A stretch of 64,000 bases of DNA, taken from positions 186,001 through 250,000 of the forward strand of contig QPGO01000002.1 in the NCBI GenBank assembly GCA_008632985.1, written 5' to 3'. The position numbers were made by a program, and so were the translations under genes. Shown here piece after piece: positions 1 through 64,000 of this stretch. The notes beneath the pieces were generated by a model. The model had not been told where the DNA came from, did not search any database, and was given only the letters and a program-made list of their open reading frames with translations. The first letter of the stretch is position 1; every line of letters starts with the position of its first letter. This stretch comes from Psammoneis japonica. Lineage: Eukaryota.

Positions 1-3000
1 CAATGATTGAAATTTTTTGACACGCGTGCTGATTGCATCCACAGATCTTCAACACACACAATTGCCAATTTTGTTTCTCAGTGGTCATTGAGCCACAAAC
101 AAACAAATCTTTTTTGTTTGTTTTGAGCTACCTGCGTGGCTCATTCTGTCCACATTTCAAACACTTGTCAAGAACAGTTTCTTTTTTTTTTCTTCCACAT
201 GTCCGATCTCTGCCTTTGTTTTAAGTTGCATGTGTGGCTCACATGAGTGTTCTCTCTGTGTGCTGCAGTTTGCTGGTTCATTCTGTTGTGGCAAAGGGAA
301 GTGAGCTTGGCAACATGTTTCTGAAAGGCGCACTTGAGCAAGCTTTGCACAGTGCGTCAGTTGACAAGACTTTTGAGACACAGCACCTTGTGACTTTGCT
401 CTTTGAAAAAGCTGTTCTCATCATTGCAGCAATGGTTTCCAGTGCTTGGAGCCTGGCAGAGAGAACTGCCTGTGCACTTGCCAAGCCCTGGATCAAGGGT
501 GGCACCAACTGTGCTTGTTGACTCTTGCTGTTGCTCATGCTCTCAACGTCCTTCTGTGCAGCAGATGCTTCCTGGACCATTGCACAGAGTGCTCAGTCTG
601 CATCATTGACAAACTGCACTTCAATCTGTGCATGCAAAATGATGAAAGTGGGTGTCCAACAGAAGGGTTCTGGCCAGCTGTTGTCATCTGACTGTTGCTG
701 GCAGCATTTTCTGCAGTTTGGCTCCAATCTTGGAATCATTGGCCACTTGAAAATGCCTCTTTACAGACAACATCAACAAATTGAGTGGTGCTCCAAACTG
801 GCATGTTCACAGGATCCGATGTCCAACTGCCTGTGGCTCCTCAGGAACTTGCAAGAATTTTTGACACCTGCCAAAACTGCCCCAGGATGGTCCCCTCAAG
901 TCACAGAGGGTGGTGTTTGGGCCACTGGTTGAAACTTTTGGATGAAAGGACATTGAGCCAATTTGGTTGTTGCAGATGATCATGACAAGCAAGCATTGCC
1001 ACACTTGCTTTTGTTTGTGCATGGAAAACACTGCCAAAGAAGAAAGAGCTTGTGCCTTTCCTTTCATCTTCATCAAACATGTCATCCAAGGCATGGGCAC
1101 CCACACAATGCACTCCACTTTGGACCTGAAAAGCATTTGCTGAAGTGTTGAATGCAAAAGAAACAAAGAAATTGAGTGAAAAGCTTGGATGATGATCAAA
1201 GGCATTGAATGAAGATGGCTTTCTTTGGGACACACACCTTGTGATCACAATGGTGTTCCAACATGCTCTCCAGGCATTTCTTGCACTTGGTGTTGAATGT
1301 TGCCACCACAGCAACCAATCCCATGGTCAACTTGAGTTCTGTTGTGTGCCTGCATTGTGGAAAGAAAAAGAATTGATTTCATGGGTTGTGGGCATTTTTG
1401 TCAAAAATCACAGCAATGGCCATGCGGACGTGGCCCAAAAGCACCATGTTGGGTCACCTGCTGTGTGGCTCATTTTGTCTTCATTTTGAATTTGTGTCAA
1501 GAAAAGCTTCATTTGTTTTTTTGCCTCCATTTGTCAGATCTCTGCTTTTGTTTTTTAGCCACCTGTGTGGCTCATTTTGTTCTCATTTTAAACCTCTCAA
1601 GAACAGCTTTGCTCATTTGTCTCCTTTTCCTTCCATTTTGTCAGCTCTCTGTCTTTGTTTTGCTCTGTCTCTGCTGCACCTGTCCTTTTTTCCTGCTGGA
1701 CGCTGCACAACTCATCCTCCGATCTGACACCCACCAACAACAATGGCATGCCCCTGTCACAATCCACTTTGTTGTCCAGGTCAGACATGCAACAATGACA
1801 AGCAACAACAACAAACATGCTCTCCAAAGACACCCTCATCTCCAGTGCTCTTCTTTCTCCATTTTGGCCCACACCCTGACAATGACTTTGGGAGAAGCAC
1901 ACCCCCAGTGCTGCAGGAAGAGAAGAGCACTGGGAACAGCAAAAAGAGCAGCTTAGATTTCAACTTGCCAAGGCATGGTCTTTGCATCTCATGAAGTGAG
2001 CAATGGTGCCACTGCTTGGAAAGCCACTGCCAGATGACAGAGGCAACTGGAAAGATTGTCTCATCTTCTTCCCTGTTGCCATTGCCTCAAATGAAGACAA
2101 TGGCCAGAGTTTGTCAGCCACACATCCTCAGCTCCAAGGGGTTTGTTCTGGTGTTGAGTTTGATGACATGTGTTGGGGACTCCAATTGGAGCAACAGGCT
2201 TGCCGGGTGGATGGCGCATGATGCACAGGCCAAAAACACTTGAGAAGATAAAATGGAGCAAACGGTGGTGCCCCCATGTCCCAGCAAACATTTTCCAAAT
2301 GCCAAGCCAGATCATTGTCATCACCACAAATGCACATTGGCTTGAGTTGCTGCTGCCTGCATGATGCTCACCACCCCAAATGCATTCAGTCTGCATTTGT
2401 TGAGTGGGTTGGCCCAGCTGTGGTGACTTTGCACTTTTGATTTGGGAAGCTGCCAGCCTTGTCTTGGGCAGCAGAAGCCCCTTGCATGATTCCTCCGCAA
2501 ACAAGAAGATGCCCAGCTGCACAAGGTGTGGAAGCATGAGGCCCACAGATGCAGCAAAGGAGATGTGCAGTTGTCTCACGATGGCATTGGAGGACTCCAG
2601 TGGGTCACCAGGGACACTCCAGCAGCCTTGGTTGGGGAGCAAATGCCTTGTCTTGTGTCAATGCAGCACCTTGTCTCTGTGACATGACTGGCTTTGGCCC
2701 ACAGCCAGAGCCAGCCTGTGAGGGCTGGAAAACCATCTGTGCAACTGCACAAGTGCTCCGTTGTCTTGGGATGGCATTGGATGACTCCATTGGGTCTCAG
2801 AAGATGCAATGACAACAATGGTTGGGAAGCAAAGGCCTTGTCTTGTGTCAACACAGCACCCTGTCTCTTTGACATGACTGGGTTCTTTGGCCCAGCCACT
2901 CCACCTGCAAGGACAAAAAAAACATCTGCGCAACAGCGCAAGTGCTTGGTCATTTTGGGATGGCTTTGGTGACTCCATTGGGTCCCTGAGGAGCCAACAA

Positions 3001-6000
3001 CAACAATGGTTGGGAAGCAAAGGCCTTGTCTTGTGTCAATGCAGACCTTTGTCTCTCTGGCATGACTGGGTTTGGCTTTGGTGCCACCCCACCTTCAGAG
3101 ACAAGAAAAACATCTGTGTGCTCAGTTGTCTTGGGATGGCTTTTGGTGACTCCATTGGATCTTAGAGGATGCAACAACAACAATGGCTGGGAAGCAAAGG
3201 CCATGTCTTGTGTCAGTGCAGCACCTTGTCCCTCTGACATCATGGCTGGGTTTGTTGGCTCAGCCAAGAACCAACTTGCAAGAAAGACAAGGGAGCCATC
3301 TGTGTGACAGCACAAGCTCTCAGCTGTGTTGAGATGGGCACAAGAGACTCCATTGGGTTCCCTGAGGAGGCAAGAACAACAATGGTTGGGAAGGAAAAGC
3401 CTGATCTTGGGCCAATGCAGCCACTTTTGTTTCTGATGTGATTGGCTTGCTTTGGCCCAGCCACCCACCTGCAGAGACAAGGGAGCTTTCTACACCCATG
3501 TTGCAGCACAAGTGCCCAGTTGTCTTTGGATGGCATTGGGTGCCTCCATTGTGTCCCAGGGGAGCCAACAACATCCAGCGCAGGGAGTCAGTGAATGGAA
3601 ATTCATGGTGTGGTTCCCTGTCTCTTGTTTTTGTGAAAAACCAAGAGAGAACAGAAGAGAATGACCCGCCATCAAGTTGCCCACTTTCTTTTGTGGAGGT
3701 CACTTCTGTGACACACTGGAGTCATTGTGACTCCAAAATTGTCACTTCACTGGCATGAAGGGTCTCCTGTTTCTGAGCTTTCTGGAAGAGGCGATTGTCT
3801 TTTGTTGGCAGCAGCATCACACCAAATGGCAAAAAGGTGTTGATTGAATGAAGTCCAGGAGCTGGGAGTGTGCAGTTTGAGTGTGAAAATTTCAAGAACA
3901 ACAAGAGCGCATCAATGTGACAAAAACAAACTTGTTGATTGCACGTGTGTGACATTGATGAGTGAATGATTCATTTGGGTTGTTTCAAACCATTCAAACC
4001 ATCATCATGTTGCAATGAAATCTTTGATTTTTAGAACAAAGTTGTTGCTGAAGAAGAGATGCTGATGGGAATCAACTGATGGTCAGGCTCACATTTTGGC
4101 CAAAAACACGAACTGTGGCTCCCTCACAAGAGACACGAAAAAATGCAAACTCAATGTCTGACAATGAGAGCAGTGGGGACAGGCAACAGCTGCTGGCAGG
4201 CTGAGGAACAGGAGCAAAATGCATGGAGATGGGCAATGATGGCCGACAGGGGCACACAATGAGCTGCAAAGAGGCAAGGAAGGCAGGTGGCAGAGAGGAT
4301 GAGGGTCTTAAGAAACACAAGACATGCACAAAACCTGGTCATTGGCACAAAGTTTCTCTTGTTGCGGGTGATGGTTTGGCCTGCCAAACAAAGAAGTTCA
4401 AGACAGATGTCATTGTGGAACAATGTTGTTGCCTGGTGTGGACAATCACGGAGAGAGCAAGAGTGGCTGCAAGGGAGGACACAAGGACTGAAACATCACA
4501 CCCATCATGTGGGGACTGCAAAGTGCTGCAGGAGCTGGTGGAGTGCAGGAGATGAACAAAAACAGGAAAAAAGGAGCATTGTTTGGTGCGCAGTGCAGAA
4601 ATGACAAAACAGACAAGTCAGACAATGAGCAGCACACAGCCAACGTGCGGTTGGGTTGACAAGACAATTGAACATCATTGTCAGAAAGTTGTTGCAAACA
4701 CGCGGTTGTTGAGACAGAAACAAGTGCAAGTGATGAGGTGGCAGGGTGATGGATTGGCCGCAGATCTGCTCAGTGCCATTTGGGCCGCAAGCAGCCAAAT
4801 CTTCCAGCATTGGATGCAGTTGAAAATTCACAGCAATGTCTGTCAATCTGTGGCATCCAAAGATTTGACTCTTGCTGTGCATTTGGCAGCAGCAACGCAA
4901 AGTTTGTCGTTGTTGACAACATGCCGGTGTGGCAGCAATGCCAAGGTTCATGTTGGGATTGCAGCTGCACAAAGCATGCATGCTTTTTGTGCTTTAAAAT
5001 CTTGATTTTCCCACACCCACGTGTTCTGCACAATTGCCACATTCAAACAAAATTTTCAATTGCAAAGAACACCAAAACAAATGACAAAGCTCTTCCGTTC
5101 AAACAAGTGCAAACAAATGCGAGCTGTTTTGACTGTGGAAGTTTTGTCCAATTGCGTTGCAAGCCCCAGGACAGCTTGGGGACAACTGCAAAGAGATTTG
5201 TGCCTCGTGCAAACTGGGGCGACATGTCTGAACAGACCAGGGCACCAACAGGGTGCAAAAAAGTTGTGGACAGATGCGCGCATGCTGGGGATGTGTGTGG
5301 AAACCATGGAAGAGCAACTTTTGGCAACAATTTCTAAAATTTCCATCCCATTGAAAGTTTTGCATCGTGCATGGGTTTTGTCAGCAGGGGTGTGCACATC
5401 ATCAATTCATCCGTGTCTAAAGTGGCAAATGTCTGTGGGTCAACATGTGTTGAGCTGAGTCACTCTTCTAAAGTTGCTGACAAAGAGAAATGCCAACATT
5501 TTGTGCTGAAACCATGCAACAATTTTGCACCGAGAAATGTGTGATCAAATGCAAAAATGATGATCATGAAACTTGCAGCTGCACTTGAGTTGAATGGGAA
5601 AAATGCTGGGACAATTTTTTTTGTCCAGCTGGCATGGAAAAAGTCAAATGTGTGGAGCTTGACAACTGGTCAAGGTGTTTTCTGGTTCTCAGTGAGCTGG
5701 TGCTTTGATGAACTTCAGATTGACAGCAGCAGCAATGGAGGAGAGCAACAGATTGAAGATGTTGAGCACATGTGAGATGAATCATGGGTTGCAGTGGCCA
5801 CAAGGCATCTGACAAACTCTCCACATGTGCGCTCCAGTGCAAACTCACAACACCCTCCACGTGCGCAGTCCTGTGCAAACTCACAAAACCCTCCCCCATT
5901 GCAGCCGGCCAATTTTGCTTTTCAGATCAACTGGGGACCTGCCAACTGCAATGCCCCAAGAATGAGAAGACCCCTTGCAGACTGCAAATCCATGTGAAGT

Positions 6001-7810
6001 GTTGCCACAGAGTCCAGATGCAAGAGAGAGTGGGGATGGCCACTTGTCGTCACTTCCTTGCATTTCATTTTGGTGTGGCATTTTTCATTTCATTTTTTCT
6101 GGAGATTGAAAGACATGCTGAGAAATGCTGGATCTGAGTGAATGCAGCCCAGCTCAACAGCCACAGCACCCCCTTTTGTGCTTGGACCTTCCCACACCCA
6201 GTTGACATGGCAGGTCAAGCCTCATCTGACATGCCACAGTGAGCCAAAGAGGCCAAACTTGTGCATTCTTACAAGCAACACATTCCAGCCCTGGGCTGGA
6301 CTCGTGTGGCACTGGGCTCACAGAATTCCATGTGCAAGCACATCTTCAAAATCAAATGAACGACCAAGTTTGTGGTGCAATTTTGTGTCTCTTGATGCTT
6401 GCATTTTTGAAAATCTGGCTGCCTGCCATTCTCAAGACATTTGAGAATGGCGCAGAAGAAAAAATGTCAAAAGGTGTTGAATGGATCACCCAACAATTGC
6501 GCTACAAAATGACACAAAAATTCCACCAAGGCAGTGCGAGGTTCCACCCGGAGCCATTTGTTGAGAAAGACAAGCAACTGGGCAAGCCGCCATCACACAG
6601 CTGTCTTTCCAGCATGGCAAATGCTTGTTCAGCACAGCAGATGAGAGTGGTGTCCTCTGCAGAAAACCACCAATTTGAAGGATGTTCTTCTCTTCCAAGC
6701 ACTGTTGTGGATGCCACGGAAGGTGTGCAAAGCAATGCACACAATGGGAAAAGTGATGCACAGGAACCAGAAAAATTCAAGTCTGAAGCACAAAAAACAT
6801 GCCAGGATCTGCATCAGATCCAACACAGAAAAGGATTGAGCTCACACAAATTTTGTGCCTGTCCAACATGTGTCACTTTCATGTTGCATTTCACATGCAC
6901 AATTTGTCACAGCCTCAGCAGAAAACACTTGTCAATGGAAAAACTTGTGACCTGGAAAAGCCAGCATTGTTTGACACAGATTTGACAAAATTGCAGCAAT
7001 CTCCAGCTCAGTGACACCACGTGTTTGACACAAAGAAAGACACACCAGTTTTTGCTGAGACAGAGCAAGAACAACAACATCAATTTCTGCATGTGTGCGA
7101 GCATCAGCAGCGCTGTTGACACATTTGTCATTTCACTGAAGCAAACCTCCCAACAGGACAGGTTCTCTTTCAGGAATTGACCAACGCGCTCATTGAGTGC
7201 ACAGGTCTGACTGGTCTCCTTCTTTGAATGATGATGACACAGCTCGTCAAAAGAAGCCAGGGCTCTGTGGGTGTCAGGCATTGCTTTGCCAAAAGCAGCT
7301 GCATTGTGGGACAACTCTGGAAAAGCACATCCACATGTTCTTTCCCCAGGGTTTTGTTCATCATGTTTCAAAGCCAGAGGGGCAAGCTGAGAAGCACAAG
7401 CAGACGGGTCTTGCTCAGCTCACCATTTTGGGTCCATGTGCCCAATCTTCCAAGTGGAGACTGGCAGTGGGAATGAAGAAGGCTGCAAGCAAATTTGAAG
7501 TCCACCAGGGACTCATGTTTGCTTTGTGTGTTTCTTGATGTTTTTGACAGTGACACTCTTGTCAAAGATGAAAGATGTCGTTGTGAGCACGTTGATGAAA
7601 GTGGCTTCAAACTTGTGGGAGCATCAAGACACCTTGTCCATGGTGTGGTGGCAACAAAAGCACAGTGTGGCAGGAAATTTGTGGAGCCGGTTGTGCCAAG
7701 GAGATGCCTGGGCAAAGAGACCTCGGCTGGTGCGAGTGCTCAGCAAAGACATGATTTCGGGTCTTTCCCATGCCGACGCTGCCCCATGGCTGGAAGCCAC
7801 AGGAGCTCAA
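1..7810. mobile_element. Degenerate repeat/transposon-derived block, CpG- and TpA-depleted (family not identifiable)
   Basis: TG/CA-saturated sequence; overlapping short ORFs in all frames rich in C/H/Q and almost without Tyr; internal repeats (about 130-250 vs 1455-1620; 2560-3560). Confidence 0.6.
2560..3560. repeat. Diverged tandem repeat, unit about 175-200 bp, about 6 copies
   Basis: Recurring ATGGCATTGG..GACTCCATTGGGT..ACAATGGTTGGGAAGCAAAGGCCTTGTCTTGTGTCA near 2581, 2771, 2960, 3135, 3333, 3529. Confidence 0.85.
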
Positions 7811-7811
7811 C

Positions 7812-8209
7812 TGACGCGTTCCAGACGTAGGTGGGAATCCGTGTGACATTGGGCCCGTAGACTTCTACGTGCGAGCTCCGTAGTAAAATTATACGGTAAT
7901 TAAAATGTCAATGATCGCCAACAGAAAATGAGGCAATTTTGCGAACGCACAAACTCGCCCATGATTGAAGTACATCATTTTTTACTTAGCCAGTTACATT
8001 CTTCAGACATTGAAGAATGTAACTGGCCTGTTATTGTTTCTATAAATTTGTTATATAAAACGTCTGGGGCTTCGCAAGACAGCGAGTCTGGACAATTTTT
8101 TTTTAACATCACACGTAGAAATGTACGTGCAAAATATACGACGGATGATAAAAATGATTTGTGTCACACGTCAGTACTACGAGCTCCCACCTAGGGCTGG
8201 AACGCGTCA
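7812..8209. repeat. Inverted-repeat-bounded AT-rich island (MITE-like, or abutting ends of two elements)
   Basis: 7812-7836 TGACGCGTTCCAGACGTAGGTGGGA is the reverse complement of 8185-8209 at 23/25; further inner inverted motif pairs. Confidence 0.6.
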
Positions 8210-8699
8210 ACTCCACAACACCAAACCAGAGCACCACAAAGCATTGCCTGTCATGGTCCAAATTCTCAGGAACAGGAGGCATCTTTTCCACAAGTAAAAA
8301 TTGGCATCACGAATGAATTGTCATTGTTGTCAACGAATGTCATTTGCAGCATGTTCGAAGCCAAGAAGGCGCGATGTGAGTGGCTTTTTTTTAAATTGCC
8401 TCGGAAGGCAAAAAGCGATGCACAATGGGAGGCATCTTTTCCACATCGTTCAGTCTTGGCACCAGAACCCGGGACTGAATCCCTGGTTTTTGAAATGTGG
8501 GTTTGAACCCCAAAATGAAAACACGGGATTGAAACCCGGGTTTTCATTCACACAGCTTGCAGTGCTTTTTCTGCGTAATTTTGCCATTTCTTAGAACCCA
8601 ACGTGACTTGGCTTCCCAGTTCTTGTGGAAAACAGATCACTTGATCCACTGCATGGCTGCTGCTGCTTGCAATGTTGAACAAAGAATTTGACATTTTAT

Positions 8700-10500
8700 G
8701 TGGTGTTGCTGTCCTGCTGTTCAATGAGACTTTTGATGTGATTTTTGCATTCTGTCTCTTCACCAGATTGATGGTGGTGTCCAATCAGTCTTGCGTTTGT
8801 TTGAAAACAGCTGAGTGTCTTCCCTGCCAAGCCCATGCAACAGTGCATCATGACAGTCAAGGAAACAGGTCTTCTTGCCGTTTGCGCCTGGTTGGCAGGG
8901 AAGTGCAATGGTTTCCCACAGGTTGCAACTCGAGTGCGAGTCCACCCCGCACCAAACACAGACCCTTGGATGCTTGTGGCTGGTGGACACCACATCAAAG
9001 TGACAACGCAAGTGTGCAGACGAGATTCATTTCCACCCTGCTGAGCATGTTGGCATTGTTCCAATGTCACAAAATTGCGAGTCATTGTCGTTTGTTCCGA
9101 AGCCGCTCTTCGTTGATGGTTTTGTTGTGCTGCAACCCGCATCACAGAGTCACCATGGCACAAACGTGCTTCAGGTGATGCTGCAGCATCTGTCTTGAGA
9201 GTTGTTCTCGGAACTCCCAGTGACCCGTTGGACTGTTGTCTTTCCAAGACAAGTCCAACCCGCCCTCCGCCACTTCCAAATGCATGTCATGCGCAATGAC
9301 GACAGCCATGGCCTTGCCGTGGTTCATGCAGAATGCCAATGCTTCCAAGAGCAATGGAACATCTTTGCATTTTTGATGTGATGATCCATTGAATCAATTC
9401 GTGAGCAAGTTGAAAGATGCAGATCACGGGCTTCATGTCATCTCGATTGCCCAGTGTCGCTTGCTCTCATTTCTGCCTCTTTCCTGACGCCTCGCACATT
9501 TGTTGCACTCATTGGGGGCATTCACAGCAGCAATGTTGCACGACGAGGTTGACTAAAATGAGCAAAGCACATGCTGGCATCCCTCAGTGCTGCATGTGGG
9601 TGCCACAGTCTTGACAGCAACACCGGATGATCAAACCTTGCTGCTTTCGATCTTGCATTGGATGGCGTTTGTTTTTTCTGAAAGTGCTTCCCTGGCACAC
9701 CTGAAGGCAGCCGATCCCTTCAACGTGCAAATGTGGCCAAGTGGCCATTTCTCCAATCCAGTCTGAACTGCAGTCATCATCAAAGCAGTTGTCACATGTT
9801 GTGTGTGGCTTTCCTTGGAATGTCTTCTTGGGTCCGGCGTCGTCACCCATTCTGCCAAAATCCGCCATTTGCCTGCTTGTTCCAAGATCATGCAGATTTC
9901 CATCGGGCCCATGGCACCCCATCCATCTGTCCTTGGGTGCAATTTGTGTCGGCGAACATGAGCCCGAGGTCGGATCCGGTGTGCATCTGACGCGATCGCT
10001 GTCTGACCGCCCTTGGTGATGCCGGGCTTTCCAACTGTGCGACCGTCAATCCCGCTGCCAGCTTCCCACAACCCGCATGGCCCCAGGTGGTTTTGTCACC
10101 ACATTGATCCAATTCTGCATGGTGTGTCATCGCATTGACATTGTGAGCTGTTGTTGCGTGTGTCATGTCACACTTGCAGGCCGGGTTGCACCCAGCTTCT
10201 CCTCTTCTGGGGGATGTCATGTTGTTGCACAGCTTCAGCACTCGCTTTGTTTGAAGCCAAAGTGAATGATTGATTGACGAGGATGTGTCTGAGTCGCAGT
10301 GGATCCACCAGCCATCCACCTGCGGTGAATGGCTCCGTCGCTGCCACCCTTGACGCCGTCTTGGACAGTTGCTCCATCAAATCTGAAAAGCTCTGGATGC
10401 TCACAAGTTTGAACTGGTGTCCATGCAAAGAGCACAGCTTCAACTCTCCCGCGGCGTGCAAGTTTGAATCTGTTTCTACTTCGCTGTAGAACGACTTTCT
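8700..10500 (-). mobile_element. Degenerate piggyBac-like DDE transposase
   Basis: Frameshifted minus-strand fragments ELDQCGDKTTWGH, KPGITKGGQ..SDAHRIRPRAHVRRHKLH, KPHTTCDNCF, NHGKAMAVVIAHDMHLEVAEG, WEFREQLSRQML and a Cys-rich C-terminus resemble piggyBac-type transposases (recognised from memory, no search run). Confidence 0.7.
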
Positions 10501-10791
10501 GGGGTCTGAGTTGACACCCGACCGTGTGGTTCACACATTGGCAGAATCAATTGACAGAAAAACAAAGCATCCCGATTTTTCATCCGTTGTTTGAAGGGTA
10601 AACAGTCATTGACATCCCGACTAAAACCTCTGAGNTAATCATCAATGATTATTGGATCTTTCCGTTGAACGGCTGACGGCTACGGTGGTGGAAAAGCCTN
10701 GGACTGAATCCAGGGTTTTTCGGGCGCCCAGACATGAAACTTGGTAACGAATGATGTAAGTAAAATTGCGTGATGGAATGGCACTTTCAAA

Positions 10792-11057
10792 NNNNNNNNN
10801 NNNNNNNNNNNNNNNNNNNNNNNNNNNNNNNNNNNNNNNNNNNNNNNNNNNNNNNNNNNNNNNNNNNNNNNNNNNNNNNNNNNNNNNNNNNNNNNNNNNN
10901 NNNNNNNNNNNNNNNNNNNNNNNNNNNNNNNNNNNNNNNNNNNNNNNNNNNNNNNNNNNNNNNNNNNNNNNNNNNNNNNNNNNNNNNNNNNNNNNNNNNN
11001 NNNNNNNNNNNNNNNNNNNNNNNNNNNNNNNNNNNNNNNNNNNNNNNNNNNNNNNNN
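10792..11057. other. Assembly gap (N run)
   Basis: Continuous Ns. Confidence 1.
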
Positions 11058-12499
11058 CTGAAATCACGTAGAGGTTTTGGCCGCGGTGGGACTGTTGTTT
11101 TTCACTTTTTTTGGGGTGTATTTTGTGTTTTCTCGGTCGATCGCATTGATGAAGCACTGAAGTGAGCACGCGACAACAGATTTTGACGAAAAGTTGGATT
11201 TTCATTCATTATGGAGGATTAGCACGGGGTTTTTAACACGGTGAAGCACGGGGGGACGATTTTTTCACCAGATTTGCAAGATCCTGTATCCCATCCAATT
11301 CGCATGCGTAATATTAGTGGATTGATGTATTTTTTATACGCAAGAAGCGCAATAACGTCGATATACCCGACATGATAGACTTCCCGTGCTGTTGTCGTAA
11401 TGAAGTGAAATCTTGTTGTGTTCGGTGCGTAGAGTCTAGTACTATTTGTCCGTATGTAGACGAGTACTGCGCACCGCACTTTTGGAAAGTACGCCACTCC
11501 ATTGAAAAACGCAGGCCAGCGCAAAGATTTGGCCACATCAGGATTCGTCGTCTCGTGATCTTCTGCACGACGTTTTTCGTCTCACTTCTTCTGCATCGAC
11601 CGCCCTCTCTGCACGTTAGTAAGGTTGCGGCGCTCTGCAAGACAAGAAGAAGTGCTAACCCCTTCTAACGATGCCAAACTGGCTGAGTTATACCTTCTTC
11701 CTTCTCATGTAGGTTCAAGCTTCTTACAATTGCTGGCACTGACGAGTGTCTCGGTAGGACGACCGCCTGTTGCGGGTGATGCACAGAGAGTGTCCCATTC
11801 TCTGCACCCTCAGGAAACCCCACTCGAGACGAAACTCGATGTTAACAACTAAAACGGCGAGGTTAGGAAAGCACCTCGATAAAAAGACAAGCCCAGAACC
11901 TTGGCTGGGCGCCAAGCAAACAACAGGCCCCCTTGGTTAGGAAAGCACCAAGTTAAGAAAGCCCCTAGTTTTTCATGTTAATCGTAAAAAAACATTGAAC
12001 ATGGCTGTTGTAAGAGCTGACGGGCTAATAACAACCTGCACGCCCCCCCCCCCCCAAGGGTACCACAGGCAGCAGCACTCCTTCTTGTTGACGACCGTGC
12101 CGTGGTGAGGGAGCATGAGTCATCAGACCGCAAATCTGATGGGGACTAGCAGTCAACACATCTTGTTTTAGTTTAGTTTAGTTAAATATTTGTTCCATGC
12201 GCATTTCAACGGATGGCGAGATCACGTTAATCTCGTGATTCGCTGAAGACTTTTCCTCGTTACGTGTAGCAATTTTCGCTTCCAATGAATTCACGGTCCC
12301 AAGGGCCTCATTCTTTTCAGCTATAGTCAAAAGTTGCAAGCGCCCTTTGAGCCAATTGCGTACCTACATATAGCAGTCTCTTTTGGAGTTAGAAAGCTCC
12401 TCGGGGTGTTTCCTTTGACTGTTCGGCATTGCGAGATTGATTGCAGATATATAGACAGGTGTTGTGTATAAGTTGAGAAGTACAACATAGACGTCATTT

Positions 12500-13675
12500 T
12501 GAATACTCTCAAAGCAACCCACCACTGATTGATCTTTCTTCCTTCTTTCTGATGATCACAGTGACGAACACTCTTGGAACCCGCCAAGTCTACCAAGTTC
12601 AGAGTAGAGATACGAATCGCACCGTTATCTTTGCCTTCGTGGTTCTCCTTATCACTCGATGCATCCTCATAAATCTTGATCTGTCTTCCACTGACTCTCG
12701 ACGGTGATACGGAAAATGGTATGAGATTGGGAAGACTGTTCATTCATGCTGGTAGATGCTACCGCCCGGTACTTCTCTCCAGTAAATAGCACCTCCATGA
12801 TGCGATCAAAATCGGTAACATTCTCCTCGTGGCTTTTCACAAAACCTCCACGTCGAGTGTCTTCTAGTACTTGAAGCTCATCGTTTCTCCGAGCAACTCC
12901 CACACTTCCTCGTTGAAGACCTCAAAGAAGGACGTTCGAACCAAGAACGCCCGGTCTGGTGTCTCGGCAATGTGATTAATTGCATCCTTGGTAGTCATAT
13001 GTACAACGCCTCCACCGGTAGATTGTAGCCTTCTTAAATAGACCCGGAACCCTGCGTCGTGTAGGTCTTACCACTAGAGATTTGTCCGTATACAAAGATG
13101 GTTGCATTGATTTCCCAAACGACTCCTTGAGCGATGTTCTTGCCTGTACTGTACCACCATCAACTTGCGGTGTAGTAGTTTCTTCTCCAAAGGTTCTGTC
13201 AAAGCTGAAAAAGGCTCGGCCAATAATTGGTTTGATCAATCGACTATCGACTTGTACTGCGGAACTTTCCGTAGGTGGCTAGCTGTATTCGACGTGATTC
13301 CTTGGAGCTCAATGGGTGTATACGAATGGCAACTAAACAAAAATAGAGAAATATACGTGGCGTCATACAGTGAGAAGTGAGACGCGTCAAACAAAGCACA
13401 CCGTTTGAACACCATGTTGTAGTTGCTGACATAGCCGCAGCAGCGTCCGTAGACGATTCTTTTGCTGAAGTAGTCGTAGCAGTAGCACCGCCCACGGAGG
13501 CTTCCGTCTGCCCCGGTGTGCCGGCAGTGAATCTTAAGTGTTTTCCGCATTCCGTTCCTCCAATCGCGCTTGCTATCGTTTTTCGACGTTCTTCCTCCTT
13601 TTTAATCACTCGAGCTTTGGCATTCCTAAATGAAGGAGGTGACACAATATGATCCATACCAACCCATTCGTTCAT
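12500..13675 (-). pseudogene. Kinesin motor domain (kinesin-7/CENP-E-like) pseudogene
   Basis: Motifs spread over several frames: FSFDRTF, YGQISSGKTYT (P-loop), RTSFFEVFNEEV, TSMNEQSSQSHTIFRI (altered switch I), LNLVDLAGSKS (altered switch II); many frameshifts, truncated. Confidence 0.85.
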
Positions 13676-14183
13676 ACCGTACGTCGATTGAAGTAGCGGT
13701 AATGCACATGATAACGCTACTTATCACCGACAGCGACATGATAAATAGCCGTGAGGATGATGTGCTCGGATACTGTGCCCATTGCCGGCTCGTCCGTCGA
13801 CTGTAGTAACATCATCATCCTCATTTTCCCAGAGATCCACGAGCAAACGGATGTGCATCAACCACCAACGGTATCGGAGTGCAAGGCTGCGGTGGACTAG
13901 ACGTTGATTGTTTGCTCTTGGTGGAAGCCTTTGTCTTGTTTGCTTGCCTTCACGAGAAGAATCATTTCGTGGAGACGCAGACGACGCCTTATTGCTCTTA
14001 TCCTCCACCTCCATGCCGTCTGTTTCTGGCTTATTGCAACCCGTGATGGGAGCGAGTAATCTAAAAACGTATTTTCTTGCCACTTACGATGAATCAAGCA
14101 GTTTCTTCCTTGAAGATTACGCCATGGGCCATGGTGTGGCGTGTTTTTTTTTTGCCGTTCATGCGAAAATGTACCATTGCGTA

Positions 14184-14292
14184 AAATTCCCTCCAACGCA
14201 GTCCGTGTGTCGCCCGAAACTCCCTCCGACACTGTCCGTATGTCGCCCGAAACTCCCTCCGACACGTAAGTCTCCCGAAATTCCCTCCGACA
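14184..14292. repeat. Minisatellite, about 33 bp unit, 3-4 copies
   Basis: GTCGCCCGAAACTCCCTCCGACAC repeated. Confidence 0.85.
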
Positions 14293-16020
14293 TGCGCAGA
14301 CCGCTCTTGCATGAGCAGATAGAATGTTTGTTCACACCGCGGTGCTTCATACCTCATTAAAAACACGAGAAACTGGAGCAATGGGCACTGACAGTCAAAT
14401 CAGAACGATCATCCGCTGCAGTTGGCGCACAAGGAAGTAAAATGCTTCTAACCTGATGCTTCGTGCCAGCCACATGCGCTCCTTGAAATGGCTGTGATTT
14501 TCTCTTTTTATCGATGCAACGAGACAACTGGCAACTGCTTCAATTTGTCCACAAGCGATTGTTTTCATGCAAGAAATTGATTGCAGTCATTTGGTTGGTT
14601 GAAACGTGTCTTTGTTGATGCAACGCAGTTGAAACATGTTCACACGTCTCGCTCGAATGCGACAACAATAAACACCAAGTTATCATGAAGTTCCATAGGC
14701 TGCTTCGACACAAGAACATTCTCATTCCGACGATGATGCCACGAATTCTTACAGTGATCATCACGCTGACGGCAAGAACGAAACAAGCAATAAGACAGAT
14801 GGTGACTCAACCTCGACAAAGCACCAGCCTGCCGCGGTTGCGATAAATCCAGATGGACGATCCGAGCTTGATGGTTGTAGCAGCGCTGTAGACTCCTCGG
14901 AGCGATCCTTTCGTATTCGAAAGAGCACCTGATCCCGTGTGGTTCTTGGCAAACTGATGTCACAATGCCGCCGTCGTCCATCATCATTGGGTGTGCCTGA
15001 CCGAAGAAAGATGAGATCTCTTTAAAAAAACGAATGTCGCTGTGGGCATCGGCTGCCGTAGATCCCCTTCTAAGACTTCCGACTTAAGGGAGGCATGCAA
15101 TGTATTCCAACAAGGCGGTAACTGAGTGTCCCACTCCGGCAAAGTGGAAGCTCTCTGCTTGCCAAACCAAACTACATCATTTCCAATGTGGGGTATCGAG
15201 GAGGTTGTTTCTCCTGTATCCAAACCTGAATCGCTCGAAACTTCACCGATGGAAGTAGCGCTGGGGAATTCCAAGATTCTCATCTCGACATTATTTGTGT
15301 TCTTGACAGAACCGGAATTGGTTCAATCGGCGTCTTCAGCTGTTTCCACCAAGTGGTCTGACGCATCAACTGAAGCGTATGCCTCTCTCATACTCATTAG
15401 TGTCGGTTGCTCCGAGCTCTTTGATGAGGGGAGATAAGATGATGATGATTAGGCTGAAATTGACGACAGTGTCGAAGATTGCGAGCGCGAAGAGCAAGGC
15501 CGCGATAGTTACGCAGCTTCGTCTATAGCACGGTCCATGGAGAAGCCTTGCGGGGATTTCTTAACAAGCAAGTTTCCATGGGGCTTTCAAAAGCGTTTAC
15601 AAAGTCTTCAATGCTTCCATTCAAGCCTATGAGGCGGCACCCTTTATGTAAGTTTTGAAGAGCAGACTAGTGCCATTTGCGTTTCTCTGTGAATCGTTTC
15701 TTACATGATTTACTTGTGCATCAAAAGGGATATAAATAAAAGCGACTCATTGGGACAGAAGCAAGTGGTGGGGGCAGAGTTAGCGGTTTCAGTGATGCTG
15801 TCTTCCTTAAAGCGCCAAAACGTCTGTCCTAACTTGTTTCATTACCCGAGGTGCCTTCACTTGTTTGACGACTGACGACGTTGCACAACTGTTGCAACGT
15901 TCCTGAAGAGCCGGACCTTTGAACGCAATCATTGAGATCCACTCCCAAGCACGGATTCGAAAGTGTGGGACCCCGCAGACAATGATTCTGTCGCTGACTT
16001 CACGTCGTTTCCGGATGATG

Positions 16021-16250
16021 AGCGTATGTACAAGAGGAGCTAGTTCGGACTCGAACGCTCATGTTGATGAGTGTGGATTTGTGAAGCTGGTAAGAACGGC
16101 CGCTATGGATATGGTTCCTCCATGTATGGCCCCAGAGCGTATGTACAAGAGGAGCTAGTTCGGACTCGAACGCTCATGTTGATGAGTGTGGATTTGTGAA
16201 GCTGGTAAGAACGGCCGCTATGGATATGATTCCTCCATGTATGGCCCCAG
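16021..16250. repeat. 115-bp tandem duplication, near-identical
   Basis: 16021-16135 repeated at 16136-16250 with one visible mismatch (ATGGTTCC/ATGATTCC). Confidence 0.95.
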
Positions 16251-17662
16251 ATTGTCAACAGTGCTACCAACCGGGACGATTTCGTCCCGTCAGAAGTCAA
16301 GAGAAGGATGCCACCGGCTCGAACGATATGAAGCGCAGTGCAGCAAAAATGCTTGGCTCCGCAATGTACGGTTCTCATAATATAGATGAGAAGGAGGTTG
16401 AGGCAGAGGTGAGGTTTACGTTTGTTTGCCGTATGTATAATAGCATCTTTCCAATGCTGCACCTGTCTCACACAGTTTGTTCAAACCCATTTATCCCGGC
16501 ACAGATGCTGAGGGCAAAACGCCGACCGAAAGCAATCTTCATGGCTCCGCACAGTTGCTTCTGCTCTCCGCAGCATTCATCAGTCCCAATCAGACAGATA
16601 GCTCGCCTTACCTTTATGATTCAGTAATGATTACGTGGCTAATGACCTGGTTGGAGCATACGAAGACGTTCAGTCAGAAGGCCCCGCACTGATGGGCTCA
16701 TTGATATCGATCGAAATAGAAGCATCATCAATGCACGAGATCGATTCCTCGCTGCCCATGATGAAGCCAATTTCCTCCATTTTTGCTCATAGACTTTCTT
16801 CTTCCTTTATGCCTGAAGTCAGTGGTCCTTAGATGTCATGCAAGCGGGCAAGATTCTTTTTGGAGAGAAGAGAGCTCGACAGTGGTCATTTTTTACAGAT
16901 AGTTTTGGCCTTCGTGGACATGCGGCTTATGGAGAAATGACGGAGGCGCTGTCGGAATGGAAAAGTGACGTTGAAAGAACCTCTGCTCTACTTAGAGCCC
17001 TGTCATCTTAGCAGCTGGTTTTTGAATTCCTTATCGGGCTTCTCGCAATCATTCACCTGAACACTTCTTTCAGCTTTTATTGAAATATTTTGCAATCCTT
17101 TGAAAGTTCGAAAACCCGTCAACGCCGAGCGAAACTAACGCACTCGCCCCTAAAGAAGCCTTTACGTGAACAGATGATAAACTTTTCGGAAACGATACAT
17201 GAAAGAGTCGCGACGAGTAGCCCCATATTATGGATACCGAGGACGGGGCTTGAAGCGAGTGTGGAATCGAGCACGGGCACCCTTTTCGAGAGTGTGTTGT
17301 ATCGCGGTAATTTCTAAAGTGAAAACCATTGTACTTACAATGCAGTAGCAATTTACCTTCCGTGGTTCCGGAGGATAAAGGATAGACTACAGTGAATCGC
17401 TAATGATAACAATGTTAATCTGGACGATTGCGCCTACATTAATACTTCTAGATGGAAAGTATCGTTTGTGTATATAGTTCTAACGTTGCATTGTCTACTG
17501 TAATTCTGAACATTGTCTCTCGCTCCCTCGTCCCTGCAAATTTTCGGTGTCAACGTGTTGTATCAGCTACTCGATGGCTTTTTGCTTACTCAGATAAAGT
17601 GGCACCACCACAACGAGTCGGGTACCAGAAGATACCCGCTGACCGCAGGTTCTCCCAAATCT

Positions 17663-18733
17663 TTACAGTTTCAAGGCCTGCATCTTCTGCACGAGCTCAA
17701 GCACCTTGGTTTCCATTTCCTTGGTGGTCTTCTTTTTCTGGACGTGGTTTCGAAATGCATGCTGGATCTTTTTCGACGCGACTTCCCTGAGTCCATGAGG
17801 GCGCCCATCGACAGCACGTTCAAGAAACTTGCTCAACGTCTCGCAAATGGCGTCCTTGCGCTCTTGATGGCTTTCAGCCTTTTCATGAGTCCACTTTCCA
17901 TAGATGTCTTCGCGATACTTGTGGTAACGGTACATCAAAGCAACGGATCTCTCATGTTGTAAATCCTCGAGTTTCCGTTCGCCGTAGGGTTGGTGTTTGG
18001 TCGAGTCTTCGACAACGTTGGCCAAAAAGAGATCCAACGTATTGCGAGTTTCACGTTGGAGCTTGAGACGATTCACCATTCCTTGAAGCGAAGTGCCGCC
18101 ATACTGTCGTAGTTCCTCCTGGAGCTTGAGGTGGCGATTCAATGATTCGATTTTGCGTTCACGTTGGAGCTTGAGACGATTCACCATTCCTTGAAGCGAA
18201 GTGCTGCCATACTGTCGTAGTTCCTCCTGGAGCTTGAGGTGACGATTCAATAATTCGATTTTGCGTTCACGTTGGAGCTTGAGACGATTCACCATTCCTT
18301 GAAGCGAAGTGCTGCCATACTGTCGTAGTTCCTCCTGGAGCTTGAGGTGGCGATTCAATAATTCGATTTTGCGTTCACGTTGGAGCTTGGTCGCAAGAGT
18401 CTCTTTCAAAAACCAACCTCGGATGACGGCATAAACGGTAAAAAGGACGGGAAGGCGAATGGTCGCACGAGTCATTTTCAAAAACCAAACTCGGATGACA
18501 GCATGAAGGGTAGAAAGGAAGGGAAGGCGAATGGATAGACCCTTCATGAAGAACGCTTTTACTTTTGAGATTTTCGAAACGACGCGTCGGCAAATCGAGA
18601 AAACAAGGACGGCCAAGCTCTTCGTCAAAACGAAGACGCAGAACAAAGCAAGAGGGATTTCCATGCCAATGGAAGCAACAAGAACAGCCATAATGGCGAG
18701 CTTGAGCATAGCGAAGAGAAGGTAAGCAGTCAT
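17663..18733 (-). CDS. Hypothetical membrane-anchored coiled-coil protein with 39-aa tandem repeats
   Basis: Open frame of about 356 aa from the first ATG; hydrophobic N-terminus; KLQRERKIELLNRHLKLQEELRQYGSTSLQGMVNRL-type unit x3 (117 bp). Confidence 0.6.
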   Translation of the reverse strand: MTAYLLFAMLKLAIMAVLVASIGMEIPLALFCVFVLTKSLAVLVFSICRRVVSKISKVKAFFMKGLSIRLPFLSTLHAVIRVWFLKMTRATIRLPVLFTVYAVIRGWFLKETLATKLQRERKIELLNRHLKLQEELRQYGSTSLQGMVNRLKLQRERKIELLNRHLKLQEELRQYGSTSLQGMVNRLKLQRERKIESLNRHLKLQEELRQYGGTSLQGMVNRLKLQRETRNTLDLFLANVVEDSTKHQPYGERKLEDLQHERSVALMYRYHKYREDIYGKWTHEKAESHQERKDAICETLSKFLERAVDGRPHGLREVASKKIQHAFRNHVQKKKTTKEMETKVLELVQKMQALKL

Positions 18734-19337
18734 GGTGACAATACTTGCTCTATCGATCACAACAACAGAGAAAGTGAGACGATTTTGTTCTGATCAGCGT
18801 GGATCGAACAGGAGAATCCGTGTTCGTTTGACGTCCGTTCTATTTTAAAAAACATATGTGCATGAATATAGTTAATTTCCTGTGTCTAAACCATGCTCAT
18901 TGGCCACGATTGCTCTCAGTTTGCCGAAAATTGAGAATACTAATATTCACGAGCTTATACATATATTGAACTAAAAAACTACACTCTTCTGATACCTGGG
19001 ACTCAGTTCCTTCGATTTTGGTCGGATGAGTCAAAAGTCGGAGAGGTTGCGGCGATCTAATGATGATGTGGATGAGGAGCCCCGACTTCAATCTTCCAGA
19101 CAAGGGTTGATGGAGAACATGGCGACGAATTGTCTAAGCCAGTACTAGTCAACGAAACGAAAAAGACAGAATACCTTCTCCTCGCGTGTCAGCGTCCATG
19201 ACCAAAACGTCAGATCATCACGACTCGCTGTTAAAGGCTCACCGTGGTCCACCACCGCACAACGATCCGCGTCGTTGATAAAGCCGGAAACAGACCTTTT
19301 GGACAAGTGGCAATTCATATCTTCTTCTTCTTTCAGT

Positions 19338-20724
19338 ATGCCAGTACCACCGCGGCAGCAACCGGGGCCATACTCAATACCGTCAGCCGCAGCAAGCATG
19401 GCAGCGAGAGCAGAATCAGTGTCAATGACAACAACCCAAAAACAGCAGCAGCAGCAGCAACCGCAGGGACATCTATCACAACGGCGACCAGCCACAAGCT
19501 TCAAGCTCGTCCAATGCCGCAGCAACGGCAACATCCACAGCATCACCACCCTCAACAGATGGATCAACGTCGCTACCGACAGCGACAATGTGTTCAACAG
19601 CAACTCGATGCTCGCCAAAAGCGGATAAACCAACATGGAAAGCATTATGGAACCGTGTAGAGCAGGGGTTGGACGAGTTGGTCAATTTAGGATTGGGATA
19701 CTTACCTCACAATGCAAAACGCTTGCTTGCGCCGTCGTCATTGATGATTTCAAAGAGCGCTACAAGCAAGATGAAGAGAAAGCAAGAGCCGCCACGAGCA
19801 ACGAATTGTGCTGTAGATCCAAATACGAAGAATTGGAATGATCTCATGGCTGTTACAAAGAATGTGAATCGGGCTAGTGCATCGTCCCCTCCGCCCTTGC
19901 ACCAGCATTCTCCACCCTCCGCGGCGCCTCTCAATCAAGACGCAACACCCAAGCCACGTCCATACCCAAGTATTCAATCTACTACTGAGCAGCCCAGTAA
20001 TATGGCTGTTGGGGGCCAGCTTGAAGACTGGCCTACGAGACCCAGAGACGCAAGTCAGGGTATGGCGGGATCAACCCAGCAGCAGCAGCAGCAGCAGCAG
20101 CAGACGCCAAATGCTCTCAAACTTTCGAGTCAGCAGTCGGATCGCAGACCAATTTCCTCTGCCATTGATATGGTTGGTCTACTTCACTGACACTTCACGT
20201 AGTACCTTTTCGTATGATTCTGACTCTCCAGAGTTCTTTTCAAAAATCATCGGAGACATTCCGTCTCCTATGCGACTCTTCAAGAGACGGTCGTCTTCGT
20301 CTCTTGCCGCTGACGCTTGGAAGGATAGAGATGAAGTCGACATATTGGCATCATTGGATCCAAGTAGTATCAAAGCAAAGTGGCGAGAACGTCTGCTCCC
20401 ATCTAGTGGGAAAGCATACGAGTACGGAGCACACCGAAACGACGACCGTGGAAAGCACTACATGTGCACCCGAAAAAAGTCATCAACAACAATGACGGAA
20501 CCCTTGCAAGAAGCTTTGAGTCTATAACAATGGCAAAGAAGGAAGCCTATCGCTCTTATCCACGCAAGAGCTCGTTGCAGAGCGTCTTTTTGGACGGGTT
20601 GACAGATTCATGGGCGCCATTTGCTTTGATTGCGGCGTTTCTTGTATTTGCCAACAACTTTAACAACGGAATTCGCAGATTCAGAGGGTGGCTTCCGAGG
20701 CTGGTGACTCGTCAAGGGATTTGA
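19338..20724 (+). CDS. Hypothetical Gln/Pro/Ser-rich protein, fragmented over several frames
   Basis: Consecutive overlapping plus-strand ORFs with polyQ tracts and a C-terminal hydrophobic segment; structure uncertain. Confidence 0.35.
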
Positions 20725-21274
20725 CGTCATACAACAGTGCTTCATGCAAAGCGTAAAGAAGCTTCCTACACGTTTCCCTCCTCGAGATGAACGCCCAGTC
20801 AATCGAGTATCGCAAAGTGAAAGATCCGACTGAACCCCAAGGGACCGATGGAAACAAAAAGATACCGAAGGATAGTCTACAAGAAGATTCTCTGTCGTAA
20901 GGCGCTCTAGAGCCGACGGCAGGTGTCGATGATTAGCGCAGGTATTTTTATTGGGCTCAGGTCGGCAGTCGACTCTGTGGACGTTATTGGGCCGCGGAGT
21001 TTTAAAGGGAGGAGGGAGGCAAAGTGCATGCTCGGAAAGAAGTGATTAGGCGCAATGACTAGATCAAAAGGAAAAAGAGCTAGGTAGACTTCATATGATG
21101 ACAGTGTGCGATCCCTCCGAGCGGATCCCGATTCCGTTGCTGTAGCTGTTCGTGGACGCTATTACTTTAACCCGAAGACCATACCAACCGCACAGTGGCG
21201 GACACAGCAGTCAACATAGAAAACAGTTGCGAACTCTTGCATCAAGGAGGGATTCCGCCGTATCGCGTCACGGT

Positions 21275-21720
21275 GGTCCGCGACGGTCAATCAATTGAAA
21301 AACCTATCGCAACAGAGATGGTCCATCAAGGAGAAACCTATTATTGCGCAACGGTCGACCGTGACTGTTTATCAATTGAGAAGCCTGTTACGACCTAAAC
21401 GTGTCATTGGGAGAGTCACTTTCGTCCCGGTCGATCGTGCCGGGGTATATCCATGAAGAAACCCCGACCGTGACGGTCTATCAATTGTGAAACTTTCCGG
21501 CATCGTAACGTGTCATTGGTGGCGTCACGGTCCACCGTGACTGTTTGTCAATTGAGAAACATGGTGTCAATGTCAACCGCGATGGTCTATCAATTGAGAA
21601 ACCCATCGCGAACTTAACGCGGCGTTGTCAAGGGCGATACGCTCGACCGTGACGGTCTATCAATTGAGAAACCTAATATCGAGTCTCTGTCGATCATGAC
21701 GGTTTATCAATTAAGAGACT
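21275..21720. repeat. Interspaced repeat array, about 28-bp core x7-8
   Basis: Core (G/C)ACCGTGACGGTCTATCAATTGAGAAACC near 21278, 21357, 21467, 21533, 21576, 21646, 21693 with spacers of variable length. Confidence 0.85.
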
Positions 21721-22325
21721 GTAGAGCGTGTTGCTATCGAGAACAATATCTTCCTTTTTGACCGATTTTGTGAGATGAGGCCTGAGTCATCATACTGTCG
21801 CTCTCTACCGGTATTAGCGAAAGCCTTATCTAAAAGATCTTGTCATGCAGATAGAAGTAGGCTAGAGAAACTGCGAATACACTCATCACCATTCACGTTT
21901 TCAAAGCACAAGACTACACATTCGGTGCAAAAATGGCGGCACTAAGACTTTTCAAAAAGGAAGACAGTGTCATTGTCCCCTTGGATAGCCAAGAAATTGT
22001 TGCTATACCACTAGTACTCAGTACCTTGCGATACACTGCCAAGACAAAAAAGTGGATAACCATGCTTCAACATTAGACATTCGATAGACGAGCAGCACGC
22101 AGGCACTTCGAAGCTTGCACTCCATCATAGGTTCTCCGGCTTTTTCGCAGTGTTGAACAATGAACCCCTGTCGCAGAAGGTGCCCCAATTATCAGCGACC
22201 GCTTGTGTCATACAGTATTTCAAAAAATGCCGAGCACTTCCAATTCACAGCATCGGGAATCCGAAGCCGATATGTTGCATAACCAACTTTCCGTCGCCGT
22301 GCGTGGAGCAATAACTTGGCCCGCT

Positions 22326-23621
22326 CTACGTGCCCAAGCTTTCCGTGTCAGATAATTCCTTGATACGGTCCAATCGAGAGACACTCGTGGCCTGTGATAT
22401 TTCGCTAAAGTCCTCGTCAAAATTGCTCTCATCCTGCTTGACGGCATGCGACACCAGCAGTCCTTTTGGACGAAACAATGCATAGAAGGAATACATGACA
22501 ATAACACCAAAGACAAAAGGAAGAAGCAAGGTGCAAAGAATGATGGCCCACATCCGAAGAAATTGTGCTACTACATCTGAGCTGCCATTTTGATCATGCC
22601 AATCTGCAAAATGAACGGCCATCTTGAGGGTAGAAATGGTTGGGAAGGTAAACGATGCCCATGCACCTGAGTATCCGCCTTGCAAAATGTACTTTCGCCG
22701 CCTTGTAATGGAATAAAGCGTTATGAGGAACAGCGTCATACTTGTTGAAAAGAGTATAAAAGAAAAAAGGTCGTCATTGTCCACCCACTTTGATCCGCCC
22801 ATGGCAAACTAAGAAATACCGAGAAAGGAGACTGGTGCCTGGAGAATGTTAATGGTCGGATTGGTAGCAACCAATAAAGTAGGATACCTCAGAACGCGAT
22901 ACAACACGACGGGTAGGATCACAATTGTCAGTAAAACGCCACTCCAAAAGGAACACTCCATCAAGGAACGTGGCATGTCTACCGTAGAGCCCGTCAAGGA
23001 AACGATTGCAATAGAGACTGTAACTGGAAACCAAAACGGCTCAGGCGCATACTTGCGGATCCAACACGTGTAGAGGAATACAACCAGCAACATTAACTGC
23101 ATCACACCCGCACTGTATATACCCACAAGTCCAAAGTACCACGTGCCGTCTCCTTGCCGTCGTGACATTGTGGCGACCATGGCTTCAAACAATAAGCTCA
23201 TTGCCATTAGGAATGCTCCATACGATGCGGCAGACGGAGGATTTAAAATCTCATTCAAAATCATTTTTGAGCTGCATGATTCCAGAACGATTCGCGTCCA
23301 CATGACCAGCACATAAATTGCCTAAAGGATATAAAATGGAATTGCAAAGCACTCCAAGACGCCGCTTCTTGAGTTTGCTTTTTGGTCCAGAAAGATCTCT
23401 CCAAGGAATCGAATAATAGCAGCGAAACCCACAGAACCTAGAGCTATACCTCCTATACTGGGTGGCAGCTCCAGAATTCTTGATTTGATCCAGCTAATGG
23501 AGAATTTTTTTGAATGTGTCGTTCTCGGGCTGCTCTCACTACTACTAGTATTGCCTTCTTCATTGTCGCACCCTACTCCTAATCGGCACGTTGTGGTGCA
23601 ATCATCATCATCATCGCTCAT
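22326..23621 (-). CDS. TDT/SLAC1-family (C4-dicarboxylate/tellurite-resistance-like) transporter with two in-frame TAG codons
   Basis: Three ORFs in one frame; about 10 hydrophobic segments; LPPSIGGIALG, PFWFPVTVSIA, QAPVSF, WASFTFP motifs. Confidence 0.75.
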
Positions 23622-24890
23622 GCTTTTATGGTGTCAAATTTGACAAGCAGAATAAAATAGACCTTGACATGTCTTGACGGCCCCGTCCGAATCATTAATA
23701 GGAGAGTCGGTGACGACGATACAACATCATGACAACCGCTACTGTTGTTTCAGAACTGTAAAAACTGCTTGAGCATCATTGTCGAGAACATAGCAGAACT
23801 CGATATCGCGAGTTCAACGACACAAAGATATGGGAATGGAATTTGGAATCCGCAACGACTTCCAAATTCCATTCCCCGTCTCGCATGCGATGCGCGATGA
23901 TGCTCACTTTTTTCGCGAATTCGGAGTCGGGATCTCCGAAAACAGACGCATCTTTGTTGGCTGCTGTCCCCACCTGAAGGGGCTGGTGAAATGCACGTGT
24001 GCTGACTTCACCGATGAAGCTGTCCTTTCTCTTGTTGGCTCCACCATTGTTGGAAAGCCATGGGAATTTATGGGTGCAAATGCTGATGTTACTTCCGACG
24101 GGACTCGGTTCATCATAGCATGCGTAACTCGCTGCTGGACCGCCACATCTCCACGGAATGTCCTTGATGAATTCTACATCTCTAGAGTAGCTCGGACTAC
24201 AAGTGCTTCAAGATCAAAACAGAAAGGGACAGAAGAAATGTGCTAGGTGAAATATCGAGCACGCTGATGATACGACCAGTGTTTTCATTCTTGTGGCGGA
24301 GGCACTCGACTTGAGATTGCTCTCGATTTGGCAGCTAAATATGCCCAATCAGGCATGGACGTAGACACGAACGTCTCAGTATAGAACAAAGATGCAAGCG
24401 ACAAGTCTCTGGTGCGCTCTGAAAGCCTAACGGAAAATACAAATGAAATTGCTCTAAGCAACACATTATAGAACACTAAAGTAGAATGAATCGCTCGACC
24501 GAAACTGAAGTATGATCGTGTTTAGCGGCGTTCTTATCGCTTGGACAAGAGCTTGTTCCGTAGCCGCGAATCAATTGTTCTCTTTGAGCTGCATAACTAT
24601 AAACGATTTGACAAGCGATACCGTGAAGTATTATCAAAAAATATGCGTCGTGTCTACTTAGGTTAAATCGGTCTAATGTGAGCGGTCAAACCCCGAGATG
24701 AATGTAGGCGACCAAGCCATCAGCGGTGTTGTAAACTGTGGAAGCTAATGCAAGCTTTCTGTATCTTATCACAATAGCGGTTCTTTCTATCATATTATGT
24801 GTATTCTAATCGCTAGCAAATTCTATTCAACTGATTCTTGCATCTACCCGGCCGTTCCGGCAAGAGCAAAATGCATTCGGAGAAGATCCA

Positions 24891-25676
24891 TCAACAAGCG
24901 GCTTCCTGTTCCGTAGTCGCGTGTGTATCTTCAAGAACTCCAACAAAGTGCGTAACGATACCATGGTCATTAATAAGCGGAGCAACGCGAATGTAATTCT
25001 CAAAGAACTCGCCGTCTCGGTTACGATTCGTAAGATAGGTCGCAACGGGTTGATTGGACCGCAGCTTTTGTTCCATGCTCTCGAGCGACGGCCCTTGTGT
25101 AAAGGAGCCTTGAATACCAAGAGACGAAAAGGTCTCTCCTCGAGCTTCTTGCTGAGAATATCCGCATAAGTCTTCCCAGCAGTGATTGACCCTCACGATC
25201 GTGAATGGATAATCGGCTTGGGTCACAACCACAGCATTCGAAAAGCCCCATTCATGCTCATCCTTCATGGCTTCCATGGCTTCCTCTACTGATCTGGGAA
25301 AGGACGAAAAGTCGCCGATATCGGAAGTGAATTTGTCGTGGAAACGAGCACGAATACGAATGCGGGCGCCTTCAAGTAAAGAATTATCAGGCTCCCTTTT
25401 CATGGTGTAGCCAGCCATTGCAATGTTGCTACCCGCACTAGCCATGGATGCGACAGAATACTTCTTGACCACTGAATCGTGAAGTCGGCGTCGTGCGGCA
25501 TCTAAGTTTGTCTTGGCTGGGATGAATGATGCGGCAATAGAATGCTTTTCGTGTTTGGGTTGCTCCATGACGCTCACAGTAGGAAACTTGGCTTTGAATC
25601 CTGCTCGCAGACGAAGACGAGCGGCTTCCAGAGCCGCCGACTGCTTCATAAGTCGAGATGTCATGCAAGTCATCAT
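24891..25676 (-). CDS. PAS (LOV-like) domain protein
   Basis: C-terminal AVVVT..PFTIVRVN..WEDLCGYS..E..G..LTNRNRDGEFFENYIRVAPL..VTHFVGVL; lacks the NCRFLQ cysteine. Confidence 0.85.
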   Translation of the reverse strand: MMTCMTSRLMKQSAALEAARLRLRAGFKAKFPTVSVMEQPKHEKHSIAASFIPAKTNLDAARRRLHDSVVKKYSVASMASAGSNIAMAGYTMKREPDNSLLEGARIRIRARFHDKFTSDIGDFSSFPRSVEEAMEAMKDEHEWGFSNAVVVTQADYPFTIVRVNHCWEDLCGYSQQEARGETFSSLGIQGSFTQGPSLESMEQKLRSNQPVATYLTNRNRDGEFFENYIRVAPLINDHGIVTHFVGVLEDTHATTEQEAAC

Positions 25677-25971
25677 TGTCTTTTCCGCTGTGTTGCCACG
25701 AATTATGAGAAGAATAGTGTCAGTCGGTTCGAATAGCGGAGAGGAAGGATGGTGTCAAAAAGTGACGCCTGGTGTCATTGCGGTTTTCGTTTTTGATATT
25801 TTTAGTCGTGGATGAAATGCCACCAAAGTCGACAGACAAACAAACACCGAAACTTGCCGCCGACGAAGAAAAAGTACGTCACCGCAAACAACCAACAACA
25901 TGCCATGAAGCGAACGGCAAAACAATCAGGTGTTGTTTAGTTCAACTCGCACTGCACAGTAGAAAAGTGTC

Positions 25972-27737
25972 ATGCCGTCCAAGCCGAAAAAGATCATCAA
26001 CGATCCAGCCGATTCTGTCGATGAATTTATTGCTGGTCTACTTTTGCAATATCCGACTCGCCTCGTGAAATTGAAAAATCATCATGTTGTGCTCAAGAGC
26101 AACTTGAAGGCTGGAACGGGCGTTCAGATTCTCAGTGGCGGCGGTAGCGGACATGAACCGAGTCATGCAGGATGGATAGGTGACGGTATGCTCAGTGGAG
26201 CCATTCTAGGAGGAATCTTTGCGTCTCCCTCTGTCGCCGCCGTCTTGGCTGCAATTCGTGCCGCTTCGTGTGGGAAAACAAATCCCGTTCTGCTAGTGGT
26301 GAAGAATTACACGGGCGACCGTTTGAACTTTGGAATGGCATGTGAGCGAGCCAATTCGGAAGGCATTTCCTGCCAAATGGTGGTCGTAGCCGACGATACG
26401 GCCTTGGAGAGAACCAAGGGTATCACTGGAGCTCGAGGCGTTGCCGGAACCGTTCTTGTTCACAAGATTGCAGGAGCGGCGGCTGCCGAAGGGAAATCTT
26501 TACAGGACGTGGCAAACTTGGCTACGTTGACTGCAAAGCATATGGAACGTTGGGTGTGGCACTTGATGCAGTCACGGTGCCTGGTGCAGCGGCGGTCAAC
26601 GATCGTCTGGACGATGATAACACGATTGAAATTGGTCTCGGAATTCATGGCGAAGCTGGAATGAAGCAGTCCGCGCTTTTGACGAGCAACGAACTTGCAA
26701 AGGAAATGATTGATACGATTCACAAGTATGGACGTGTCGATGAATCGGAAGCAGTCGTTCCCATGTTTGAAAAAGGAGACGATCTCTGTGTCCTCGTCAA
26801 CAATTTGGGTGGGACGTCTAATTTCGAAATTTCAATCTTGACCAACTCCGTTTTGGACTATCTGGAAACGCAACATGGTTGCACAGTGACTCGTATTTTT
26901 GTAGGTAGCTACATGACTTCATTTGATATGCATGGTGCGTCCGTCACAGTCTTGAATCTGTCCTCATCAAACGTCACGGAGCTACTTGATGCCGATACCA
27001 CAGCTTTGGCGTGGTCGCCGTGTGATGTCTGGAACAAAAATAGCGCTCGTCCGTCCTTGACGGAGCTTCCCGAAGTTTCGATTGATGTCACAGTAGAAAC
27101 CAGTGAGTTGCCGCCCATTGAGATTGACAATTTTGAAGCAACCGCCTCTGCAATGGTTACAGCCGCGGCTAAGGCACTAGTGGAGTCGGAGCCGCTCTTG
27201 ACCAAATACGATACTATTGTCGGCGACGGTGACTGCGGCATTACAATGAAACGAGGTGCTATGCAGCTCTTGGAAGGATTAGAAGCCAACACTCTGAATA
27301 CTACGCATCCAGTTCTACTATTTAGTTCCATGGGGGACGCTGTCTCCGCCAGCATGGGAGGGACATCAGGTGTATTGTTGGAACTTATGCTGCGAAAGAT
27401 CAGCTCAACCCTTGCCAGATCTGTCAAGATTGATTTGGATACCATGTGTCAAGCGTTTTATGAAGGTGTTCAAGTGGTATCGCTTTACGGAGGGGCGACT
27501 ATTGGTTCTCGTACAATGCTTGATTCCATGATGCCCGCCGCTGACGCCTTGGTGGAGACCAAGTCCCTGGTCTCCGCAGCAACCAAAGCACGACAAGGCG
27601 CTGATGGAACTGCCAAAATGGGTGTTGCGAATGCCGGGCGGTCAAATTATCTTTCGGAAGAAACCCTTGCAGGCACGCCTGATCCGGGAGCTGTAGCCGC
27701 GGCTGTCGTGCTGGAAGCCTTGAGCAAAGCATTGTAA
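25972..27737 (+). CDS. DAK: Dihydroxyacetone kinase / triokinase (Dak1+Dak2)
   Basis: SGGGSGHEP, VKNYTGDRLNFG, GLGIHGEAG, GDGDCG, MGGTSG, GRSNY, PDPGA; one frameshift near 26548 (probably a missing G). Confidence 0.95.
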
Positions 27738-27879
27738 GAAATTTGCCTTAAAAGTTGACGTTACTAATCATTACAAGCTACACTCCGTCTCTTGTCGTTA
27801 CTTTGTCGCCACCGCTTTCTACACATCCTTGTAATTGCACTTCTTCCTCATCCGAAACCCCTTTTTCTATGCTTTCCAC

Positions 27880-30130
27880 GCGTGCCCAGCCGTGTTTCTG
27901 TCTTGAAACCAGGCTTCAAGAGTTCACGCTGCAGTTTGCACTGTGTGGTCCATCCATTGGCTCCAATGGATGAAGTGGGCAGCACAGCTTCAACCCAATG
28001 CCAGGGTCTTGATGGGTTGTGTTTGAAGTTGACCTGAGAATGATCCACACAACACTGGTGGAAATGAGGGCAAGCGCATGACAAGACATGTCAGTTTGGT
28101 CTTCTGTGCAGATTGTGACCCAAAGCACTGTTTGAACAACATGATGTGTGGCACCCAACGAAGGGGTCATGGCTGGTCATGTGTGAAGCTGGTCACCCAC
28201 ATTTGACATGAGAGCATTGACAGACATCAAGCTGGGGAGTGGTGGAAATGAGTGCAGGTGCAACAGATTTGTCAATGCAGCCTCGCACTCACATCAAAAA
28301 TGTTTTGTCATGAGAAAATTTTGTGTGTGTGGCTGGGGCCAATTGGAGAAATTGGGCACTTGCACAACATGAGAATGATGCACACAAGAAACTTGGGTTT
28401 GGCAAAAATCAGAGCATCAGAGTCTCAGAGAAGTGAGGGGTGTGATGCCATCAAGGAAATCTTGTGTGGCAGCTTGAGTGTGTGCTTCCAGACGGTTGAG
28501 CAGCAACAGCTGTCAGCAGCAAATGCAAACAAAATGTTTGAAGTGGACCCTCTGGATGTGTGCACAGGTTGGTTGGTTTGCAGACAAAATGCTTTGATTG
28601 CTGCAATGGTTGCTCTGGTTGCTCCTGCTGCTGACTGGCTTTTTTGCTTGTTTGAGCCCTTTGGCTTGGGTGAGCGAGTGCCCCCCCTTTGCACAAAGCT
28701 CTGCTCCTGTCCTCTGCTTCTTCCTTGCTCCCATGGAGGTTTTTTCATGTGCTCTCTCTTTCCCTTCCTGGTTCTGCACTTGACCACTTTGCCCTCTCAT
28801 TTCCCCAGGCATTTTTGACCTGCTCTCTTGCATCTTTTTGTCTTGGTTGGCCACTTGGCCAGCTCTCATCATGGGATTTCTTCCAACGACCCCAGCTGGA
28901 GTTCTCCAGTGCTCAACAGACTGAAGGCTCTTTGTTGTTTGCAACAGTGAGCTTGCTTGTGCCAACCCTGTCATCCAACCACTTCTGCTGGGCACAAGCA
29001 GAAAAGAGGCAACATGTCCTCAGGTGTCATCTGCGCGCAGCAAACATGTGCAGGGCGGGAAGGTGGTTGGCAGATGGCTGCAGCATGTGCGTGCAGCCAG
29101 CACACCATCATTCTCTTGTCAACTCATCTGTCCATGGAGCTCAGCAGGTTTGCTCACATTGCACCCTGTTCATTGTCACATGGCCAAAAATGTGCGCTCA
29201 AGTGGCGCAGCCTTGCTGTGCTGCTTGCTTGGTTGAAGAATGGCTGTCCGCAGCAAGTGCAAAGACAAAAAATGTCATTTGAGGTGGACCTTCCAAATGT
29301 GCGGGCAGACCCATTGACTTGCAAACAAAACACTTCAACTGCTGTGGTGGTCACCCTGGTTGCTCCTGCTGCTGCCTTCAGCTGGTGACTTGGAGCCCCT
29401 TGGGTGAGAGAGAGAGAGAGAGAGAGAGACAAGAGAGAGAGAGAGAAAGCCTGCACCCACCCCCACAACATGCTGCCATGCTTTGGCTGCAACAGCAACA
29501 AGCTGCAGTCATCAGACACATGACGTGTCTTGCCTTTTCAAATGATTCAGAAAAAACAGGTGGCGAGCAACAAAGCAGTCCAAAACAATGCAGGGATCAA
29601 CACACACAACACCTTCTTGTTGCTCTGTTGCCTGGTCAAGGTCTTGTGTCTCCTCCTGATTGCTTGGCTTGCTGGCGTGTCATTTTTTGGGATGCTTCTT
29701 TGCATCTCTGTCCATCCCTTCCTTGCTCCCATGTTTGTTTCTCCATGTGCTCTCTCTCTCTCTCTCTGCCTTCCCAGCTCTGTGCTTGAACACTTTGTCT
29801 TTGCTGTTTTCCCCAAGGCGCTCTTGACCTGCTCACATCACTGGCTTGCCCCTGGCTTGGCCAACTCTCTCACTGCAAAGTTTGTTTTCTTCCCAGCGAC
29901 CCCAGTTCTTGTTCTCCAGCACCAACAGACAACAGACCAAAGGCCCATTGTCTCGCTTGCAGCGCGCGCGCAAGACATCCTTCTCTCGTCTATCCGTCTG
30001 TCCACGGGGTTCGGGTTCGCTCACATCACACCGTTCATCGCACCGAACGTGCGTTCGAGTGTCGAGGGCATGCACTCGCATTGCACACAAAAATACAAAA
30101 CGCTTGACACGTTGACAAGACCGGAGAAGC
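27880..30130. mobile_element. TpA/CpG-depleted repeat-derived insert with an internal duplication
   Basis: TG/CA-rich; 28530-28900 resembles 29270-29400 plus 29640-29920; (GA)n at about 29405-29446. Confidence 0.55.
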
Positions 30131-30367
30131 ATCACGCTTGCTGCTATCAACACCAACCTAAACCGACAAAGCTCGTACATTCATTCACTTACGCACCACT
30201 CTATTGAACAAGAGAGTCTTACTGTCGCCCTATTCATTTGGAAACAACCAAAGAAACAAAGTACCGCTACTGTTCGTCTAAACTGCTTCTTTTCCCCAGA
30301 ATCGAATCGTAAACGCTCCCCGAAACTTTCAAATACAACACCAACTCGACAACCGTAATCAATCACC

Positions 30368-30919
30368 ATGGCAGAGACTGTTGTACGTACAGCTACAGCG
30401 GAATACGATGCACTTCAGGAACGGATCGACCGGGCCGCTCGGGTCGACGCTGCTTCTCGTCGTGCGGTTGAATTGGTACAGCATTACAGCGAAATCGATC
30501 CTCGCGACGGAGACGAAAACAATCCATGGCGCAATCCTCAGCAGATTTTCGATGAGCTCCATCAAGCTCGTCAAGATATTGTAGATGCTTGGGCCTCTGG
30601 CGGCCAACACAAGAGTAGCGGCGATCATGTTCCTCATCATCACGCAGCTGATAGGGGTTCGGATGAGAGCTTTCGTGCTATTTACATTGGTATGATTACG
30701 GATGCATTTGCCGAGGAGCTCGAAGCTATGAGGAATGAAGGTGGCCAGGAGATTGATGTCGACGTTCTCGTTGAATGTCTCCAATCCGGAATGGAGCTCT
30801 TAGACAGGGATGAGCGAGAGCTTCTGAAGCTCGATCACGACGAGGCATCAAAGCAGGGTCTCGACAAGGGTCTTTCGCCGCATGAGCTTCGCCAGAGGCA
30901 GCTAGGCTTTCATTTCTGA
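30368..30919 (+). CDS. Hypothetical protein with an RSA3-like (ribosome assembly protein 3) C-terminal motif
   Basis: 183-aa ORF; FRAIYIGMITDAFAEELEAMR..DVLVECLQSG resembles the RSA3 motif (from memory). Confidence 0.6.
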   Translation: MAETVVRTATAEYDALQERIDRAARVDAASRRAVELVQHYSEIDPRDGDENNPWRNPQQIFDELHQARQDIVDAWASGGQHKSSGDHVPHHHAADRGSDESFRAIYIGMITDAFAEELEAMRNEGGQEIDVDVLVECLQSGMELLDRDERELLKLDHDEASKQGLDKGLSPHELRQRQLGFHF

Positions 30920-31049
30920 ATGATTCATTCTCAGTATTCTGAATTTTCTGTGTAAGTTTGGTTCTACTTTTAAGTTTGTAGCGTTGGGATTGCTCGTCAC
31001 CCTCCATAAGAGGTGTAGTTCGTAGTCCCATTGCCCCATATTGTTTCAA

Positions 31050-31710
31050 AAGTATTTATCATAATGGTAACATGGCATATCATAGTAGTCGGCTTTGCTA
31101 CTCTGCACCGTTAGTCAAAAAAGCCTATAACTACGAATTGTCCGCGTCGGCGAGGAACCGGGCGGTGGTTTGCTGGCTCGAAACAGCCACACGACGTAGC
31201 CTGATGCAATGGGGGAAAGGAAGAATCAAACAGTCATATCTATCCGTGACTTTCTTACCAGAGTCTTTAAGATAATGGTTTGGTTCGTACCAGTTGATGG
31301 ATCATTCATGACCACAGCGCGACACTAGACAAAACAGTTTGAAAATAATTTTATAGTGTGAGGGCGGAAAATCAATGCTGGATGGTTGAGAGTGATAAAA
31401 AGCAACCCAATTCTCTTGCTTGGGGTGCAGCATGTCAGCAAATACTTGAAGGTATGCCCGCCTCTGCCCAACCCAAATCAAACAAGCCTGAAACCCAGAG
31501 AAAACTGCATCAGAACAAGCAAGCTGGTTTTGGCAAATGCTGTGCGGTCACATTGAAAGCATGAAAAGGCCACCCAATTCACTCATCTGGGTGGCACATC
31601 AACTGCTCAAGCTGTGCCACCTCCATTAAACCCAAATGCAATGAGGGCACTCACATCACTGAAAGAAACTTGCCAAATGCCCAAATGGTGGTCGCACACA
31701 AATGTTCAAT
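31050..31710. repeat. Diverged direct duplicate of 39060-39705
   Basis: Shared blocks GCCTGATGCAATGGGG, GATGGATCATTCATGACCA, AACCCAATTCTCTT, GTCACATTGAAA, CAAATGTTC. Confidence 0.85.
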
Positions 31711-34180
31711 GAGCACAGTCCACAAGGGAGGGGGGCGGCAGAATGTTTTGTGGCTCTGTCTCAGGGAGCCAACCCTTGCTTGCCTTGCAAAGCTTCCAGT
31801 GACATTCACCATTCAATCATGTCAGAAAGAGTGCAGAATTTGATGGCTGCACCCCTGAGGAAGGCCACACAATATTCAAAAAAGCACTCTGACAAGACAG
31901 GCGAAGCACTCCATGATGCTCTTGCAGAGGACATCTGCACCATGAAGGGTGCAACCGCCAAGGACAAAGTGGCAGCACCAATGCCAGCAAAGTCAGCTTT
32001 TCATGAAAAAATGCATGGCAATGGACATGCATGATGGGCACAACTGACAGTTCTTGAAGAGCACAACAAAAACTTGGCTCAAAAGGAGCCAGGCCAGTGC
32101 AAGAGCCTGCAATGTCGGAAATGTCGCAAATTGTCATGGAAGTGTGCACTCACTGCCAAAGAACATTGTGGACATTGCAAGCAACTCCAGAGTCCATGAG
32201 GGGCATTGGATCTGCTCATGAGCTGCTCAACATGCAGAGGACAGTGGCACACCTGACACTCTTTTGGGGAATTTGGTGCTTGCAACATGTCAAGCATCTG
32301 GGTTCTGTTGCATTTAATGGTTGCTGGCTTGTCTCTGTTTCATGCCTGTGTTGAGCAGGTTGCACGAACAACAAGGGCGGTCATGAGAATGGACCCAGCA
32401 AGTCACGCCTGGTGCGCACACATTGTTGTCGGAGAGCAACCAAGTTTGGTGACCTCATGTGTCTTGGTGGCAGGGGGGCAATGTCAAAATGGGCTCTTGT
32501 CAGCTTGCAAAGTCAATTGCTTGCAAAAGGAGGGCACTGAAGATTCATTGCATGGCAATGCAAAATTGCATTTGAGAGATGACACATGGTTCTCATGACA
32601 AAATCCACTGACTGGCAAGCAACCTCCAATGTTGAGAGCAGATGACACTCTTCCAGATCTGTTGAATGATTGTGCATCCACAACAGACTTGAAAAGGCTG
32701 TCAACCAAGGAGGCAAAGGCTCATGACATCAGTCTTTTGCATGACAAAGCAAAGCACAAGAGCCCATCTGCTGAAAGAGAGAGACAATCCATGGCGTGCA
32801 ACAATGACAGTGTGGCAAATTGTGTGCAAGCAACACAAGTGGCTCTAGAGCCAACACCCTCATCATCAACCATTGGCCCAGTCAGAATGGCATCTGACAT
32901 TTGACACACACCAAGAGCACAGCATCTCCCAAAGAGCACAGGGCAGATGTCATTGCCATCAAAGCAATTTTTTCCCATTCTTTGGTTTCAACCCTTTCAA
33001 ATTGCTTCATCCAAAGGGTGGCGCCAACAGAGTCGAGGGGAAAAAGATGCCAATTGGACCTGCATCATGTCTTGATCATTTTGAGAACAGCAGTCACCCC
33101 GGTGCTCTTGTCCATTCTTGTGAACAGCCCAAGGAGGAGGAGATGGCAAAAAACGGATTTGGAAAAAGTCAATTGCGCCAAATGCACAAATTGCCAAATG
33201 ATGGGAATCGAACCAGCACGGAGCACCTGGAGCTGGAACAGGCCTGCAATGGACAGCCCAAGGAGGTGATGTCATGGCAGCTGGAGTCCATGCAAGCAAA
33301 ACAGCCTGACAATTGTGGCCAAGGGAGCATGAGGGCAGAAAACTCAGATGAGGTCCCACAAAGAAATGGACGTTGCCCATTGTCAGAAGCAGGGGATTCA
33401 TGTGCAATTGTCAAAAAAACAAAATGACCACATGAGCAATCTGCAACCACCAGCGATGCCCAGCCAAAAAGAAAGCCAGGATGCATTGTTGTCACAAACA
33501 GCACTGCAACAACAACACAAATTGCAATGGCTTGTGTGAAGCATGTGGTGCATCTGATGCACTCTGGTGCAGGACAGTCTGCCTGCATTTTGTGGATCAC
33601 TTGCCAGTGCTTCCTGGCAATCCAAGTGCCAACCATTTAAAAACTCATGTGGAAAAAAGCAGTGGGTTCATTGGGAGACTGCTGATCATCTTGGGTTTTG
33701 AATGGTCAGGTGCTGGACTGATCACCTTGCACAACCTTGACTGCGTTGCAATCAGCACAAAATGGAGCACATGAAGCCAGCAACTCTTGATGTGATGGCA
33801 CCAACATCTGATGGAACGACAGCAATGGAAAAGGTGGCAGTTGACCCCTTGTTGGCTCCTGCAACTCTTGGTGCTTTGAGTTTCAATGCACTGACAAAGG
33901 GCACTCACATGTCCAGCAGAAATGGTGCAGAGCGCGAAAAGCTTTGTTGATGCTGCAATCCCAGATTTCTCTTGTAAAGGAGCAGCTTCTGGAATCATGC
34001 AACTGGCTAAAAAGTTCAAAGCTCAGTGTGTGGGGATGAGACGAGCGCATCCAAGCCACCCAAAATCGATTTGCTCAATTTGAGCCCAATTGAAGTCAAA
34101 TGATGGACTGGATTTGGAAGACTTAAAGTGCCTGTTGTGCTGCAGCATCATTTGTTGTGAGGGCAACTTTGACGAGATGG
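31380..34180. mobile_element. TpA/CpG-depleted degenerate block
   Basis: Same composition as 1-7810; Tyr-poor spurious ORFs. Confidence 0.5.
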
Positions 34181-34200
34181 CAGAGACTAATACAACTAAC

Positions 34201-37182
34201 TTATTCTAGAGACGACTGGTTGGATGGTTTGTCAAGAAGCATGTCCAGCTGCTCTCTCGCTTCTTCATACAGCAACTTCTCTTTGCGCATAAAACGAAGC
34301 ATGTTTAGCTCAGTCCGTGAAAGTGACTCAAGGGGAACTTCATTGCGCATCCCCAACCTGTGCTTGCCAAGAACTTCATGCCGGTGGATCCTTTCGTCAA
34401 GAAACTTCCTGAGCAGATCGTAACCATCTACAACATCTCTGCTTTCATCTTGTGCTTTCTCCATCTCTGCCTTGATTATGAGGAATTTGGCAACCTTGTC
34501 GAGCGAGTCGCCATGGATGCCCCCAATACAGAAAGAAGGACTTAGAGAGTCGACGTCGATCTCCGAAAGTCGTTTCAAACAATCTTCTGTTTCATTTTGC
34601 GAGAGAATCAACGTTGGAATCGATAAGCTGTCGACAAGCGCGCAATCATAACTGTTGTTCTCCAACAGGAAGCCGTGATGTGTCATATACACGTAGTTTG
34701 ACTGCGCGTAGTTTTCCTCGACGCGGTCTCCTTCGTTAAAGCTACGTGGGGCCGTCGACACACTCGCCGTTCCTTCATCGTTCAGCTTCACGTCGTGCTC
34801 CCACATGAGTTCCCCGTCGTCATTGGGACGCTCATCGCAATTGATGTTATCAACCAGGGGATGCAAGTGCGATTCGACGTTCAAGGGGATTCCACGCGTA
34901 CGGTGAATATTGAAAGCCCAAATATATTTCTCCATATCAAGCATGATAGAAGGTCCCATAGCTTCAACTAGATCCACGTTCGTGGACAACATCTCGAAGA
35001 TATCACGAGCATGCTTCTGGCGATTCAACATGTAGCCTCGAGTATCAGATCCGGCTAGCATCTCCAATTGCTCCTTTCTTAAGAAGAACGGATACATCAC
35101 TTTCACTTCTTCCGGCGATGGAATCAAGTTTAGATATGGCCACCACCGACTCTCCTCCCGTAAAACAAAGTACTCATACATCAGAAATATCTCTAAGCAG
35201 TGCTCACAATCGTTCTCTCGATCCATCGTTTGCACCACAGCCTCAAGCGCTGGGTTTTTTGGAAAGGATAGATGATGTCGACTTACAGTACCGGAGATGG
35301 GGTATGAGAAGTAAACCTCACCTTGCTTGATTTTCTCCTTGGCAACAACTCCAGCCCTCATACCACTGTCGCCAATAAACCTCACTTCGACTTTTGACAC
35401 ATTTGGAGAAAACGATTCAATAAACGAGTTGAAAGAATCAATATCGGTTTGAGTGAGGCGTCTTGGAGAACCATCTTCGACAGGAACAGTACGACAAAAC
35501 CCTGTTTCGCTCCCACTACATTGGTCGATCGAATCTTCTTCATTGTCCGCCGCTGAGAAACCTTTAGCCAGTAGAGTGAGAACGTGCTTGTCAATAATGC
35601 GTAATTGGATTGCAACGTTTGCTCGCTCAATACTAACCCCTTCAGGTATCCAGGTGGAAAGGGAAGCGAAGTACTCAATGTCCTGTTCCAAAATTGTTTT
35701 CGCCGAGTCCAGCAGCCTTCTCGCTGCTCCCTGCAGCATTTTGTGCACTCGTTCCTCCGCGCCTTGATATCGAGTACATAGCGCTCGCACCAGCTCACGG
35801 TCGGGTTCTTCATGGTCAAGGGCCTCAAAGCACGGTCTATCCGGCCCATCGTCGTCACGTAACATTGCTATCATGGCCAAGCGACCCGCATCGCGATTGC
35901 TTGACAAAGTTCCATCCGCCCGAACCCAAACATGTTCGGGTACGAAATCGTCGCGAGTTGCGTTCCTGAGATAGTAATTGCTTGAGTCCTTCTCTCCATC
36001 CCATAAGTATGACGTTGGAATAGTTACGTAGTGGTGTTGGGTAATGTAGGGGCCTTCTGGATCCGTGTATTCGTCAGGAATGAATCCACCAGTTTCCACA
36101 AAATGACCAACAAGAACGGGGCCGTAGTCTTCAAAGATTTGCTGGTTCGGTAGCACCGGGCGATCTGCACGAACGTTGTAGACCGTGTTGTCCTCATTAA
36201 AGTTGTGATAGAGCCCAAACGGACCATGGTAGTATATGTTACCGTCTTTTGTCAGAGAGCCGGCTGGAGGTGATGGCGAGTGGTTCAGCAGGTCTGCCAT
36301 GGGCATCATCACGTGCACCGGGCCTCCATCCATGCTCATGACGCGAGACTCCACAATGGCGAAAAAGTGGTGGAAGTCCAACCAAACAAAAGAGCAAAAG
36401 ACACCATCCATGGGTATGTTCTGTTCATTTTCCCTGTCCAGGTTAGCCCTTCCCTTTGTGAGTACATCCCACAACCCTAGAGCTTCAATTTCAGAGAAAG
36501 CCGACCTTAGTACCTCCTTTCGATCAACAACTGTCTGCTTCATGTAAGAAAACGTGTCAATGTTTTCAAGCAGAAGAGAATCCCATTCGAGTTCGCTAAA
36601 CGTGTCAAACCTCGGAGCCAATGTCTGCGGGAGAATATCCAAGTAGGGAGCAAAGTCAGAAGTAGAATGAAAGCACTGCTCAATCATCAATCGAATAGCC
36701 AAGATGATGTTTTGCTGGGTTTCTTGTTCCAGAGCGGATAAGATGCTACCGAACTTGTCAATAATTGTTTCATTCGATGAAGATTCCGGCGTATCTTGAA
36801 CTTCTTTTTCGTTCGATGCTTCGATCCATTTCTCGAATGCTTCAACTGTTTCGTTGGCGTGCACAAAGAGCTTCTCGGGGACTGATAATAGAACGTCTAG
36901 CTGCTGGATTGCCGACGTTTGACTCCTATTCTTCTCTGCGCCCGGAATCGTCGGTTTTGCCACCAACCCCAAGCCATTGTAGTCTTTCAGAGCTTCAATG
37001 CCAACCGACGGAGAGATGAGTCCTCCGTTTCCCTCAAACCAATAGCGAAAGATATCTACCTTCTCTTCCACTGATGTGCCGGATGCATCGCCTTCAGCTA
37101 AAGCAACGGAGGATACACCGAAGAACGCGAGGCACAGAAAGAGGCAGAAGAAGAATGGACTCATTGGTTTTGATACAAGCAT
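34201..37182 (-). CDS. Secretory-pathway tandem SET-domain (Rubisco LSMT/SETD3-like) lysine methyltransferase
   Basis: Intact ORF; signal peptide-like MLVSKPMSPFFFCLFLCLAFFGVSSVALA; SET1 GLGLVA..FAPYLDILP..MPMADLLNHS..IFEDYG; SET2 MRAGVVA..SRWWPYLNLIP..PLVDNINC..ENYAQSNYVYMTHHGF. The ORF track extends to a non-ATG start at 37305. Confidence 0.9.
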   Translation of the reverse strand: MLVSKPMSPFFFCLFLCLAFFGVSSVALAEGDASGTSVEEKVDIFRYWFEGNGGLISPSVGIEALKDYNGLGLVAKPTIPGAEKNRSQTSAIQQLDVLLSVPEKLFVHANETVEAFEKWIEASNEKEVQDTPESSSNETIIDKFGSILSALEQETQQNIILAIRLMIEQCFHSTSDFAPYLDILPQTLAPRFDTFSELEWDSLLLENIDTFSYMKQTVVDRKEVLRSAFSEIEALGLWDVLTKGRANLDRENEQNIPMDGVFCSFVWLDFHHFFAIVESRVMSMDGGPVHVMMPMADLLNHSPSPPAGSLTKDGNIYYHGPFGLYHNFNEDNTVYNVRADRPVLPNQQIFEDYGPVLVGHFVETGGFIPDEYTDPEGPYITQHHYVTIPTSYLWDGEKDSSNYYLRNATRDDFVPEHVWVRADGTLSSNRDAGRLAMIAMLRDDDGPDRPCFEALDHEEPDRELVRALCTRYQGAEERVHKMLQGAARRLLDSAKTILEQDIEYFASLSTWIPEGVSIERANVAIQLRIIDKHVLTLLAKGFSAADNEEDSIDQCSGSETGFCRTVPVEDGSPRRLTQTDIDSFNSFIESFSPNVSKVEVRFIGDSGMRAGVVAKEKIKQGEVYFSYPISGTVSRHHLSFPKNPALEAVVQTMDRENDCEHCLEIFLMYEYFVLREESRWWPYLNLIPSPEEVKVMYPFFLRKEQLEMLAGSDTRGYMLNRQKHARDIFEMLSTNVDLVEAMGPSIMLDMEKYIWAFNIHRTRGIPLNVESHLHPLVDNINCDERPNDDGELMWEHDVKLNDEGTASVSTAPRSFNEGDRVEENYAQSNYVYMTHHGFLLENNSYDCALVDSLSIPTLILSQNETEDCLKRLSEIDVDSLSPSFCIGGIHGDSLDKVAKFLIIKAEMEKAQDESRDVVDGYDLLRKFLDERIHRHEVLGKHRLGMRNEVPLESLSRTELNMLRFMRKEKLLYEEAREQLDMLLDKPSNQSSLE

Positions 37183-37353
37183 TTTGTTTATATGGTTTTT
37201 ATGTTGCTTGTTCTCTCTCTCTCCACTCTCCGCCCGCCACTCAATAACAACGATTGACATCATTCCTGCCATGTATAAAAATTTGCATCTACTGCTTTCG
37301 TCCAATTTGAATTGATGGGACGAAGTGGGAGAGAATGGCTCTGCCTAATGGAC

Positions 37354-37580
37354 TCAACGGAAAACATGTTTATAAGAATATTTCCGTTGTAACGAGTTCC
37401 TTATCTAATTCCGTAAGAGCGGTGATAATTATCTATATATTCGTATAGTATGTATACATGTTTAAAAAAGAAGTAGTATCAAATAAAAATCTTTCAACGG
37501 AAATTATGCTTTTTATAAAAATGAATATTACTTAGAATTGCAAGAGAAGAAAGATACAGTAATAGGCCATTCAACGGAAA
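37354..37580. promoter_or_regulatory. AT-rich divergent promoter with four CAACGGAAA motifs (MSA/MYB-like)
   Basis: TCAACGGAAA at 37354, 37494 and 37571; reverse TTTCCGTTG at 37381. Confidence 0.6.
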
Positions 37581-37712
37581 CTTTGTTCTTGTTAAAAATC
37601 TAAAATTTTTTGGTGTGCGCATGAATCAGAATCTGATCGTCCTTTCACAGTTGCCGCACCTCTTGCCACAAAAACACAAACTTGCAACCTTCAAGCAGTC
37701 TCCGTCGCAAGC

Positions 37713-38661
37713 ATGAAAATCGCCGCCATACTTGTTCTCATTGCCTCCCTCGCTGTGGCGTCTGCGTCGAAACTTCGTTTCGGAAAGCCTGGTGGTGACG
37801 TGACCGACGAAGCCGAGAACCATGTGAGTCTTTTTGGCACCGTGCGCGACGAGGTCGAGAGGAAGTCATTTGCTGGTTTTTTGGCAGTGCTCTCAATTTC
37901 ATTTCGTCCCACTTTTCTTGTGTTCCCGCCAGGCATCTCATCATCGTGTTTTGCAAGCACACGGTGGCAGCAGTAGAAGCAAGGGCAAGGGCGGAAGCAG
38001 CATGATGGGCTATGGCGGCAGCACCAAGGGCAGCATGGGTGGCTATTACTACGGCAGCAAGGGCATGGGCTATGGCGGCAGCACCAAGGGCAGCATGGGT
38101 GGCTATTACTACGGCAGCAAGGGCATGGGCTATGGCGGCAGCACCAAGGGCAGCATGGGTGGCTATTACTACGGCAGCAAGGGCATGGGCTATGGCGGCT
38201 ATTACTACGGCAGCAAGGGCATGGGCTATGGCGGCAGCACCAAGGGCAGCATGGGTGGCTATTACTACGGCAGCAAGGGCATGGGCTATGGCGGCTATTA
38301 CTACGGCAGCAAGGGCATGGGCTATGGCGGCAGCACCAAGGGCAGCATGGGTGGCTATTACTACGGCAGCAAGGGCATGGGCTATGGCGGCTATTACTAC
38401 GGCAGCAAGGGCATGGGCTATGGCGGCAGCACCAAGGGCAGCATGGGTGGCTATTACTACGGCAGCAAGGGCATGGGCTATGGCGGCAGCAAGGGCATGG
38501 GCTATGGCGGCAGCACCAAGGGCAGCATGGGTGGCTATTACTACGGCTCCTACAAGGGCAAGGGCAGCAAGGGTGGCTATTACCACAGCTACTCCAAGTC
38601 CACCAAGGTAAATCGTGAACTAGATGCCGATAACTCTGTCGAGGAAGACCACGAGTGGTAG
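37713..38661 (+). CDS. Secreted Gly/Tyr/Ser/Lys/Met-repeat protein, cingulin/silaffin-like biosilica protein (279 aa spliced)
   Basis: Signal peptide MKIAAILVLIASLAVASA; phase-0 intron 37824-37932 (GTGAGT..CAG); RVL and REL (RXL) sites flank GYGGSTKGSMGGYYYGSKGM repeats; acidic tail. Confidence 0.85.
38005..38548 (+). repeat. Coding tandem repeat, 60-bp and 36-bp units
   Basis: Near-perfect GGCTATGGCGGCAGCACCAAGGGCAGCATGGGTGGCTATTACTACGGCAGCAAGGGCATG units. Confidence 0.95.
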
Positions 38662-39059
38662 TTGCTCCTCTTTTCAAGAGCGTCACACGCTCAACTGCGG
38701 CATTTGGTAGTGCTGAGGGTCGAGGGATGGTTTATATGTTTTTTAAATAGCAACCACTGGTTTGGCGATGGGAGGCTTGCCATAGAGGAATATCATGTTT
38801 GTATAATAATTGCATTTGCATCTTCCAGTTCTACTGTAGCTTATTGCTTTGCCTCTGCAAGTTTCCATGCTCGACATTGTCTACGAGGTAGCCATAACCA
38901 ACACAGAGACGTACGATGTGAATAAACGAAAGTATTTTTGCATGAAAGGCATGCATTTGCTTTGATGACACATTGTGTTTCTTGATGCGATCAAGCAGTG
39001 TTTGGTGCATAGAGTTTCACCAACACCCGATGCCTCGTGTCGTTTCAAAAGGGTAGTTG

Positions 39060-39705
39060 AAAGTAGTCATGATAATGGTAACAGATTATAACGCTCGAGT
39101 TTTTGCTTTGACGGTGAGTCAAAACAGTCTCTAACTGCGACTCCGTGACGGCGAAGAACGGGACTTTGGTTGGCTGGCTCGCAACAGCAACAGGACGCAG
39201 CCTGATGCAATGGGGAAGGAGGAATTTCTCACAGGAGAGTCTGAACGATGATGGCTTGGGTCGCACAAGCAGATGGATCATTCATGACCATAGCGCGACA
39301 CTCTAGAGAAATCAGGTCGAAAAATGCAGCAAGCGGGCGGAAAATATATACTAGACGCTTGAGAGTGGCAAAACGTAACCCAATTCTCTTACTTGGGTGT
39401 ATTTCAGCAAGCGCTTGAAGCATGCCCACATCTGCCAAACCCAAATCCGTCGAGAGTACTCGCATTCGTGCCGTGAAATATGCATGAAACCGAGAGAAAA
39501 AATCACAAGGATAGAGGGCTGGTTGACATAAGTGCTGTAGTCACATTGAAAACATTAAAAGCCCATCCAATTCACTTATCTGGGTACCACAGAAAATATT
39601 AAAGCCATGCCTCCTCCATCAAACCCTAATGCAAAGAGGGTACCCCCATCTCCGAAGAGAACTCGTTATTCGTCCAAACGGTGGTCGTGCGCAAATGTTC
39701 CAGCT
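39060..39705. repeat. Unmutated paralogue of 31050-31710 (possibly a decayed minus-strand coding segment)
   Basis: See 31050-31710; retains TpA and CpG. Confidence 0.8.
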
Positions 39706-40634
39706 CGGGAAATACAATAGACACGACGAGACATTGAAACACCAAGGAATGTGAGTATCATTTTCATTATGTACGAGACGGATACACCTTAAATCAGAGG
39801 TAATCTTGCCTTCAAACTTCAAAGCGCTCCTCCGCCCCCCAACTCTGCTTTTAGCGTCGCTCCGCAAAAATGTGGACCGTAGCGGATGACGTTCCGGCCC
39901 TGGAAAACACCTGGACAGCAAGGTGTCATAGAATTATTGTCTGTGTGTATCATTTATAGTTTTTTCAAGGAGGGTGTGATTCTTAACTTTCGCTCGCCTG
40001 CGCTGTTGTGGCAATAATGAGGGAAGATGGTGTCGTGAGTCAGAAGACGACAATTGTTTGTACAAACAACGTATTGAAGACAGTCAAAATGAAACGCGTG
40101 CCCCACACACACTGAACACACACACGCGCTGTGCTTTCATATCCTAAAAGGAGCGGGGAGATACTCCTTCTACCTTTAACAGGCGATTCGAACGTTGCAT
40201 TCACCCGTCGAGCTGCTGACAGCTGACAGCTGACAGCAAAAATAGAGCAGTAATGTCGAATTTCGCCAGCAGTCAGAAAATGCCAAATAGGGATTTGACA
40301 CTGACCTTTTTCTCCATCGATTGGTTGTTGATGATTTCCATTGCCTGTGGATTACGACGCGACGACAATGCGTGCAGGGACCGCAACGGGAGGACTCCAT
40401 GGTGGCGACAGCTTCCTCGCCCCAATGAAACTGCGGCCAGCGCCATACTGAATGTACGTGTTTCTACGCCAGTTTGAAATTTTTCATTTCCAAATATCTT
40501 TTATTAGAGTATGTAGGTGATAATTTTGCGACGGCGGTGGGTAATCACAACGCGCGTTGAATACAACGCGCTAGCTCATACTCTCATCATCTCTGCCCTA
40601 TCTGCCTCCGACACACATTGCGAAATTGCACACC

Positions 40635-43600
40635 ATGGCAGACTCTACGGCTTCTGTCGAGCTTGATGAGTCTGGCGGACAAGTACAGTCAGTTTCCGAC
40701 AGCTTGGTGGCAACCGGTAATAACGAGCCCGAGACTTACGACGAGACGACTCCAGCTTCAAATACAAACAATGGCCCAAGCCAACAGGACGACTTGACGG
40801 TCGGATCATCGTCGTCGCCTTTTTCTGCTCTAACTGTTCATGACCACTACAGCGTCAAGATCCCATCCAGTGCACTCCGACTCCGTTCAAGCGTTGTGCA
40901 CGTATATGAACAGCGCAACAAACAGATTCATCTCGAACAGCGTTCCAAAGACATGATGACAGTGAAGAATGTCAGACAAACATCCACCTTTGGTCTGTAC
41001 GCGCTCCGTGCGACATATACCATGGTGGCCTTGTTAATGAGCGGATTCATGTTTGTCTTTTGCTTTCAGATTATTCTCTATCTCTTTTCCGATTTGGCAG
41101 TGGCAACGGGAACAACCGCTGCAGAAACAAGCGCAAAGGTTTGGGAGTTTATTGGGACAGTACTCGCGGTTCCTCTCTATGTATATGGATTGGCCAGTGC
41201 CATGTTGTTGGCCTTTTCCTTTTGTTATGAAGTATGGGGTGGTGGAGAAGAATACATTAAACCATTCTGTCTAGCGTTTCTGGGAATCAAGAGCGGAAAC
41301 AAGAGTGTCGTTGCAGAATGGATCTTCTTCTGGGTATTTCTAGGAATACCGGCGATTGTTGTATTTGTAACTCTGTTTGCCAAGCTCGATGATTGGTGGA
41401 CCATCTCGGCCATGGTCTGGTGCGGTTTGGTGTTGCTACTTTACGTTTTCTTTTGTTTCTCAGTTATCTACTACGAAACAACGTCTTGTCTCAAGTTGGT
41501 GCAAGCCTCAACTGCTTTGGACGACGGCAACGACGAGAAGAATGAGGACGACAATGCTGAAAAGCCAAGTGTTGCCTCGTATTGGAGCCTCCTGTGCCGT
41601 CTGATTCTCATTCGTCAAGTTATTTTTCTGTCAGGTGTCCGGAAGAGCATGTATTTTGTGAACGGCACAGTCAATGACGATATACTCGAGCAAGACGAGG
41701 CAAGAGAAGTACCGTCCCAAGACGACGTCAACGACACTGTGTCGTCCGAGCGCAAAACTCCCAAGAGGAGAAATGCAATTCGAAACTCGGCGGGTCTGTG
41801 CACTCGCCTCACCTTACTTTTGGCAAGAATGAAATGTCGATGCACTCGATGGTGTGGCTTCTACACCAAGTTGGATCCGCCCAGTCGTCTCTACACTTTG
41901 GAAGAGGTGCTTGGAACCAAGTCGTACGTCACGGTGAACTCGTGGTCCTTGGATAAGATTTATTGCCAAATGGGACAAAAGTCTGTCATGGTGCTGGCAG
42001 GTCCATCCGCCTTGCTACCAAACCAAATCAAGTCCAGTTTCATCTGTGCGTTACTTGCTAACTTGTTTGGGCTACTGATTATCATAAGTCTTTTGGTATG
42101 GCTAGACTTTGCTGCTGGAGCCATTATTATCATTGCGCTTTTGGTTGCGGCGTGTATGTTTCCCGGCATACGGACATTTGTGGTAATGTATCGTCTCTAT
42201 CGAGATGTGCAAGGAGAAATTGGCGGACAAGCTAGCGATCAAGATGATGAAGTGGACCTTGTCGCAATGGAAGATCTTGAAAAAGAAGGAGGCGAGTCCG
42301 AAGACAAGCAAGATGGACAGCGGTATCCGCGCCACGGTAAGGAAGACGAAGATGAGGGAATACAACAAATTTGGGAAACGTACCGCGTCACGCGTGCCAC
42401 AAATTCCTTCTGCTGGATCATGTTTATTGTTGGAGTCTTTCTCTTTTTTGCGTGGCCGTTGGTCTCGTTGTTCATAATCGGAAACCATGCCGTGGCATCG
42501 CTTTTTGTCGTTACAGGATTTCTTTCTGCTTTGCAGATTTACATGGATCCTTCTGTCATACTCGCAGAGATTGGATCCTTGGAAAAGAATGCGCGCATGG
42601 GTCAACAAACCGAGGAAGAGGAATGGAAGACAAAATCGCGACTAACCCAGATTCTGGCAGCATCAACCAGAAACGATCGCGCCGAGCCTGGGCGATTGTG
42701 TTTGCGTTCCTTATTCTTGTTTTCCTTGTCATGTGCATCGTCGCAGTTAACCAACACACAGACAACGAGCTATTGGTTCTGATTCTGTGCTTCTCGAGGA
42801 TTTTGAGTACCAACCACTTCCAGATATGAGGTACCCAACCTGCAATCTCAAGAAAGGTCTGGGGATACCCACCGACGTCGAGTCAACTTCAGCGGGTGTG
42901 GATCTAATCGACTATGTATTCCTTGCAAACGTTGCATATCTGAGCCCTTCAGTGACACAGTCATTTCTTGATGGATGGTTCGGGCCAGGATTCGCCAAAG
43001 ATGAACAAGACATCGTAAATGAGTTCAAGAAAGTTGCGACGGACGGCTCGACTAGCGTTACTTACAAACTTATTTCATTTCCTGGACTTTCCCCGGAGTT
43101 TGGAGTCGTCGCTATTCGAGGTTCAGTTGCGATGGCCGACTGGTACGTAGAGTCCCACCGCTAGAGCCCTTGCTTCGAGCATTTCACTCATTGACAGTGT
43201 ATGACCTCTTCACCTTATGCGCTTATAGGTTTGTGAATGCGCAGCTTTGGAGTGCCGCTGCACTTGCGCAAGTAATCCGCGCCTTGCTGCCGCTTGGGCA
43301 ATTGTTCTGGACCCCCATCTTGCACCTTCTTATACGAGGAGCAACTTTTGTTGGTCATTATAGTCTTGATCAAGTTTCATATTACAAAGAGACGACCAAA
43401 TTTGTTGAAAGCTTACAAGGAAGTTCCGAGTTTTCGTTGGTGCATGTCACTGGTCAATCTCTTGGCGGTGGGTTGACCATTATTACCGGTGCGCAAACTG
43501 GGGCACCCGCTATTGCCGTTTCCGGGCCAAACGCTATGCTTTCGCGCCTAACGTTTGAACCAGAGTTGAGCGAAGATGAACTCAACAGGTTGGTCATGAA

Positions 43601-43844
43601 TGTGGTCCCCAATCGGGACATTGTTCCAATGGTAGACGACCTTGCAAATCTGTACCAACGTATCGAATGCCGCGCACCTGAGAATGCACTTTTTGGTTGC
43701 CATGCAGCAAAGCGCTCTCTATGCGAGACTATCTTCACTTGTGGCACCGATTTACGACCTGCCCTGTGTTTCTGCAGTAAAGAATATGGGTATCCCGAGC
43801 CGATACCGACAGGGAACAGAACATTTCAAGATGCCTGCCCTTAA
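40635..43844 (+). CDS. Polytopic membrane protein with C-terminal class-3 lipase domain
   Basis: Many TM segments; VVAIRGS, VHVTGQSLGGG nucleophile motif, DIVPMVD, CH; intron about 43143-43228; frameshifts near 42680 and 42780. Confidence 0.85.
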
Positions 43845-44719
43845 AGAGCATCATCACTTAGTAAGAGCGTGGTCACTTAGTACGTGTTAAAATACTTGTG
43901 GTAGACTAGAAAGCACCGTGCAGAAGGTTCAGTATCCTGACTCATCATGGTAAGTGCCGGCGGATATTCAATTTGTAGCCGGTTTGTTAAAGATTTGCGT
44001 TTGGGCTGGTATGGTCGATGAATGCGCTGCCATCATGTCGTTTGGAGCATTGTTTCGACAGTTTCTGTTTTGATGCTGGATTACACCACGGAGCAAGACA
44101 TCTGCTGTACATACTGTAACATGAATTTCCTTGGTTATTTTATTCCTGTTGCCTTCTCAATATCCATTTGGTCAGAATGGAAAGGAGCTGCAAGTTTATC
44201 TTTCTTCATTAAACAGCCATTTGGAAAACGGAAGCCTGAGACTTGCATCGGATCCATACCCGAGGTTCGCTGGATTTCCTTAATGAAGGGCAAGTGCCAC
44301 AATTAGGAGAAGCGTTGTGGTACCGAGGAATAGCTTTCACAAGTTTAACAAAAGCTGACAAGTGCTACTGACTGAGGCCGGACCTTCTCCTACCATTTCA
44401 GGATATGCAAGAGCAGGAAAGAATAATCATCGCTTCTTGATATCAGCTGCAAACTTCAAACGAACACGTCATGTCCGCGGTGCATCAATCGGGCTCGCAA
44501 TACGTTGCTACTAGGGCTAAATTGTCCTGATAAAGTTTCCTACTAGGCCGTTGGCAATTTTATCCATCTGTTGTCGGTTTCAGACCGTCGTCTACAGATT
44601 ATTTATCCTACCAAGTAAACAAATTTCAACACACGGCAGCCCCTAAATTTGCGACACCCTTTCATATTGACTGGGCCACAATAGAAGTGTACGACCCCAA
44701 GTTACACCTACCCTCTCCC

Positions 44720-45671
44720 CTAGAATCCATCTCCAACGACATATGGATACTTATTGTAGAGTTTCTGATTCTTGAGTGCCCCCAAGGTGAATCCAGCGAG
44801 ATCAACATACGTAACAGGAATTGGACCTGGTTGCTGCAATAATAGAACGAGAAGCGAACATGATTGTCAGTGAACAAACTAGATATACCACAAGTTTGAC
44901 ACGCCAAGTTCAATTTGGAAGACTACCGTACTATATGCAGAGTTCTCTGGCATACTGTACAACAACATTTGCACAAATGACAGTCGTACGTACCGACTTG
45001 GACGCAAAAAGCTGCTTCTTGGATGGTCCTTCCCTACAGAGACCAGGTCGAGTCACGACAAAATTGAAACGTTTGTCCTTTTCGCGCTTCTTTGTTACAT
45101 ACTTTATCACTTCATTGTTATCTTTGACCTTGAGGTTTGGGCCCATGAATACTTGCGAAGCTCTGTTCGTGACGTTGCTCAACATCGGAAGGATTCCACG
45201 TCCATCTATCGACAAAGATGTGGCCTTTAGGAGGGAAAAGATGAACAGGAGGTATTAGAAACGTAAGCATTTTTTTTTAACAAAAACCATACAGTAGCGG
45301 CACACCGATGCTCGTCTCACCTGATACAAAAACAAATAAGGATGGTATTCTCTCATGATTGGATAAAGCAGCTTCACAAACTCAGCCATGAATCCCTCCT
45401 TATACTCTTTTTTCTTTAGAGTGTCACTCGCCATACAAACAACATAATGTGCATCGCAAATAACTTCGTCTATCGCCTCCTCGTCCTTGTAGTCGCCTTC
45501 AATAACAACGAGTTTATCATTCTCGACCTGAATCTCATTGGCTTTGGCGACGAGTACTCTTACAGTGTAACCTGCATCCAGAGCTAGTTTTAAAAACTCC
45601 TTTCCAGTTGGGCTCGTTGCGCCAAACAAGCCGATCATTTCTTCTCCGCTGTCAGAGTCCAGCATTGTCAT
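44720..45671 (-). CDS. NAD(P)-binding Rossmann protein (flavin reductase/BLVRB-like)
   Basis: IGLFGATSPTG, VIEGDY, VVTRPG, VTYVDLA; introns 45320-45225 and 44993-44834; one G-run frameshift in the last exon. Confidence 0.85.
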
Positions 45672-45839
45672 CGTCACGCGTCAAGCTGGGAGGTGTGTTG
45701 TGTTGGCGATGTCAGAAAAAAATGTGGACAAGACCAACGGTCACTTCGCACCTTAAAGAAGCTGACGTCGACGGGACATTCTGGGTCGCGCACAATGTCA
45801 TTGTTCTACGAGACTCATCTCCGACTCCGAGCTTCGATT

Positions 45840-47400
45840 GATTTCCATGTCATTGGCGATGTCAACCCATGCCGCTCACTCGGTGTTTGCCATTCAGCTT
45901 TTAGCAGAAGTGCATTCTCAAACAGCAGCTTTCATAAGCTCCATAAGCTCTGTGGCATGGGGTGACAAACAAACGGCTTCCACGAGGCACTCATCACCAA
46001 CACTTCCCTCCACAGCATGGTGCAGGTGGCTTTGAGGGTGCAAGCACTGGCGAAATGCCGGGCTCCAATGAAGATGACTGTGCCAACACCATCCAGTCCT
46101 TTCTTTAAAAAAAAGCTGCTGTGCTCATGCAACGCAAGTGGAAATCGATCCAGCCATGTGAGCGAGCAAGATGCAAAAGAAAACAAAACAGAGCAAGTGC
46201 GAGAGTGCCTTTTTTAAACACCGGCGCAAAGCCATGTTGGCCAGCAGAAATGTGGAGGAAGAGTTACAAGACACAAAGGGTCAAGCCTGTCCTCACAGAA
46301 TGAGCAGGTGCTGCATGTGCAATCAAGAAAATTCATGCACCAGGCAAATGTTGCTGATTGCCATTTTGGCGCCACCTCAATCGCTTCCTTTTTGGCAATC
46401 ACAAGCCAACATAAATGCCGCAGCTGGTTGTGGCTTTGTGATGGGGCATTGGGTGCTTTCAGCCAATCTGGATGAATCCTGATTCGCCCATCTCTGTGTC
46501 TTCAGGCTGCACTTCTTTTTGAACCGTGCCTGTTTGACAACAATTTTGTCAAGGCAAAGGCAGGCATGATGCAGAGTGTCTGCCAAGAGCTCATGGTCTT
46601 TGAGGCCAATTTCACATTGAGTGCATTGGCAGCAAACTGAGTCAGCACAGAGTTGAGATTCTTTGTCAACTCATTCAACTGTTTTTTTCCAAATCAGAAC
46701 CTGCTCCACTTTCAAACTTCTTGGTGCACTTGTTGCAACCAAGACAAGGGATTTGAATTTGTGCTGGAGATTCATGGTTCATGCTAACAGTGCTGCTGCA
46801 ATCAAGTCTTCTTCCCCTGAAAAAGGGAGCACAGATTGTTGGTGAAACGTCAACAATGTGCTTTGCCACCAGCCTTGCAAGAAAGTGGCTTTCAAAGCCC
46901 CAGGGGAAGGCAGTCATCAATTTGTGGCAGATTTGGACAACCACTGGCATCCTGGAAAGTTTCTCATCATGCTTGCATTGACAAACTTTTGTGTCGCTGC
47001 TTGCCAAATGGCAAATCCTCTGAGCTTTTGTGGTGGGTGCAATGAGTGGCCACCTGAGCATTTGTTTCATTGTTGTTCCAGTGGCAACACAACTGGGCAC
47101 AATGCTTCCAGTGCTGCAGGCATGCCTTCACATGTGGAGCTGAGGGTGTGCAAGGCTGCAAGGCTGTGCATTCCTGCTTGCCAATGGCACTGATGCAGTC
47201 ATGCCTTACAAACTTGACCACATCAACTGCAGATGCCAACTTGAGCATCAATTTTGCCAACAATGGTCTCTTGCCAATTTTCCCAGCACTTGGGATTGAA
47301 TGCCTTTTTCATGCTTTTTGCTGCTGTGCCTCTGCTGCCATTTTTGGCAGCAGCCCAAAGCCCCAAAGAGGACAAAGGGGGGAGATGAAGTCCCCAAGCC
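45840..47400. mobile_element. TpA/CpG-depleted degenerate block
   Basis: Abrupt compositional switch near 45840. Confidence 0.45.
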
Positions 47401-47410
47401 CTCTCCAGAT

Positions 47411-48780
47411 GCTCTCCTGTTGAGCTCCATTTTGCCATCGTCATCAAGCAAAGATGGAAACTGTCACAAATTCCTTTGAAGATTGAGAACAAAATGCACA
47501 ACAATGTGATCAAGAAGTTTCACCACAGAAGCAATCACAGGCCACAGGCATGGCTGGTCGCATCAATGCCAGCATGCGCACACCCTGAGAAACATTCCAA
47601 GAAGGAACAATGAAGTGCAAAATGACATCGAGTGTCGACTTCCTGTTGTTCAGCATTCTGAGCCTTTTTGGTCACATCAGAGCATCCACTCTTGCAGCAA
47701 GGACCAATGACAGCTGATGATCAGACAGTGACCCATCACTTGTGCAACCGCCTGTGCTCACCTGAGAACTGCCACTGGCTGCTCAGGATGCAATGACCCT
47801 CATTCCTTGTTTTCTCCTCTCTTGATGAAGTCCCAAAGCCCTGGGTCATGCTCCAGGAATCCAACAAAAATGCAAGCAATGCTCTCCTGTTGAGCTCCAT
47901 TTTGTCGTCATCATCAAGCGAAGACTGCAACTGTCGCGGATTCCTTTGAAGATTGAGAATGAAATGAACGACAATGCAAGCAAGAAGTTTCACCGCAGAA
48001 GCAATCAGGCCACGGGTGCGGCCAGTTGCATTGGTGCCAGCATGCGTGCCCCGAGAAACATTCCAAGAAGGAACAATGAAGTGCAACATACAATGTCGAG
48101 CATCGACTTCCCATTGTTCAGCATTCTGAGCCTTTGCGGTCACATCAGAGCATCCACTCTTGCAGCAAGGACCAACAACAGCTGACAATCAGACAGCAAC
48201 CCAACACTTGTGCATCTGCCTGCGCTAAAACCTGAGAACTGCCACTGGCTGCTCAGGATGTGATGATGCTCATTCCTTGTTTACTTCCGTCTTGACGAAG
48301 TCCCAAAGTCCTCCAGAGGTCATGCTCCATGAATCCAACAAAAATGCAAGCAATGCTCTCCTGTTGAGCTCCTTGTCGTCTTCGTCATCGAGCAAAGACG
48401 GCAACTGTCATGGTGTCCTTTGAAGATTGAGAACAAAATACAAGAGGATGCAATGAAGGAGTTTCATCAAAGAAGCAATCAGGCCACGGGTGTGGCTGGT
48501 CGCATCAATGCCAGCATGCGTGCCCCGAGAAATGTGCCAAGACAGAAAAACAATGCACAGCGTCACATCAAGTGTCAACGTCCCATTGTTCACATTGTTT
48601 GGAGCCTTTGTGGGCATCTCAGAATGTCCCCTCTCACAGCAAGGGCCAACGACAGACAACAATCAGACAGTGCTGTAGCCTGAAACTTGCACGTCTGCCA
48701 GGCTCACATGAGAACTGCCACTGACTGCTCAGGATGCAATGATCCTCATTCCTTGTTTTCTCCTGTCCTGATGAATTGCG
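47411..48780. repeat. Tandem repeat, about 470 bp x3, overlapping the 3' end of the LRR gene
   Basis: GCTCTCCTGTTGAGCTCC at 47411, 47881 and 48355; CTCATTCCTTGTTT near 47799, 48269 and 48745. Confidence 0.9.
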
Positions 48781-50088
48781 GATTGTTCATCAAGAACCAA
48801 AACATGAAGTTCTCATTGCTGCGCGGACCTGCCAAGACGTGCGGCCAAAGAGCTGCAGGTGCGTCGTGGCGATGCAGCAAGTGTCTTCCTGCTTTGTTCA
48901 TTTGAATGCAGCAATCTACTTCAGCTTGCATCTTGTCTTGCGGCTTCTTGCGCATCGGCACAACAGCACGTTCAATGGAGTGCAACGCATCTCCAATGTC
49001 CTTGGGTGTGGTTGTGAGCGACGAACAACCATCCAAGTCTAGATGACAAAGACTCGGAAGCTCAAGAATTTCTTTTAGAGTTGCAGTCAACTGCTCGCAC
49101 CAAAGTTCCAAGTGCTCCAACTTTGTGAGCAATCCCAGCTTGGGAGGCAGCTCAACCACTTCGAAACACGAGGTGACATCTGACGCAGTGAGATTGACCA
49201 GATTGCTCACGGCGTTTTGCAAGAATTCATCCAAGCCGTGGACGCGGTTTGGAAGTGTGAGTTCTTGCAGCTGTGTCAGCTTCCCAATCTCAATCGGCAG
49301 TTTTGTGAGTTTCTCGCAATGTCTGAGATTGAGTTCCTCAAGTTGCTGTAACTTTCCAATTTCAGGGGACAAGTGAGTGAGGGAGTTGCACTCACGCAAA
49401 TGCAGCTCCTCCACCAAGTTTGTCAATTGCCCCCATTGATCTGGAACCTGTCCAAGAATTTTGCACTCTGGAGTGTGGTGTCTCAGTTGCTGCAGCTCTC
49501 AGATCCCCACTGTTGGCAACTCTTCGAGGCTTTCGCATTCGAAAATGATCAGGAGTCTGAGTTGTGTCAACCACCCAATTCCCGCGGGCAAACTTTTGAA
49601 AGCCCTGCAAGTTTGCAAGTTTAGCTCCTTCAACTTTGTCAAACTGCACATTTCGTCGGGCAGTGTAACAAGGGTGTTCGTGTCACATAAATTGAGTGCT
49701 TTAAGTTGCTGCAGCTGCCCGATTTCAGGTGGGACCCACTCAAGCCCGATGCAGCAGTCCAAGGTCAAAACGACAAGTCGATGCAACAAGCCAATTTTGC
49801 GCGGAAGCTCAGCCACAATGCCCGAGCTCAAACTCAGTTTTCTTGCATTGACACACTTTTTGTGACCTTGTTCATGATCACCGTAAGAGACACAATCGCG
49901 GTTTTCTGACAACGACCGCTTTGACTCTCCCGTGGCTTGTGTCAACGCAGCGAATGTTCGGTCGGAAAGACGATCGTCGTCGTCGTCCACATTGTTGTTG
50001 TCTTGTTCCCTTGGAAACGCATTGTGAGAGCAAGGCACCCACTTAAAGCGAGCGTGTTGATAAAAGAAAAGCGACGATTTCAAATGCC
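48746..50088 (-). pseudogene. Leucine-rich-repeat protein, frameshifted and hypermutated
   Basis: LPxEIGxLxxLxxLxLxxC repeats in two frames; C-terminal MNKAGRHLL..LWPHVL motif; no Tyr in the last 226 aa. Confidence 0.85.
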
Positions 50089-50432
50089 ATTCACCGACCG
50101 CTGTGGGCCATCGTCGACAGCGATGAAATCACTGTTGTACCGGCTACTCTCTAGCAGTAGAGTATTTGGAACATAAAAGAAGCTGACGTCGATTGGACCT
50201 TCTGGGTCTCGTAACATCTTACGTACATGTACAGTACTGTATCCTACTGTACTGTACCGTACTGTACAAGACGCCTCATCGCCGACTCGTTGGACCGATT
50301 CGATTCGATTCGTTTGATTTGACATTCGACTGCGCCGCAACTGCTGCTGAATACTGAATACAGTAGCTAGAGTCTAGCCCTACTCCTCAATGCTGTAGAG
50401 TGCGATCTAATAAAAGTTAATATAGCTCTCCT

Positions 50433-51852
50433 CTAGTCATGTCTCCTTTTATCTCTCGAACGCTTCTTGATTCCCTTTTTATTGTCAATTACGACATAGT
50501 CGTCCATGTTTCGCCCATCACCTCCCCCAGCTCGTTGGTCCATGTGCTGACGACAATTGAATTTCGTAGACAGCCAGCCTTGTTCATCCTTTTCACTGTC
50601 GCTATCGTCCAAGACTTGACCATGATAAGTCGGCAGGTCTCGCTGCTCTTTGCCGTTTTCTTCTTGTAGACGTTGTCGCTTTGCCATTCTCGATGCCAAC
50701 GAGTGGTCCTGAATGTCGTCTTTAGACGCTTTCTTTTTTTGCGAGCTTTGCGTTCGTACCTTGCCTTGAAAAGCCAACAGCTTGGCCATGGTTTCCTCTT
50801 CACGCTGCTTCTTGCTCTTTGATGAAGCCTGTTGATATTTTAATCGTCTCGCTTCCACTGCGCTTGGTACGGACGGCGACTTTTTCTTTTCCTTTTTTTG
50901 ACGAGACTGGGCGTCAGACTGGATGTTGCCCTCGATCACTTTGCTCTCGATAGCCTTGCTCTCGACTTGTGTCTCTATTTTCTTATACACTGGACCAAGG
51001 TTCGGGGGTTCTTTCTCATTTTGCGCGACATCATGTTTTTCATCAACCTCTTTTTCTTTTGCCAGACTAGTGTTTCTCTTTTTCTTTTTCCTCCCATCCT
51101 CGTCTCCAACAATATCGTGACTGCTTTTCATACCCGCTCCATCGACTTGATCTAGCTCGTCGTCCCCACCAAAGCTCAATACATTCACGTCCCGTTTGCC
51201 TTTGCGTTGCTTCTTTTTTTTCTTTGGCGCAGCTTCGTTTGCTTTGGTTGCTTTCCAAGGCAAAAAGTTTCCGGGATACAGTGTGGACGGTTCTTCCAAC
51301 TCATATGAAACAACTTTGGTTGTCTTGATTCGTGGTGCATCGTCCATATCGAGTGGCTGTCCCTGGTCATTAACATTGGTGACACTACCAATGCGCAACG
51401 CGTTAAAGACGGTGGGACCACTGGCTACTGTACCAAAGACCAAGTGCTTTTCATTCAAATAGGGTGCTTCATCTAGCGTAATAAAGAACTGTGGTTCGAG
51501 CAAGACGTCGCTCTCGTTGAATGGTAACGCCATGGCGACTTGTCCTCGATGATTGAACTTGATGCGAGAATGCCGTTCCAAACTGCGTCTCTCCAAATAC
51601 TGTTCCGCTAGCGTTGAATTCTGTTGTTTCCATGCAACCCAATCAGTTTCACGAAGACCCGTTTGAATCAGAAAATTATTGATAATGCGGTGAAATACCA
51701 AGCCATCGTAGTAACCGTCCAATGCCAATTGCAAAAGAGTCGAACCGTTGCCGGCATTCACGACACCACAAGTGAATCTCAATAGGACCATGGGTCGTTT
51801 CAAGCAAGACTCGTCCTGACGTGGAAGGTTCTGTGGCATAAACTTGACTCAT
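50433..51852 (-). CDS. CWC27: Spliceosome-associated cyclophilin CWC27
   Basis: MSQVYATEPSTSGRVLLETTHGPIEIHLW, LDGYYDGLVFHRII, HSRIKFNHRGQVAMA, QFFITLD, NVLSFG, REEETMAKLLAF; frameshift near 51745. Confidence 0.9.
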
Positions 51853-52209
51853 ACTGAGATGTGGTATAGTAGGGTTTGCATCAAGTGGCTGATGGTGCTG
51901 TTGGTATGGTACTTGCAGAGTAGGAGAGAGTGCGAAGTGCGACCTATTTCGTTGTTCGTTGCGTTGGTTTTTGCGGGCTCTCCCACTCCCAACTCCCAAC
52001 ATCAGCATGCATTTTGCTTGCTGATAATCTCACCGTCTGTCTGTTGCAAAATTCCAAAATTTCAAAATAAAGCTTCGTGTATGAAGGAAATATATACCCG
52101 TCTGTCGTCGCAAAATTCCAAAAGGTTCTATCCTCGCGATAGATCTCGAAAGATTTCGTGGACGGCAATAAGCCGACAAGGCATTTCTCAAAGAAACACT
52201 GTTGCAACC

Positions 52210-54097
52210 ATGACGACCGCAGACGAGGTAAGCAAATGGCGTTGCTGTTGTAATGAGGTCGCTAAGCTATGTGATTGTATAGCTTATGACTGTAGATGAT
52301 TTATAGATGCATGCCGCGTGAACTGCGTTTATGTGAGTACAGCTGACTCAACCCCTTTTGACTCCCGTATCCACACACACACACACACACACAGTACAAG
52401 GCAAAAGGAAACGCCGCCTTACAGGCCGGTAAATTGTCGGAAGCGATTGAGCAGTACACGCTGGCCATTAACACGGACGGAGCAAATCACGTGTACTTTT
52501 CCAATCGGTCCGCCGCCTATCTGAAAAAGGGCGACGCACACAACGCTCTGGAGGATGCCAATTCCTGTATCGGTTTGAATCCCGACTTTGCAAAGGGATA
52601 CTCCCGCAAGGGTGCAGCTCTTCATGCGCTGAAACGATACAATGATAGCATTGCGGCCTATCAGGAAGGACTTGCCAAGTTTCCAGACGATACGGGACTT
52701 AAAAAGGGCCTTGCCGATGTCGAGCGTGAAAAGGATGGGCCACCACCCGGAGCGGCGGCTGGGGCTGGAGGAGCGAGTAGTCCCTTTGCGGGTCTCTTTG
52801 GACCACAAGCCATGACCATGATTGCCACCAATCCAAAGCTACGACACCTCTTGAATGATGACGACTTTATGAAGAAAATGAAGATGCTGGAGAAGAATCC
52901 AAACTTGTTTCCCACCATGATGCAAGACCCGAATATGATGCTCTACCTCAATACCGTCATGGGTGGAGCTGAAGTAGATGAATCGGAGGCTCCCTCTGCT
53001 CCAGTACCGAAAAAGAAGGAAGAAGCCAAGAAACCGGAACCCGAACCTGAACCGGTAGAGGTCGAGGAGGACTGGTCTAATCTGTCTCCGGAGGAACGCA
53101 AAGTCAAGGAAACCCAAAAGGCGGCTCAAGACAAAAAGAAGGAGGGTAATGATCTGTACAAGGCCAAAAAGTTTGACGAGGCATTGGCCGCGTACGATCA
53201 AGCGATTGAGATTGATCCTACCAACATGACCTTTTACAGCAACAAGGCGGCCGTCTACTTCACTTCCAAACGTTACGATGAGTGCATTGAAGCATGCGAC
53301 AAGGCTGTCGAAGTGGGCAAGGCCAACATGGCCCCGTTGAGGACCGAGCAAAGGCACTCACGCGATGTGCCAAAGCCTATCAGAAAAAGGGAGACCTCGA
53401 CAAGGCGATTGAAATGTGCAAAGCGGCGCAGTTGGAATCGTACGACAAGCAGACGCAACGTTTGATGAAAACCATGGAGTTGGAAAAGAAAAAGGCAGAC
53501 ACCTTGGCATACCAGGACGATGATCTTGCCGAAGAGGCAAAGCAGCGTGGTAACGACCACTTTCGCAAAAAGGAATGGTCCGAAGCTGTCAAGGAGTACG
53601 AGGAAGCAGTCAAACGTGCGCCGAAGAACGCAGCCATTCGAAACAACTTGAGTGCGGCGCTATGTAAGATTATGGATTTCAATGGTGCCAAGCGCCACGT
53701 CGAGGTTGCCCTGGAGCTCGATCCTCAGTACACAAAGGCGTGGGCTCGCAAAGGCGACATTGAAGTGATGATGAAGGAGTATCACAAGGCGCTCGAAAGT
53801 TACAAGGCGGGATTGGAAACGGACTCAACCAATGCGGCCTGTAGAGAAGGACTGCGAAAGGTAACGGGACTAATCAACTATGGCAATTCTAAAATGTCCG
53901 AGGAGGAAAAGAAAGAACGGGCAGAGCATGCAATGGCAGACCCGGAAATCCAAGCCATTTTGAATGACCCAGTTATTCAGCAGATTCTCAAGGACTTTAA
54001 CGAGAACCCCAACGCGGCTCAGCAAGCTCTTCAGAATGCCACTGTACGCGCCAAGATTGAAAAGCTGATTGCTTCCGGCATTATCGAAACAAGGTAG
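52210..54097 (+). CDS. STI1: Hsp70-Hsp90 organizing protein STI1/HOP
   Basis: Exon 1 MTTADE, intron 52228-52394; TPR1-DP1-TPR2A-TPR2B-DP2 (AMADPEIQAILNDP..KLIASGII); frameshift near 53336. Confidence 0.95.
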
Positions 54098-54619
54098 GTC
54101 AAGAAAACCATTGGAATGAGAGGGAGCCAGAAAGGCAGGGAGCTGCAATATATATAGGAAAGTAGGAGCTGAGTAGGGATGGCCAGTACTATAGGGTACC
54201 CTCGTTTTACCCAACAGTGTCACTGTGTTTCCCAGCATTATTAAGATTTTTCCTGGACACATTTTCAACCACAAGCACCCAATCAGTCTAGAGAGTGGCT
54301 AATCCGTGAGAAATAGTTCAGCGCATATAAATGACAAGCACTGAGCATGCCATAACGAATACCCTCTAGTGTGGACCCCATTTAAGCAAGAGAGCAGAGA
54401 GCGGTGTGGTACAAAAAAAATTTAAAAAAAAAAAACAGAAACGACGGCATCAAAGTAGACTACGCAATAATACATCGCAAGAGCTACAACCGTCATCGAG
54501 CCCATTGACCTACGTGCGGAAGCAAATTACACACAGACAAAGATTGCCATGTCGTAGAATCCATTGGGAACAATGATCCACAGCACCAGATCTAGCTGGT
54601 TAGATCTGTCCTCCATCCT

Positions 54620-57600
54620 CACTCGGTCACCAGTCTGTCACTCACTGTTCTGCTTTGACCCAGCCCATGACGTGCTCACCAGCCAGCACTGGCATTCTCT
54701 CATTGCTTGGCTTGGAGTCCAGGCTCCAGCAGCAAGCTCCTGGACCAGTCCTGCTCGAATCCAAGGGGTGCAATTTGGGGCACAAGAACTTTGGGGTGCA
54801 AAAACAGGCATCCTGCCTGAGACCAACACGCAATTTTCCTGCATTGAGTGCGCCAAAACTGCAACTCATTTGTTGCAAGCCTTTGACACACAAAGGTTGG
54901 TGCAATGATGATGATGATGTGTTTGCCAGAGCAATGCAGCCGATGGTGAGGTTGTCACCAAGGATCCTGACAACCATGGCAATTGGATTTGCTGCATCAA
55001 TTGTGCCAGCTCGCATCCTCTTTTGTGCGCCAATGATCTTCTCCAAGGCTTTGATCTGGGCTCCAACAGCCCTGCCTTTTTTTGGTGTGAGCACTCGCAT
55101 CCCAGAAAAGGAGTCCAGAAATTGACAACTGGCACTTTGAGTTGCTGGTCACCATTCCTTTGTCTTCTTCAAAGACTTGCTTGCAAATGAGTTGGCCAAA
55201 GCCACACAATTTGACAAGTTCTTTTTGGGTGCAGATGTCACAGCTCCAGATGACAAACCTGCCATGTTGCACACACCTGCGGCACACCCCTTGTTTGTGA
55301 AATTGAAAGAAGAAGGTGATGATGGCTTTGTGCTGCATCTGTGGGTGCAAGCATGGCATGGACACTTTGATCTCAGTGGCACAAAGCAGTCGCCTGATCA
55401 AGTGTGGCTTGATGCACACATCTTCTGCCCTCCTTTCAATGCTTCCTGTGGATGCCACGCTTGCTTCATGGCAATGTCGTCCAAGAAAGAAAATCATCAA
55501 ATCATGGAAACAATTTTAAGAGCTTCCATTTCCTTCTCCCCTGACATCTTCTGCAAAGCCTTGCTTCAAGCACGGTGTTGACTGCCACTTGCTGCTGTGC
55601 TCATTCCATCTGGCTGCACCACATGATGAGTGCACCCCAGCCAGTTCTCCAGGTCTTGTCCATTGCTGTGCAACTGTCCAACAATGCAGAGGAAGCAGCA
55701 AGAGCAATTCATCACACCCATGGCAATGCATCTGGGGAAAATCTGGGTGTCACAGCCTTCCTGTCCTTGTTTTTGTGAGACAGCAACTGGCGCATTGGCA
55801 AGAGCTTCTCCACTCCATTTTCCCCTGACATGCCATTTGTTGCTGTGCCAATTTTGTCTGGCCGCACAACACAATGAGGGTGTCCCAGCCAGTTCTCCAG
55901 ATCTTGTCATTGAGAACCAATCAGCGGAATGTCACCGGCAAATGGGCTGGCAGCCCCACTTGTCCGCTGCTGCACAACCATCTGATGGCACAGAGGCAAT
56001 GGCAAGAACAATGCACCACACCCACAGCAATGCATCTGGGAAGAAAACCCAATTGCTGCCACCTTCCTGCTCTTGTTCTTGTGAGACAGCATGAGAGTGG
56101 CAATGCATGCAACAGCAAAGTTTGACAACAACAATGTCAGTGTGGTGTTGTTCTTTCTTGTGTTCTGGAAACAATCAATTGCCGCACACAAATTTCAGAA
56201 ACAGGCCACATTTTTGTGTTTAAAAAATTTGTTGAATGCAGAATTGCTGTCTTGTCAAAATTTTGGATTCCTGTGCTGCTGACTCACAACATTGTGCGAC
56301 GCACACTGCACAAACATTGTGACAACACGCCATCATCACAAACACCTGCCATTGCACGACAAAGCAGTTGTTGTGTCCATCTGGTGTTGTTTTCAGCACG
56401 GATGATTTTGTGGATGAATGATGCACGCAATGAGGCAGAGCAGCAAATGTGCTCTCTGTCCACAGCAGTGCAAAAAACGCACAGCACGTGAGTGCCATGC
56501 TCATGCTGCTGGCAGTGCATTGTGCTGCTGCTTGCCAGACTCAACCATCTCAGCCATCTGAAATGTGGGGCCAAGCACCAAGAAAAATGGTGAGCAAGCA
56601 CAGCAGCTCTGTGGCAGAGTGCACCATTGATTGGACATGTCTCATGCTGTTGCTTGTCATGCAAAGGCCAAGGAGGTGGTCAGCCCTGGGTGCAAATGAA
56701 AAAGTGACAACCATTGGGCACCATTGTTGTGCTGCCACTTGCCAGACTCAACCACCCCCATGGTGAGATCACATTGTCCTGTGGCTTGCTGTGCAATTGA
56801 TTGGACATGCCTCACACTGTTGATTGTTGTGCAAAGGCCAATGAGTTGTTGGCTGCCACTGGCACAAATGCAAGGTGAGAGCCTTGCGAGCACTCCAGTT
56901 TGGCATTGTTGACTTGCTCTGATGCTGCTGGGCATCATTGTGTTGCTTCTTGGCAGACTCAACCAGCCAACCCCTCCAAGCTGTTGCTGGATCAAGTGCC
57001 AAGGAAAATGGCTGGAGTGCACAATGCAGCCATGCAAGTTGTGCGCTGTTTGTTGGAAACACTTCTCACATTGTTTGTTCATTGTGGCAAAGAAAAAGAC
57101 AGTGAAAAAACATTGCAACAAAACTGCAACCCTTGCTGCAGCCAATGAAGCAAGTGCTTGCCACTCCCAGGGAGATTTGCACATTTGTGTTTTGGTGCAC
57201 CTTGTGTCATCTTGTGCTTGTGCACTGACCGGTTGTTTGTTTCTGCACACACAGTGCAGGTGGTGCAAGGCAGGAAGCTCACTTGATCCACGCCTTGGTC
57301 CACCAAGATGACGGCAAACATTTCACTCAAGCTTGCCTGGACACAAACCCTGTCTTCCCAACACAGTGCTGTGGCCTCAAGTGTGTTGTTGCACTTTTGG
57401 ATCAAGCAGCTGCAAGGTGCTGGAAAAGAAAAAGCCAGTGTGTGGGTTGGCAAAAATGCACTGAGTGCAATTGCCAGTTTTTGAACTGTGTCACGAGTGC
57501 TGTCAAAAGGCTGATTTGTCATCTGGAGTTAATTGAAGCACAGCTTCTCATGGAAATGAAAGTTGTTCAGAGCACTGTGGCTTCTCATTGTTCAGAGTTG

Positions 57601-60600
57601 TGCTCCAATTAAAAATGGACGTGCTGCATTGGGCACCCAAACATTGTTCAGAGTTGTGCTCTGATTGAATGGACACAATTGCAGCAGTGCTCTGAATGTC
57701 AGCACAGTGCTCCAATTTGCAAATTCATGCTCTGAGTGCAATGCTTTGAGCACATCTCCAGAGCTTTGAATGAAAAAATTTGCTCTGATTGTGCTCTGTG
57801 CAGGCATTGTCATCTCAGTTGACTGTGTCATTTGCCCCAAATGTCCCACACTGTGACAGGACAAATTCAAGCAAAGCTTTGCTCAGAACAAAACATTTCA
57901 ACCATGAATGAAGTGATTCTCACTTGCAGCGATGATGCTGAGTTGTGTTTGTCTTGCTTTCTTGTGACTGTGCTGATGCAGTGGGGGGGGGGGGGGGGGG
58001 CTGTCTTTGTTTTTCAGAAAAGCAGCAGCTTTGGTGTTGCAGGGTGGGCTTTTTCTTGTTGTTCTGTGAGCTTCAGCAATTGTGAAGCCACAGCATTGTT
58101 TGCTTGTGCCCACATGAGATGGGTTGGATGACAGCTCTGAAACACTGAGCAGCTGCAAAGTGGCACCTCACAGACAGCAGAGCAATGACAAGGTTGTTTT
58201 TTGCTTCTTCTTTTTGAAGATTTTGACATGGCCCCATTGGTTTCTTGCCACTGGGGCTGGACCAAGTGCACTGGAAATGACCTGACAGTGCCAACAAAGT
58301 TGAGAAGGGGGGACTTGCATGTTGTTTGCACTGTCAATTGTCAGCTTTCAAACTCAGGCAAAGTTTTGTAGTGTGCTTCATGCTGCAGGTGCTGCAGTGC
58401 ACAACCAAGTTGCTTGGAAGTGCAAGCAAATTTTTGAAGCTGATGTGAGTGGGTGTGGAGGGGGCACTGGCAGCTGTCTGTGGCAACTTGCTTTTCAATG
58501 CTGTGGCAACTCTCTCTCTTCCATTGTCTGCAAGACAAAGATTGCACTGCAACCCATTCCACATTTTCCCCAGATTCACCATGGCATTCAAGTGAGGTTG
58601 TTTGCAGTGTTTGTTTTTGAGTGCAAAAATGTTTGCACTCACACCCAGCTGCCAACAAAGTGAGAACATCAGGCACCATGACAGAAGCATGGATGACAGC
58701 AATCTGGCCAACATGTCTCCAAAATGCAGCAGACCATCCTCAAACATCTGATGTGTGTGTGACCTTTGACATGCAACAAACACAAAACAAATGAGAGTTG
58801 ACAGACAAGCCACCTCCATCATGGACTTGCTGCTTGATGACTTTGCTGGGGTGAAGCACAGTGAAATCAAGGAAAGCCATGCAAAGTCATGCAAAGTCAC
58901 AAGCTGTTTGGCCAAAGAACTTGACCAAAAAAAGCAGCAATGACCTCCCATTAAATTTGTCTCAAGAATGGTGTGGGGCAGGTGGATGTTCAACAACTTT
59001 GAGTGCAGACAGCTGCAAATGCACCACAAACTTGCACAGAGTCCCGCCTGGTGCTGGAATGCACCGACTGCAGATTGCCTTGCAACAGAAGCAAATGAAG
59101 GTGCAAAGCTGGCAAAAGCTTTTCACAGCTTCTTCCATGGCAAAGAGAGCCATCTCCAAGTGCATCACACAGCAGATTTTGGAGCCTTTCAATGCCACCA
59201 TTTCTCCATCTGTTGGGTCAGCTGGTGTTTTTTTTTGGACTTTGAAAATGTGTGCTGAGAGTTTCAGTTTGGTGCCCAACAACAGCAGCCTTGCAGAGCA
59301 TCCATGACAGGGCAGCTCAATGTGGGCAGATTTGTGGAGAAAAAACTGTGCTGTGACTCAAGACAGCCTGTTGACTTGTCTGTTGTGTGATCACATCTGG
59401 GTCCAAGCAGATTCGTGCTGGTTCATTGTTCAAGTCAGAGTTGAAAGGAGACTGTCAACAAGAAGCAAATTGTGGATGGGTTTTGGTTGGCACAGGAATG
59501 TGCAGCCAGAGGAGAGAAAGCATGTGTGGTTCTGATCACATCTGACAGCAGTGATTGTGGTCATGCTGTGACATGTCTGTGGGACACTGGCATGCCCATC
59601 ATGATTTGTTGCCCTGGTGTGGCTGCAAAAGCCCCAGCTGACAATGCCAATTTCATCATGTCTTGAAACTTTGATGTTCTTCTTGGTGGCCACCAGGGAG
59701 CCTTGATCAGGAGGATGACAGCATTCAGCGCAATCAGCTGAGCAAAGGTGCGCAGCTCAGCTGCCAAAAAGAAAGGTCATGACAAGCCCAAAGTGGTTTT
59801 AAAGCAGTCGGACCTTCAAGCTCATGGGAAGTTTCCCTTGTTTGGCAGAGTTGTGCTGAACACTCAGTGCTGCAGCATGGCAGAAAGAATTGATGGTCTG
59901 GTCCAGCTGGGCTGACAAGGTGAACATGGCACACAATTTTTGTGAGAAGGTCACAGCAAAAGATCACAAGAGCCACCAGGATGTCTGCACCTTGGCAACA
60001 CAGAGAAACTTCACAGAGTGGGGAGAACACAAACTCTCAATGCTGGACAAGCCTGTGATCAAAGTTGAGAATCAGAAGGATGGAGCCACAGCTTTGTCAT
60101 GCAAATCTTGTGCACAATTGACTTGCTGCCAAAAAAGGGGCTGGATGACTGTGTTGCCTGCAAGGTTCTAGAACAAGCTGATGATGCATCAGGAAACAGG
60201 CAACACTTCTGTTGCTTCCTCTTCATTGGGCAGAAATGGCATTGGGGACAATCACCACAATGGCAAATCATTTGATTGTGGCCAATTGCAGCACAAGGTC
60301 TCACTTCAAATGGTCTGGGCCACCAATCTCAGCACACATCAGCATGTGGGGTCATGGCTTTGAGTTTGTCTTCCCCAAGAACCCATGTGATGCCAACAGG
60401 AGTGCTTTGCCATTTTGTTTTCACCCAGCTTGGGACACTCCCAAGCACTTGTCTGTTCATCAAACCCTTGGGGCTGTCAGATGGCTGAAGAGGGAAAAAC
60501 CAATGTCATTTGCCAAAAGGCACTCTCTCATCTCAAAAGGAACAAGCCAAAACTTTCCAAGAAATGCTGACAAGTGGCATTTGATGGGCTGCAACAACCC

Positions 60601-61600
60601 CGTTGGCAGCTGCTCAGCCAAACATTGTGCACCCACTCACCCAATCAAATGAAACCTGCTGGCAGTGTGGCGGCTTTCCACACTCCAGAAATCAAAGCTT
60701 GCGAGCTGGCCAAAACAGCCTTGGCATCAGATCAAGAAAATGCAAAGACAAATGAAAGAAACCTGAGGAACTTGGAAAAGATTGACCTCTGGGCATCTCC
60801 AGGGTTCCTTTTGCATGACCTGCACATGACTCAAGCCTCTTTGCTGACCTTCAGCAATCACCTGCTCACGTTGGCATTGAAGGCAACAAAAACAAAAATG
60901 ATCTTACACAAATCTTTGTCATGAGCAAGTTCTGTTGTCAAATCAAATCACACAACCTGTCTTGCCAACAACTTTGAAAACATTCCTCAAACAATGAGAG
61001 CACATGTGGCAAATTGCCACAATCTCTGCTGATGACAGAGACCGTCATGATGGCTCTTGCTGCAGCAAGAGTGCAAAGTCAAGCTTCAAGCAGTGGCCTC
61101 TTCTCCCACAACCACCTGTCTGCCTCTTTCAAGATAGAGACCAAATTGTCAAGACTTTTGTAAAAAATTGCCACGAAAAATGCTGTGTGTCATTTTGACA
61201 AACTGCCTCTGCTGCAGTGCTTGTGCGGATGCTGCGGCCCACATCTTGATGTCCTGTCCTGGCACTTTCCCTGTCTGCTTTCATCTTTGTCTTTCCATTG
61301 ACACTCTGAGAATTGATGGTTGCAGCAGTGCCACCCAACTCAGCAAATTTGACCTCTGGTGGATCCACCACACCACTCATTTTGACAAATGTCCAAGCAG
61401 CCAACAGTGTGTCAAATCCAATCTTGCCAAAGCCCTTGCTGCCTGCAAGAAAAAGAACAAGAAACCTGCAACAAATGGCAAATGGCTGGTTCTCTCAATC
61501 CACCAATCTTGGACATGGTGGAAACAGGCGAACTCACAAACAACAACTAGCCACACCTCATCTTCTCCATCAAAAAAGCAAGACCACAAACAACAAAGTG
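54620..61600. mobile_element. Large TpA/CpG-depleted degenerate block with internal duplications
   Basis: TG/CA-saturated; duplicated units at about 55580-55790 / 55830-56090 and 56490-57050. Confidence 0.55.
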
Positions 61601-63299
61601 CAGCCAGCAGTGAGGGTGTCATAGACTCCAGCCGCGACACCCACCTGTGGGTTTCACATCTTTAGACACAGGCATAAAAACTGGCCACGGTCATTGTCCA
61701 AGCATTCTGTCATGTCTGCTCTCTAGTCTCGCGACCTGACAAAGTTCGACCTCCATCGCTGGGAACTTACATTGGAGAACAGTGCGATACATCCAGGTTT
61801 TTCAAAATGTTCGAGGATCCGTAAATGCCCGTCCTCACATCGTCTCTAGAGAGAAAGAGTAGAAGCTCTCTACTAGAGAGTAGACGAGCCATGTAGACTA
61901 GCTAGTTGCCTTACAAAATCGTCGAGTACATGTCATGCGCTGATGTCGTTTCCTTGGATGCGTAGTTAAGGCTGCCTCGAAGCAGTCTCTAGGCGCGTAA
62001 GTATGGTCGCTTCCTCCCTCCGAAGTTGGATCGCATTATTTGCGACGATTGATAAGTTGCCGAGCGAACTACTAGTATGACTAAGATCTACTTCACAGGA
62101 TGGAAGTGAACTTTATCTAGTTCAACGCAGCTGTTAGTAATGTCGGTACATTGAATTTGTTTTGATGGAATCTGAAGGCACTTTGTATTACAGCATTGAT
62201 TGCCCAAAGGCGGTGCTACTATGTTTTCCGTATATTAATAGAAGCGCGTCACAAGACAAAAAAACACCACAACAGCAGAGTCCCGTCCACGCAGCTTCAT
62301 CCGTCATTCATTGTTTCATTCAATCGGAGTCCGAATACGAGAGGACTGCAATAAGGCACTCCTCGGAGCCGCTTGGTGGTACGGCAGAGCCTATTCAAAC
62401 TTCTGTCTGCAATTTTGGAGGTTGTTACTTCACCGGGAATCTGACGAAGCACTGGGGCTGCAGTTGTGCCATCCGACTCTCTCGTCACGTTTTCTTGTTT
62501 CATGTCAGTGTCTTATGGTAGCGGGGTCCGAAGGTCGAGACGAATCGTACCAGAGCCATCCGATTCCGCTTTGGAAACATTTGTGATTTGGCATGGCCGG
62601 ATTTATTAAAAGTGGAGTCGACTTGCTGAACAGAGAGCGAGTCATCTGCCTCAAACATTGTCGCTTCAGTCACGTTTGCCAAGTCTGAGCTTTCACTGTC
62701 GACGCCAGATTCATTCGACGGTTCAAGAGCGGTTGTCGTAGCGGCAGGCATAGAAACGTTTGGAATAGTTCTTGGCTTGCTACTATCATCGTTCTGGTTA
62801 CTTCGATCTTCTAGGAGTGTATCGTAAAAGTAGCGCTTGTCAATCATTGGTCGCTGCCGTTTTTCGTTCGCATATCCGCCACAACCAAATGAAAGTAGGC
62901 GGCTAAGAGTCTCGTCACGTTCCACTAACGAATTCTTCTTCTCGCCCGACATTACAGCGGGCGTATCCGCAGATTCTGCCCCATTTTCCTTGCTGTCAAC
63001 GTTTTTAGCAAAATGTAGCATACCAGGCTTGCGGCTCCTCCGCGTCGCAAGTGGAGCTCGCCTTCACAAGCATTCTTCCTTTTCGCTGTCACTAGCATCT
63101 GCGCCAAACGCCCTGTCAGTCTTAGGAATACATGGCTCATTTTATATACATACTGTTCTCCTCTGAATCGCTGAGTAGGTCAATCAAGGGGATATTGGTA
63201 GGAGTACCACTACTATCGAGGGTCTGGTATTTGTGGGCCATCTGGCCCGTTCAGTCTTCACTTCAGCAATTTCACTGGGTTGTGCGACGGCTGCTGCAC

Positions 63300-63760
63300 A
63301 CCGTAGGACTCTCTTTTCTGCCTTCAGCTCCATGCATCAATAAACATCCGGGACGATTGAGAACAGGTTTGAGCTTGGCATAAGCGTCCAAAAAGGGTTT
63401 GGACTTTTTGAAGCGGTTCAAGGCCCGGAAGAGAATCGTCTGCAGTTATGTTTGGCGGACGTGAATGACAGTTTGCTGCATGAACGAAAGGGCTTTTTTC
63501 AGAGCGGAATTATCACGTCGGTGCACAAAGTGCGATAATTTGTCGTGCAATACATTCGATTGCTTTTCTTGATTATGTTTGGCGATCGCAGTTGCATCAA
63601 ACGCCATTCCTTTCTTGATGGGCTTAGCAAACTCATTTTCAAAGGCCGATGATTCCTTGCCCAAACAGCCAGGGCGCACCCAAGAGGCCATGTGATAGTA
63701 CTCAAGTATGTTGTTCAGAAATGGCGTCCCGGTGAGCCGATGCAGCTCTTCATCTTGATC
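63300..63760 (-). pseudogene. SNF2-family ATPase fragment (ATRX/RAD54L2-like)
   Basis: LTGTPFLNNILEYYHMASWVRPGCLG..FENEFAKPIKKG..VLHDKLSHFVHRRD; in-frame TAA at 63446 and broken flanks. ORF 62500-63021 may be a downstream remnant. Confidence 0.8.
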
Positions 63761-64000
63761 GCTTACAATCAGGTCCAGGAGATTGGAGCTGGAGGCGCCG
63801 ATGCATTCAGAATCGTTAGCATGAGTATATCAATTACCCCTGTACGCTTTACAATGCGACGCTGCACAAAAGCTTACCCTCCTTGACATCTTCTTCCGAT
63901 GACTGAACTATTCCCAAATAGAGCGTATTCGTCACCTGGCATGGAATAATCACATTCGTGAGAAGAACACAGACAAGAAAGGTTTCAAAGCAGACAGAGT

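Follow-up and report, generated by a model that had tools for sequence, protein, structure and literature searches.

Six sharply bounded blocks in the window, by which we mean the whole stretch of 64,000 nucleotides analysed here, have had both their TA and their CG dinucleotides converted in place to TG or CA, and this conversion is restricted to the block domains. The blocks were probably rewritten by two context-specific transition processes, a local TpA hypermutator and the decay of methylated CpG, a reading that draws on composition, a few paralogues and nine polymorphisms. The TpA process itself is already known; judged from the sequence, it appears here in a second organism, saturated, and alongside CpG decay.

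Extent and identity of the TA-poor blocks

Block edges were determined from a sliding 1-kb table of observed/expected ratios (o/e) together with a scan for TA gaps, which gave low-TA segments at 1-7851, 8201-10601, 27801-30151, 31401-34151, 45951-49701 and 54551-61651. The TA-gap scan and reading of the sequence placed the edges within about 100 bp. The six sharply bounded, TA-poor and TG/CA-rich blocks of the original prediction are thus real, and its coordinates agree with ours within about 100-150 bp save at the right end of block 5 (Table 1). This end differs by dinucleotide, with strong depletion of CG in 46,000-47,500 only and recovery from about 47,500.

Table 1. Blocks, repeats and other features, by position in the window
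Feature	Position	Strand	Remarks
Block 1	1..7811		Runs off window start; 17 TA in 7,810 bp; TA o/e 0.03, CG o/e 0.18
Diverged tandem repeats, ~190-bp period	2527..3586		In block 1; from self-comparison; used in CA/TG test
MITE-like insert, 398 bp	7812..8209		25-nt terminal inverted repeats, 92% complementary
Block 2	8210..10600		Continues block 1; TA o/e 0.06, CG o/e 0.59; right end is an assembly gap
Block 3	27869..29990		1 TA counted in 2,121 bp; from TA-gap scan and sequence reading
Repeated ~670-bp element	31034..31709	+	Copy crossing left edge of block 4; aligned to 39033-39704
Block 4	31400..34150		TA o/e 0.06, CG o/e 0.19
Paralogous copy of ~670-bp element	39033..39704	+	Normal DNA, local TA o/e 0.65; proxy for unmutated state
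Block 5	45950..49700		TA low throughout and on to ~50,050
Diverged tandem duplication, ~470-bp period	47408..48775		In block 5; 80.5% identity over 909 bp; used in CA/TG test
Leucine-rich-repeat (LRR) frame	48746..50083	-	Right margin of block 5; one in-frame stop
Block 6	54601..61600		12 TA in 6,981 bp; TA o/e 0.025, CG o/e 0.13

Pooled, the six blocks make up 25,805 bp, about 40% of the stretch, and contain 67 TA (o/e 0.039), whereas 1,498 TA (o/e 0.62) were counted in 35,105 bp of non-block DNA, which is the flanking DNA of the window after removal of 300-bp margins. The pooled counts of CG were 363 in the blocks (o/e 0.24) and 1,977 outside them (o/e 1.00); taken by block, the CG o/e was 0.13-0.21 in four, 0.39 in block 5 and 0.59 in block 2. 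Pooled TG and CA reached o/e values of 1.83 and 1.79, compared with 1.14 and 1.16 in non-block DNA, and GC content was about equal (0.483 in the blocks and 0.475 outside). The longest TA-free run in the TA-gap scan spans 2,123 bp (27868-29991), and its chance probability at the non-block TA density is about 1e-40.

The blocks lack codon periodicity (median period-3 signal 1.8 vs 3.8) and are probably silent domains of non-coding DNA. Block 3 takes up the intergenic region that separates the DAK gene, with its stop codon at 27737, from the following gene, whose ATG is at 30368. Block 4 lies directly against a 1,034-aa SET-domain ORF, on the 3′ side of this ORF, and contains a short high-copy piece at about 33,170-33,250, and beyond block 2 lie runs of N at 10635, 10700 and 10792-11057. 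Long non-coding stretches without codon periodicity were seen in the window only as blocks.

The original prediction took the blocks for transposons or repeats. This was not borne out: of the 106 ORFs taken from stop to stop and 100 aa or longer, none carried a transposon or viral Pfam domain, the blocks have single-copy depth in the public DNA read run X1, and no similarity between blocks was detected by blastn self-comparison or by a purine/pyrimidine-coded comparison, on both strands. Pfam searches of 36 read-through frames, with stops written as X, gave no reverse transcriptase, integrase, transposase or capsid. The matches in block frames were a cellular-type LRR and RTP801_C at 26.1 bits, below its cut-off of 27; DUF3262 and DUF5360 were also matched in read-through frames, both below their cut-offs, and the six read-through frames each of blocks 1 and 6 had no family above cut-off. 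Besides local tandem duplicates, self-comparison of the window yielded only a single paralogue of 670 bp, and neither tRNA nor Rfam families were found in it. The blocks may be too degraded for a transposon or virus to be recognised, and because no transposon or viral domain appeared in any frame, we use the words repeats and defence only conditionally.

Contigs of the Logan assembly of run X1 cover 27129-29395, 29457-33154 and 33219-34216 with one, three and five substitutions, respectively, at a word depth of 56-62. This equals the depth of the flanking genes and indicates that the blocks are single-copy; for block 3 the depth was 56-60, with its one difference at a CpG. In all, 4.7 kb of block sequence was reproduced with nine differences, so that the bases of the blocks are supported by contigs at gene-level depth. 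All nine substitutions in the three contigs were located in block DNA, and eight of them swap states among TA, CG, TG and CA (five between CG and TG/CA, one between TA and CA, and one adjacent pair between TG and CA). As X1 may be the window's own source sample, this comparison tests the assembly and not the biology. A second run, X2, is cDNA-like: at 43141/43228 its contigs leave out 86 nt that are bounded by GT..AG. This run lacks cover over 27829-29820, 31149-33804 and 45757-46400, though missing cover is no evidence of silence.

Among named homologues of the window proteins, those from a diatom and from an oomycete came closest (38-43% identity), in searches of which two of three were restricted to longer sequences and so left out homologues of normal length. 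A PAS/LOV ORF in the window had bacterial LOV domains as its top PDB matches. Protein cluster names yielded a single organism, through a Proboscia alata accession whose hit spanned 24% of the query. The block signature was seen in 0 of 2,001 windows from 80 metagenome loci, 570 kb in all, that surround homologues of CWC27, one of the window's genes; these say little on relatives, as these loci belong to diverse organisms, many of them GC-rich, with at most 44% identity (54% for one 143-residue fragment).

Conversion of TA and CG in place

The total of pyrimidine-purine steps (TA+CG+TG+CA) was conserved, at 6,251 in the blocks where the non-block density predicts 6,231, a difference within 0.3%. 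By pooled counts the blocks lost about 1,034 TA and 1,090 CG (about 2,124 together) and gained about 2,144 TG and CA. Simulated conversion of both TA and CG to TG/CA in flanking DNA brought its trinucleotide make-up closer to that of the blocks (r = 0.97, up from 0.72), and conversion of either one alone gave r = 0.86; the 'ancestral' baseline of both the simulation and the mass balance is neighbouring DNA, which is mostly coding. CpG decay by itself is therefore insufficient, as the original prediction had held.

Tandem duplicates within the blocks carried CA in one copy and TG in the other at 50 of 121 adjacent double differences over 2,165 aligned bp; the next class numbered 7, independent transitions would give about 3-6 such cases, and 0 of 12 were found outside blocks. 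This discordance places the conversion later than the duplication. The tandem duplication in block 5 was about 93% identical when coded as purines and pyrimidines. The 670-bp element, one copy of which crosses a block edge, points the same way in small numbers. Within the block, 11 of the 14 TA of the normal copy were CA or TG and none was kept; in the half outside, 6 of 12 were CA or TG and three were kept. TA to CA/TG changes outnumbered the reverse by 11 to 3 in the block, compared with 6 to 7 outside, a difference that is only suggestive at these numbers (one-sided Fisher test, p = 0.09). Taken together, the mass balance, the simulation and the CA/TG differences of the duplicates support the earlier claim that transitions changed TA as well as CG into TG/CA in place.

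Domain limits and sequence context

Three of three introns, as defined by spliced contigs, kept TA at o/e 0.87-1.30, gene flanks of 142-899 bp had a TA o/e of 0.56-0.89, and ORF-poor non-block stretches of 1.8-3.3 kb had 0.57-0.75. Blocks 1 and 2 are one block split by the 398-bp MITE-like insert, which is of normal composition, with 29 TA (o/e 0.86) and 24 CG (o/e 1.39); beside it the TA o/e was 0.00 in 7400-7811 and 0.13 in 8210-8700. Since introns, gene flanks and the insert keep TA, the process is limited to domains. The unmutated insert further implies that the process does not act continuously on the whole domain, or that the insert is very young; it would fit episodic action, without proving it.

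The LRR frame matched LRR_14 at 71 bits (cut-off 40) in a Pfam search of its read-through translation and retains codon periodicity, with a period-3 signal of 7.3-9.0 against the block median. It is TA-poor (o/e 0.08-0.12) with most CG kept (o/e 0.57-0.74). Across block 2 and this LRR margin, a TA o/e of 0.04-0.12 stands alongside a CG o/e of 0.57-0.74, and as TA is nearly gone where CG is partly kept, TpA loss ran ahead of CpG loss.

Survival of TA depended on its flanks, at 0.35 for TTAA, 0.17 for CTAA, 0.085 for CTAG and 0.013 for ATAT, and no GTAC survived against about 73 expected. The dependence was roughly additive across both strands, and the 3′ preference of TA loss (TAY > TAG > TAA) fits none of the deaminase preferences checked. 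CG survived least often between A/T flanks (TCGA 0.12) and most often in GCGC (0.67). AA/TT was not depleted (o/e 1.28 in blocks vs 1.14 outside), which makes TpA, and not WA, the target. Many deaminases leave processive single-strand tracts. Strand clustering of TG versus CA was absent (runs-test z of -2.1 to +2.4 over the six blocks, non-block DNA being similar), so there is no sign of such tracts, which saturation would erase.

Mechanism, related systems and significance

In the two-process reading, a local hypermutator would change A:T to G:C at TpA only, on either strand, turning TA into TG or CA until saturation, and decay of methylated CpG would turn CG into TG or CA. Both processes would drive all pyrimidine-purine steps into TG/CA, and with the GC gained by the former equal to the GC lost by the latter, base composition would be unchanged. 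By analogy with Bigelowiella natans, the TpA step may be the work of a TadA/ADAT-type deaminase that turns adenine in DNA into inosine, and it would be directed at chromatin that is silenced or foreign. The tRNA on which TadA/ADAT-type enzymes act has a universally conserved U33 before A34, which would account for the rule of T before A.

Several other explanations were weighed. A sequencing or assembly artefact, with modified bases of heterochromatin systematically mis-called, is hardly credible to us. TA and CG both carry base modifications in some protists, and the runs containing the sequence all come from one sample of one study; however, the independent Logan assembly of X1 returned 4.7 kb of block DNA almost unchanged at gene-like depth, and the diverged duplicates and the paralogue show evolutionary rather than per-read patterns. 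A genome-wide mutation bias, visible only where purifying selection does not shield genes, seems equally far-fetched: the blocks alone are long non-coding stretches without codon periodicity, as such a bias would have it, but introns, short 5′ and 3′ flanks, ORF-poor stretches and the MITE-like insert all retain TA and CG. The blocks might instead be foreign or selected DNA that had always avoided TA and CG, for example in escape from a nuclease or TA-targeting transposases. The sharp edges speak for this, as does the fact that, the 670-bp element excepted, no homologue showing an unmutated ancestor was found. This reading is nevertheless largely refuted, and we consider it very unlikely, since the in-block duplicates were converted after duplication, the 670-bp element switches composition midway at the block edge, the window and X1 differ in pyrimidine-purine states within blocks, the lack of codon periodicity offers no obvious target of selection, and a simple mutation model applied to neighbouring host DNA yields the trinucleotide make-up of the blocks.

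Two further alternatives accept a mutational origin. In polymerase-eta-like patch repair, T:G mismatches from 5mC deamination would recruit a non-canonical mismatch repair whose resynthesis mutates nearby A:T at WA motifs, as in somatic hypermutation. One trigger would couple the two losses, which indeed share blocks, but the undepleted AA/TT does not agree with a WA motif, and block 2 and the LRR margin have completed their TA loss with only part of their CG lost, so that TA loss need not await CpG deamination. Polymerase eta makes roughly half transversions at A, for which the conserved pyrimidine-purine total leaves little room, and the predominance of TA to CA/TG change in the 670-bp paralogue counts against it too. 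We therefore disfavour this mechanism, which the original prediction had offered as a candidate, as quite improbable. A chemistry on the thymine side is also unlikely. Here a TET/JBP-type oxidase or another modifier would act in silent chromatin on the T of TpA and the 5mC of CpG, and the modified base would mispair with G, giving T to C. Both are 5-methylpyrimidines before a purine, so that one enzyme class could suffice, and the TA to CA/TG signature is blind to which strand's base was hit. However, 5hmU is not known to be strongly T to C mutagenic, and in block 2 and the LRR margin the depletion of TA does not go hand in hand with that of CG.

The two-process reading has its closest parallel in B. 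natans. The original prediction knew of no description of such a process, which is now outdated, as a 2026 preprint reports TpA to TpG/CpA hypermutation in this chlorarachniophyte (Mettrop et al., bioRxiv 10.64898/2026.01.13.699255). Among 231 mutations that its mutation-accumulation lines acquired within two integrated viral regions, 230 were A to G or T to C, all at TpA; the targets are integrated NCLDV and virophage DNA, and the genome holds 124 TpA-depleted, CpA+TpG-enriched clusters. A raised de novo A:T to G:C rate at TpA, with only episodic activity, characterises this B. natans type of process, and an ADAT2 homologue was proposed as a candidate (bioRxiv 10.64898/2026.01.13.699255). The blocks share with these regions their sharp bounds, transitions only, from TpA to TpG/CpA on either strand (as judged here from composition and paralogues), and a 1-kb footprint of TpA depletion with CpA+TpG enrichment; 95 of 248 windows (250-bp step) passed the thresholds given in the preprint, in runs covering each block. 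The organisms differ, the B. natans DAK protein being only 39% identical to that of the window. The blocks are saturated, with a TA o/e of 0.03-0.07 against a Rho of 0.45 in the NCLDV region, appear single-copy and show no viral or transposon domains in the frames searched; they also show strong CpG decay, whereas 'CpG' has 0 occurrences in the text of the preprint. Our search of full-text literature, which covers few subscription journals, returned no report of TpA depletion or A to G repeat hypermutation in diatoms or other stramenopiles.

RIP of ascomycete fungi makes domain-restricted, dinucleotide-specific transitions in sharply bounded aberrant blocks and can leak into adjacent unique DNA. 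The present blocks are alike in being sharply bounded, compositionally aberrant domains of dinucleotide-specific transition hypermutation. The direction, however, is opposite: RIP changes C to T at CpA and creates TpA (PMC2621366), whereas here TpA is destroyed (o/e 0.04) and CpA/TpG is made (o/e 1.8). GC is unchanged here but lowered by RIP. RIP targets duplications above a length threshold; the blocks are single-copy by depth and share no similarity with one another, but local tandem duplicates exist and diverged relatives may lie elsewhere in the genome.

Decay by 5mC deamination matches the loss of CG with its corresponding gain of TG/CA, and also five of the nine differences between the window and X1, but covers only half of the signature, and CpG methylation would itself have to be assumed here. 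Animal ADAR hyper-editing and APOBEC editing of retroelements likewise leave transition clusters of deaminase type in selfish DNA. The substrates of these enzymes are RNA or single-stranded intermediates of replication, and the resulting clusters in retro-copies are strand-coordinated. The blocks, by contrast, show no strand clustering and no reverse transcriptase domain, and it was the chromosomal DNA itself that changed in place. ADAR favours adenines preceded by U (bioRxiv 10.64898/2026.01.13.699255, Discussion).

The two processes together can reshape a large share of a genome at constant GC, so that GC-based scans overlook them, and in the end state all TAA and TAG stops and tyrosine codons are gone, leaving long spurious ORFs that would mislead gene finders. 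To our knowledge, the B. natans preprint is the earliest account of a cellular system for context- and region-specific A:T to G:C change in chromosomal DNA; such a system would be the mirror image of fungal RIP. The blocks provide natural substrates and flank preferences for finding the enzyme, and a DNA adenine deaminase from nature that works on chromatin would be of interest for base editing. We tentatively raise the possibility that eukaryotes have long and widely used TpA DNA adenine deamination, beside CpG methylation, to inactivate silent chromatin permanently. At least two protist lineages far apart from each other would then have it: that of a rhizarian and that of the window's organism, whose nearest named protein matches are stramenopiles. 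It would be complete over about 40% of this 64-kb locus, spread into a neighbouring host LRR gene, run faster than CpG decay and spare TTAA-type sites. If this is true, the sparing of TTAA would reveal, for the first time at sequence level, which flanks the enzyme prefers. As a second organism carries this signature, the process would not be one alga's peculiarity.

Composition of the blocks and their support in reads

We quantified dinucleotide usage across the window as observed/expected (o/e) ratios. A sliding 1-kb table showed six stretches with a TA o/e of 0.00–0.10 and TG and CA at 1.6–2.2, with CG at 0.00–0.30 in four of the six and at 0.4–0.7 in the remaining two. Pooled, the blocks (25,805 bp) held 67 TA (o/e 0.039) and 363 CG (0.24), with TG at 1.83 and CA at 1.79, against 1,498 TA (0.62), 1,977 CG (1.00), TG at 1.14 and CA at 1.16 in 35,105 bp of non-block DNA, from which 300-bp margins were excluded; base composition was the same in both. 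A scan for TA gaps found 34 runs of more than 250 bp without TA, 33 of them within the six stretches, and the longest had a chance probability of about 1e-40 given the non-block TA density. The signature is extraordinary in degree. The o/e table and pooled counts confirmed the six TA-poor, TG/CA-rich blocks of the original prediction, whose coordinates proved correct to about 100–150 bp.

Positions of the blocks and other features in the window
Feature	Position	Details
Block 1	1-7811	
MITE-like element	7812-8209	398 bp
Hairpin in MITE-like element	7989-8027	perfect, 17 nt
Block 2	8210-10600	
Assembly gap	10635-11057	single N at 10635 and 10700; 266-N run at 10792-11057
Tandem repeat in normal DNA	16020-16251	near-perfect, ~115 bp, 99% identity
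ORF	17663-18760	365 aa
Tandem repeat in normal DNA, within 365-aa ORF	18050-18534	near-perfect, ~108 bp, 98% identity
X1 contig pieces	27129-29395; 29457-33154; 33219-34216	1, 3 and 5 substitutions, respectively
Longest TA-free run	27868-29991	2,123 bp
Block 3	27869-29990	left edge 130 bp past DAK stop codon; right edge ~370 bp short of next ATG
(GA)n and (CT)n microsatellites, block 3	29400-29440; 29750-29770	X1 contigs interrupted at 29396-29456 and 29740-29778
670-bp element, copy straddling left edge of block 4	31034-31709	
Block 4	31400-34150	
High-copy segment in block 4	33170-33250	X1 word depth ~3,900
SET-domain ORF	34201-37305 (-)	1,034 aa; ends 50 bp off block 4
Divergent segment in SET ORF	34249-35861	at least two alleles or paralogues among run contigs
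Tandem repeats	37700-38700	units ~96–216 bp, 78–88% identity
670-bp element, normal-DNA copy	39033-39704	
Block 5	45950-49700	TA depletion extends to ~50,050; CG back up from ~47,500
LRR frame, right margin of block 5	48746-50083 (-)	
Block 6	54601-61600	

The edges of block 3 relative to its neighbouring genes indicate that blocks occupy intergenic space and spare short normal flanks. The right edge of block 2 is undefined because an assembly gap adjoins it. Blocks 1 and 2 form a single block interrupted by a MITE-like element. Its 25-nt terminal inverted repeats are 92% complementary, and the window contains no second copy of it. Its composition was normal (29 TA and 24 CG), with a TA o/e of 0.00 and 0.13 in its immediate flanks, so that either the element is very young or the mutator is not continuously active on the whole domain.

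We then compared window positions 26501-46400 with assembled Logan contigs of X1, a public DNA run and one of three runs that all come from one sample and study. Three contig pieces spanned blocks 3 and 4 with few substitutions, at a word depth of 56–62, equal to that of adjacent genes. This agreement indicates that the TA-free sequence is present in the reads and is single-copy, except near 33,170–33,250. These contigs ruled out an assembly artefact, but X1 is not an independent isolate and may be the assembly's own sample. The high depth at the excepted segment, together with several differing loose-end continuations, points to a dispersed high-copy repeat. By eye we saw on its minus strand what we take to be a tRNA T-arm-like motif; ARAGORN called no tRNA there.

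Block content and surrounding genes

Pfam searches of the 106 stop-to-stop block ORFs of at least 100 aa (both strands, longest 262 aa) detected no reverse transcriptase, integrase, transposase or viral protein, and the same families were absent from 36 block frames translated through their stops, each written as X. Such long ORFs are numerous because TAA and TAG are impossible without TA, and gene finders would over-call within blocks. Codon periodicity was absent (median period-3 signal 1.8, compared with 3.8 outside). No similarity between blocks was found by blastn, nor after purine/pyrimidine recoding, which is insensitive to transitions. Since the conversions left all but about 8% of the bases (some 2,124 of 25,805) unchanged, a recently coding transposable element should remain recognisable; the blocks were either originally non-coding or are old. 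The proposal that repeats are the target gained no support from the Pfam searches, the single-copy depth of blocks 3 and 4 or the comparisons among blocks, although the blocks may be too degraded for their origin to be recognised.

Family support among the block ORFs was confined to the LRR frame, which matched LRR_14 at 71 bits when read through a single in-frame stop. Its codon periodicity was 7.3–9.0, its CG was mostly kept (o/e 0.57–0.74), its TA o/e was 0.08–0.12, and its TA-free part encoded zero tyrosine. This frame is possibly a host gene undergoing erosion as the mutator spreads.

Non-block DNA carries ordinary eukaryotic genes with few introns, including those for a dihydroxyacetone kinase (DAK), a CWC27-type cyclophilin, HOP/STI1, a PAS/LOV protein and a 1,034-aa SET-domain protein, the last a weak match (22.8 bits, cut-off 22.4). 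The nearest named homologues were from the diatom Seminavis (38%) and the oomycete Aphanomyces (43%); a diatom origin is plausible. Two near-perfect tandem repeats lie in this normal DNA. The tandem repeats at 37700-38700 have an unusual make-up (TA o/e 1.27, CA 1.9, GC 1.7) and a very strong period-3 signal, reaching 66.7; both strands carry long ORFs there, and word depth is in the thousands in X2, a public run behaving like cDNA.

Two domain-restricted transition processes

A genome-wide bias, hidden by selection in genes, would leave TA depleted wherever selection is relaxed. TA was retained in three introns of 86–160 nt defined by spliced X2 contigs (TA o/e 0.87–1.30, CG 0.82–1.03), in gene flanks of 142–899 bp (TA 0.56–0.89) and in ORF-poor non-block stretches of 1.8–3.3 kb (TA 0.57–0.75), and we therefore rejected this explanation.

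Mass balance showed that about 1,034 TA and 1,090 CG had been lost and about 2,144 TG and CA gained. The four pyrimidine-purine (YpR) steps TA, CG, TG and CA together numbered 6,251 in the blocks, with 6,231 expected from non-block DNA scaled to equal length, leaving little room for transversions, which would break this balance. A simulation in which TA and CG of the neighbouring DNA became TG or CA, either strand being equally likely, brought the correlation of trinucleotide usage between that DNA and the blocks up from 0.72 to 0.97; conversion of CG only or TA only gave 0.864 and 0.861. Among tandem duplicates within blocks (2,165 aligned bp), CA faced TG in 50 of 121 adjacent double differences, the next class counting 7, where independent transitions would yield about 3–6; outside blocks the count was 0 of 12. 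Discordance of this sort would follow if the two copies, once duplicated, had each resolved an ancestral TA or CG on a different strand. All nine substitutions between the window and the three X1 contigs fell in block DNA, and eight swapped YpR states: CG<->TG/CA accounted for five and TA<->CA for one, and the other two formed an adjacent TG<->CA pair.

The 670-bp element allowed a comparison across a boundary, with the normal copy as reference. TA had become CA or TG at 11 of 14 sites in the in-block half (none kept, three reverse changes) and at 6 of 12 in the outside half (three kept, seven reverse changes). With one-sided Fisher p values of 0.09 and 0.07 on small numbers, this is only supportive of in-block TA conversion. 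Taken together, the sequence comparisons show two context-specific transition processes acting in place and restricted to domains. The predicted second A:T->G:C mutator at TpA, over CpG decay, is thus supported by the mass balance, the simulation, the duplicates and the normal introns and flanks.

The TpA loss outpaces CpG decay and can be separated from it: in block 2 and the LRR margin TA has been lost and more than half of CG is retained. It is also specific, as AA/TT was not depleted (o/e 1.28 in blocks, 1.14 outside). TA survival relative to non-block density depended on the flanks, being 0.35 for TTAA, 0.17 for CTAA/TTAG, 0.095 for GTAA/TTAC, 0.085 for CTAG, 0.013 for ATAT and 0 for GTAC, ratios that are approximate because the baseline is mostly coding DNA. 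The flank effect was roughly additive across both strands, and 8 of the 67 residual TA lay within TTTAAA. CpG survival ranged from 0.12 (TCGA) to 0.67 (GCGC). A runs test found no strand clustering of TG/CA (z -2.1 to +2.4, resembling non-block DNA); processive single-strand tracts are not visible, and saturation could mask them.

The CpG part may arise from 5-methylcytosine deamination in methylated silent chromatin, and the TpA part from adenine-to-inosine deamination in DNA by a TadA/ADAT-type enzyme. In the natural substrate of these enzymes, tRNA A34, U33 always precedes, which would explain the T-before-A rule. Error-prone repair by polymerase eta, the other proposed mutator, is disfavoured, since AA is not lost, its transversions find no room in the YpR balance and TA is lost where CG persists. 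A thymine-side modification as the route to the TpA change seems very improbable. Purely by analogy, the hypermutation may serve in defence.

Relation to Bigelowiella natans and RIP

In a preprint on Bigelowiella natans (10.64898/2026.01.13.699255), 231 of 302 nuclear mutations in mutation-accumulation lines were located in two integrated regions, one of an NCLDV and the other of a virophage. Of these 231, 230 were A->G or T->C changes, without exception at TpA. Rates there were about 1,000-fold over background in some lines only, which may be compared with the unmutated MITE-like insert here; the genome contains 124 TpA-depleted, CpA+TpG-enriched clusters, and the authors put forward an ADAT2 homologue as the candidate enzyme. 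The preprint's cluster thresholds are passed by 95 of 248 windows here, indicating that this kind of process has already been described. The organism is different (the B. natans DAK protein shares 39% identity with the window's, across 44% of the query), and saturation is greater here (TA o/e 0.03–0.07, compared with a Rho of 0.45 in the B. natans NCLDV region). CpG decay is coupled here, whereas 'CpG' has 0 occurrences in the preprint text. In B. natans the mutations hit integrated viral regions, whereas our blocks are without viral or TE signature, and a further difference is that the process has apparently spread to a cellular LRR gene here. In function, fungal RIP comes closest, with a chemical direction opposite to that of the TpA process.

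A full-text literature search, with subscription journals mostly not covered, found nothing on this signature in diatoms or other stramenopiles. Our results carry a finding that the preprint made in a single species over to another lineage, and the blocks supply flank preferences and natural reporters for the enzyme hunt.

Follow-up and report, generated by a model that had tools for sequence, protein, structure and literature searches.

To date, regional hypermutation restricted to TpA is known from a single report, a chlorarachniophyte preprint of 2026. According to its main text, de novo mutations confined to TpA were found in discrete nuclear regions of Bigelowiella natans mutation-accumulation lines, at a rate 1,000-fold above background and in some lines only; an ADAT2-like adenine deaminase was proposed as the agent, and DNA-editing ADAT2 enzymes were cited (Mettrop et al., bioRxiv 10.64898/2026.01.13.699255). 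A literature search for TpA-only hypermutation in diatoms found no report. We read the blocks described here as another case of the B. natans type, for which we infer the agent and the base hit.

The window (i.e., the whole 64-kb stretch of DNA analyzed) contains six depleted blocks of 2 to 8 kb each (25,250 bp in total), in which 63 TA are left, compared with 1,520 in the 36,051 bp of gene domains. About 40% of the window is stripped of TA, and TA-free runs in the blocks extend to 2,123 bp, compared with about one TA per 24 bp in the gene domains. The six blocks are as follows (none is assigned to a strand).

1..7806, TA- and CG-depleted block on which the original prediction was based; extends beyond the window on the left, with a young insertion at its right edge; per 1 kb, observed/expected ratios are 0.02 to 0.05 (TA), 0.08 to 0.29 (CG), and 1.7 to 2.0 (TG/CA)
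8210..10500, TA-depleted block that keeps CG, ending at an assembly gap; 0 to 3 TA and 4 to 13 CG per 250 bp
27869..29990, TA/CG-depleted block between a dihydroxyacetone kinase gene and the next ORF; the 2,123-bp TA-free run, bounded by TAs at 27868 and 29991, starts 131 bp after the kinase ORF stop (27737)
31480..34000, TA/CG-depleted block with its left edge within a repeat copy; last dense TA at 31453, then 6 TA to 33975
46001..50040, depleted block; core at 46251-47500 without TA and CG, 47501-50000 without TA only
54602..61547, largest TA/CG-depleted block lying wholly in the window; longest TA-free run, 1,309 bp; per 1 kb, observed/expected ratios are 0.02 to 0.03 (TA) and 0.0 to 0.21 (CG)

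Depletion is restricted to these discrete regions, with edges sharp to tens of bases. We distinguish block cores depleted of both TA and CG (D2) from TA-only zones and edges in which CG is kept (D1). In the reading that we consider likely, the blocks represent intergenic DNA, rich in repeats, from the nuclear genome of a diatom-like organism and have undergone an in-place, domain-restricted transition hypermutation of TpA to TpG/CpA on either strand.

The original prediction held that T-A-pyrimidine is erased and YTAR is spared. Each surviving TA that it listed is present with the tetramer given for it, i.e., YTAR at 222, 1556, 1589, 1954, 3163, 4032, 4309, 4995, 5335, 5418, and 5469, CTAG at 32846 and 60169, and CTAC/TTAC/ATAA at 129, 762, 2249, 6270, and 6503; one survivor, a CTAC at 3491, was missing from the list. 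Positions 1-7750 contain 17 TA (TA observed/expected per kb, 0.02 to 0.05, compared with 0.61 in the gene domains), whereas the density of 42 TA/kb in the gene domains would predict about 327. The 17 TA comprise 11 YTAR, 5 YTAY, 1 RTAR, and 0 RTAY, and GTAC, ATAT, GTAT, and ATAC are indeed absent from these positions. The YTAR share (11/17) exceeds both the 0.329 expected from the flank composition of the block (binomial p, 0.007) and the 0.232 expected from the in-block TG+CA context (p, 3e-4). Over all six blocks, the 63 TA are divided into 33 YTAR, 27 RTAR/YTAY, and 3 RTAY, compared with 263, 786, and 471, respectively, of the 1,520 TA in the gene domains. Survival is therefore 0.009 for RTAY, 0.049 for the mixed contexts, and 0.179 for YTAR (chi-square, 54.6; p, 1.4e-12), which is the predicted order, and the three values are nearly multiplicative per strand. 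The equality of RTAR and YTAY, also predicted, holds by strand symmetry and hence is no test. The preference thus stands, while "spared" was too strong a word: YTAR itself is about 5.6-fold depleted, every TA context is heavily depleted, and even the best survivor, TTAA, is at 0.35 of its gene density. The context signal stems from the D2 cores (38 TA: 23 YTAR, 14 mixed, and 1 RTAY); among the 22 TA of the D1 edges (8 YTAR, 12 mixed, and 2 RTAY), the bias is not significant. Survivor counts are small (63 in all, 17 in positions 1-7750).

Reading the 63 surviving TAs on both strands gives 126 A sites. An A is found at +2 in 77 of these (61%, compared with 27% for genes and 26% for TG/CA sites within the blocks) and at +1 in 64 (51%; 22% and 28%, respectively). 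Protection by A at +2 is as strong as that by A at +1, and the spared context reaches ±2.

Specificity for TA, sensitive to the 3' neighbor, is indicated by these survivor contexts and, independently, by an asymmetry of the products. The (RCAR+YTGY):(RTGR+YCAY) ratio is 1.62:1 in the blocks versus 1.12:1 in the gene domains (p, 1.4e-11), with values of 1.23 to 1.87 in all nine sub-blocks versus 0.95 to 1.32 in nine gene segments. Sorted by the +1 base, the fraction of the lost TA that turned into TG on the strand being read is approximately 0 for A, 0.32 for G, 0.76 for C, and 0.75 for T, and R..R contexts in the TA-only zones gained 10.0 CA/kb and 2.0 TG/kb. The flank effect estimated from survivors (about 3:1) is weaker than the ratio of at least 8:1 that the products give in R..R contexts, so that some survivors are probably newly arisen TAs. 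Given that conversion follows the order T ~ C > G > A at +1 and that A at +2 is protective, TAs at TTTAAA-like junctions of T-tracts and A-tracts, the most extreme form of YTAR, last longest.

The loss of TA is confined to conversion into TpG/CpA. The sum of TA, CG, TG, and CA is 242.0/kb in the D2 blocks and 241.8/kb in the gene domains and is conserved within each flank class, while the observed/expected ratio in the blocks is 1.84 for CpA and 0.03 for TpA. A 5' T before the lost A is obligatory; the ratio for AA is 1.28, indicating that A was not lost outside TA, and the sole A lost is the one preceded by T. The other dinucleotide shifts (GC up; AT, GA, and TC down) are by-products expected from TA and CG conversion. 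The rejection of drift and GC-biased gene conversion in the original prediction is borne out: G+C content is flat (0.478 in D2 blocks, 0.473 in gene domains) with TA the only affected AT class, which does not fit biased conversion, and drift is at odds with changes in the TA and CG classes only and with boundaries sharp to tens of bases.

Four repeats in or near the blocks bear on where and when the conversions took place.

39060..39700, + strand, unmutated paralogue of 31049-31707, in a gene domain; 68% identity over 691 bp, TA and CG kept
2629..3559, + strand, degenerate 188-bp tandem array of about 5 copies inside block 1..7806 (TRF: period 188, 4.5 copies, 73% matches)
47409..48830, + strand, three tandem copies of about 470 bp, independently mutated (alignment of copies)
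7812..8209, no strand, young, polymorphic, unmutated element, TA-rich and about 400 bp long, bounded by 25-nt terminal inverted repeats (contigs and word depth)

Opposite the depleted part of copy 31049-31707, the paralogue has 13 TA, of which the copy shows 9 as TG/CA and retains 0, and 10 CG, of which it shows 6 as TG/CA and retains 1. Over the undepleted part, changes run in both directions, and 11 CG are common to the two copies. The 470-bp tandem copies differ by 44 TG<->CA doublets over 1,270 aligned positions, which account for 88 of 173 transitions, and also by 42 CG<->TG/CA pairs and 2 TA<->TG pairs. Similarly, 10 pairwise comparisons within the 188-bp array (1,755 aligned positions) yielded 28 adjacent TG<->CA double transitions, with no other type above 11. 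The conversions thus happened in place, after local duplications. We also considered that the TA-free state did not arise by mutation here, TA-free elements having been amplified or acquired as such or TA having been selected against. The blocks are repeated in the genome, with summed word depths of 100 to 3,600 in many bins compared with about 50 for single contigs, as amplified elements would be. This explanation nevertheless appears highly improbable given the TG<->CA doublets between adjacent copies, the TA/CG to TG/CA changes relative to the paralogue, and a depth of only about 1 to 3 times the single-contig level over 4600-7800; moreover, the exact four-dinucleotide sum reflects transitions alone, which selection would not enforce.

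The order of TG and CA along the blocks shows no strand coordination (autocorrelation, -0.03 to 0.05 at eight lags, as in the gene domains). TG/CA skew per 500 bp is mostly within ±0.2, and each block contains TG and CA in balanced numbers. The conversions are symmetric between strands, dependent on the flanks, and sharply limited to domains. We also considered ADAR-like A-to-I hyperediting of transcripts of the repeats, with the edited copies then reverse transcribed and inserted. An A>G change with a 5' U preference does resemble RNA editing, a comparison also drawn in the B. natans preprint; we nonetheless regard this route as very unlikely, because the products are uncoordinated and balanced per block, the tandem copies were mutated independently in place, the depletion edge falls inside repeat copy 31049-31707, and a Pfam scan of block ORFs revealed no reverse transcriptase remnant. 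Strand-coordinated A>G runs of the ADAR type were likewise rejected as a description of the blocks on the basis of the autocorrelation.

CG is depleted alongside TA by a process that can be separated from it. The CG observed/expected ratio is 0.15 in D2, while the pooled D1 zones (the 8210-10500 region and 47501-50000) have ratios of 0.07 for TA and 0.60 for CG. TA had therefore already gone where much CG persists; its loss outpaces the decay of methylated CpG and extends further. Where one tandem copy keeps CG, the other copies carry, in R..R contexts, 6 CA and 7 TG and, in Y..Y contexts, 4 CA and 5 TG, which is the pattern of methylated-CpG decay (CG to TG/CA without strand or flank bias). 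CpG loss is a slower, separable second process without flank asymmetry, most likely the decay of methylated CpG. Among the 40 variants listed, 13 are CG polymorphisms between copies and 5 are TA<->TG/CA variants between copies or alleles, the sole hint in these data of de novo TpA mutation; CG polymorphism between copies of blocks is still ongoing.

Regarding the targets, the blocks contain 158 ORFs of at least 80 amino acids, of which 150 (all of at least 84 amino acids) were scanned against Pfam. No viral or transposon family was matched among these 150 ORFs, although heavy degradation could hide such an origin. Two ORFs matched leucine-rich-repeat families, and three others had weak, unrelated matches below curated cutoffs.

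48749..50125, - strand, leucine-rich-repeat ORFs in the TA-only zone, with one in-frame stop between them (Pfam LRR_14, 3.3e-13 and 3.2e-9; LRR_8, 5.8e-8)

Tyr is absent from the 250 codons of 48749-49498, and these ORFs are probably a host-type gene caught by hypermutation. Since no TAA/TAG stop codons are left, long spurious ORFs are to be expected from such blocks in annotation, and dinucleotide-based statistics will also be distorted.

The blocks are partly multicopy by summed word depth in the reads of sequencing run X1. The 7812..8209 element has inverted arms (7812-7836 and 8185-8209) that are 92% complementary, contains 29 TA (7828-8192), and has a summed word depth of 133,674, compared with 41 to 57 for single contigs; an X1 contig lacking it joins 7806 directly to 8207. 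Both this abundant element and the 39060-39700 copy are unmutated, which indicates that repetition alone is not the trigger.

The X1 contigs (31-letter words; depth, about 41 to 57; up to 969 bp) also bear on whether the depletion could be a sequencing or assembly artefact, e.g., due to misread modified bases. They match the window across block 1..7806 with few differences, and strand-discordant misreads would have broken such contigs every 25 bp or so. The X1 library type is unrecorded and the reads probably come from the assembly's own sample, so that they do not constitute independent support. The differences between copies are, however, fixed doublets, and the scaffold gaps (268 N in the window) are typical of a short-read assembly. 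An artefact is therefore barely plausible.

A passive origin deserves more weight, namely, a long-term equilibrium of context-dependent replication or repair bias in silent, methylated chromatin, without a dedicated editor and without selection. The blocks lack recognizable coding sequence, which fits old DNA, and CpG decay, itself passive, goes along with the TA loss. We still consider this improbable. A TA observed/expected ratio of 0.03 requires a loss rate some 30 times the rate of gain; in D1, TA is gone while the CG ratio is still 0.60, and so disappears faster than methylated CpG decays; the limits are defined to within tens of bases and run through a repeat copy; and in B. natans the rate is described as 1,000-fold above background and as switched on in some lines only.

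The agent is more probably an enzyme acting on nuclear DNA, which would convert TpA to TpG/CpA on either strand and may be directed to silenced chromatin. Most plausibly, it would be an adenine deaminase acting at 5'-TA, with A converted to inosine and read as G. Its rate would be set by the base 3' of the A (or, on the opposite strand, 5' of the T) in the order T ~ C > G > A and would be lowered further by a second A at +2, while CpG would fall to the same two products by a slower second process. TAY and RTA are one site seen from opposite strands, such that A and T as the base hit are inseparable here. The same hypermutation may thus attack the T of 5'-RTA-3', e.g., by hydroxylation to 5-hydroxymethyluracil, mispairing with G, and T>C change, with no adenine deamination. 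All of our sequence results are symmetric under complementation and equally compatible with this route; enzymes that hydroxylate thymine are present in other protists, and in dinoflagellates hydroxymethyluracil is reportedly enriched at TpA and TpC. We nevertheless judge attack on T to be rather unlikely: we know of no thymine modification of this type in diatoms, and adenine deamination is the sole hypothesis that the main text of the preprint offers for B. natans.

As for adenine deamination, the original prediction drew a resemblance to the native UAC(G) substrate of TadA, which is a partial fit. A34 tRNA deaminases (TadA and ADAT2-3) need a 5' U/T before the edited A, in agreement with the strict 5' T observed here. 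Bacterial TadA has C at +1; in the blocks, T at +1 equals C (0.75 and 0.76; G, 0.32; A, approximately 0), and UACG does not predict the protection by A at +2. The order T ~ C > G > A at +1, a protective A at +2, and uncoordinated action on both strands provide a testable signature for any candidate enzyme. We tentatively raise the possibility that diatoms carry a chromatin-domain-targeted editor of double-stranded nuclear DNA, which would deaminate adenine at 5'-TA on both strands, with a preference for a pyrimidine at +1 and protection of A-tracts. Combined with CpG methylation decay into a two-armed genome defense like repeat-induced point mutation (RIP), it might strip silenced DNA of TATA-like elements, Tyr codons, and two of the three stop codons, and its presence in a stramenopile and a rhizarian might then reflect an old SAR system and a natural DNA adenine editor.

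Compared with known systems, the blocks resemble fungal RIP of ascomycetes in that both are region-limited transition hypermutations of nongenic or repeated DNA with a dinucleotide rule and sharp edges; methylation of the RIP product, which follows in fungi, may be a further likeness. However, the C-to-T change of RIP at CpA generates TpA, which is destroyed here. The RIP signature of TpA enrichment was rejected, the blocks showing the opposite (TpA, 0.03; CpA, 1.84). RIP is also triggered by duplication; here, blocks are partly multicopy, yet neither the abundant 400-bp element nor the 39060-39700 copy is affected, and a depletion edge cuts copy 31049-31707. Diatoms do possess DNMT4 genes that are related to RID and have no known function (PMC9998398); nothing in that source ties them to A>G changes. 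APOBEC and ADAR editing of animal retroelements shares the use of deaminase-type transitions as a defense against mobile or foreign sequences, but its marks are strand coordinated per element and pass through single-stranded DNA or RNA, in contrast to the uncoordinated, in-place changes of the blocks. Methylated-CpG decay in vertebrate and plant repeats produces the same CG to TG/CA change in silenced repeats and covers the CG half of our observations; it is unable to touch TA, whose loss here is separable and more complete. TadA/ADAT2-3 and the DNA adenine base editors derived from TadA have in common with the blocks the T/U directly 5' of the edited A, and they differ in that both strands of chromosomal DNA are affected here over kilobases, with +1 T equal to +1 C and a protective +2 A.

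The closest system is that of B. natans. According to the main text of the preprint, it shares with the blocks an attack on TpA only, TpG or CpA products depending on the strand, and discrete nuclear regions, as well as a long-term mark of TpA depletion and CpA/TpG enrichment in clusters poor in annotated genes. De novo events were seen in B. natans, whereas we read the end state from sequence. Depletion is nearly complete here (TpA observed/expected, 0.03), compared with a Rho of 0.45 in the B. natans NCLDV region. The targets in our window are rich in tandem repeats and had no viral or transposon domain in the Pfam scan, whereas integrated viral or other foreign DNA is described as targeted in B. 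natans. CG is lost in parallel here, and the terms CpG, trinucleotide, and context each occur 0 times in the preprint text; relative to that main text, a +1/+2 flank preference is described here only. The hosts are a diatom-like stramenopile and a chlorarachniophyte rhizarian, respectively, and an end state of this kind in a diatom-like genome suggests that the process is widespread in SAR (stramenopiles, alveolates, and rhizarians) and can shape a large share of a genome.

Along the window, profiles in 1-kb and 250-bp windows separated two sharply distinct sequence states. Gene domains had observed/expected ratios of 0.61 for TA, 1.00 for CG, and ~1.15 for TG and CA, whereas six depleted blocks, which sum to 25,250 of the 64,000 bp, had ratios of ~0.03 for TA and ~1.85 for TG and CA. 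The cores of these blocks, i.e., the parts without TA and CG (20,000 bp), were reduced in CG as well (0.15), and the gene-side edges at 8251-10500 and 47501-50000 (TA-only zones) kept CG at 0.60 despite the TA loss. Because TA is gone while CG is kept at such edges, TpA loss outpaces, or reaches beyond, CpG decay. The G+C contents of cores (0.478) and gene domains (0.473) were alike. The transition can be sharp: a TA at 27868, 131 bp beyond the stop codon of a dihydroxyacetone kinase gene, is followed by 2,123 bp without any TA, compared with ~1 TA per 24 bp in gene domains. Two further gene-side block edges (29750-30000 and 46001-46250) also lost TA and kept CG, and assembly gaps at 10636-11060 (268 N in total), where a TA-only zone meets the first gene domain, make that edge unreadable.

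Depleted blocks and other features of the window
1-7750, depleted block (counting limits)
8251-10500, depleted block
28001-30000, depleted block
31501-34000, depleted block
46001-50000, depleted block
54751-61500, depleted block
31049-31707 and 39060-39700, two copies of a ~650-bp repeat, the second an unmutated paralogue
48749-50125, minus strand, leucine-rich-repeat (LRR) ORFs in a TA-only zone, with one in-frame stop
7812-8209, TA-rich element of ~400 bp with 25-nt terminal inverted repeats, lying amid TA-free DNA and ending the block at 1-7750

The combined density of TA, CG, TG, and CA barely differed between gene domains (241.8/kb) and cores (242.0/kb) and was constant in each flank class; thus, only interchange among these four dinucleotides is required. 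The ~650-bp repeat permitted a direct comparison, as the depletion edge (~31480) falls within its first copy. In the depleted part of this copy, 9 of the 13 TA of the paralogue were TG or CA and none was kept, while 6 of the 10 CG were TG or CA and 1 was kept; in the undepleted part, changes occurred in both directions. That the edge crosses a single repeat copy indicates that position, rather than the element, sets the limit of the domain. Three 470-bp tandem copies (47409-48830) contained 44 TG<->CA doublets in 1,270 aligned positions, accounting for 88 of the 173 transitions, against ~5 doublets expected if adjacent transitions were independent (estimated from a 13.6% transition rate). Such doublets mark ancestral TA or CG sites that were resolved separately in each copy after duplication. 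Among the mixed TG/CA columns of these repeats, R..Y was the largest class (8 of 19), a number too small to weigh. A 188-bp array in the block at 1-7750 gave a signal of the same sign but weaker (28 doublets versus at most 11 of any other adjacent double transition). As read from the sequence, these four lines (dinucleotide sum, paralogue, 470-bp copies, and 188-bp array) agree on conversion in place at these loci.

The original prediction held that the TA remaining in the left-end block are mostly YTAR, that T-A-pyrimidine is erased, and that depletion follows RTAY << RTAR = YTAY << YTAR. Every TA position it listed was correct, the sole omission being a CTAC at 3491. The block at 1-7750 retained 17 TA (11 YTAR, 5 YTAY, 1 RTAR, and no RTAY), and all blocks together retained 63 (33 YTAR, 27 mixed [RTAR plus YTAY], and 3 RTAY), versus 1,520 in gene domains (263 YTAR, 786 mixed, and 471 RTAY). 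The two distributions differed (chi-square, 54.6; P = 1.4e-12), and survival, i.e., TA density in blocks relative to gene domains, rose in the predicted order, from 0.009 (RTAY) through 0.049 (mixed) to 0.179 (YTAR). A multiplicative model applied per strand nearly fits these values; factors of 0.42 (3' purine) and 0.095 (3' pyrimidine) would place mixed contexts at 0.040. For null expectations computed within blocks, we used a segmentation into cores and TA-only zones that contains 60 TA, of which 31 are YTAR; this share exceeded both the 0.323 expected from block flank composition (P = 0.0014) and the 0.230 expected from the context of TG plus CA within blocks (P = 1.3e-6). The latter null is the relevant one if the survivors are merely new TAs created by ordinary transitions. 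The survivor signal resides in the cores; the TA-only edges (8 YTAR, 12 mixed, and 2 RTAY; n = 22) showed no significant bias.

YTAR is thus favored, but the wording "erased" versus "spared" was too absolute, given a YTAR survival of just 0.179. The tetramer is likewise right as far as it goes and incomplete. Survival was highest for TTAA (0.35), followed by TTAG (0.20) and CTAA (0.12), and fell to 0 for GTAC and GTAT. When the 63 surviving TAs were read on both strands (126 A sites), A occupied position +2 in 77 and position +1 in 64, where 26 to 28% would be expected. The base at +2 therefore matters too, and with A protective at both positions the best-protected sites are junctions of T tracts and A tracts.

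If the A of TAY is the base that changes, R-TA-R should become R-CA-R (by a hit on the bottom strand) and Y-TA-Y should become Y-TG-Y. Compared with gene domains, blocks gained 17.4 CA/kb and 6.1 TG/kb in R..R contexts and 16.6 TG/kb and 3.9 CA/kb in Y..Y contexts, with equal gains of TG and CA in R..Y and Y..R contexts. The ratio (RCAR+YTGY)/(RTGR+YCAY) was 1.62 in blocks (1,877:1,162; 1.23 to 1.87 across 9 of 9 sub-blocks) and 1.12 in gene domains (range, 0.95 to 1.32), a difference with a Fisher P value of 1.4e-11, for which the input counts were slightly off the totals of the ratio tally itself. Of the TA lost, the fraction converted to TG on the strand read varied with the base at +1: ~0 (A), 0.32 (G), 0.76 (C), and 0.75 (T). 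The asymmetry persisted in TA-only zones, where R..R contexts gained 10.0 CA/kb and 2.0 TG/kb for a TA loss of 10.05/kb. CG loss as its source was ruled out by the symmetry of CG-derived products: at sites where one tandem copy keeps CG, the remaining copies carried 6 CA and 7 TG in R..R contexts and 4 CA and 5 TG in Y..Y contexts. No strand coordination of TG and CA products was found in the blocks. Survivor contexts and product asymmetry are two independent lines of support for the enzyme-like, TAY-directed specificity originally proposed. The ratio in gene domains is itself slightly above 1 (up to 1.32 in some segments), which may reflect a weak imprint of this bias across the whole genome or a plain compositional effect.

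These patterns fit a process that alters chromosomal DNA where it lies, hits single sites on either strand, is confined to TA with a grading by the 3' side, stays within domains that end tens of bases from genes, and outpaces or outreaches CpG decay. The chemistry with the fewest assumptions would be deamination of the adenine in 5'-TA, the inosine so formed being read as G. Its mirror image, a thymine-directed chemistry at RTA, would describe the same change from the opposite strand, and we consider it the less probable of the two. Explanations considered and rejected were drift, GC-biased gene conversion, ADAR-type retro-copies, misreading of modified bases, selection against TA, and amplification of elements that were already TA-free.

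Contigs from a public DNA run cover 1-10600, although the run probably derives from the sample of the assembly itself and is therefore not independent. Single contigs over this interval had word depths of 41 to 57 and differed little from the window. Summed over numerous related contigs, the depth rose to 100 to 3,600 in many bins, indicating further genomic copies of much of the block; at 4600-7800 it stayed near single-contig depth. Variant places comprised 192 transitions and 43 transversions, and the 40 variants listed included 13 CG<->TG/CA and 5 TA<->TG/CA changes. The TA-rich element at 7812-8209 reached a summed word depth of 133,674, compared with 41 to 57 in single contigs, and was absent from one contig. 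It is a young, very abundant, polymorphic MITE-like insertion that escapes the hypermutation.

The window is eukaryotic, and its ordinary host genes, whose ORFs are long and unbroken, encode the dihydroxyacetone kinase, a PAS-domain protein, a cyclophilin-type isomerase, and an STI1/HOP co-chaperone. The 120 best relatives of the kinase were 56 to 66% identical, and all named ones were from pennate diatoms (Nitzschia, Pseudo-nitzschia, Seminavis, Mayamaea, and an Amphi- genus), which marks the window as diatom-like. Across 25 kb, the depleted blocks contain 158 ORFs of 80 aa or more (longest, 262 aa); the absence of TAA and TAG yields many long spurious ORFs, which gene callers would annotate as Tyr-free hypothetical proteins. 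A Pfam scan of 150 of these 158 ORFs (those of 84 aa or longer, omitting 8 of 80 to 83 aa) detected no viral or transposon domains; 2 ORFs matched LRR families, and 3 others gave only weak matches to unrelated families, below the curated cutoffs. The LRR ORF lacks Tyr across all 250 codons of 48749-49498, and its best relatives (27 to 51% identical) are too distant for a site-by-site comparison of Tyr-to-His/Cys changes. These LRR ORFs resemble a host-type gene that was recently drawn into the mutated domain. Several degenerate tandem arrays also lie in the blocks. Within a gene domain, a coding-looking tandem repeat at 37700-38700, with one frame rich in Gly, Tyr, Ser, and Lys, had the highest TA observed/expected ratio of the window (1.27).

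Three observations suggest that silent chromatin directs the process: CpG decay occurs in the same places, an abundant element is unmutated, and a depletion edge runs through a repeat copy. CpG methylation has been described on diatom transposons (PMC9998398). Fungal RIP is repeat-triggered, and simple triggering of that sort fits the blocks poorly. Titles and abstract openings on RIP, TpA, hypermutation, loss of CpG, and deamination of adenine in diatoms or stramenopiles gave no description of this pattern for diatoms. No TA-free block occurred in 47 metagenome loci around kinase relatives (265 kb), which carry little weight as short, genic contigs; a single 500-bp window, in a contig of 66% G+C, had a TA observed/expected ratio below 0.15. 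The closest precedent is a 2026 preprint on mutation-accumulation lines of Bigelowiella natans (10.64898/2026.01.13.699255), which describes mutations that arose de novo within two integrated viral regions: 230 of 231 were A>G or T>C, all 230 at TpA, at a rate of ~6e-7 per site per generation, and its authors propose an ADAT2-like deaminase. "Diatom," "CpG," "trinucleotide," and "context" do not occur in the main text of that preprint, the supplements of which may hold data on flank context. The phenomenon described here belongs to the same kind, of which that single, very recent report concerns a different lineage of the SAR group (stramenopiles, alveolates, and rhizarians); in comparison with the B. 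natans case, it has reached saturation here and follows a defined flank rule.

Follow-up and report, generated by a model that had tools for sequence, protein, structure and literature searches.

A dead transposon copy of putative piggyBac descent that has lost almost all TpA while keeping most of its CpG

The window, a stretch of DNA of 64,000 nucleotides, contains a transposase pseudogene embedded in a block that is nearly devoid of the dinucleotide TpA (TA); the coordinates of these and of related features are compiled in Table 1. The pseudogene was delimited by means of a profile of 853 positions, which was built from 13 full-length relatives and compared by hmmsearch with the six reading frames of the window. 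The resulting alignment contains at least 11 frame changes and four in-frame stops (at 9722, 9555, 9435, and 8762). An exhaustive phmmer search with the translation of positions 9631-10095 of the minus strand gave 178 proteins at E ≤ 1e-3, the best of them at 1.9e-16. A self-comparison of the window did not find a second copy of the element. We additionally used a public sequencing run, X1, which contains 36% of the sampled words of the stretch and may be non-independent of the organism of the assembly; it contains 2267 contig pieces that are at least 80% alike to the element, and the family is therefore multicopy. The element is a dead, 5'-truncated, and frameshifted copy of a multicopy DNA transposon.

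Table 1. Features of the locus, with positions counted from the first letter of the window.
Feature	Position	Strand	Remarks
Transposase pseudogene	8751..10592	-	matches profile positions 229-842 of 853; N-terminal 228 positions missing
TA-purged, CpG-retaining block	8207..10620	.	TA 9 (o/e 0.06), CG 88 (0.59), TG 266, CA 241
TA-free stretch	7430..7806	.	0 TA, CG o/e 0.34; an X1 contig joins it directly to 8207-8662
MITE-like element, 394 bp	7813..8206	.	29 TA, o/e 0.88; 25-nt terminal inverted repeats
GCNPACKCDM	10164..10193	-	three Tyr columns, now TGC, TGC, TGT
PRAHVRRH	9946..9969	-	Tyr column (11/13 relatives), now CAT
DNCF	9782..9793	-	second acidic residue of the family's WDNYF motif; Tyr/Phe column, now TGC
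AHDMHLE	9274..9294	-	two Tyr columns, now CAT, each after G
Region just downstream of the GDKTTWGH motif	10050..10079	-	Asp of the motif corresponds to the relatives' GDETT Asp
Two of the coding part's three TAs, 10 bases apart	10477..10488	-	sole Tyr codon retained (TAC), plus a retained Val codon (GTA)
TAG stop	9553..9555	-	column is Gln in 11/13 relatives; differing letters in X1 give CAA

A preceding sequence-only reading had called the gene piggyBac-like. The window's own ORFs do not carry this designation: none matched a Pfam family (0 of 8 at E ≤ 0.1, 0 of 5 at E ≤ 10), and a phmmer search of a 162-aa window ORF against the PDB gave no match. The designation is supported by way of the relatives only. 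The Pfam family PF13843 (DDE_Tnp_1_7) matches five of the 13 at E ≤ 0.01 (5/20 in a wider set), and three relatives, scoring 34.6, 38.2, and 38.8 bits, lie above its curated cut-off of 22.4 bits. The sole PDB match of the relatives' profile is the piggyBac transposase 6x67. Moreover, the aspartate of the relatives' GDETT motif aligns with D268 of piggyBac and is present in the window, where the motif reads GDKTT. The aspartate of the WDNYF motif and a later v-D-x-i-D motif are present as well; their alignment to the second and third aspartates of piggyBac was not significant or not obtained. The C-terminal part of the family is rich in cysteine. These matches support, via the relatives rather than directly, a predicted origin of the window gene from a piggyBac-superfamily transposase, whose branch would be very distant, as 8 of the 13 relatives miss PF13843 and the PDB match reaches an E-value of only 0.0059. 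Hallmarks of the superfamily are a TTAA target duplication and short terminal inverted repeats. Around 8207-10620 neither a flanking pair of inverted repeats nor a TTAA duplication was found, which is weak evidence because the 5' end is missing and the loss of TA would erase TTAA. Maumus et al. 2009 (PMC2806351) mention a diatom transposase 'weakly related to piggyBac'.

The sequence-only reading had also noted many CGs and almost no TA between positions 8700 and 10500, and counting bore this out, with 3 TA and 70 CG in these 1801 bases. The coding part 8751-10592 contains 3 TA (o/e 0.028) and 74 CG (o/e 0.61). Across the 2414 bases of the block 8207-10620, TA o/e is 0.06, compared with 0.60-0.64 in the controls, and the values for TG (1.66) and CA (1.72) compare with 1.0-1.3 there. 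The GC content of the block and of its coding part is 0.50-0.51 (0.51 against 0.47-0.48 in the comparison). The edges of such blocks are sharp: TA-free runs of up to 2123 bases close within about 100 bases. Near position 10600 both the homology to the transposase and the TA-poor state stop, and from 10622 onward the TA density is back to normal.

At its lower end, the block adjoins a MITE-like element. TCAAC(T) is duplicated at both ends of this insert. Two contigs of X1 lack the insert, position 7806 being followed there directly by 8207; the element is a later insertion into the repeat. Its summed depth in X1 reaches up to about 3e5, versus about 41 for a contig of this locus. As the insert is very abundant and yet has a normal TA content, repetition alone is not the trigger of TA loss, or the process has stopped at this locus; either the purge predates the insert, or short elements are spared, or a high copy number does not suffice as a trigger. 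The TA-free stretch on the far side of the insert either forms the 3' flank of the element or belongs to an older repeat next to it.

A 500-bp scan revealed two states within the window, namely gene-bearing stretches with a TA o/e of about 0.6 and a CG o/e of about 1.0, and repeat-like blocks with a TA o/e of about 0.03 and TG/CA values of 1.7-1.9. In five other TA-poor blocks (1-7400, 27869-29990, 31454-34007, 45945-48000, and 54602-61547) CG is depleted too, with o/e values of 0.13-0.24. The scan found no CG-poor block with normal TA in the window; the sole CG-low scan interval in which TA is present is the TA-rich segment 38001-38500. The blocks depleted of both TA and CG contain 75 ORFs that reach 110 aa or more; none of these matched a transposon family of Pfam, and two gave host-type matches. 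The depleted blocks have no homology to one another. One TA-poor stretch overlaps an LRR pseudogene. This overlap excepted, TA loss is confined to mobile DNA in the sense that the purged block is a transposon copy and the host-gene stretches of the window have normal TA (o/e 0.60-0.64). Blocks that lost only TA and those that lost TA plus CG may differ by age or by methylation state; we infer that time, rather than differing methylation, explains the CpG loss of the other blocks. The assembly is flawed by single Ns, by a 266-N gap, and by frameshifts within host genes.

For the codon-level comparison, a Tyr-majority column was defined as one with tyrosine in at least 7 of the 13 relatives, which gave 18 columns; the ancestral codons were inferred from proteins that are only 35-60% identical. 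Four peptides had been quoted by the sequence-only reading as carrying Cys or His at sites where homologues were expected to have Tyr. All four are present on the minus strand, and the corresponding motifs of the full-length relatives are GYNPAYKYD, RPRAYVHRHK, WDNYFSGD, and VVAYDMYLE. The expectation holds for GYNPAYKYD (Tyr in 12/13, 9/13, and 7/13 relatives), PRAY (11/13), and AYDMYLE (9/13 and 10/13); the DNYF column is weaker, with Tyr in 6, Phe in 4, His in 2, and Leu in 1 of the 13.

At the 18 Tyr-majority columns the window has 11 His, 6 Cys, and a single Tyr, whereas the residue was kept at 185 of 249 non-Tyr majority columns (74%); at this rate, the binomial probability of keeping at most one Tyr out of 18 is 1.3e-9. 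The predicted changes of TAY to TGY or CAY and of ATA to ACA were found: 17 of the 18 Tyr columns are now CAY or TGY, and all five Ile-to-Thr changes are ACA. From TAY, one transition inside TA reaches only His and Cys. In total, the 13 Ile-majority columns contain 5 Thr and 2 Met (both ATG), and the 10 Val-majority columns contain 4 Val and 3 Ala (GCA, GCT, and GCG). The change from Tyr to Cys or His is thus a matter of TA loss, as claimed; the term 'recoded', used in the earlier description, does not fit, since the data support pseudogene decay through TA loss. The TA at position 9554 looks like a later product of a C-to-T change, assuming an ancestral CAG, that has not been removed since.

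CpG behaved differently from TA. The 26 Arg-majority columns consist of 12 CGN codons, 8 AGR codons, 4 products of CpG transitions (CAA, CAG, TGA, and TGC), and 2 others; CGN was kept at 12 of 16 inferred CGN columns, versus TA at 1 of 18 Tyr columns. The loss of TA amounts to about 97%, versus about 75-80% of CpG kept. Both the codons and the composition support that TA loss is uncoupled from CpG decay and runs ahead of it, as the sequence-only reading had proposed.

Relatives with an intact reading frame do not share this state. The loci of 80 intact relatives from metagenomes have a TA o/e of 0.44-0.79 (median 0.62) and a CG o/e of 0.35-1.08 (median 0.76). None of these best 80 of 169 confirmed metagenome relatives is a decayed copy, a selection that favours intact genes. 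Among 65 database relatives covering at least four Tyr columns, 57 keep Tyr. The remaining eight (P0011, P0063, P0087, P0098, P0100, P0130, P0146, and P0150) have His or Cys at half or more of the Tyr columns and look like other decayed copies called as genes; intact homologues with Cys or His at these positions were thus not encountered. The metagenome contig L049 carries an intact family member with a TA o/e of 0.59 and, adjoining it, a block of 2042 bases with 4 TA (0.033), a CG o/e of 0.72, and TG/CA values of 1.42-1.47. This block matches neither a Pfam family nor the transposase profile, and it represents the TA-only state in an environmental organism as well.

The sequence-only reading had further noted that the His codons of AHDMHLE follow a purine, as a TAY rule would predict. 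Both codons are CAT and are indeed preceded by G. Five or more of the 13 relatives have Tyr at 24 columns; at these, the one kept Tyr being left out, 7 Cys and 2 His were counted after a pyrimidine and 5 Cys and 9 His after a purine; with a Fisher p of 0.089, this is only a trend for the Tyr codons of the block. The rule gained its support from counts pooled over eight depleted blocks, seven of the window and the one of L049. For these counts only purine (R) and pyrimidine (Y) classes were used, as tetranucleotide gains are too noisy in 2-kb blocks and the palindrome TGCA inflates the gain of TGC. The 62 surviving TAs are distributed as RTAY 3, YTAY/RTAR 24, and YTAR 35, where shares of 0.26, 0.54, and 0.20 are expected (p 1.4e-12). 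Likewise, the ratio of YTGY+RCAR to YCAY+RTGR is 1.60 in the depleted blocks, versus 1.12 in the window background and 1.08 at the intact loci; this excess has p-values of 1.6e-11 and 6e-25 against the controls and is raised in all eight blocks. These findings support that the preferred target is the A of 5'-TAY-3' and that sites lacking TAY on either strand last longest.

Transitions dominate the differences between X1 and the window (A>G 82, T>C 92, C>T 74, and G>A 76, compared with 6-12 for each type of transversion). Several of them are paired swaps of TG and CA, and some copies have CA where the window has TG. An example is the Tyr column at 9959-9960 (11/13 relatives): the window has CAT (His), and five X1 contigs, accounting for 463.9 of 543.4 depth, give TGT (Cys). 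Of the 44 adjacent double differences that separate the 470-bp tandem units at 47409-48775, 25 are of the CA/TG type, which indicates decay in place, after duplication. Separate copies have decayed independently. The balance of 11 His to 6 Cys at the Tyr columns and of 266 TG to 241 CA in the block signals that both strands were affected. At eight positions among the indels listed (8889, 9327, 9621, 9747, 9870, 10300, 10392, and 10530), some X1 contigs have one extra base; seven of these sites lie at most 13 bases from a frame change and the eighth is 29 bases away.

We regard it as quite probable that a dead copy of a distant piggyBac relative was purged by a TpA-specific hypermutation whose footprint is of the type described for Bigelowiella natans, with adenine deamination as the likeliest chemistry and with CpG decay proceeding more slowly. 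After the copy arose, a process acting at the DNA level would have converted nearly all TpA to TpG or CpA through A-to-G changes on either strand; the decay of CpG by C-to-T changes was much slower than the loss of TpA. The process would prefer the A of 5'-TAY-3', so that RTAY sites would vanish first, YTAY would become YTGY, and YTAR would survive longest. In coding sequence, Tyr (TAY) would be replaced by Cys or His and Ile (ATA) by Thr (ACA) or Met (ATG), and TAA and TAG stops would disappear. The likeliest chemistry would be an enzymatic deamination of adenine in DNA; the agent would presumably be a dedicated host enzyme, probably an adenine deaminase, with a putative role in defence.

The closest parallel is provided by mutation-accumulation lines of B. 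natans. According to the main text of the preprint (bioRxiv 10.64898/2026.01.13.699255), the mutation rate of two integrated viral regions lies there about 1000-fold above that of the remaining genome, only in some lines, and 230 of 231 new mutations in these regions are A-to-G or T-to-C, all of them on TpA. The same text describes 124 TpA-poor, CpA+TpG-rich clusters in 95 Mb, an enrichment of DDE endonuclease and reverse transcriptase domains among genes low in TpA, and an ADAT2-like deaminase that is proposed, without an assay, as the enzyme; CpG, trinucleotide, pyrimidine, and downstream are terms that this main text does not mention. As far as described there, both systems have in common that TpA is turned into TpG or CpA on both strands in foreign or mobile DNA and that clusters poor in TpA and rich in CpA+TpG result. 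The block 8207-10620 passes the cluster thresholds given in the preprint (Rho TpA ≤ 0.43 and CpA+TpG ≥ 1.52) with 0.06 and 1.66-1.72. The cases differ in that the purge is near saturation here (about 97% lost), in contrast to a Rho TpA of 0.45 in the B. natans viral region as reported in the preprint's text, and in that the target here is a piggyBac-like transposon with neighbouring blocks that have also lost CpG.

Fungal RIP, that is, C-to-T change mainly at CpA which creates TpA and AT-richness, resembles the present case in that transitions confined to one dinucleotide context inactivate mobile DNA permanently; they affect both strands, have sharp borders, and strike each copy independently. 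Its direction is the opposite one, as TpA is destroyed and GC raised here (TA o/e 0.03-0.06); furthermore, the very abundant MITE-like insert is untouched and gives no sign of a dependence on duplication. The decay of methylated CpG yields the same TG and CA products; it was strong in the five other blocks and slight in this one (4 of 16 inferred CGN Arg codons). However, it lags far behind here and cannot explain the changes of Tyr, Ile, and Val codons or the loss of TA. With respect to the enzyme, the natural target A34 of TadA/ADAT2 follows the invariant U33, for bacterial TadA a C comes next, and early adenine base editors preferred YAC. This U33-A34/YAC context fits the T-A-pyrimidine preference found here, although these enzymes act on RNA loops and a natural action on genomic DNA has only been proposed, in the text of the same preprint (bioRxiv 10.64898/2026.01.13.699255).

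The choice of adenine as the reacting base deserves comment. Some protists have modified thymines, preferentially at TpA. One may consider that the thymine of 5'-RTA-3' was oxidised or hypermodified in silenced DNA (to 5-hydroxymethyl- or formyl-uracil, or to a base-J-like derivative), mispaired with G, and was changed from T to C. Because 5'-TAY is 5'-RTA on the other strand, all codon and context counts fit this chemistry equally well; deamination of A and modification of T give the same product, so that the two are indistinguishable from sequence, which holds nothing that separates them. We consider the thymine route unlikely, given that an ADAT2-like deaminase is favoured, also without an assay, by the authors of the B. 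natans study in the text of their preprint (bioRxiv 10.64898/2026.01.13.699255).

Adenine deamination by an enzyme, the reading preferred here, also has to be weighed against a passive bias of repair or replication that slowly turns TpA into TpG or CpA in silent chromatin. Such a bias would be in line with the old, non-coding appearance of every TA-depleted block of the window (0 of 75 ORFs with a transposon Pfam family) and with the one new TA that has since arisen at 9554. Yet CpG is usually the fastest-decaying dinucleotide, and here about 97% of TA was lost while about 75-80% of CpG was kept; the edges of the blocks are sharp, and the rate in B. natans exceeds the background about 1000-fold and does so in some lines only, according to the text of the preprint (bioRxiv 10.64898/2026.01.13.699255). 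A passive origin therefore appears improbable. An ADAR-like A-to-I editing of transcripts, followed by copying back into DNA, would account for the 5' U, a preference described as typical of ADAR in the text of the same preprint (bioRxiv 10.64898/2026.01.13.699255). It is highly improbable, as the element is a DNA transposon, the strands are affected about equally (His 11 to Cys 6, TG 266 to CA 241), and tandem units have decayed in place. Finally, in spite of the flaws of the assembly mentioned above, a sequencing or assembly artefact and a native low-TA composition under selection in a working gene can practically be dismissed, because the TA-poor sequence recurs in contigs of a separate run, whose copies differ by TG/CA swaps; conserved Tyr, Ile, and motif residues are missing from the gene, which also contains at least 11 frame changes and four stops; and 80 of 80 loci encoding intact relatives have a TA o/e of 0.44-0.79.

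Some evidence on the host comes from the structure of its genes. A Dak1 domain is colinear and intron-free across a frameshift, with profile position 169 ending at 26544 and position 168 restarting at 26538; positions 62-262 of the kinesin motor profile lie within 12653-13159, with gaps of at most 26 bases; and the window contains unbroken ORFs of 1047, 735, 471, and 463 aa. Such long intron-free coding stretches point to an intron-poor genome, which argues against B. natans. Diatoms are intron-poor. For B. natans, Table 1 of PMC13746701 gives an average of 8 introns of 182 bp per gene, in contrast to the genome of the window, which looks intron-poor. The host is thus probably another species than the one in which the process was first described, and owing to this difference in gene structure the transfer of the B. 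natans mechanism to the present locus is an analogy. The PAS/LOV-like ORF 24891-25754, considered as a potential aureochrome marker of stramenopiles, lacks the flavin-binding Cys motif and was not informative about the lineage. Word-based protein searches gave no match, one unnamed match and, for an LRR ORF, nothing but generic LRR proteins. A search of the diatom literature for the same signature yielded only the B. natans preprint (bioRxiv 10.64898/2026.01.13.699255).

The kind of hypermutation considered here is already known, and its near-saturated instance in a transposon is new. The only source for a targeted A-to-G hypermutation at TpA in genomic DNA is one preprint of 2026, which deals with a single alga; to this, the locus adds codon-level evidence of the footprint in a transposon where the process has run near completion, and it provides a measure of how far the loss of TA is ahead of that of CpG. 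The preference for a 3' pyrimidine narrows the search for the enzyme. For annotation, it matters that purged blocks hide transposons from Pfam, and that they contain long spurious ORFs because only TGA stops remain. With considerable reservation, one may go further and suppose that the source is a diatom or another intron-poor protist rather than Bigelowiella and that A-to-G hypermutation at TpA is widespread among marine protists, where it defends the genome. Its 5'-TAY target would mirror the U33-A34 context of tRNA adenosine deaminases, and new mobile DNA would be struck early and rapidly; slower CpG decay would follow, and old elements would converge on TG/CA-rich sequence without TAA and TAG stops. 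If the host is not Bigelowiella, as the gene structure suggests, the process would not be an oddity of one species, and the depleted block of the environmental contig L049 points in the same direction.

In the window, five blocks are depleted of both TA and CG (see the table), with observed/expected ratios of 0.008-0.044 for TA and 0.13-0.24 for CG. Within these blocks, long spurious ORFs occur on both strands because the TAA and TAG stop codons have disappeared. From the blocks, 75 ORFs with a length of 110 aa or more were compared with Pfam, and none matched a transposon family. The five blocks share no homology with one another.

Features of the window (window coordinates)
Feature	Coordinates	Remarks
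Blocks depleted of TA and CG	1-7400, 27869-29990, 31454-34007, 45945-48000, 54602-61547	
MITE-like insert	7813-8206	394 bp; inverted ends and flanking duplication
Inverted pair	8466-8548	25 nt, 80% complementary; directly 3' of the transposase
Kinesin motor host gene	12653-13159	continues in another frame
Dak host gene	26538-26544	continues in another frame
HOP/STI1 host gene	53291-53462	continues in another frame
Tandem units	47409-48775	~470 bp, ~80% alike
Second TA-poor, CG-keeping stretch	48000-50128	TA o/e 0.095, CG o/e 0.54

The second TA-poor stretch overlaps a pair of LRR ORFs on the minus strand (48749-49498 and 49499-50128), which are divided by a stop; it may be a multicopy host-type gene struck by the same process as the TA-purged blocks. 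Among the adjacent double differences between the tandem units, 25 of 44 are CA/TG swaps. Compared with the purged blocks, the skew is reversed at 37691-38731, where long ORFs on opposite strands overlap, one 500-bp window has TA and CG ratios of 2.0 and 0.44, respectively, and a Pfam family was not found. For the three host genes that change frame, the available space is too small for an ordinary intron; either the assembly has errors of a single base at these places, or the frameshifts are genuine.

Despite the TA-purged repeat surrounding it, the MITE-like insert has a normal content of TA and CG. Its inverted ends comprise 25 nt and are 92% complementary; TCAAC(T) is present at both ends as a duplication. 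Two contigs of the public sequencing run X1 join position 7806 straight to 8207, omitting the insert, whose summed depth in this run reaches ~3e5. A motif of ~22 nt (GGACTGAATCC..GGTTTTT), which is similar to the inverted pair next to the transposase, recurs in direct orientation at 10701-10722, in a TA-normal stretch ahead of the N gap. The pair and the motif may mark the ends of an element or belong to some other small repeat.

L049, a metagenome contig originating, according to its record name, from a microbial mat, carries an intact transposase relative. There this gene adjoins a TA-poor block: the composition changes sharply at 4408, and the following 2042 bases (4409-6450) contain four TA at a CG ratio of 0.72; no Pfam family was found in this block. 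Among the database relatives, eight public gene predictions (P0011, P0063, P0087, P0098, P0100, P0130, P0146, P0150) carry His or Cys in at least half of those alignment columns that are mostly Tyr. Their identity, both mutual and to the window copy, is only 36-56%; therefore, decayed copies of several subfamilies stand in protein databases as though they were genes.

Follow-up and report, generated by a model that had tools for sequence, protein, structure and literature searches.

A duplicated non-coding segment of Psammoneis japonica with one copy crossing into a TpA- and CpG-depleted domain

Can the location of a sequence, and not the sequence itself, decide whether it loses nearly all of its TpA and CpG dinucleotides? 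This question is raised by a segment that occurs twice in a 64,000-nucleotide stretch of the Psammoneis japonica assembly (the window), since only one of the two copies runs into DNA from which these dinucleotides have been erased. The copies and the zones discussed below are as follows.

31049..31707, unstranded: left copy of the duplicated non-coding segment (zones A, B and C)
to 31365: zone A of the left copy, normal
31366-31460: zone B of the left copy, fuzzy edge
31461 onward: zone C of the left copy, within the erased domain
39060..39700, unstranded: right copy, TA/CG content normal

A reading of the sequence alone (the sequence-only reading) had described direct paralogues at 31050-31710 and 39060-39705, and these are real: self-BLAST aligned 31049-31707 with 39060-39700 (E 2.65e-71) at 68% identity across 691 gapped columns, with 74-84% identity in ungapped blocks. 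Identity is ~76-78% overall, and the global alignment contains 143 mismatches in 624 aligned bases; ~22-25% of aligned bases differ on either side of the edge described below, with transition:transversion ratios of 41:38 before it and 33:31 after it. Judged by this divergence, the copies are old paralogues of a non-coding segment of ~660 bases. A search with nhmmer and a two-copy profile identified no third copy in the window, the right copy (39060-39700) has no Rfam match at E≤1, and a metagenome scan for an outgroup copy returned only chance matches of 19-24 nt at all five loci. The pairwise alignment and outgroup copy that had been proposed as a check were thus obtained in part: the alignment shows one-sided loss, no outgroup copy was found in the window or in the metagenome scan, and the polarity that we give to the changes is one suggested by composition.

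Sharply bounded erased domains account for ~39% of the window; 50 of 128 500-bp bins are TA-poor, and 43 of these 50 are CG-poor as well.

1..7500, unstranded: erased domain, 17 TA and 71 CG in 7.5 kb
2629-3481: 188-bp tandem array within the erased 1..7500
9001..10500, unstranded: TA-only zone adjoining an erased stretch, TA obs/exp 0-0.08, CG 0.59-0.73
27869..29990, unstranded: D1, TpA/CpG-erased domain of 2122 bp, 0 TA and 29 CG
29991..31453, plus strand: normal-composition island between D1 and D2, holding the proximal part of the left copy
31454..34000, unstranded: D2, TpA/CpG-erased domain of 2547 bp, entered by the left copy
46251..48000, unstranded: erased domain, 4 TA and 19 CG
47409..48775, unstranded: 474-bp tandem array, 2.9 copies, all TA-poor
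48001..50000, unstranded: TA-only zone, TA obs/exp 0.07-0.16, CG 0.49-0.99
54751..61500, unstranded: erased domain, 11 TA and 48 CG in 6.75 kb

In 20.7 kb of erased DNA, observed/expected values are 0.03 for TA, 0.16 for CG, 1.82 for CA and 1.87 for TG, versus 0.60, 0.98, 1.17 and 1.16, respectively, in normal DNA (36.8 kb). Added together, the four pyrimidine-purine values give 3.88 in erased DNA and 3.91 in normal DNA, and base composition is the same in both, which indicates redistribution by transitions. TpA/ApT in the domains is 0.01-0.06. D1, which starts 135 bp past a Dak ORF, has 0 TA where ~89 are expected; D2 has 6 TA where ~107 are expected, along with 27 CG, 323 CA and 268 TG. The hypermutated domain proposed from sequence therefore exists, and at all four D1 and D2 edges the switches in TA and CG density lie no more than ~50-100 bp apart.

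One of these edges falls inside the left copy. In zone A (31040-31365), the left copy retains 17 of the 26 aligned TA/CG sites of the right copy and has 18 that are its own, in agreement with the earlier statement that its first 300 bp keep TA/CG. It then retains 0 of 10 right-copy sites at 31366-31460, where 6 have become CA/TG, and 1 of 19 at 31461-31720, where 12 have become CA/TG. After 31366 overall, 1 of 29 right-copy sites is retained, 18 are now CA/TG, and only 4 TA/CG sites are exclusive to the left copy. Before and after 31366 differ both in kept versus lost sites (Fisher p 8.8e-7) and in right-only versus left-only sites (p 2.3e-5). Changes from right-copy TA to CA/TG number 12 after 31366, and those from CG to TG/CA number 5 in zone C; the part of the right copy homologous to the erased part of the left contains 13 TA and 13 CG, versus 1 and 3 in the left. 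All four changes cited previously for the stretch after ~31380 were found (at 31403/31417, 31648, 31686 and 31584).

The signal is a minority of the divergence: after 31366 there are 82 mismatches in 342 aligned bases (76.0% identical), just 18 of the mismatches are diagnostic, and 9 of the 27 right-only TA/CG sites have become something besides CA/TG. Symmetric substitution spectra had been named as evidence against asymmetric change, and single-base spectra after 31454 are indeed near-symmetric (18 T>C plus A>G versus 15 C>T plus G>A); the asymmetry is visible at the dinucleotide level only. The boundary is also less sharp than a switch at ~31380 would imply. TA/CG loss does begin past 31366; however, the edge in the left copy is an unclean, fuzzy zone (31366-31460) in which the sites of the right copy are lost, yet the left copy has its own TAs at 31396, 31443 and 31453, all favoured contexts, and a CG at 31459. 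Judged from TA density, the domain itself begins at 31454. The description of the right copy as untouched is borne out: the erased-domain signature is present in the distal part of the left copy and absent from the right copy. The state thus depends on where the DNA lies and not on its sequence.

We consider it probable that an old paralogue pair has had the distal part of its left copy converted in place by a local transition domain with two processes. The left copy would sit at the border of a silent domain of intergenic or repeat DNA, within which two local, DNA-level processes would be near completion. The first would change TpA to CpA/TpG, that is, A to G on either strand, favouring A before a pyrimidine (TAY to TGY); the second would change CpG to TpG/CpA through cytosine methylation and then deamination, of which such changes are the usual footprint. 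With the domain edge at 31366-31460, the distal 250-340 bp would have been converted, and the proximal left copy would have been spared, as would all of the right copy, which lies in ordinary gene-flanking DNA. Genomic position, most likely through chromatin or silencing state, would determine the targeting, independently of sequence or duplication. The sequence-only reading had held that position or chromatin decides: position is supported by the signature of the distal left copy next to a normal right copy, whereas chromatin is a plausible guide.

The erased domains are not an assembly product, as they are present in read-derived contigs. Contigs of one sample (X1; word depth 56-62) span 27129-29395, 29457-33154 and 33219-34216 and differ from the window by 1, 3 and 5 substitutions, respectively, with 0 differences within the left copy range in the second contig. 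The right copy is matched with no other letters by an X1 contig (39166-40155) and by an X2 contig (39017-39472). All 9 substitutions occurred in erased DNA, where the X1 contigs cover 4544 bases by hand count, versus 2419 normal bases. They represent 8 events (5 CpG versus TpG/CpA, 1 TpA versus CpA, 1 CA versus TG and 1 transversion), 7 of which are of diagnostic type; this suggests that the hypermutation processes are recent or ongoing and apparently still polymorphic. Diverged copies of parts of D2 occur in other places in the X1 sample, and D2 also contains a short high-depth stretch.

A sequencing, base-modification or assembly artefact might be suspected because a single sample, possibly the one from which the assembly was made, supplied all of the runs containing the stretch, and because the library type is unrecorded; as X1 may be that sample, its contigs exclude artefacts of assembly and editing, though not of the library. 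However, single k-mer contigs (depth 56-62) that pass between normal and erased DNA show 1-5 differences, and on these contigs the effect ends sharply next to genes that are unaffected. A strand-discordant modified base would be expected to yield mixed calls and not one clean path, and CA-versus-TG differences among repeat copies are fixed sequence. We regard an artefact as very improbable.

Sharp edges would also be expected if the erased domains were acquired or older DNA (from a virus, transposon or donor) that was depleted elsewhere, with the distal part of the left copy belonging to the block. The domains are without host-gene signal, parts of D2 have the diverged copies and high-depth stretch mentioned above, and the targets in Bigelowiella natans are integrated viruses, according to the preprint's main text (bioRxiv 10.64898/2026.01.13.699255). 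However, homology between the copies is unbroken across the edge with similar background identity (78% before, 75% after), neither direct nor inverted terminal repeats were found at the domain ends, and the 7 diagnostic differences among 8 indicate that change continues in this genome. Among 136 ORFs (≥80 aa) inside erased domains, D2 and 54751..61500 included, none reached the Pfam cut-off; saturating mutation may have wiped out any viral or transposon signal. We also know of no natural DNA with a TA obs/exp of 0.03, and this counts against acquisition, which we consider a poor candidate overall.

Conversion in place is also compatible with the strand pattern. CA and TG counts in the five erased domains are 848/855, 214/256, 323/268, 199/190 and 782/823, with binomial p <0.05 in one only; CA and TG are thus about equal in every domain, indicating that both strands were affected. 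TA retention depends on context (Fisher p 5.5e-9): relative to normal density, it is 15.3% where neither strand reads TAY (23 versus 262 sites), 3.1% where one strand does (14 versus 798) and 0.38% where both do (1 versus 458). Hence, ~97-99% of TAY sites are lost in the domains, and the surviving TAs are mostly in YTAR contexts. The strict TAY rule proposed earlier holds as a preference but not as a rule, being graded by 3' flank (T>C>G>A); of the 12 TA sites of the right copy that are CA/TG past 31366 in the left copy, 9 fit TAY on the edited strand by hand count. Repeats within the domains, together with the contig differences and the contexts of surviving TAs, are better internal controls than the split copy. 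Most differences among copies of the 474-bp array are transitions or a CA in one copy facing a TG in another. Such CA-versus-TG differences make up 52 of 104 adjacent double mismatches in TA-poor repeat pairs, three of which come from the 474-bp array and are non-independent, versus 1 of 23 in normal pairs (p 3.1e-5), which indicates that conversion came after duplication.

These patterns bear on ADAR-like A-to-I hyperediting of RNA followed by reverse transcription and insertion, since A-to-G changes that favour a 5' U/T are likened to ADAR editing in the preprint (bioRxiv 10.64898/2026.01.13.699255). However, one edited strand would give TG or CA alone, whereas the domains have both in about equal numbers; in addition, the edge falls within contiguous homology, and CG loss is left unexplained. 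A TAY loss of ~97-99% is also far more than ADAR hyperediting is known to cause. We give this route hardly any credence.

Our preferred explanation, conversion in place, invokes two processes, and the relation between TA and CG loss decides whether one could suffice. A single dual-specificity deaminase, acting on A and on C with a 5' T preference, would account for the D1/D2 edges shared within ~50-100 bp and for the 43 of 50 TA-poor bins that are also CG-poor. Among CG contexts, the one preceded by T is retained least (TCG 10%, ACG 15%, CCG 15%, GCG 30%), and DNA deamination of both A and C by ADAT2 of amphioxus and Trypanosoma is cited in the B. natans preprint (bioRxiv 10.64898/2026.01.13.699255). 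However, the two TA-only zones (3.5 kb in total) have lost TA with CG obs/exp still at 0.49-0.99, CG loss is far less complete than TA loss (0.16 versus 0.03), and general TC obs/exp is lowered only mildly, from 1.11 in normal to 0.93 in erased DNA, a drop that TCG loss alone explains. In B. natans, 230 of 231 mutations are A>G or T>C, with C>T nearly absent, as given in that preprint (bioRxiv 10.64898/2026.01.13.699255). The separation of TA and CG loss at 9001-10500 and 48001-50000 fits two processes and makes CG loss a weaker marker of the TA process. A single enzyme is unlikely in our view, albeit the least unlikely of the alternatives.

Fungal repeat-induced point mutation (RIP) resembles the two-process domain in that context-specific transitions riddle non-genic or repeated DNA, and the resulting dinucleotide footprint forms sharply bounded compartments. 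Part of the erased DNA consists of repeats (arrays 2629-3481 and 47409-48775), and D2 pieces have other copies in X1, as a homology-dependent, RIP-like process set off by duplication would predict. However, the chemistry is opposite: RIP changes CpA to TpA and raises TpA, whereas here TpA is destroyed and CpA/TpG increase. RIP is also triggered by duplication and mutates both copies, whereas here only part of one copy is affected, the right copy and proximal left copy being duplicated yet untouched. The sequence-only reading had drawn this contrast; the right copy is spared as it stated, but the test is weak in an old duplication of ~77% identity, as RIP in Neurospora requires roughly 80%. According to the preprint, only one copy exists of the hypermutable NCLDV region in B. 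natans (bioRxiv 10.64898/2026.01.13.699255). A RIP-like process has almost no plausibility here.

The closest precedent for conversion in place comes from mutation-accumulation lines of the chlorarachniophyte B. natans, in which TpA changes were observed and adenine deamination was proposed (Mettrop et al., bioRxiv 10.64898/2026.01.13.699255). The preprint reports that, of 231 mutations found in two hypermutable regions, 230 are A>G or T>C, all at TpA, and that the genome has 124 clusters that are TpA-poor and CpA+TpG-rich; it proposes an ADAT2-like enzyme (bioRxiv 10.64898/2026.01.13.699255). As far as that account goes, the two systems share TpA to CpA/TpG change on either strand, a regional effect beside normally mutating DNA, clusters of this composition as a long-term, mostly unannotated footprint, and independence of copy number. 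They differ in that our host is a diatom-like stramenopile, TpA loss here is saturated (obs/exp 0.03 versus a Rho of 0.45 in their NCLDV region), 0 of 136 domain ORFs reach the Pfam cut-off where theirs are integrated viruses, and CpG loss accompanies TpA loss, whereas the preprint's main text makes no mention of CpG. The graded T>C>G>A flank preference likewise has no counterpart in that main text, in which the words "trinucleotide", "flanking" and "context" are absent. A local mutation rate ~1000-fold over background is a further mark of this type of hypermutation, of which the hint here is that all 9 window-versus-contig substitutions fall in erased DNA.

Decay by 5-methylcytosine deamination occurs in vertebrates and plants, and also in methylated transposons of diatoms. 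The CpG obs/exp of 0.16 with TpG/CpA gain is like such decay, as are the 5 CpG transitions among 8 window-versus-contig differences; however, methyl-CpG decay accounts for only the CG half of the signature, and TA loss extends past CG loss at two flanks. For the TA half, TadA/ADAT2 and ADAR deaminases offer a candidate chemistry, as they change A to G with T/U before the edited base, and the TAY preference recalls the tRNA substrate context of bacterial TadA, which is U-A-C. These enzymes normally act on RNA, and A-to-G change here could have other routes.

The footprint suggests that regional TpA-to-CpA/TpG hypermutation of the B. natans type is present in a second eukaryotic supergroup. Local TpA hypermutation is rare, with one prior description, the 2026 preprint on a chlorarachniophyte, relative to which saturation and the accompanying CpG loss are new. 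The split paralogue serves as a natural experiment on the rule that place, and not sequence, decides, and the mechanism is constrained to act on both DNA strands, to prefer TAY in a graded manner (T>C>G>A), to stop within approximately a nucleosome length, to coincide largely but not fully with CpG decay, and to ignore duplication status. More tentatively, and on balance doubtfully, a DNA adenine-editing defence guided by silent chromatin (TAY to TGY, both strands) might be an old eukaryotic system present in Rhizaria and stramenopiles. If so, it would operate alongside cytosine methylation as a mirror image of fungal RIP with no need for duplication, at least a third of the genome's intergenic and repeat DNA could lose TpA, and the split paralogue, TA-only fringes and polymorphic sites would represent a spreading, active editing front. 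If the process were general in diatoms, repeat annotation would suffer because erased elements would be unrecognisable, and mutation-rate estimates and genome-defence models for these major marine primary producers would be affected.

The genes around the two copies are as follows.

30368-30919: 183-aa ORF in the 29991..31453 island, weak Rsa3-like match
34201..37305, minus strand: SET-domain gene, 1034-aa ORF (Pfam SET E 1.4e-4), in normal-composition DNA between the copies
37713..38661, plus strand: gene for a Gly/Tyr/Lys/Ser-rich repeat protein, normal composition

The sequence-only reading had pointed out that the copies bracket a SET/"cingulin-like" locus, an arrangement in which we saw no sign of any significance. 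"Cingulin-like" is that reading's label for the gene at 37713..38661 and is based here on composition; the gene has a signal-peptide-like start in another frame, and its product matches no Pfam family. In diatom cingulins, which are located in girdle bands, Tyr- or Trp-rich domains alternate with Lys/Ser-rich domains. LRR-type ORFs are found on the minus strand in the TA-only zone 48001..50000. The sole homologue of the SET-gene ORF is Chaetoceros tenuissimus CTEN210_06233, with 27% identity over 90% of the query.

We used self-BLAST within the window to pair the left copy of the duplicated segment (31049-31707) with the right copy (39060-39700); the two align with 68% identity over 691 gapped columns (E 2.65e-71), and a repeat search of the window returned ungapped blocks of 63-178 nt with 74-84% identity. 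MAFFT and global alignment agreed on 624 aligned bases with 143 mismatches, and the alignment contains many indels whose length is not a multiple of three. Transitions and transversions between the copies occur at 41:38 before position 31454 and at 33:31 after it. Given this near parity, together with the many non-triplet indels, the duplication looks old and we took the segment as non-coding. A two-copy profile searched with nhmmer identified no third copy in the window (next-best match E 0.11). Using a 19-nt block common to both copies, we also probed metagenomes for an outgroup copy; five loci matched, none genuine, and all five were rejected as chance because they match over just 19-24 nt. 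Rfam models matched no structured RNA, whether across the whole window at gathering scores or in the right copy at E≤1, and ARAGORN identified no tRNA in the window. Both copies follow a plus-strand gene at a distance of a few hundred bases:

30368-30919, plus strand: ORF of 183 aa, upstream of the left copy
37713-38661, plus strand: Gly/Tyr-rich (Gly/Tyr/Lys/Ser-rich) repeat gene with a signal-peptide-like start and ~13 repeat units, upstream of the right copy

The sequence-only reading had described a duplicate whose left copy crosses into a hypermutated domain and there loses TA and CG; this observation is confirmed: of the 26 right-copy TA/CG sites aligned at 31040-31365 the left copy retains 17, against 1 of 29 beyond (p = 8.8e-7 for kept against unkept sites on the two sides of 31366). 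Before the edge, the left copy also has 18 sites of its own, and the comparison of right-only with left-only sites on either side of 31366 gives p = 2.3e-5. The edge itself is fuzzier than was claimed. The proposed position of ~31380 marks only the start of a 95-bp zone (31366-31460) in which none of 10 right-copy sites is kept and six are now CA/TG, while the left copy carries three TAs (31396, 31443, 31453) and a CG (31459) that the right copy lacks; based on TA density, the domain proper begins at 31454. At 31461-31720, 1 of 19 right-copy sites is kept and 12 are now CA/TG, with one TA of the left copy's own. Background divergence is likewise much greater than the earlier description implied. 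Background identity of the copies is alike on either side of the edge (78% and 75%), indicating that the distal part is the same old paralogue and no different sequence. Substitution spectra had been proposed as the place to look for asymmetry between the copies. Distal single-base spectra show almost no asymmetry, as the T>C and A>G changes of TA loss are balanced by the C>T and G>A changes of CG loss; the dinucleotides differ, with 1 TA, 3 CG, 37 CA, and 25 TG in the left copy versus 13, 13, 25, and 17 in the right.

The left copy thus enters one of the erased domains, stretches in which nearly all TpA and most CpG have become CpA/TpG. In the erased DNA of the window (20.7 kb), observed/expected frequencies are 0.03 for TA, 0.16 for CG, 1.82 for CA, and 1.87 for TG, compared with 0.60, 0.98, 1.17, and 1.16 in normal DNA (36.8 kb). 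The four values sum to 3.88 in erased and 3.91 in normal DNA, and base composition is the same; TA and CG have therefore been redistributed into CA/TG by transitions. Composition along the window is bimodal: of 128 500-bp bins, 43 are depleted in TA as well as CG, seven others (making up 9001-10500 and 48001-50000) are poor in TA only, and no zone among these bins is clearly poor in CG alone. Domain D1 (27869-29990) has no TA versus ~89 expected, and domain D2 (31454-34000) has six versus ~107. At all four edges of D1 and D2, the shifts in TA and in CG density lie no more than ~50-100 bp apart, and domain ends lie 135-380 bp from neighboring ORFs. The TA-only zones (9001-10500 and 48001-50000) have a TA observed/expected frequency of 0-0.16 and a CG frequency of 0.49-0.99, and each is flanked on one side by fully erased DNA; either TA loss reaches further than CG loss or it proceeds faster. 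A near-normal island (7501-8500; TA 0.39-0.45, CG 0.73-0.85) lies within the first erased domain, and both it and the island at 29991-31453 may be protected transcription units. A run of 266 Ns (10792-11057), with single Ns at 10635 and 10700, adjoins a TA-only zone and represents either a gap in the assembly or sequence that was withheld.

The targets are non-genic, and part of them is repetitive. Of 171 stop-to-stop ORFs listed within erased domains, the 136 of at least 80 aa were scanned against Pfam, the other 35 being of 70-79 aa, and none of the 136 reaches a cut-off. Two weak matches were identified, to XFP (E 1.2e-3) and to RTP801_C (E 9.3e-6, 26.1 bits versus a cut-off of 27); the ORF behind the RTP801 match seems to be of low information content. 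Elsewhere in the sample, diverged copies of parts of D2 occur; erased DNA includes two tandem arrays, and no terminal repeats were found at domain ends. Within D2, the stretch 33144-33246 has a word depth of ~5800 in sequencing run X1 versus ~60 nearby, with many different continuations leaving it; a tRNA T-arm-like motif lies near 33200 on the minus strand, and ARAGORN identified no tRNA. The stretch may be a repeat, either SINE-like or derived from a tRNA, or else a cross-match to DNA of other organisms present in the run. One TA-poor zone contains ORFs with a Pfam assignment:

48749-50128, minus strand: LRR-type ORFs (Pfam LRR_8 and LRR_14, E down to 3e-9)

Their location inside the zone indicates that the TA process struck a recognizable gene or gene relic.

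Repeats within TA-poor DNA differ mostly by transitions, often with CA in one copy and TG in the other, as expected if an ancestral TA or CG was resolved independently in each copy. In TA-poor repeat pairs, pooled from three pairs of a 474-bp array (not independent) plus four short ones from D1 and D5, 52 of 104 adjacent double mismatches set CA against TG, versus 1 of 23 in three normal-DNA pairs (p = 3.1e-5); the mixed left/right pair beyond the boundary (2/20) was excluded from this count. Unit-by-unit comparison of a 188-bp array gave 1-6 such sites per pair of units. When the three copies of the 474-bp array were taken as a control for CpG polarity, the outcome was ambiguous, with six columns having CG in the middle copy only, and the array was used for the CA-versus-TG signature only.

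Retention of TA relative to normal density depends on whether a pyrimidine follows (TAY): 15.3% with TAY on neither strand, 3.1% with TAY on one strand, and 0.38% with TAY on both (p = 5.5e-9). By 3' base, retention is 1.0% for TAT, 2.3% for TAC, 4.4% for TAG, and 11.4% for TAA. The per-strand effect is roughly multiplicative, suggesting that the agent recognizes T-A-N separately on each strand. Of the 12 TA-to-CA/TG changes in the left copy after 31366, nine match TAY on the edited strand (hand count). What had been called a strict TAY rule is thus a strong, graded preference. Editing of a single RNA strand is argued against by the near equality of CA and TG in all five domains.

We used k-mer contigs from X1 (word depth 56-62) to determine whether the erased DNA is physically present. 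Contigs spanning 27129-29395, 29457-33154, and 33219-34216 differ from the window by one, three, and five substitutions, respectively; they run from normal into erased DNA, and the left copy lies inside them with no differences. D1 contains a (GA)21 microsatellite (29406-29446) and an inverted (CT)n run (29750-29767), where X1 contigs break. One sample contains the stretch, although this sample may be the assembly's own source. An assembly or post-assembly artifact is excluded; because of that possible shared source, the exclusion stops short of a library-level artifact, and we know of no chemistry that yields strand-symmetric, TAY-graded, domain-limited change. No RNA run is listed among those containing the stretch. 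A second run of the sample, X2, of uncertain kind, has cover over genes and right copy but none over the erased domains; this lack was not counted as evidence.

All nine substitutions between window and X1 contigs fall in erased DNA, the contigs covering 4544 erased and 2419 normal bases by hand count. They represent eight events: five CpG versus TpG/CpA, one TpA versus CpA, one CA versus TG, and one transversion. The diagnostic differences (window/X1) are:

33772-33773: TG/CA
32456: CA/TA
33294, 33951, 29036, 32415, 33935: CA or TG/CG

As these events are mostly diagnostic, the processes look recent or ongoing, and the pattern suggests that conversion is polymorphic, possibly still under way, between haplotypes or strains.

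The phenomenon behind the split duplicate is striking. A search of one literature library found no report of TpA erasure in diatoms, and the sole relevant paper it returned is a preprint on Bigelowiella natans. In mutation-accumulation lines of B. natans, that text reports two integrated viral regions mutating ~1000-fold above the rest of the genome; of the 231 mutations there, 230 are A>G or T>C, every one at TpA. The preprint also describes 124 TpA-poor, CpA+TpG-rich clusters in the genome, mostly unannotated, and proposes an ADAT2-like adenine deaminase (bioRxiv 10.64898/2026.01.13.699255). As far as the preprint text describes its system, chemistry, action on both strands, regional confinement, and independence from copy number are common to both. 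The window differs in its diatom-like lineage, in loss at saturation, and in having no detectable viral signal, unlike the integrated viral regions. CpG loss accompanies TpA loss in the window, whereas CpG is unmentioned in the preprint text; a graded flank preference is legible in the window, and the preprint may contain a motif analysis of its own in figures or supplements. The window is best filed as TpA hypermutation in a second supergroup, a kind of process only just described. The CG half of its signature fits the ordinary form of methylated-CpG decay; diatom transposons are methylated. Relative to fungal RIP, the process is opposite in chemistry and in trigger. The sequence-only reading suggested that position or chromatin decides; place rather than sequence is supported by the left copy, split by an edge within unbroken old paralogy, whereas chromatin as the decider and the contrast with RIP are inferred.

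The gene content of the window is eukaryotic (Dak, SET, cyclophilin, HOP/TPR, PAS, LRR). All named best matches of the Dak ORF come from diatoms (Pseudo-nitzschia, Nitzschia, Seminavis, Mayamaea; 57-63% identity), with unnamed best matches up to 67%, and for the SET ORF the protein collection contains one homologue, from Chaetoceros tenuissimus (27% identity). These matches make a diatom lacking close relatives in that collection the most likely source, and exclude Bigelowiella. In the SET region (34219-37187), X1 and X2 yielded a second set of contigs, differing from the window by 20-57 letters per 0.6-1.4 kb; these suggest that the alleles diverge or that a close paralogue exists, and hence that the genome is heterozygous or hybrid. 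The repeat gene upstream of the right copy has a TA observed/expected frequency of 2.0 because of its Tyr codons, and its depth in X2 is very high, at ~10,000. Its product may be a cell-wall (biosilica-associated) protein, fitting a diatom.

What the first reader, a model, noticed from the sequence alone, without database searches (positions are those of the whole stretch)
34201..38661. Head-to-head secreted SET methyltransferase and cingulin/silaffin-like protein: possible enzyme-substrate biosilica module
Seen: a signal-peptide-bearing double-SET protein diverges, with about 530 bp between start codons, from a secreted protein with RXL sites around Lys-containing GSKG/STKG Gly-Tyr repeats. 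Known: silaffins and cingulins are RXL-processed and carry methylated or polyamine-modified lysines, and ER-targeted diatom-specific SET proteins have been proposed as the modifiers. Inference: a co-regulated writer-substrate pair, with the two SET domains possibly serving the two lysine contexts.
Basis: partly seen in the sequence, partly recalled or inferred. Interest (0 to 1): 0.8.

Follow-up and report, generated by a model that had tools for sequence, protein, structure and literature searches.

The report
Lumenal double-SET methyltransferase beside Gly-Tyr-Lys repeat gene
A probable diatom gene for a secretory-pathway enzyme with two methyltransferase modules sits back-to-back with a gene for a secreted glycine/tyrosine/lysine repeat protein, a plausible but unproven enzyme-and-target pair for cell-wall building.

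Summary
34201-37272(-) is an uninterrupted 1023-aa ORF. It has one N-terminal hydrophobic segment and two homologous Rubisco-LSMT/SETD3/SETD6-type SET modules (hhalign 98.8%; PDB profile hits; fold match).

37713-38661(+) reads, through one predicted 109-nt GT-AG intron, as a 279-aa precursor:
- a signal peptide;
- a propeptide ending in RVL;
- a 223-aa Gly/Tyr/Ser/Lys/Met tandem-repeat core;
- REL and an acidic tail.

The writer-substrate reading is not supported beyond adjacency:
- None of 14 relatives with at least 2.6 kb of upstream DNA (9 distinct contexts) has such a neighbour.
- The repeat protein has no detectable relatives.
- Only 4 of its 27 lysines sit in the KXXK motifs that mark modified silaffin/cingulin lysines.
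- The double-SET architecture is far older than the repeat gene.

New here: the 440-bp AT-rich intergenic region holds 4 of the window's 5 CAACGGAAA elements (Myb/MSA-like core). That makes shared regulation testable.

I read the pair as a BacSET-type lumenal methyltransferase next to an orphan cell-wall matrix protein. No RNA data could be obtained.

The parts
34201..37272 (-). Intronless ORF of 1023 aa (stop included) for a tandem double-SET methyltransferase. Alternative start codon at 37182 (993 aa).
   Evidence: relatives align over about 90% of the length.
37099..37155 (-). Single N-terminal hydrophobic segment. It is residues 40-58 from the first ATG, or 10-28 from Met31. It reads as a signal anchor or a cleavable signal peptide (...VALA/EG).
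   Evidence: Kyte-Doolittle 19-aa maximum of 2.47. 11 of 13 relatives have a basic stretch followed by a hydrophobic segment, and 2 of 13 are signal-peptide-like.
35560..37059 (-). N-terminal LSMT-like module: a SET domain plus a helical Rubis-subs-bind-like domain. Motifs are SRVM, PMAD, NH and FEDY.
   Evidence: The structure model is poor (pLDDT 58.7).
34204..35457 (-). C-terminal LSMT-like module: a SET domain plus a helical domain. Motifs are TRGI, PLVD, NC and ENY.
   Evidence: pLDDT 77.6; SETD3, LSMT and SETD6 at TM 0.62-0.67.
37273..37712 (.). Shared 440-bp intergenic region with 34.8% GC. It is a candidate bidirectional promoter.
37354..37580 (.). Cluster of four CAACGGAAA elements: three direct copies (37354-37363, 37494-37503 and 37571-37580 as TCAACGGAAA) and one inverted copy (37381-37389). 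The core AACGG is the Myb/MSA core.
   Evidence: The cluster holds 4 of the 5 copies of the 9-mer in 64 kb. For the 10-mer, 4 copies were found against 0.22 expected in the whole window.
37713..37823 (+). Exon 1 of the repeat-protein gene: an 18-aa signal peptide (...AVASA/SK) and the start of an acidic propeptide.
37824..37932 (+). Predicted intron of 109 nt (GTGAGT...pyrimidine tract...CAG). It shifts the frame so that exon 1 joins the repeat ORF.
   Evidence: read directly from the sequence. No RNA evidence was available.
37933..38661 (+). Exon 2. It runs from the end of the propeptide (RVL at 37945-37953) through the 223-aa Gly/Tyr/Ser/Lys/Met core to REL (38614-38622), a 12-aa acidic tail and the stop codon.
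38005..38547 (+). Near-perfect coding tandem array with units of 60, 36 and 24 nt.

Best explanation
These are two neighbouring, divergently transcribed genes, probably of a diatom, that belong to the same broad process of secretory cell-wall biogenesis. There is no demonstrated one-to-one relation between them.

Gene 1 encodes a BacSET-type protein methyltransferase. One N-terminal signal anchor or signal peptide puts two complete LSMT/SETD3/SETD6-class modules into the ER/Golgi/silica-deposition lumen. There it most likely transfers methyl groups from S-adenosylmethionine to lysine epsilon-amines of passing secretory proteins.

Gene 2 encodes an orphan precursor. It is imported by a signal peptide and trimmed at RVL and REL. 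This releases a 223-aa Gly/Tyr/Ser/Lys/Met repeat core that would become part of an organic, possibly silica-associated, wall matrix.

The 440-bp AT-rich spacer with four CAACGGAAA (Myb/MSA-like) elements probably drives both genes together. The repeat protein may therefore be one of many substrates, not a dedicated one.

Shown: the ORFs, the fold class, the internal duplication, the motifs, the repeat anatomy and the element cluster. Inferred: localisation, splicing, RXL cleavage, lysine specificity, co-expression and wall association.
For: SET class and duplication.

Catalytic residues: the catalytic Tyr is invariant in both modules, as FEDY in 9 of 9 rows and ENY in 7 of 7 rows.

Specificity positions. 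These are the columns that line the SETD3 pocket, Asn255 and Trp273; SETD6 and LSMT have Phe and Ala there (passage in PMC6684798). Here they are Met + Ala in the N module and Ile + Val/Leu in the C module. That is the lysine-enzyme pattern, not the histidine-enzyme pattern.

Secretory N-termini are conserved in 13 of 13 relatives examined.

Literature: BacSETs are described as diatom-specific. 24 of them peak at cytokinesis together with silicanins, frustulins and other wall genes in Seminavis (passage).

Repeat protein anatomy and composition. 2 of its 4 Arg form RXL exactly at the two borders of the core. From L = 2.2%, I expect about 0.09 RXL by chance (my arithmetic).

Comparable diatom proteins: Tyr/Lys/Gly-rich secreted proteins that were tested ended up in an insoluble biosilica-associated matrix (AC3362; passages in PMC4220933).

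Element cluster. AACGG is the MYB3R-bound MSA core of plant G2/M genes (passage in PMC10905365).
Against: No RNA data, so the intron, the start codons and co-expression are all untested.

No signal-peptide or localisation predictor was available.

The SAM-pocket Asn-His dipeptide is relaxed. In the N module it is NH in 2 of 9 rows and NY in 7 of 9. In the C module it is NC in 4 of 7 rows and NA in 3 of 7. One module, or both, could therefore be weak or non-catalytic.

The repeat protein does not meet the cingulin and silaffin lysine-cluster criteria.

Upstream regions of 14 relatives show no AACGG enrichment: 12 found against 9.8 expected. The promoter elements are therefore not a family feature.

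That the source is a diatom rests on one named relative, Chaetoceros tenuissimus at 27% identity, and on the family's description in the literature.
Confidence: 0.55

Rival explanations
1. Dedicated writer-substrate cassette. The double-SET enzyme specifically methylates the GSKG and STKG lysines of the neighbouring repeat protein. The two genes are kept together and co-regulated for that reason.
For: The genes are head to head, 441-531 bp apart. The shared spacer holds four clustered Myb-like elements. Both products are routed into the secretory pathway. The pocket residues are of the lysine type. One other relative, L020, also has lysine-rich or low-complexity secreted genes within 3 kb.
Against: 0 of 14 relatives with upstream DNA (9 contexts) has a comparable neighbour. 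The same composition screen flags about one such ORF per 64-150 kb both near relatives and in the window, so there is no enrichment. The tandem SET architecture predates the young orphan repeat. Only 4 of 27 lysines are in KXXK, the proposed recognition motif. BacSET families are large, 24 in one species, so chance neighbours are expected.
Confidence: 0.12
2. Chance neighbours with unrelated roles. The SET enzyme acts on other lumenal or wall proteins. The repeat protein is a Tyr-cross-linked structural, adhesive or mucilage protein (glycine-rich-protein or mussel-foot-protein style), or a phase-separating scaffold, with no role for methyl-lysine or silica.
For: Composition is G 37%, Y 20% and M 8.5%, with isolated lysines. 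The protein does not meet the cingulin and silaffin lysine-cluster criteria. It has no relatives. Amphora Tyr-rich proteins were first picked as adhesive candidates. About a quarter of adjacent gene pairs are divergent by chance (general knowledge).
Against: RXL bracketing of the core is typical of biosilica-associated precursors (passage in PMC4557024). The one Amphora Tyr/Lys-rich protein that could be localised was in the wall matrix, not in the adhesive. The promoter element cluster lies between the two genes.
Confidence: 0.2
3. The repeat ORF is not a gene. It is a minisatellite whose 12-nt-multiple units happen to stay open.
For: The array is open in 5 of 6 frames. There are no relatives. 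No RNA run was available. All unit lengths are multiples of 12 nt, so frame preservation needs no selection.
Against: An upstream exon encodes a textbook signal peptide. It is joined in the correct phase by a canonical GTGAGT...CAG intron with a pyrimidine tract. Non-repetitive RXL-containing flanks lie on both sides, followed by an acidic tail and then a stop.
Confidence: 0.07
4. The SET protein is an organellar or cytosolic LSMT/SETD3 orthologue, for example a Rubisco/aldolase or actin methyltransferase, and not a secretory enzyme.
For: The closest solved structures are LSMT, SETD3 and SETD6. Atlas neighbours are Rubis-subs-bind/SET clusters.
Against: The N-terminal hydrophobic segment is followed by an acidic sequence (Glu at +1), which is unlike diatom plastid presequences (recalled rule). 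11 of 13 relatives have a basic stretch plus a membrane anchor. The tandem architecture and identities of only 15-18% to those enzymes also argue against orthology.
Confidence: 0.03

Closest known systems
[quoted passage not shown] 2020, Mar Biotechnol 22:551). Seen only as cited and described in PMC11151724, PMC11554505 and bioRxiv 10.1101/2020.11.23.393678.
   Same: A SET-domain protein with a secretory N-terminus. Its relatives include a diatom protein. The proposed role is methylation of wall proteins or polyamines.
   Different: Direct homology to the published BacSET sequences could not be tested because the paper is not held. This protein and its relatives carry two complete LSMT-like modules in tandem. 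I could not check whether that is already described.
Rubisco LSMT, SETD6 and SETD3 (PDB 1mlv/1p0y, 3qxy, 6mbj)
   Same: The fold of each module is the same: a SET core plus a C-terminal helical substrate-binding domain. The catalytic Tyr is present. The N module shares LSMT's P-M-A-D-L-x-N-H-S stretch.
   Different: The module is duplicated in tandem. Targeting is to the secretory lumen, not to the plastid or cytosol. Identity is 15-18%. The His of the Asn-His motif is replaced in the C module. The substrates are unknown.
Y-type cingulins (CinY1-3) of Thalassiosira pseudonana
   Same: A signal peptide, RXL motifs, a highly repetitive sequence, and richness in Tyr, Gly, Ser and Lys.
   Different: Lysines are isolated: 4 of 27 are in KXXK here, against 19 of 22 in CinY2. 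There is no lysine-enriched region and no detectable sequence similarity. Met is 8.5%. Location is untested.
Tyr/Lys/Gly-rich secreted proteins of Amphora coffeaeformis (AC3362, AC714; PMC4220933)
   Same: Orphan, modular, secreted proteins rich in Tyr, Lys and Gly, with KG-type repeats. AC3362 lies in an insoluble biosilica-associated matrix.
   Different: There is no sequence relation. AC3362 is Pro-rich and much richer in Lys (15.5%).
Silaffins
   Same: A precursor with a signal peptide and RXL processing sites, and Ser/Lys/Gly content.
   Different: There is no pentalysine cluster: the tightest 5 Lys span 18 residues. Tyr and Gly dominate. Modifications are unknown.

Membership tests
SET methyltransferases of the LSMT/SETD3/SETD6 class | SET catalytic core recognisable by profile | tested here: met
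   Pfam SET scores 22.8 against a cut-off of 22.4 in the N module. Profile hits are SETD3 5e-13, LSMT 3e-11 and SETD6 6e-8 for the C module, and 5e-7, 6e-5 and 5e-4 for the N module.
SET methyltransferases of the LSMT/SETD3/SETD6 class | C-terminal helical substrate-binding domain after the SET core | tested here: met
   The C-module model aligns over 439-476 columns to whole SETD3, LSMT and SETD6 chains. In the N module, a helical stretch matches SETD3 residues 428-483, and Pfam Rubis-subs-bind scores E 0.047.
SET methyltransferases of the LSMT/SETD3/SETD6 class | Catalytic tyrosine (SETD3 Tyr312 equivalent) | tested here: met
   It aligns to the Y of FEDY in the N module (9 of 9 rows) and of ENY in the C module (7 of 7 rows).
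SET methyltransferases of the LSMT/SETD3/SETD6 class | Asn-His dipeptide of the cofactor pocket | tested here: inconclusive
   The N module has NH here and in 1 relative, and NY in 7 of 9 rows. The C module has NC in 4 of 7 rows and NA in 3 of 7. Asn is kept and His is not.
SET methyltransferases of the LSMT/SETD3/SETD6 class | SAM-dependent methyl transfer to protein Lys (or His) | not testable with these tools
   This needs an enzyme assay.
BacSET (diatom-specific secretory SET proteins) | N-terminal ER-targeting signal | tested here: met
   There is a hydrophobic segment in the window protein and in 13 of 13 relatives. This was judged by hydropathy and by eye only.
BacSET (diatom-specific secretory SET proteins) | Restricted to diatoms | tested here: inconclusive
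   The only named relative is from Chaetoceros tenuissimus. The 26 metagenome loci and 4 other proteins are unnamed.
BacSET (diatom-specific secretory SET proteins) | Sequence homology to the published BacSET set | not tested
   The defining paper is not held, and the preprint's supplements are closed.
BacSET (diatom-specific secretory SET proteins) | Expression together with cell-wall formation | not testable with these tools
   No RNA run was listed.
Cingulins (Y type) | Signal peptide and RXL motif(s) | tested here: met
   (RVL 42-44, REL 265-267). This depends on the predicted intron.
Cingulins (Y type) | Tyr-rich repetitive regions | tested here: met
   The core is 20.2% Tyr.
Cingulins (Y type) | Most lysines in K(X)2K motifs clustered into lysine-enriched regions | tested here: not met
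   There are two KXXK motifs (KGSK, KSTK), which cover 4 of 27 Lys and lie 8 residues apart. In CinY2, 19 of 22 Lys are in KXXK, and the motifs are no more than 4 residues apart (PMC9650480).
Cingulins (Y type) | Conserved 17-aa motif after the signal peptide / sequence similarity | tested here: inconclusive
   No relatives were found at E<=1e-3. Six compositional hits were rejected. The motif's sequence is in a supplement I did not see.
Cingulins (Y type) | Location in insoluble girdle-band microrings | not testable with these tools
   This needs tagging and fractionation.
Silaffins | Pentalysine cluster (5 Lys within 12-14 residues) | tested here: not met
   The smallest span of 5 Lys is 18 residues. 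The definition is from PMC9650480.
Silaffins | Methylated or polyamine-bearing lysines and phosphoserines | not testable with these tools
   This needs mass spectrometry.

The most novel reading that the evidence does not exclude
The pair is a genuine co-regulated writer-substrate cassette. A Myb-driven bidirectional promoter fires both genes at cell division. The membrane-anchored double-SET enzyme methylates the isolated Lys of the Gly/Tyr repeat core in the secretory lumen. It may also methylate the Met residues, since both pockets carry a hydrophobic residue where SETD3 needs Asn, as in the SETD3 N255V variant crystallised with a methionine substrate (title). Methylation would tune the charge and phase behaviour of a new, KXXK-independent class of wall-matrix protein. 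This would be the first genetically linked modification-enzyme/biosilica-protein pair.
Probability: 0.1. Interest if true: 0.75.

Novelty: new member of a known kind. Interest (0 to 1): 0.4.

Why it matters
The enzymes that install methyl-lysine on diatom silica-forming proteins have not been identified experimentally. I found no such report in my searches; secretory SET proteins are the standing candidates.

This locus offers a compact, testable case:
- an enzyme with two separable modules;
- a neighbouring simple-repeat candidate substrate, whose 20-aa unit can be synthesised;
- a 440-bp spacer with four identical elements that can be mutated in a dual-reporter construct.

Even if the pairing is by chance, two points are useful for the field. 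The tandem architecture with a conserved membrane anchor is one. The KXXK-free Gly/Tyr/Lys/Met repeat protein is the other.

Tried and rejected
- RNA evidence: none was listed for 33800-39200.
- Whole genome: not held.
- Complex prediction with the C module, SAM and a 60-aa repeat stretch: no verdict.
- Repeat-protein relatives:
  - The word-indexed search found none at E<=1e-3.
  - The exhaustive phmmer search gave 6 hits, E 1e-6 to 7e-4. I read 3 of the 6. All three were unrelated low-complexity repeats, and I rejected them as compositional.
  - The atlas search gave no usable hit.
- The 'shorter' search for single-module relatives gave 1 protein, which was uninformative. Single-module forms of about 540-580 aa do exist in loci L008 and L018.
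- The N-module structure model was too poor (pLDDT 58.7) for a fold search, so it was not searched.
- The bacterial promoter/terminator scan is irrelevant to a eukaryote.
- AACGG enrichment upstream of 14 relatives: 12 found against 9.8 expected, so there is none.
- An alternative 3' intron from the GT at 38609: the only nearby AG (about 38750) would add a Cys-rich tail that looks non-coding, by my reading. I judged it less likely. It is untested.
- Nemoto 2020 is not held.
- A text search of the silaffin review for a peptide context found nothing.
- A literature search for SETD3 double-mutant terms was unhelpful. One search found the useful paper.

Full report
**1. What is there**

The window is eukaryotic-looking nuclear DNA with 45-50% GC and sparse long ORFs. 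At 34201-37272 on the minus strand lies an uninterrupted 1023-aa ORF. At 37713 on the plus strand a short ORF begins with a textbook signal peptide. It runs into GTGAGT at 37824. A pyrimidine tract and CAG end at 37932, and from 37933 the frame of a long repeat ORF continues to a stop at 38659-38661. The intron is 109 nt and shifts the frame by exactly the amount needed. The spliced product is 279 aa. The two ATGs are 441 bp apart.

**2. The SET protein**

- *Sequence evidence for each half.* Pfam finds SET at threshold in the first half (22.8 bits against a cut-off of 22.4). Five database relatives at 26-28% identity cover 71-91% of the length. The only named one is a hypothetical / SET domain-containing protein of the diatom Chaetoceros tenuissimus.
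  - A profile of the six sequences hits SETD3 (5e-13), Rubisco LSMT (3e-11) and SETD6 (6e-8) in its second half.
  - A profile of the first half, built with ORFs from metagenome loci, hits the same three at 5e-7, 6e-5 and 5e-4.
- *Internal duplication.* The two half-profiles align to each other with hhalign probability 98.8%, E 6.5e-17, over 291 columns. 'Double SET' is therefore correct: it is an internal duplication of a whole LSMT-like module.
- *Fold.* An AlphaFold model of the second module (pLDDT 77.6) matches SETD3, LSMT and SETD6 over essentially their full chains (E 1.6e-16 to 8e-15, TM 0.62-0.67). That includes the helical substrate-binding domain. The first-module model was poor (58.7) and I did not use it.
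- *Active-site columns*:
  - The catalytic Tyr is invariant in both modules.
  - SETD3's histidine-specific Asn255 and Trp273 are Phe and Ala in the lysine enzymes SETD6 and LSMT (passage in PMC6684798). At those positions the N module has Met + Ala, within a stretch nearly identical to LSMT's. The C module has Ile + Val/Leu. I infer lysine rather than histidine specificity.
  - The His of the Asn-His cofactor motif is not kept (NY in most N modules, NC or NA in C modules). Full activity of each module is therefore uncertain.
- *Targeting.* There is a single N-terminal hydrophobic segment. 11 of 13 relatives examined have a 26-82-aa basic stretch before it, which is a signal anchor. 2 of 13 start with it, which is signal-peptide-like. 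The window protein can be read either way, depending on the start codon. Either reading puts both modules in the lumen. The sequence after the predicted cleavage site begins with Glu and is acidic. That is unlike diatom plastid presequences (recalled rule).

**3. The repeat protein**

- *Layout.* After an 18-aa signal peptide comes a short acidic propeptide that ends in RVL (residues 42-44). The 223-aa core follows, then REL (265-267) and a 12-aa acidic tail.
- *Core composition.* G 37%, Y 20%, S 15%, K 11%, M 8.5%. It is built from six 20-aa, three 12-aa and one 8-aa units.
- *RXL motifs.* The protein has only four Arg, and two of them form the RXL motifs at the two borders of the core. RXL is the proposed processing site of silaffins, cingulins, frustulins and silacidins (passage in PMC4557024).
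- *Repeat age.* The array is nearly perfect at the DNA level (96% at period 96), so it is young or homogenised.
- *Is it coding?* The array is open in 5 of 6 frames. The case for coding therefore rests on the signal-peptide exon, the in-phase canonical intron and the non-repetitive flanks.
- *Relatives.* None was found.
- *Lysine arrangement.* It is unlike cingulins and silaffins. Only 4 of 27 lysines are in KXXK, there is no lysine-enriched region, and the tightest five lysines span 18 residues. In CinY2, 19 of 22 lysines are in KXXK, and pentalysine clusters span 12-14 residues (passages in PMC9650480).
- *Classification.* The protein is cingulin-like in composition and precursor layout only. 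The nearest functional analogues are orphan Tyr/Lys/Gly-rich secreted proteins of Amphora. The one of these that could be localised sits in an insoluble biosilica-associated matrix (PMC4220933).

**4. Is the pairing meaningful?**

- *Synteny.* A scan of metagenome contigs gave 26 loci encoding relatives at 24-35% identity. 14 of the 26 have at least 2.6 kb upstream of the match. Judged by shared neighbour ORFs, they fall into 9 contexts.
- *Composition screen.* The screen looked for at least 4 Lys and at least 60% G+S+Y+K+T in a 60-aa window, in all six frames, over all 201,806 nt. It flagged three ORFs:
  - one is an alternative frame of the SET gene itself;
  - one is a Ser/Thr/Leu-rich stretch (L024);
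  - one is real (L020).
  The same screen flags only the repeat gene in the 64-kb window. There is no sign of enrichment near relatives.
- *Neighbours actually found*:

  | Loci | Neighbour |
  |---|---|
  | L007/9/11 | GH19 chitinase with CBM96 |
  | L007 | LRR protein |
  | L012/13/14/18 | unknown 598-622-aa type II membrane protein, divergent |
  | L010 | GrpE |
  | L017 | cytochrome b561-like |
  | L024 | EGF-like |
  | L020 | PT-repeat mucin-like type I membrane protein, head to head |

- *L020.* This is the one suggestive case. Besides the divergent mucin-like gene, an ORF 3 kb upstream has a signal peptide, several RXL motifs and a dense Lys/Ser cluster.
- *Limits of the test.* These relatives are too distant for firm orthology, and low-complexity genes turn over fast.
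- *Age argument.* The tandem architecture is shared with all these relatives while the repeat gene is a young orphan. That argues against the idea that the two modules evolved for its two lysine contexts.

**5. The spacer**

The 440 bp between the genes are 34.8% GC. They contain TCAACGGAAA three times in direct orientation and its core once inverted. 4 of the 5 CAACGGAAA 9-mers in the whole window lie here. No other 440-bp stretch of the window exceeds four AACGG cores, and only 0.8% reach four.

AACGG is the MSA core bound by MYB3R factors on plant G2/M genes (passage in PMC10905365). Diatoms have 3R-Myb factors (bioRxiv 10.64898/2026.03.25.714157). BacSETs and other wall genes peak at cytokinesis in Seminavis. 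Division-phase co-activation of both genes from this spacer is therefore a reasonable but untested inference. Upstream regions of 14 relatives show no AACGG excess (12 against 9.8 expected).

**6. Verdict**

The enzyme is a new member of the secretory diatom SET family, with a conserved tandem architecture. The neighbour is an orphan wall-matrix-type precursor that fails the cingulin and silaffin lysine criteria. The enzyme-substrate link is possible (about 0.1) but rests on adjacency and a shared, element-rich spacer only.

No RNA run was listed, no genome is held, and the complex prediction gave no verdict. The Nemoto 2020 paper and the supplements listing BacSET sequences could not be seen, so formal membership in that family remains untested.

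Noticed in passing
window 37354-37580: Four copies of CAACGGAAA (three direct, one inverted) lie within 230 bp of the shared spacer. Only one other copy occurs in the 64 kb, at 10659 on the minus strand. The element is a Myb/MSA-like core.
   Followed up: partly
L020:2704-4893 (-) and L020:1225-2307 (+): A SET relative lies head to head with a 730-aa PT-repeat, mucin-like type I membrane protein. 3 kb upstream is an ORF with a signal peptide, several RXL motifs and a dense Lys/Ser cluster, followed by TPPPTS repeats. This ORF is silaffin-like.
   Followed up: partly
L012:7417-9282 (-), L013:187-2052 (-), L014:2306-4099 (-), L018:7579-9402 (-): In four loci the divergent neighbour of the SET relative is the same 598-622-aa protein. 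It has a basic N-terminus, one membrane segment and a large domain with no Pfam match. It may be a lumenal enzyme of unknown family.
   Followed up: partly
L007:2796-6644, L009:5556-9410, L011:5573-9412 (+): In three loci a secreted protein of about 1280 aa lies upstream of the SET relative on the same strand. In L009, the one copy scanned against Pfam, it carries GH19 chitinase, CBM96 and SdrD_B domains.
   Followed up: no
L008:398-2014, L018:9722-11431: Single-module relatives of about 540-580 aa match only the first module plus its helical domain. The family therefore has both one-module and two-module forms.
   Followed up: no
window 38005-38547: The repeat array is free of stop codons in 5 of 6 frames. 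An ORF list alone would suggest several overlapping 'genes' here.
   Followed up: yes
window 47409-48775; 2629-3481; 18050-18389: Large non-coding-looking tandem repeats: 474 nt x 2.9 copies, 188 nt x 4.5 copies and 108 nt x 3.1 copies.
   Followed up: no
window 24894-27734; 48749-54094; about 10.7-11.1 kb: The other genes in the window are housekeeping-type: a PAS-domain ORF, dihydroxyacetone kinase (Dak1+Dak2 in two overlapping frames, suggesting an intron), LRR ORFs, a cyclophilin and a Hop/STI1 TPR protein (two frames). A run of 268 N lies near 10.7-11.1 kb. The 735-aa ORF at 40575-42779, downstream of the repeat gene, has no Pfam match.
   Followed up: partly
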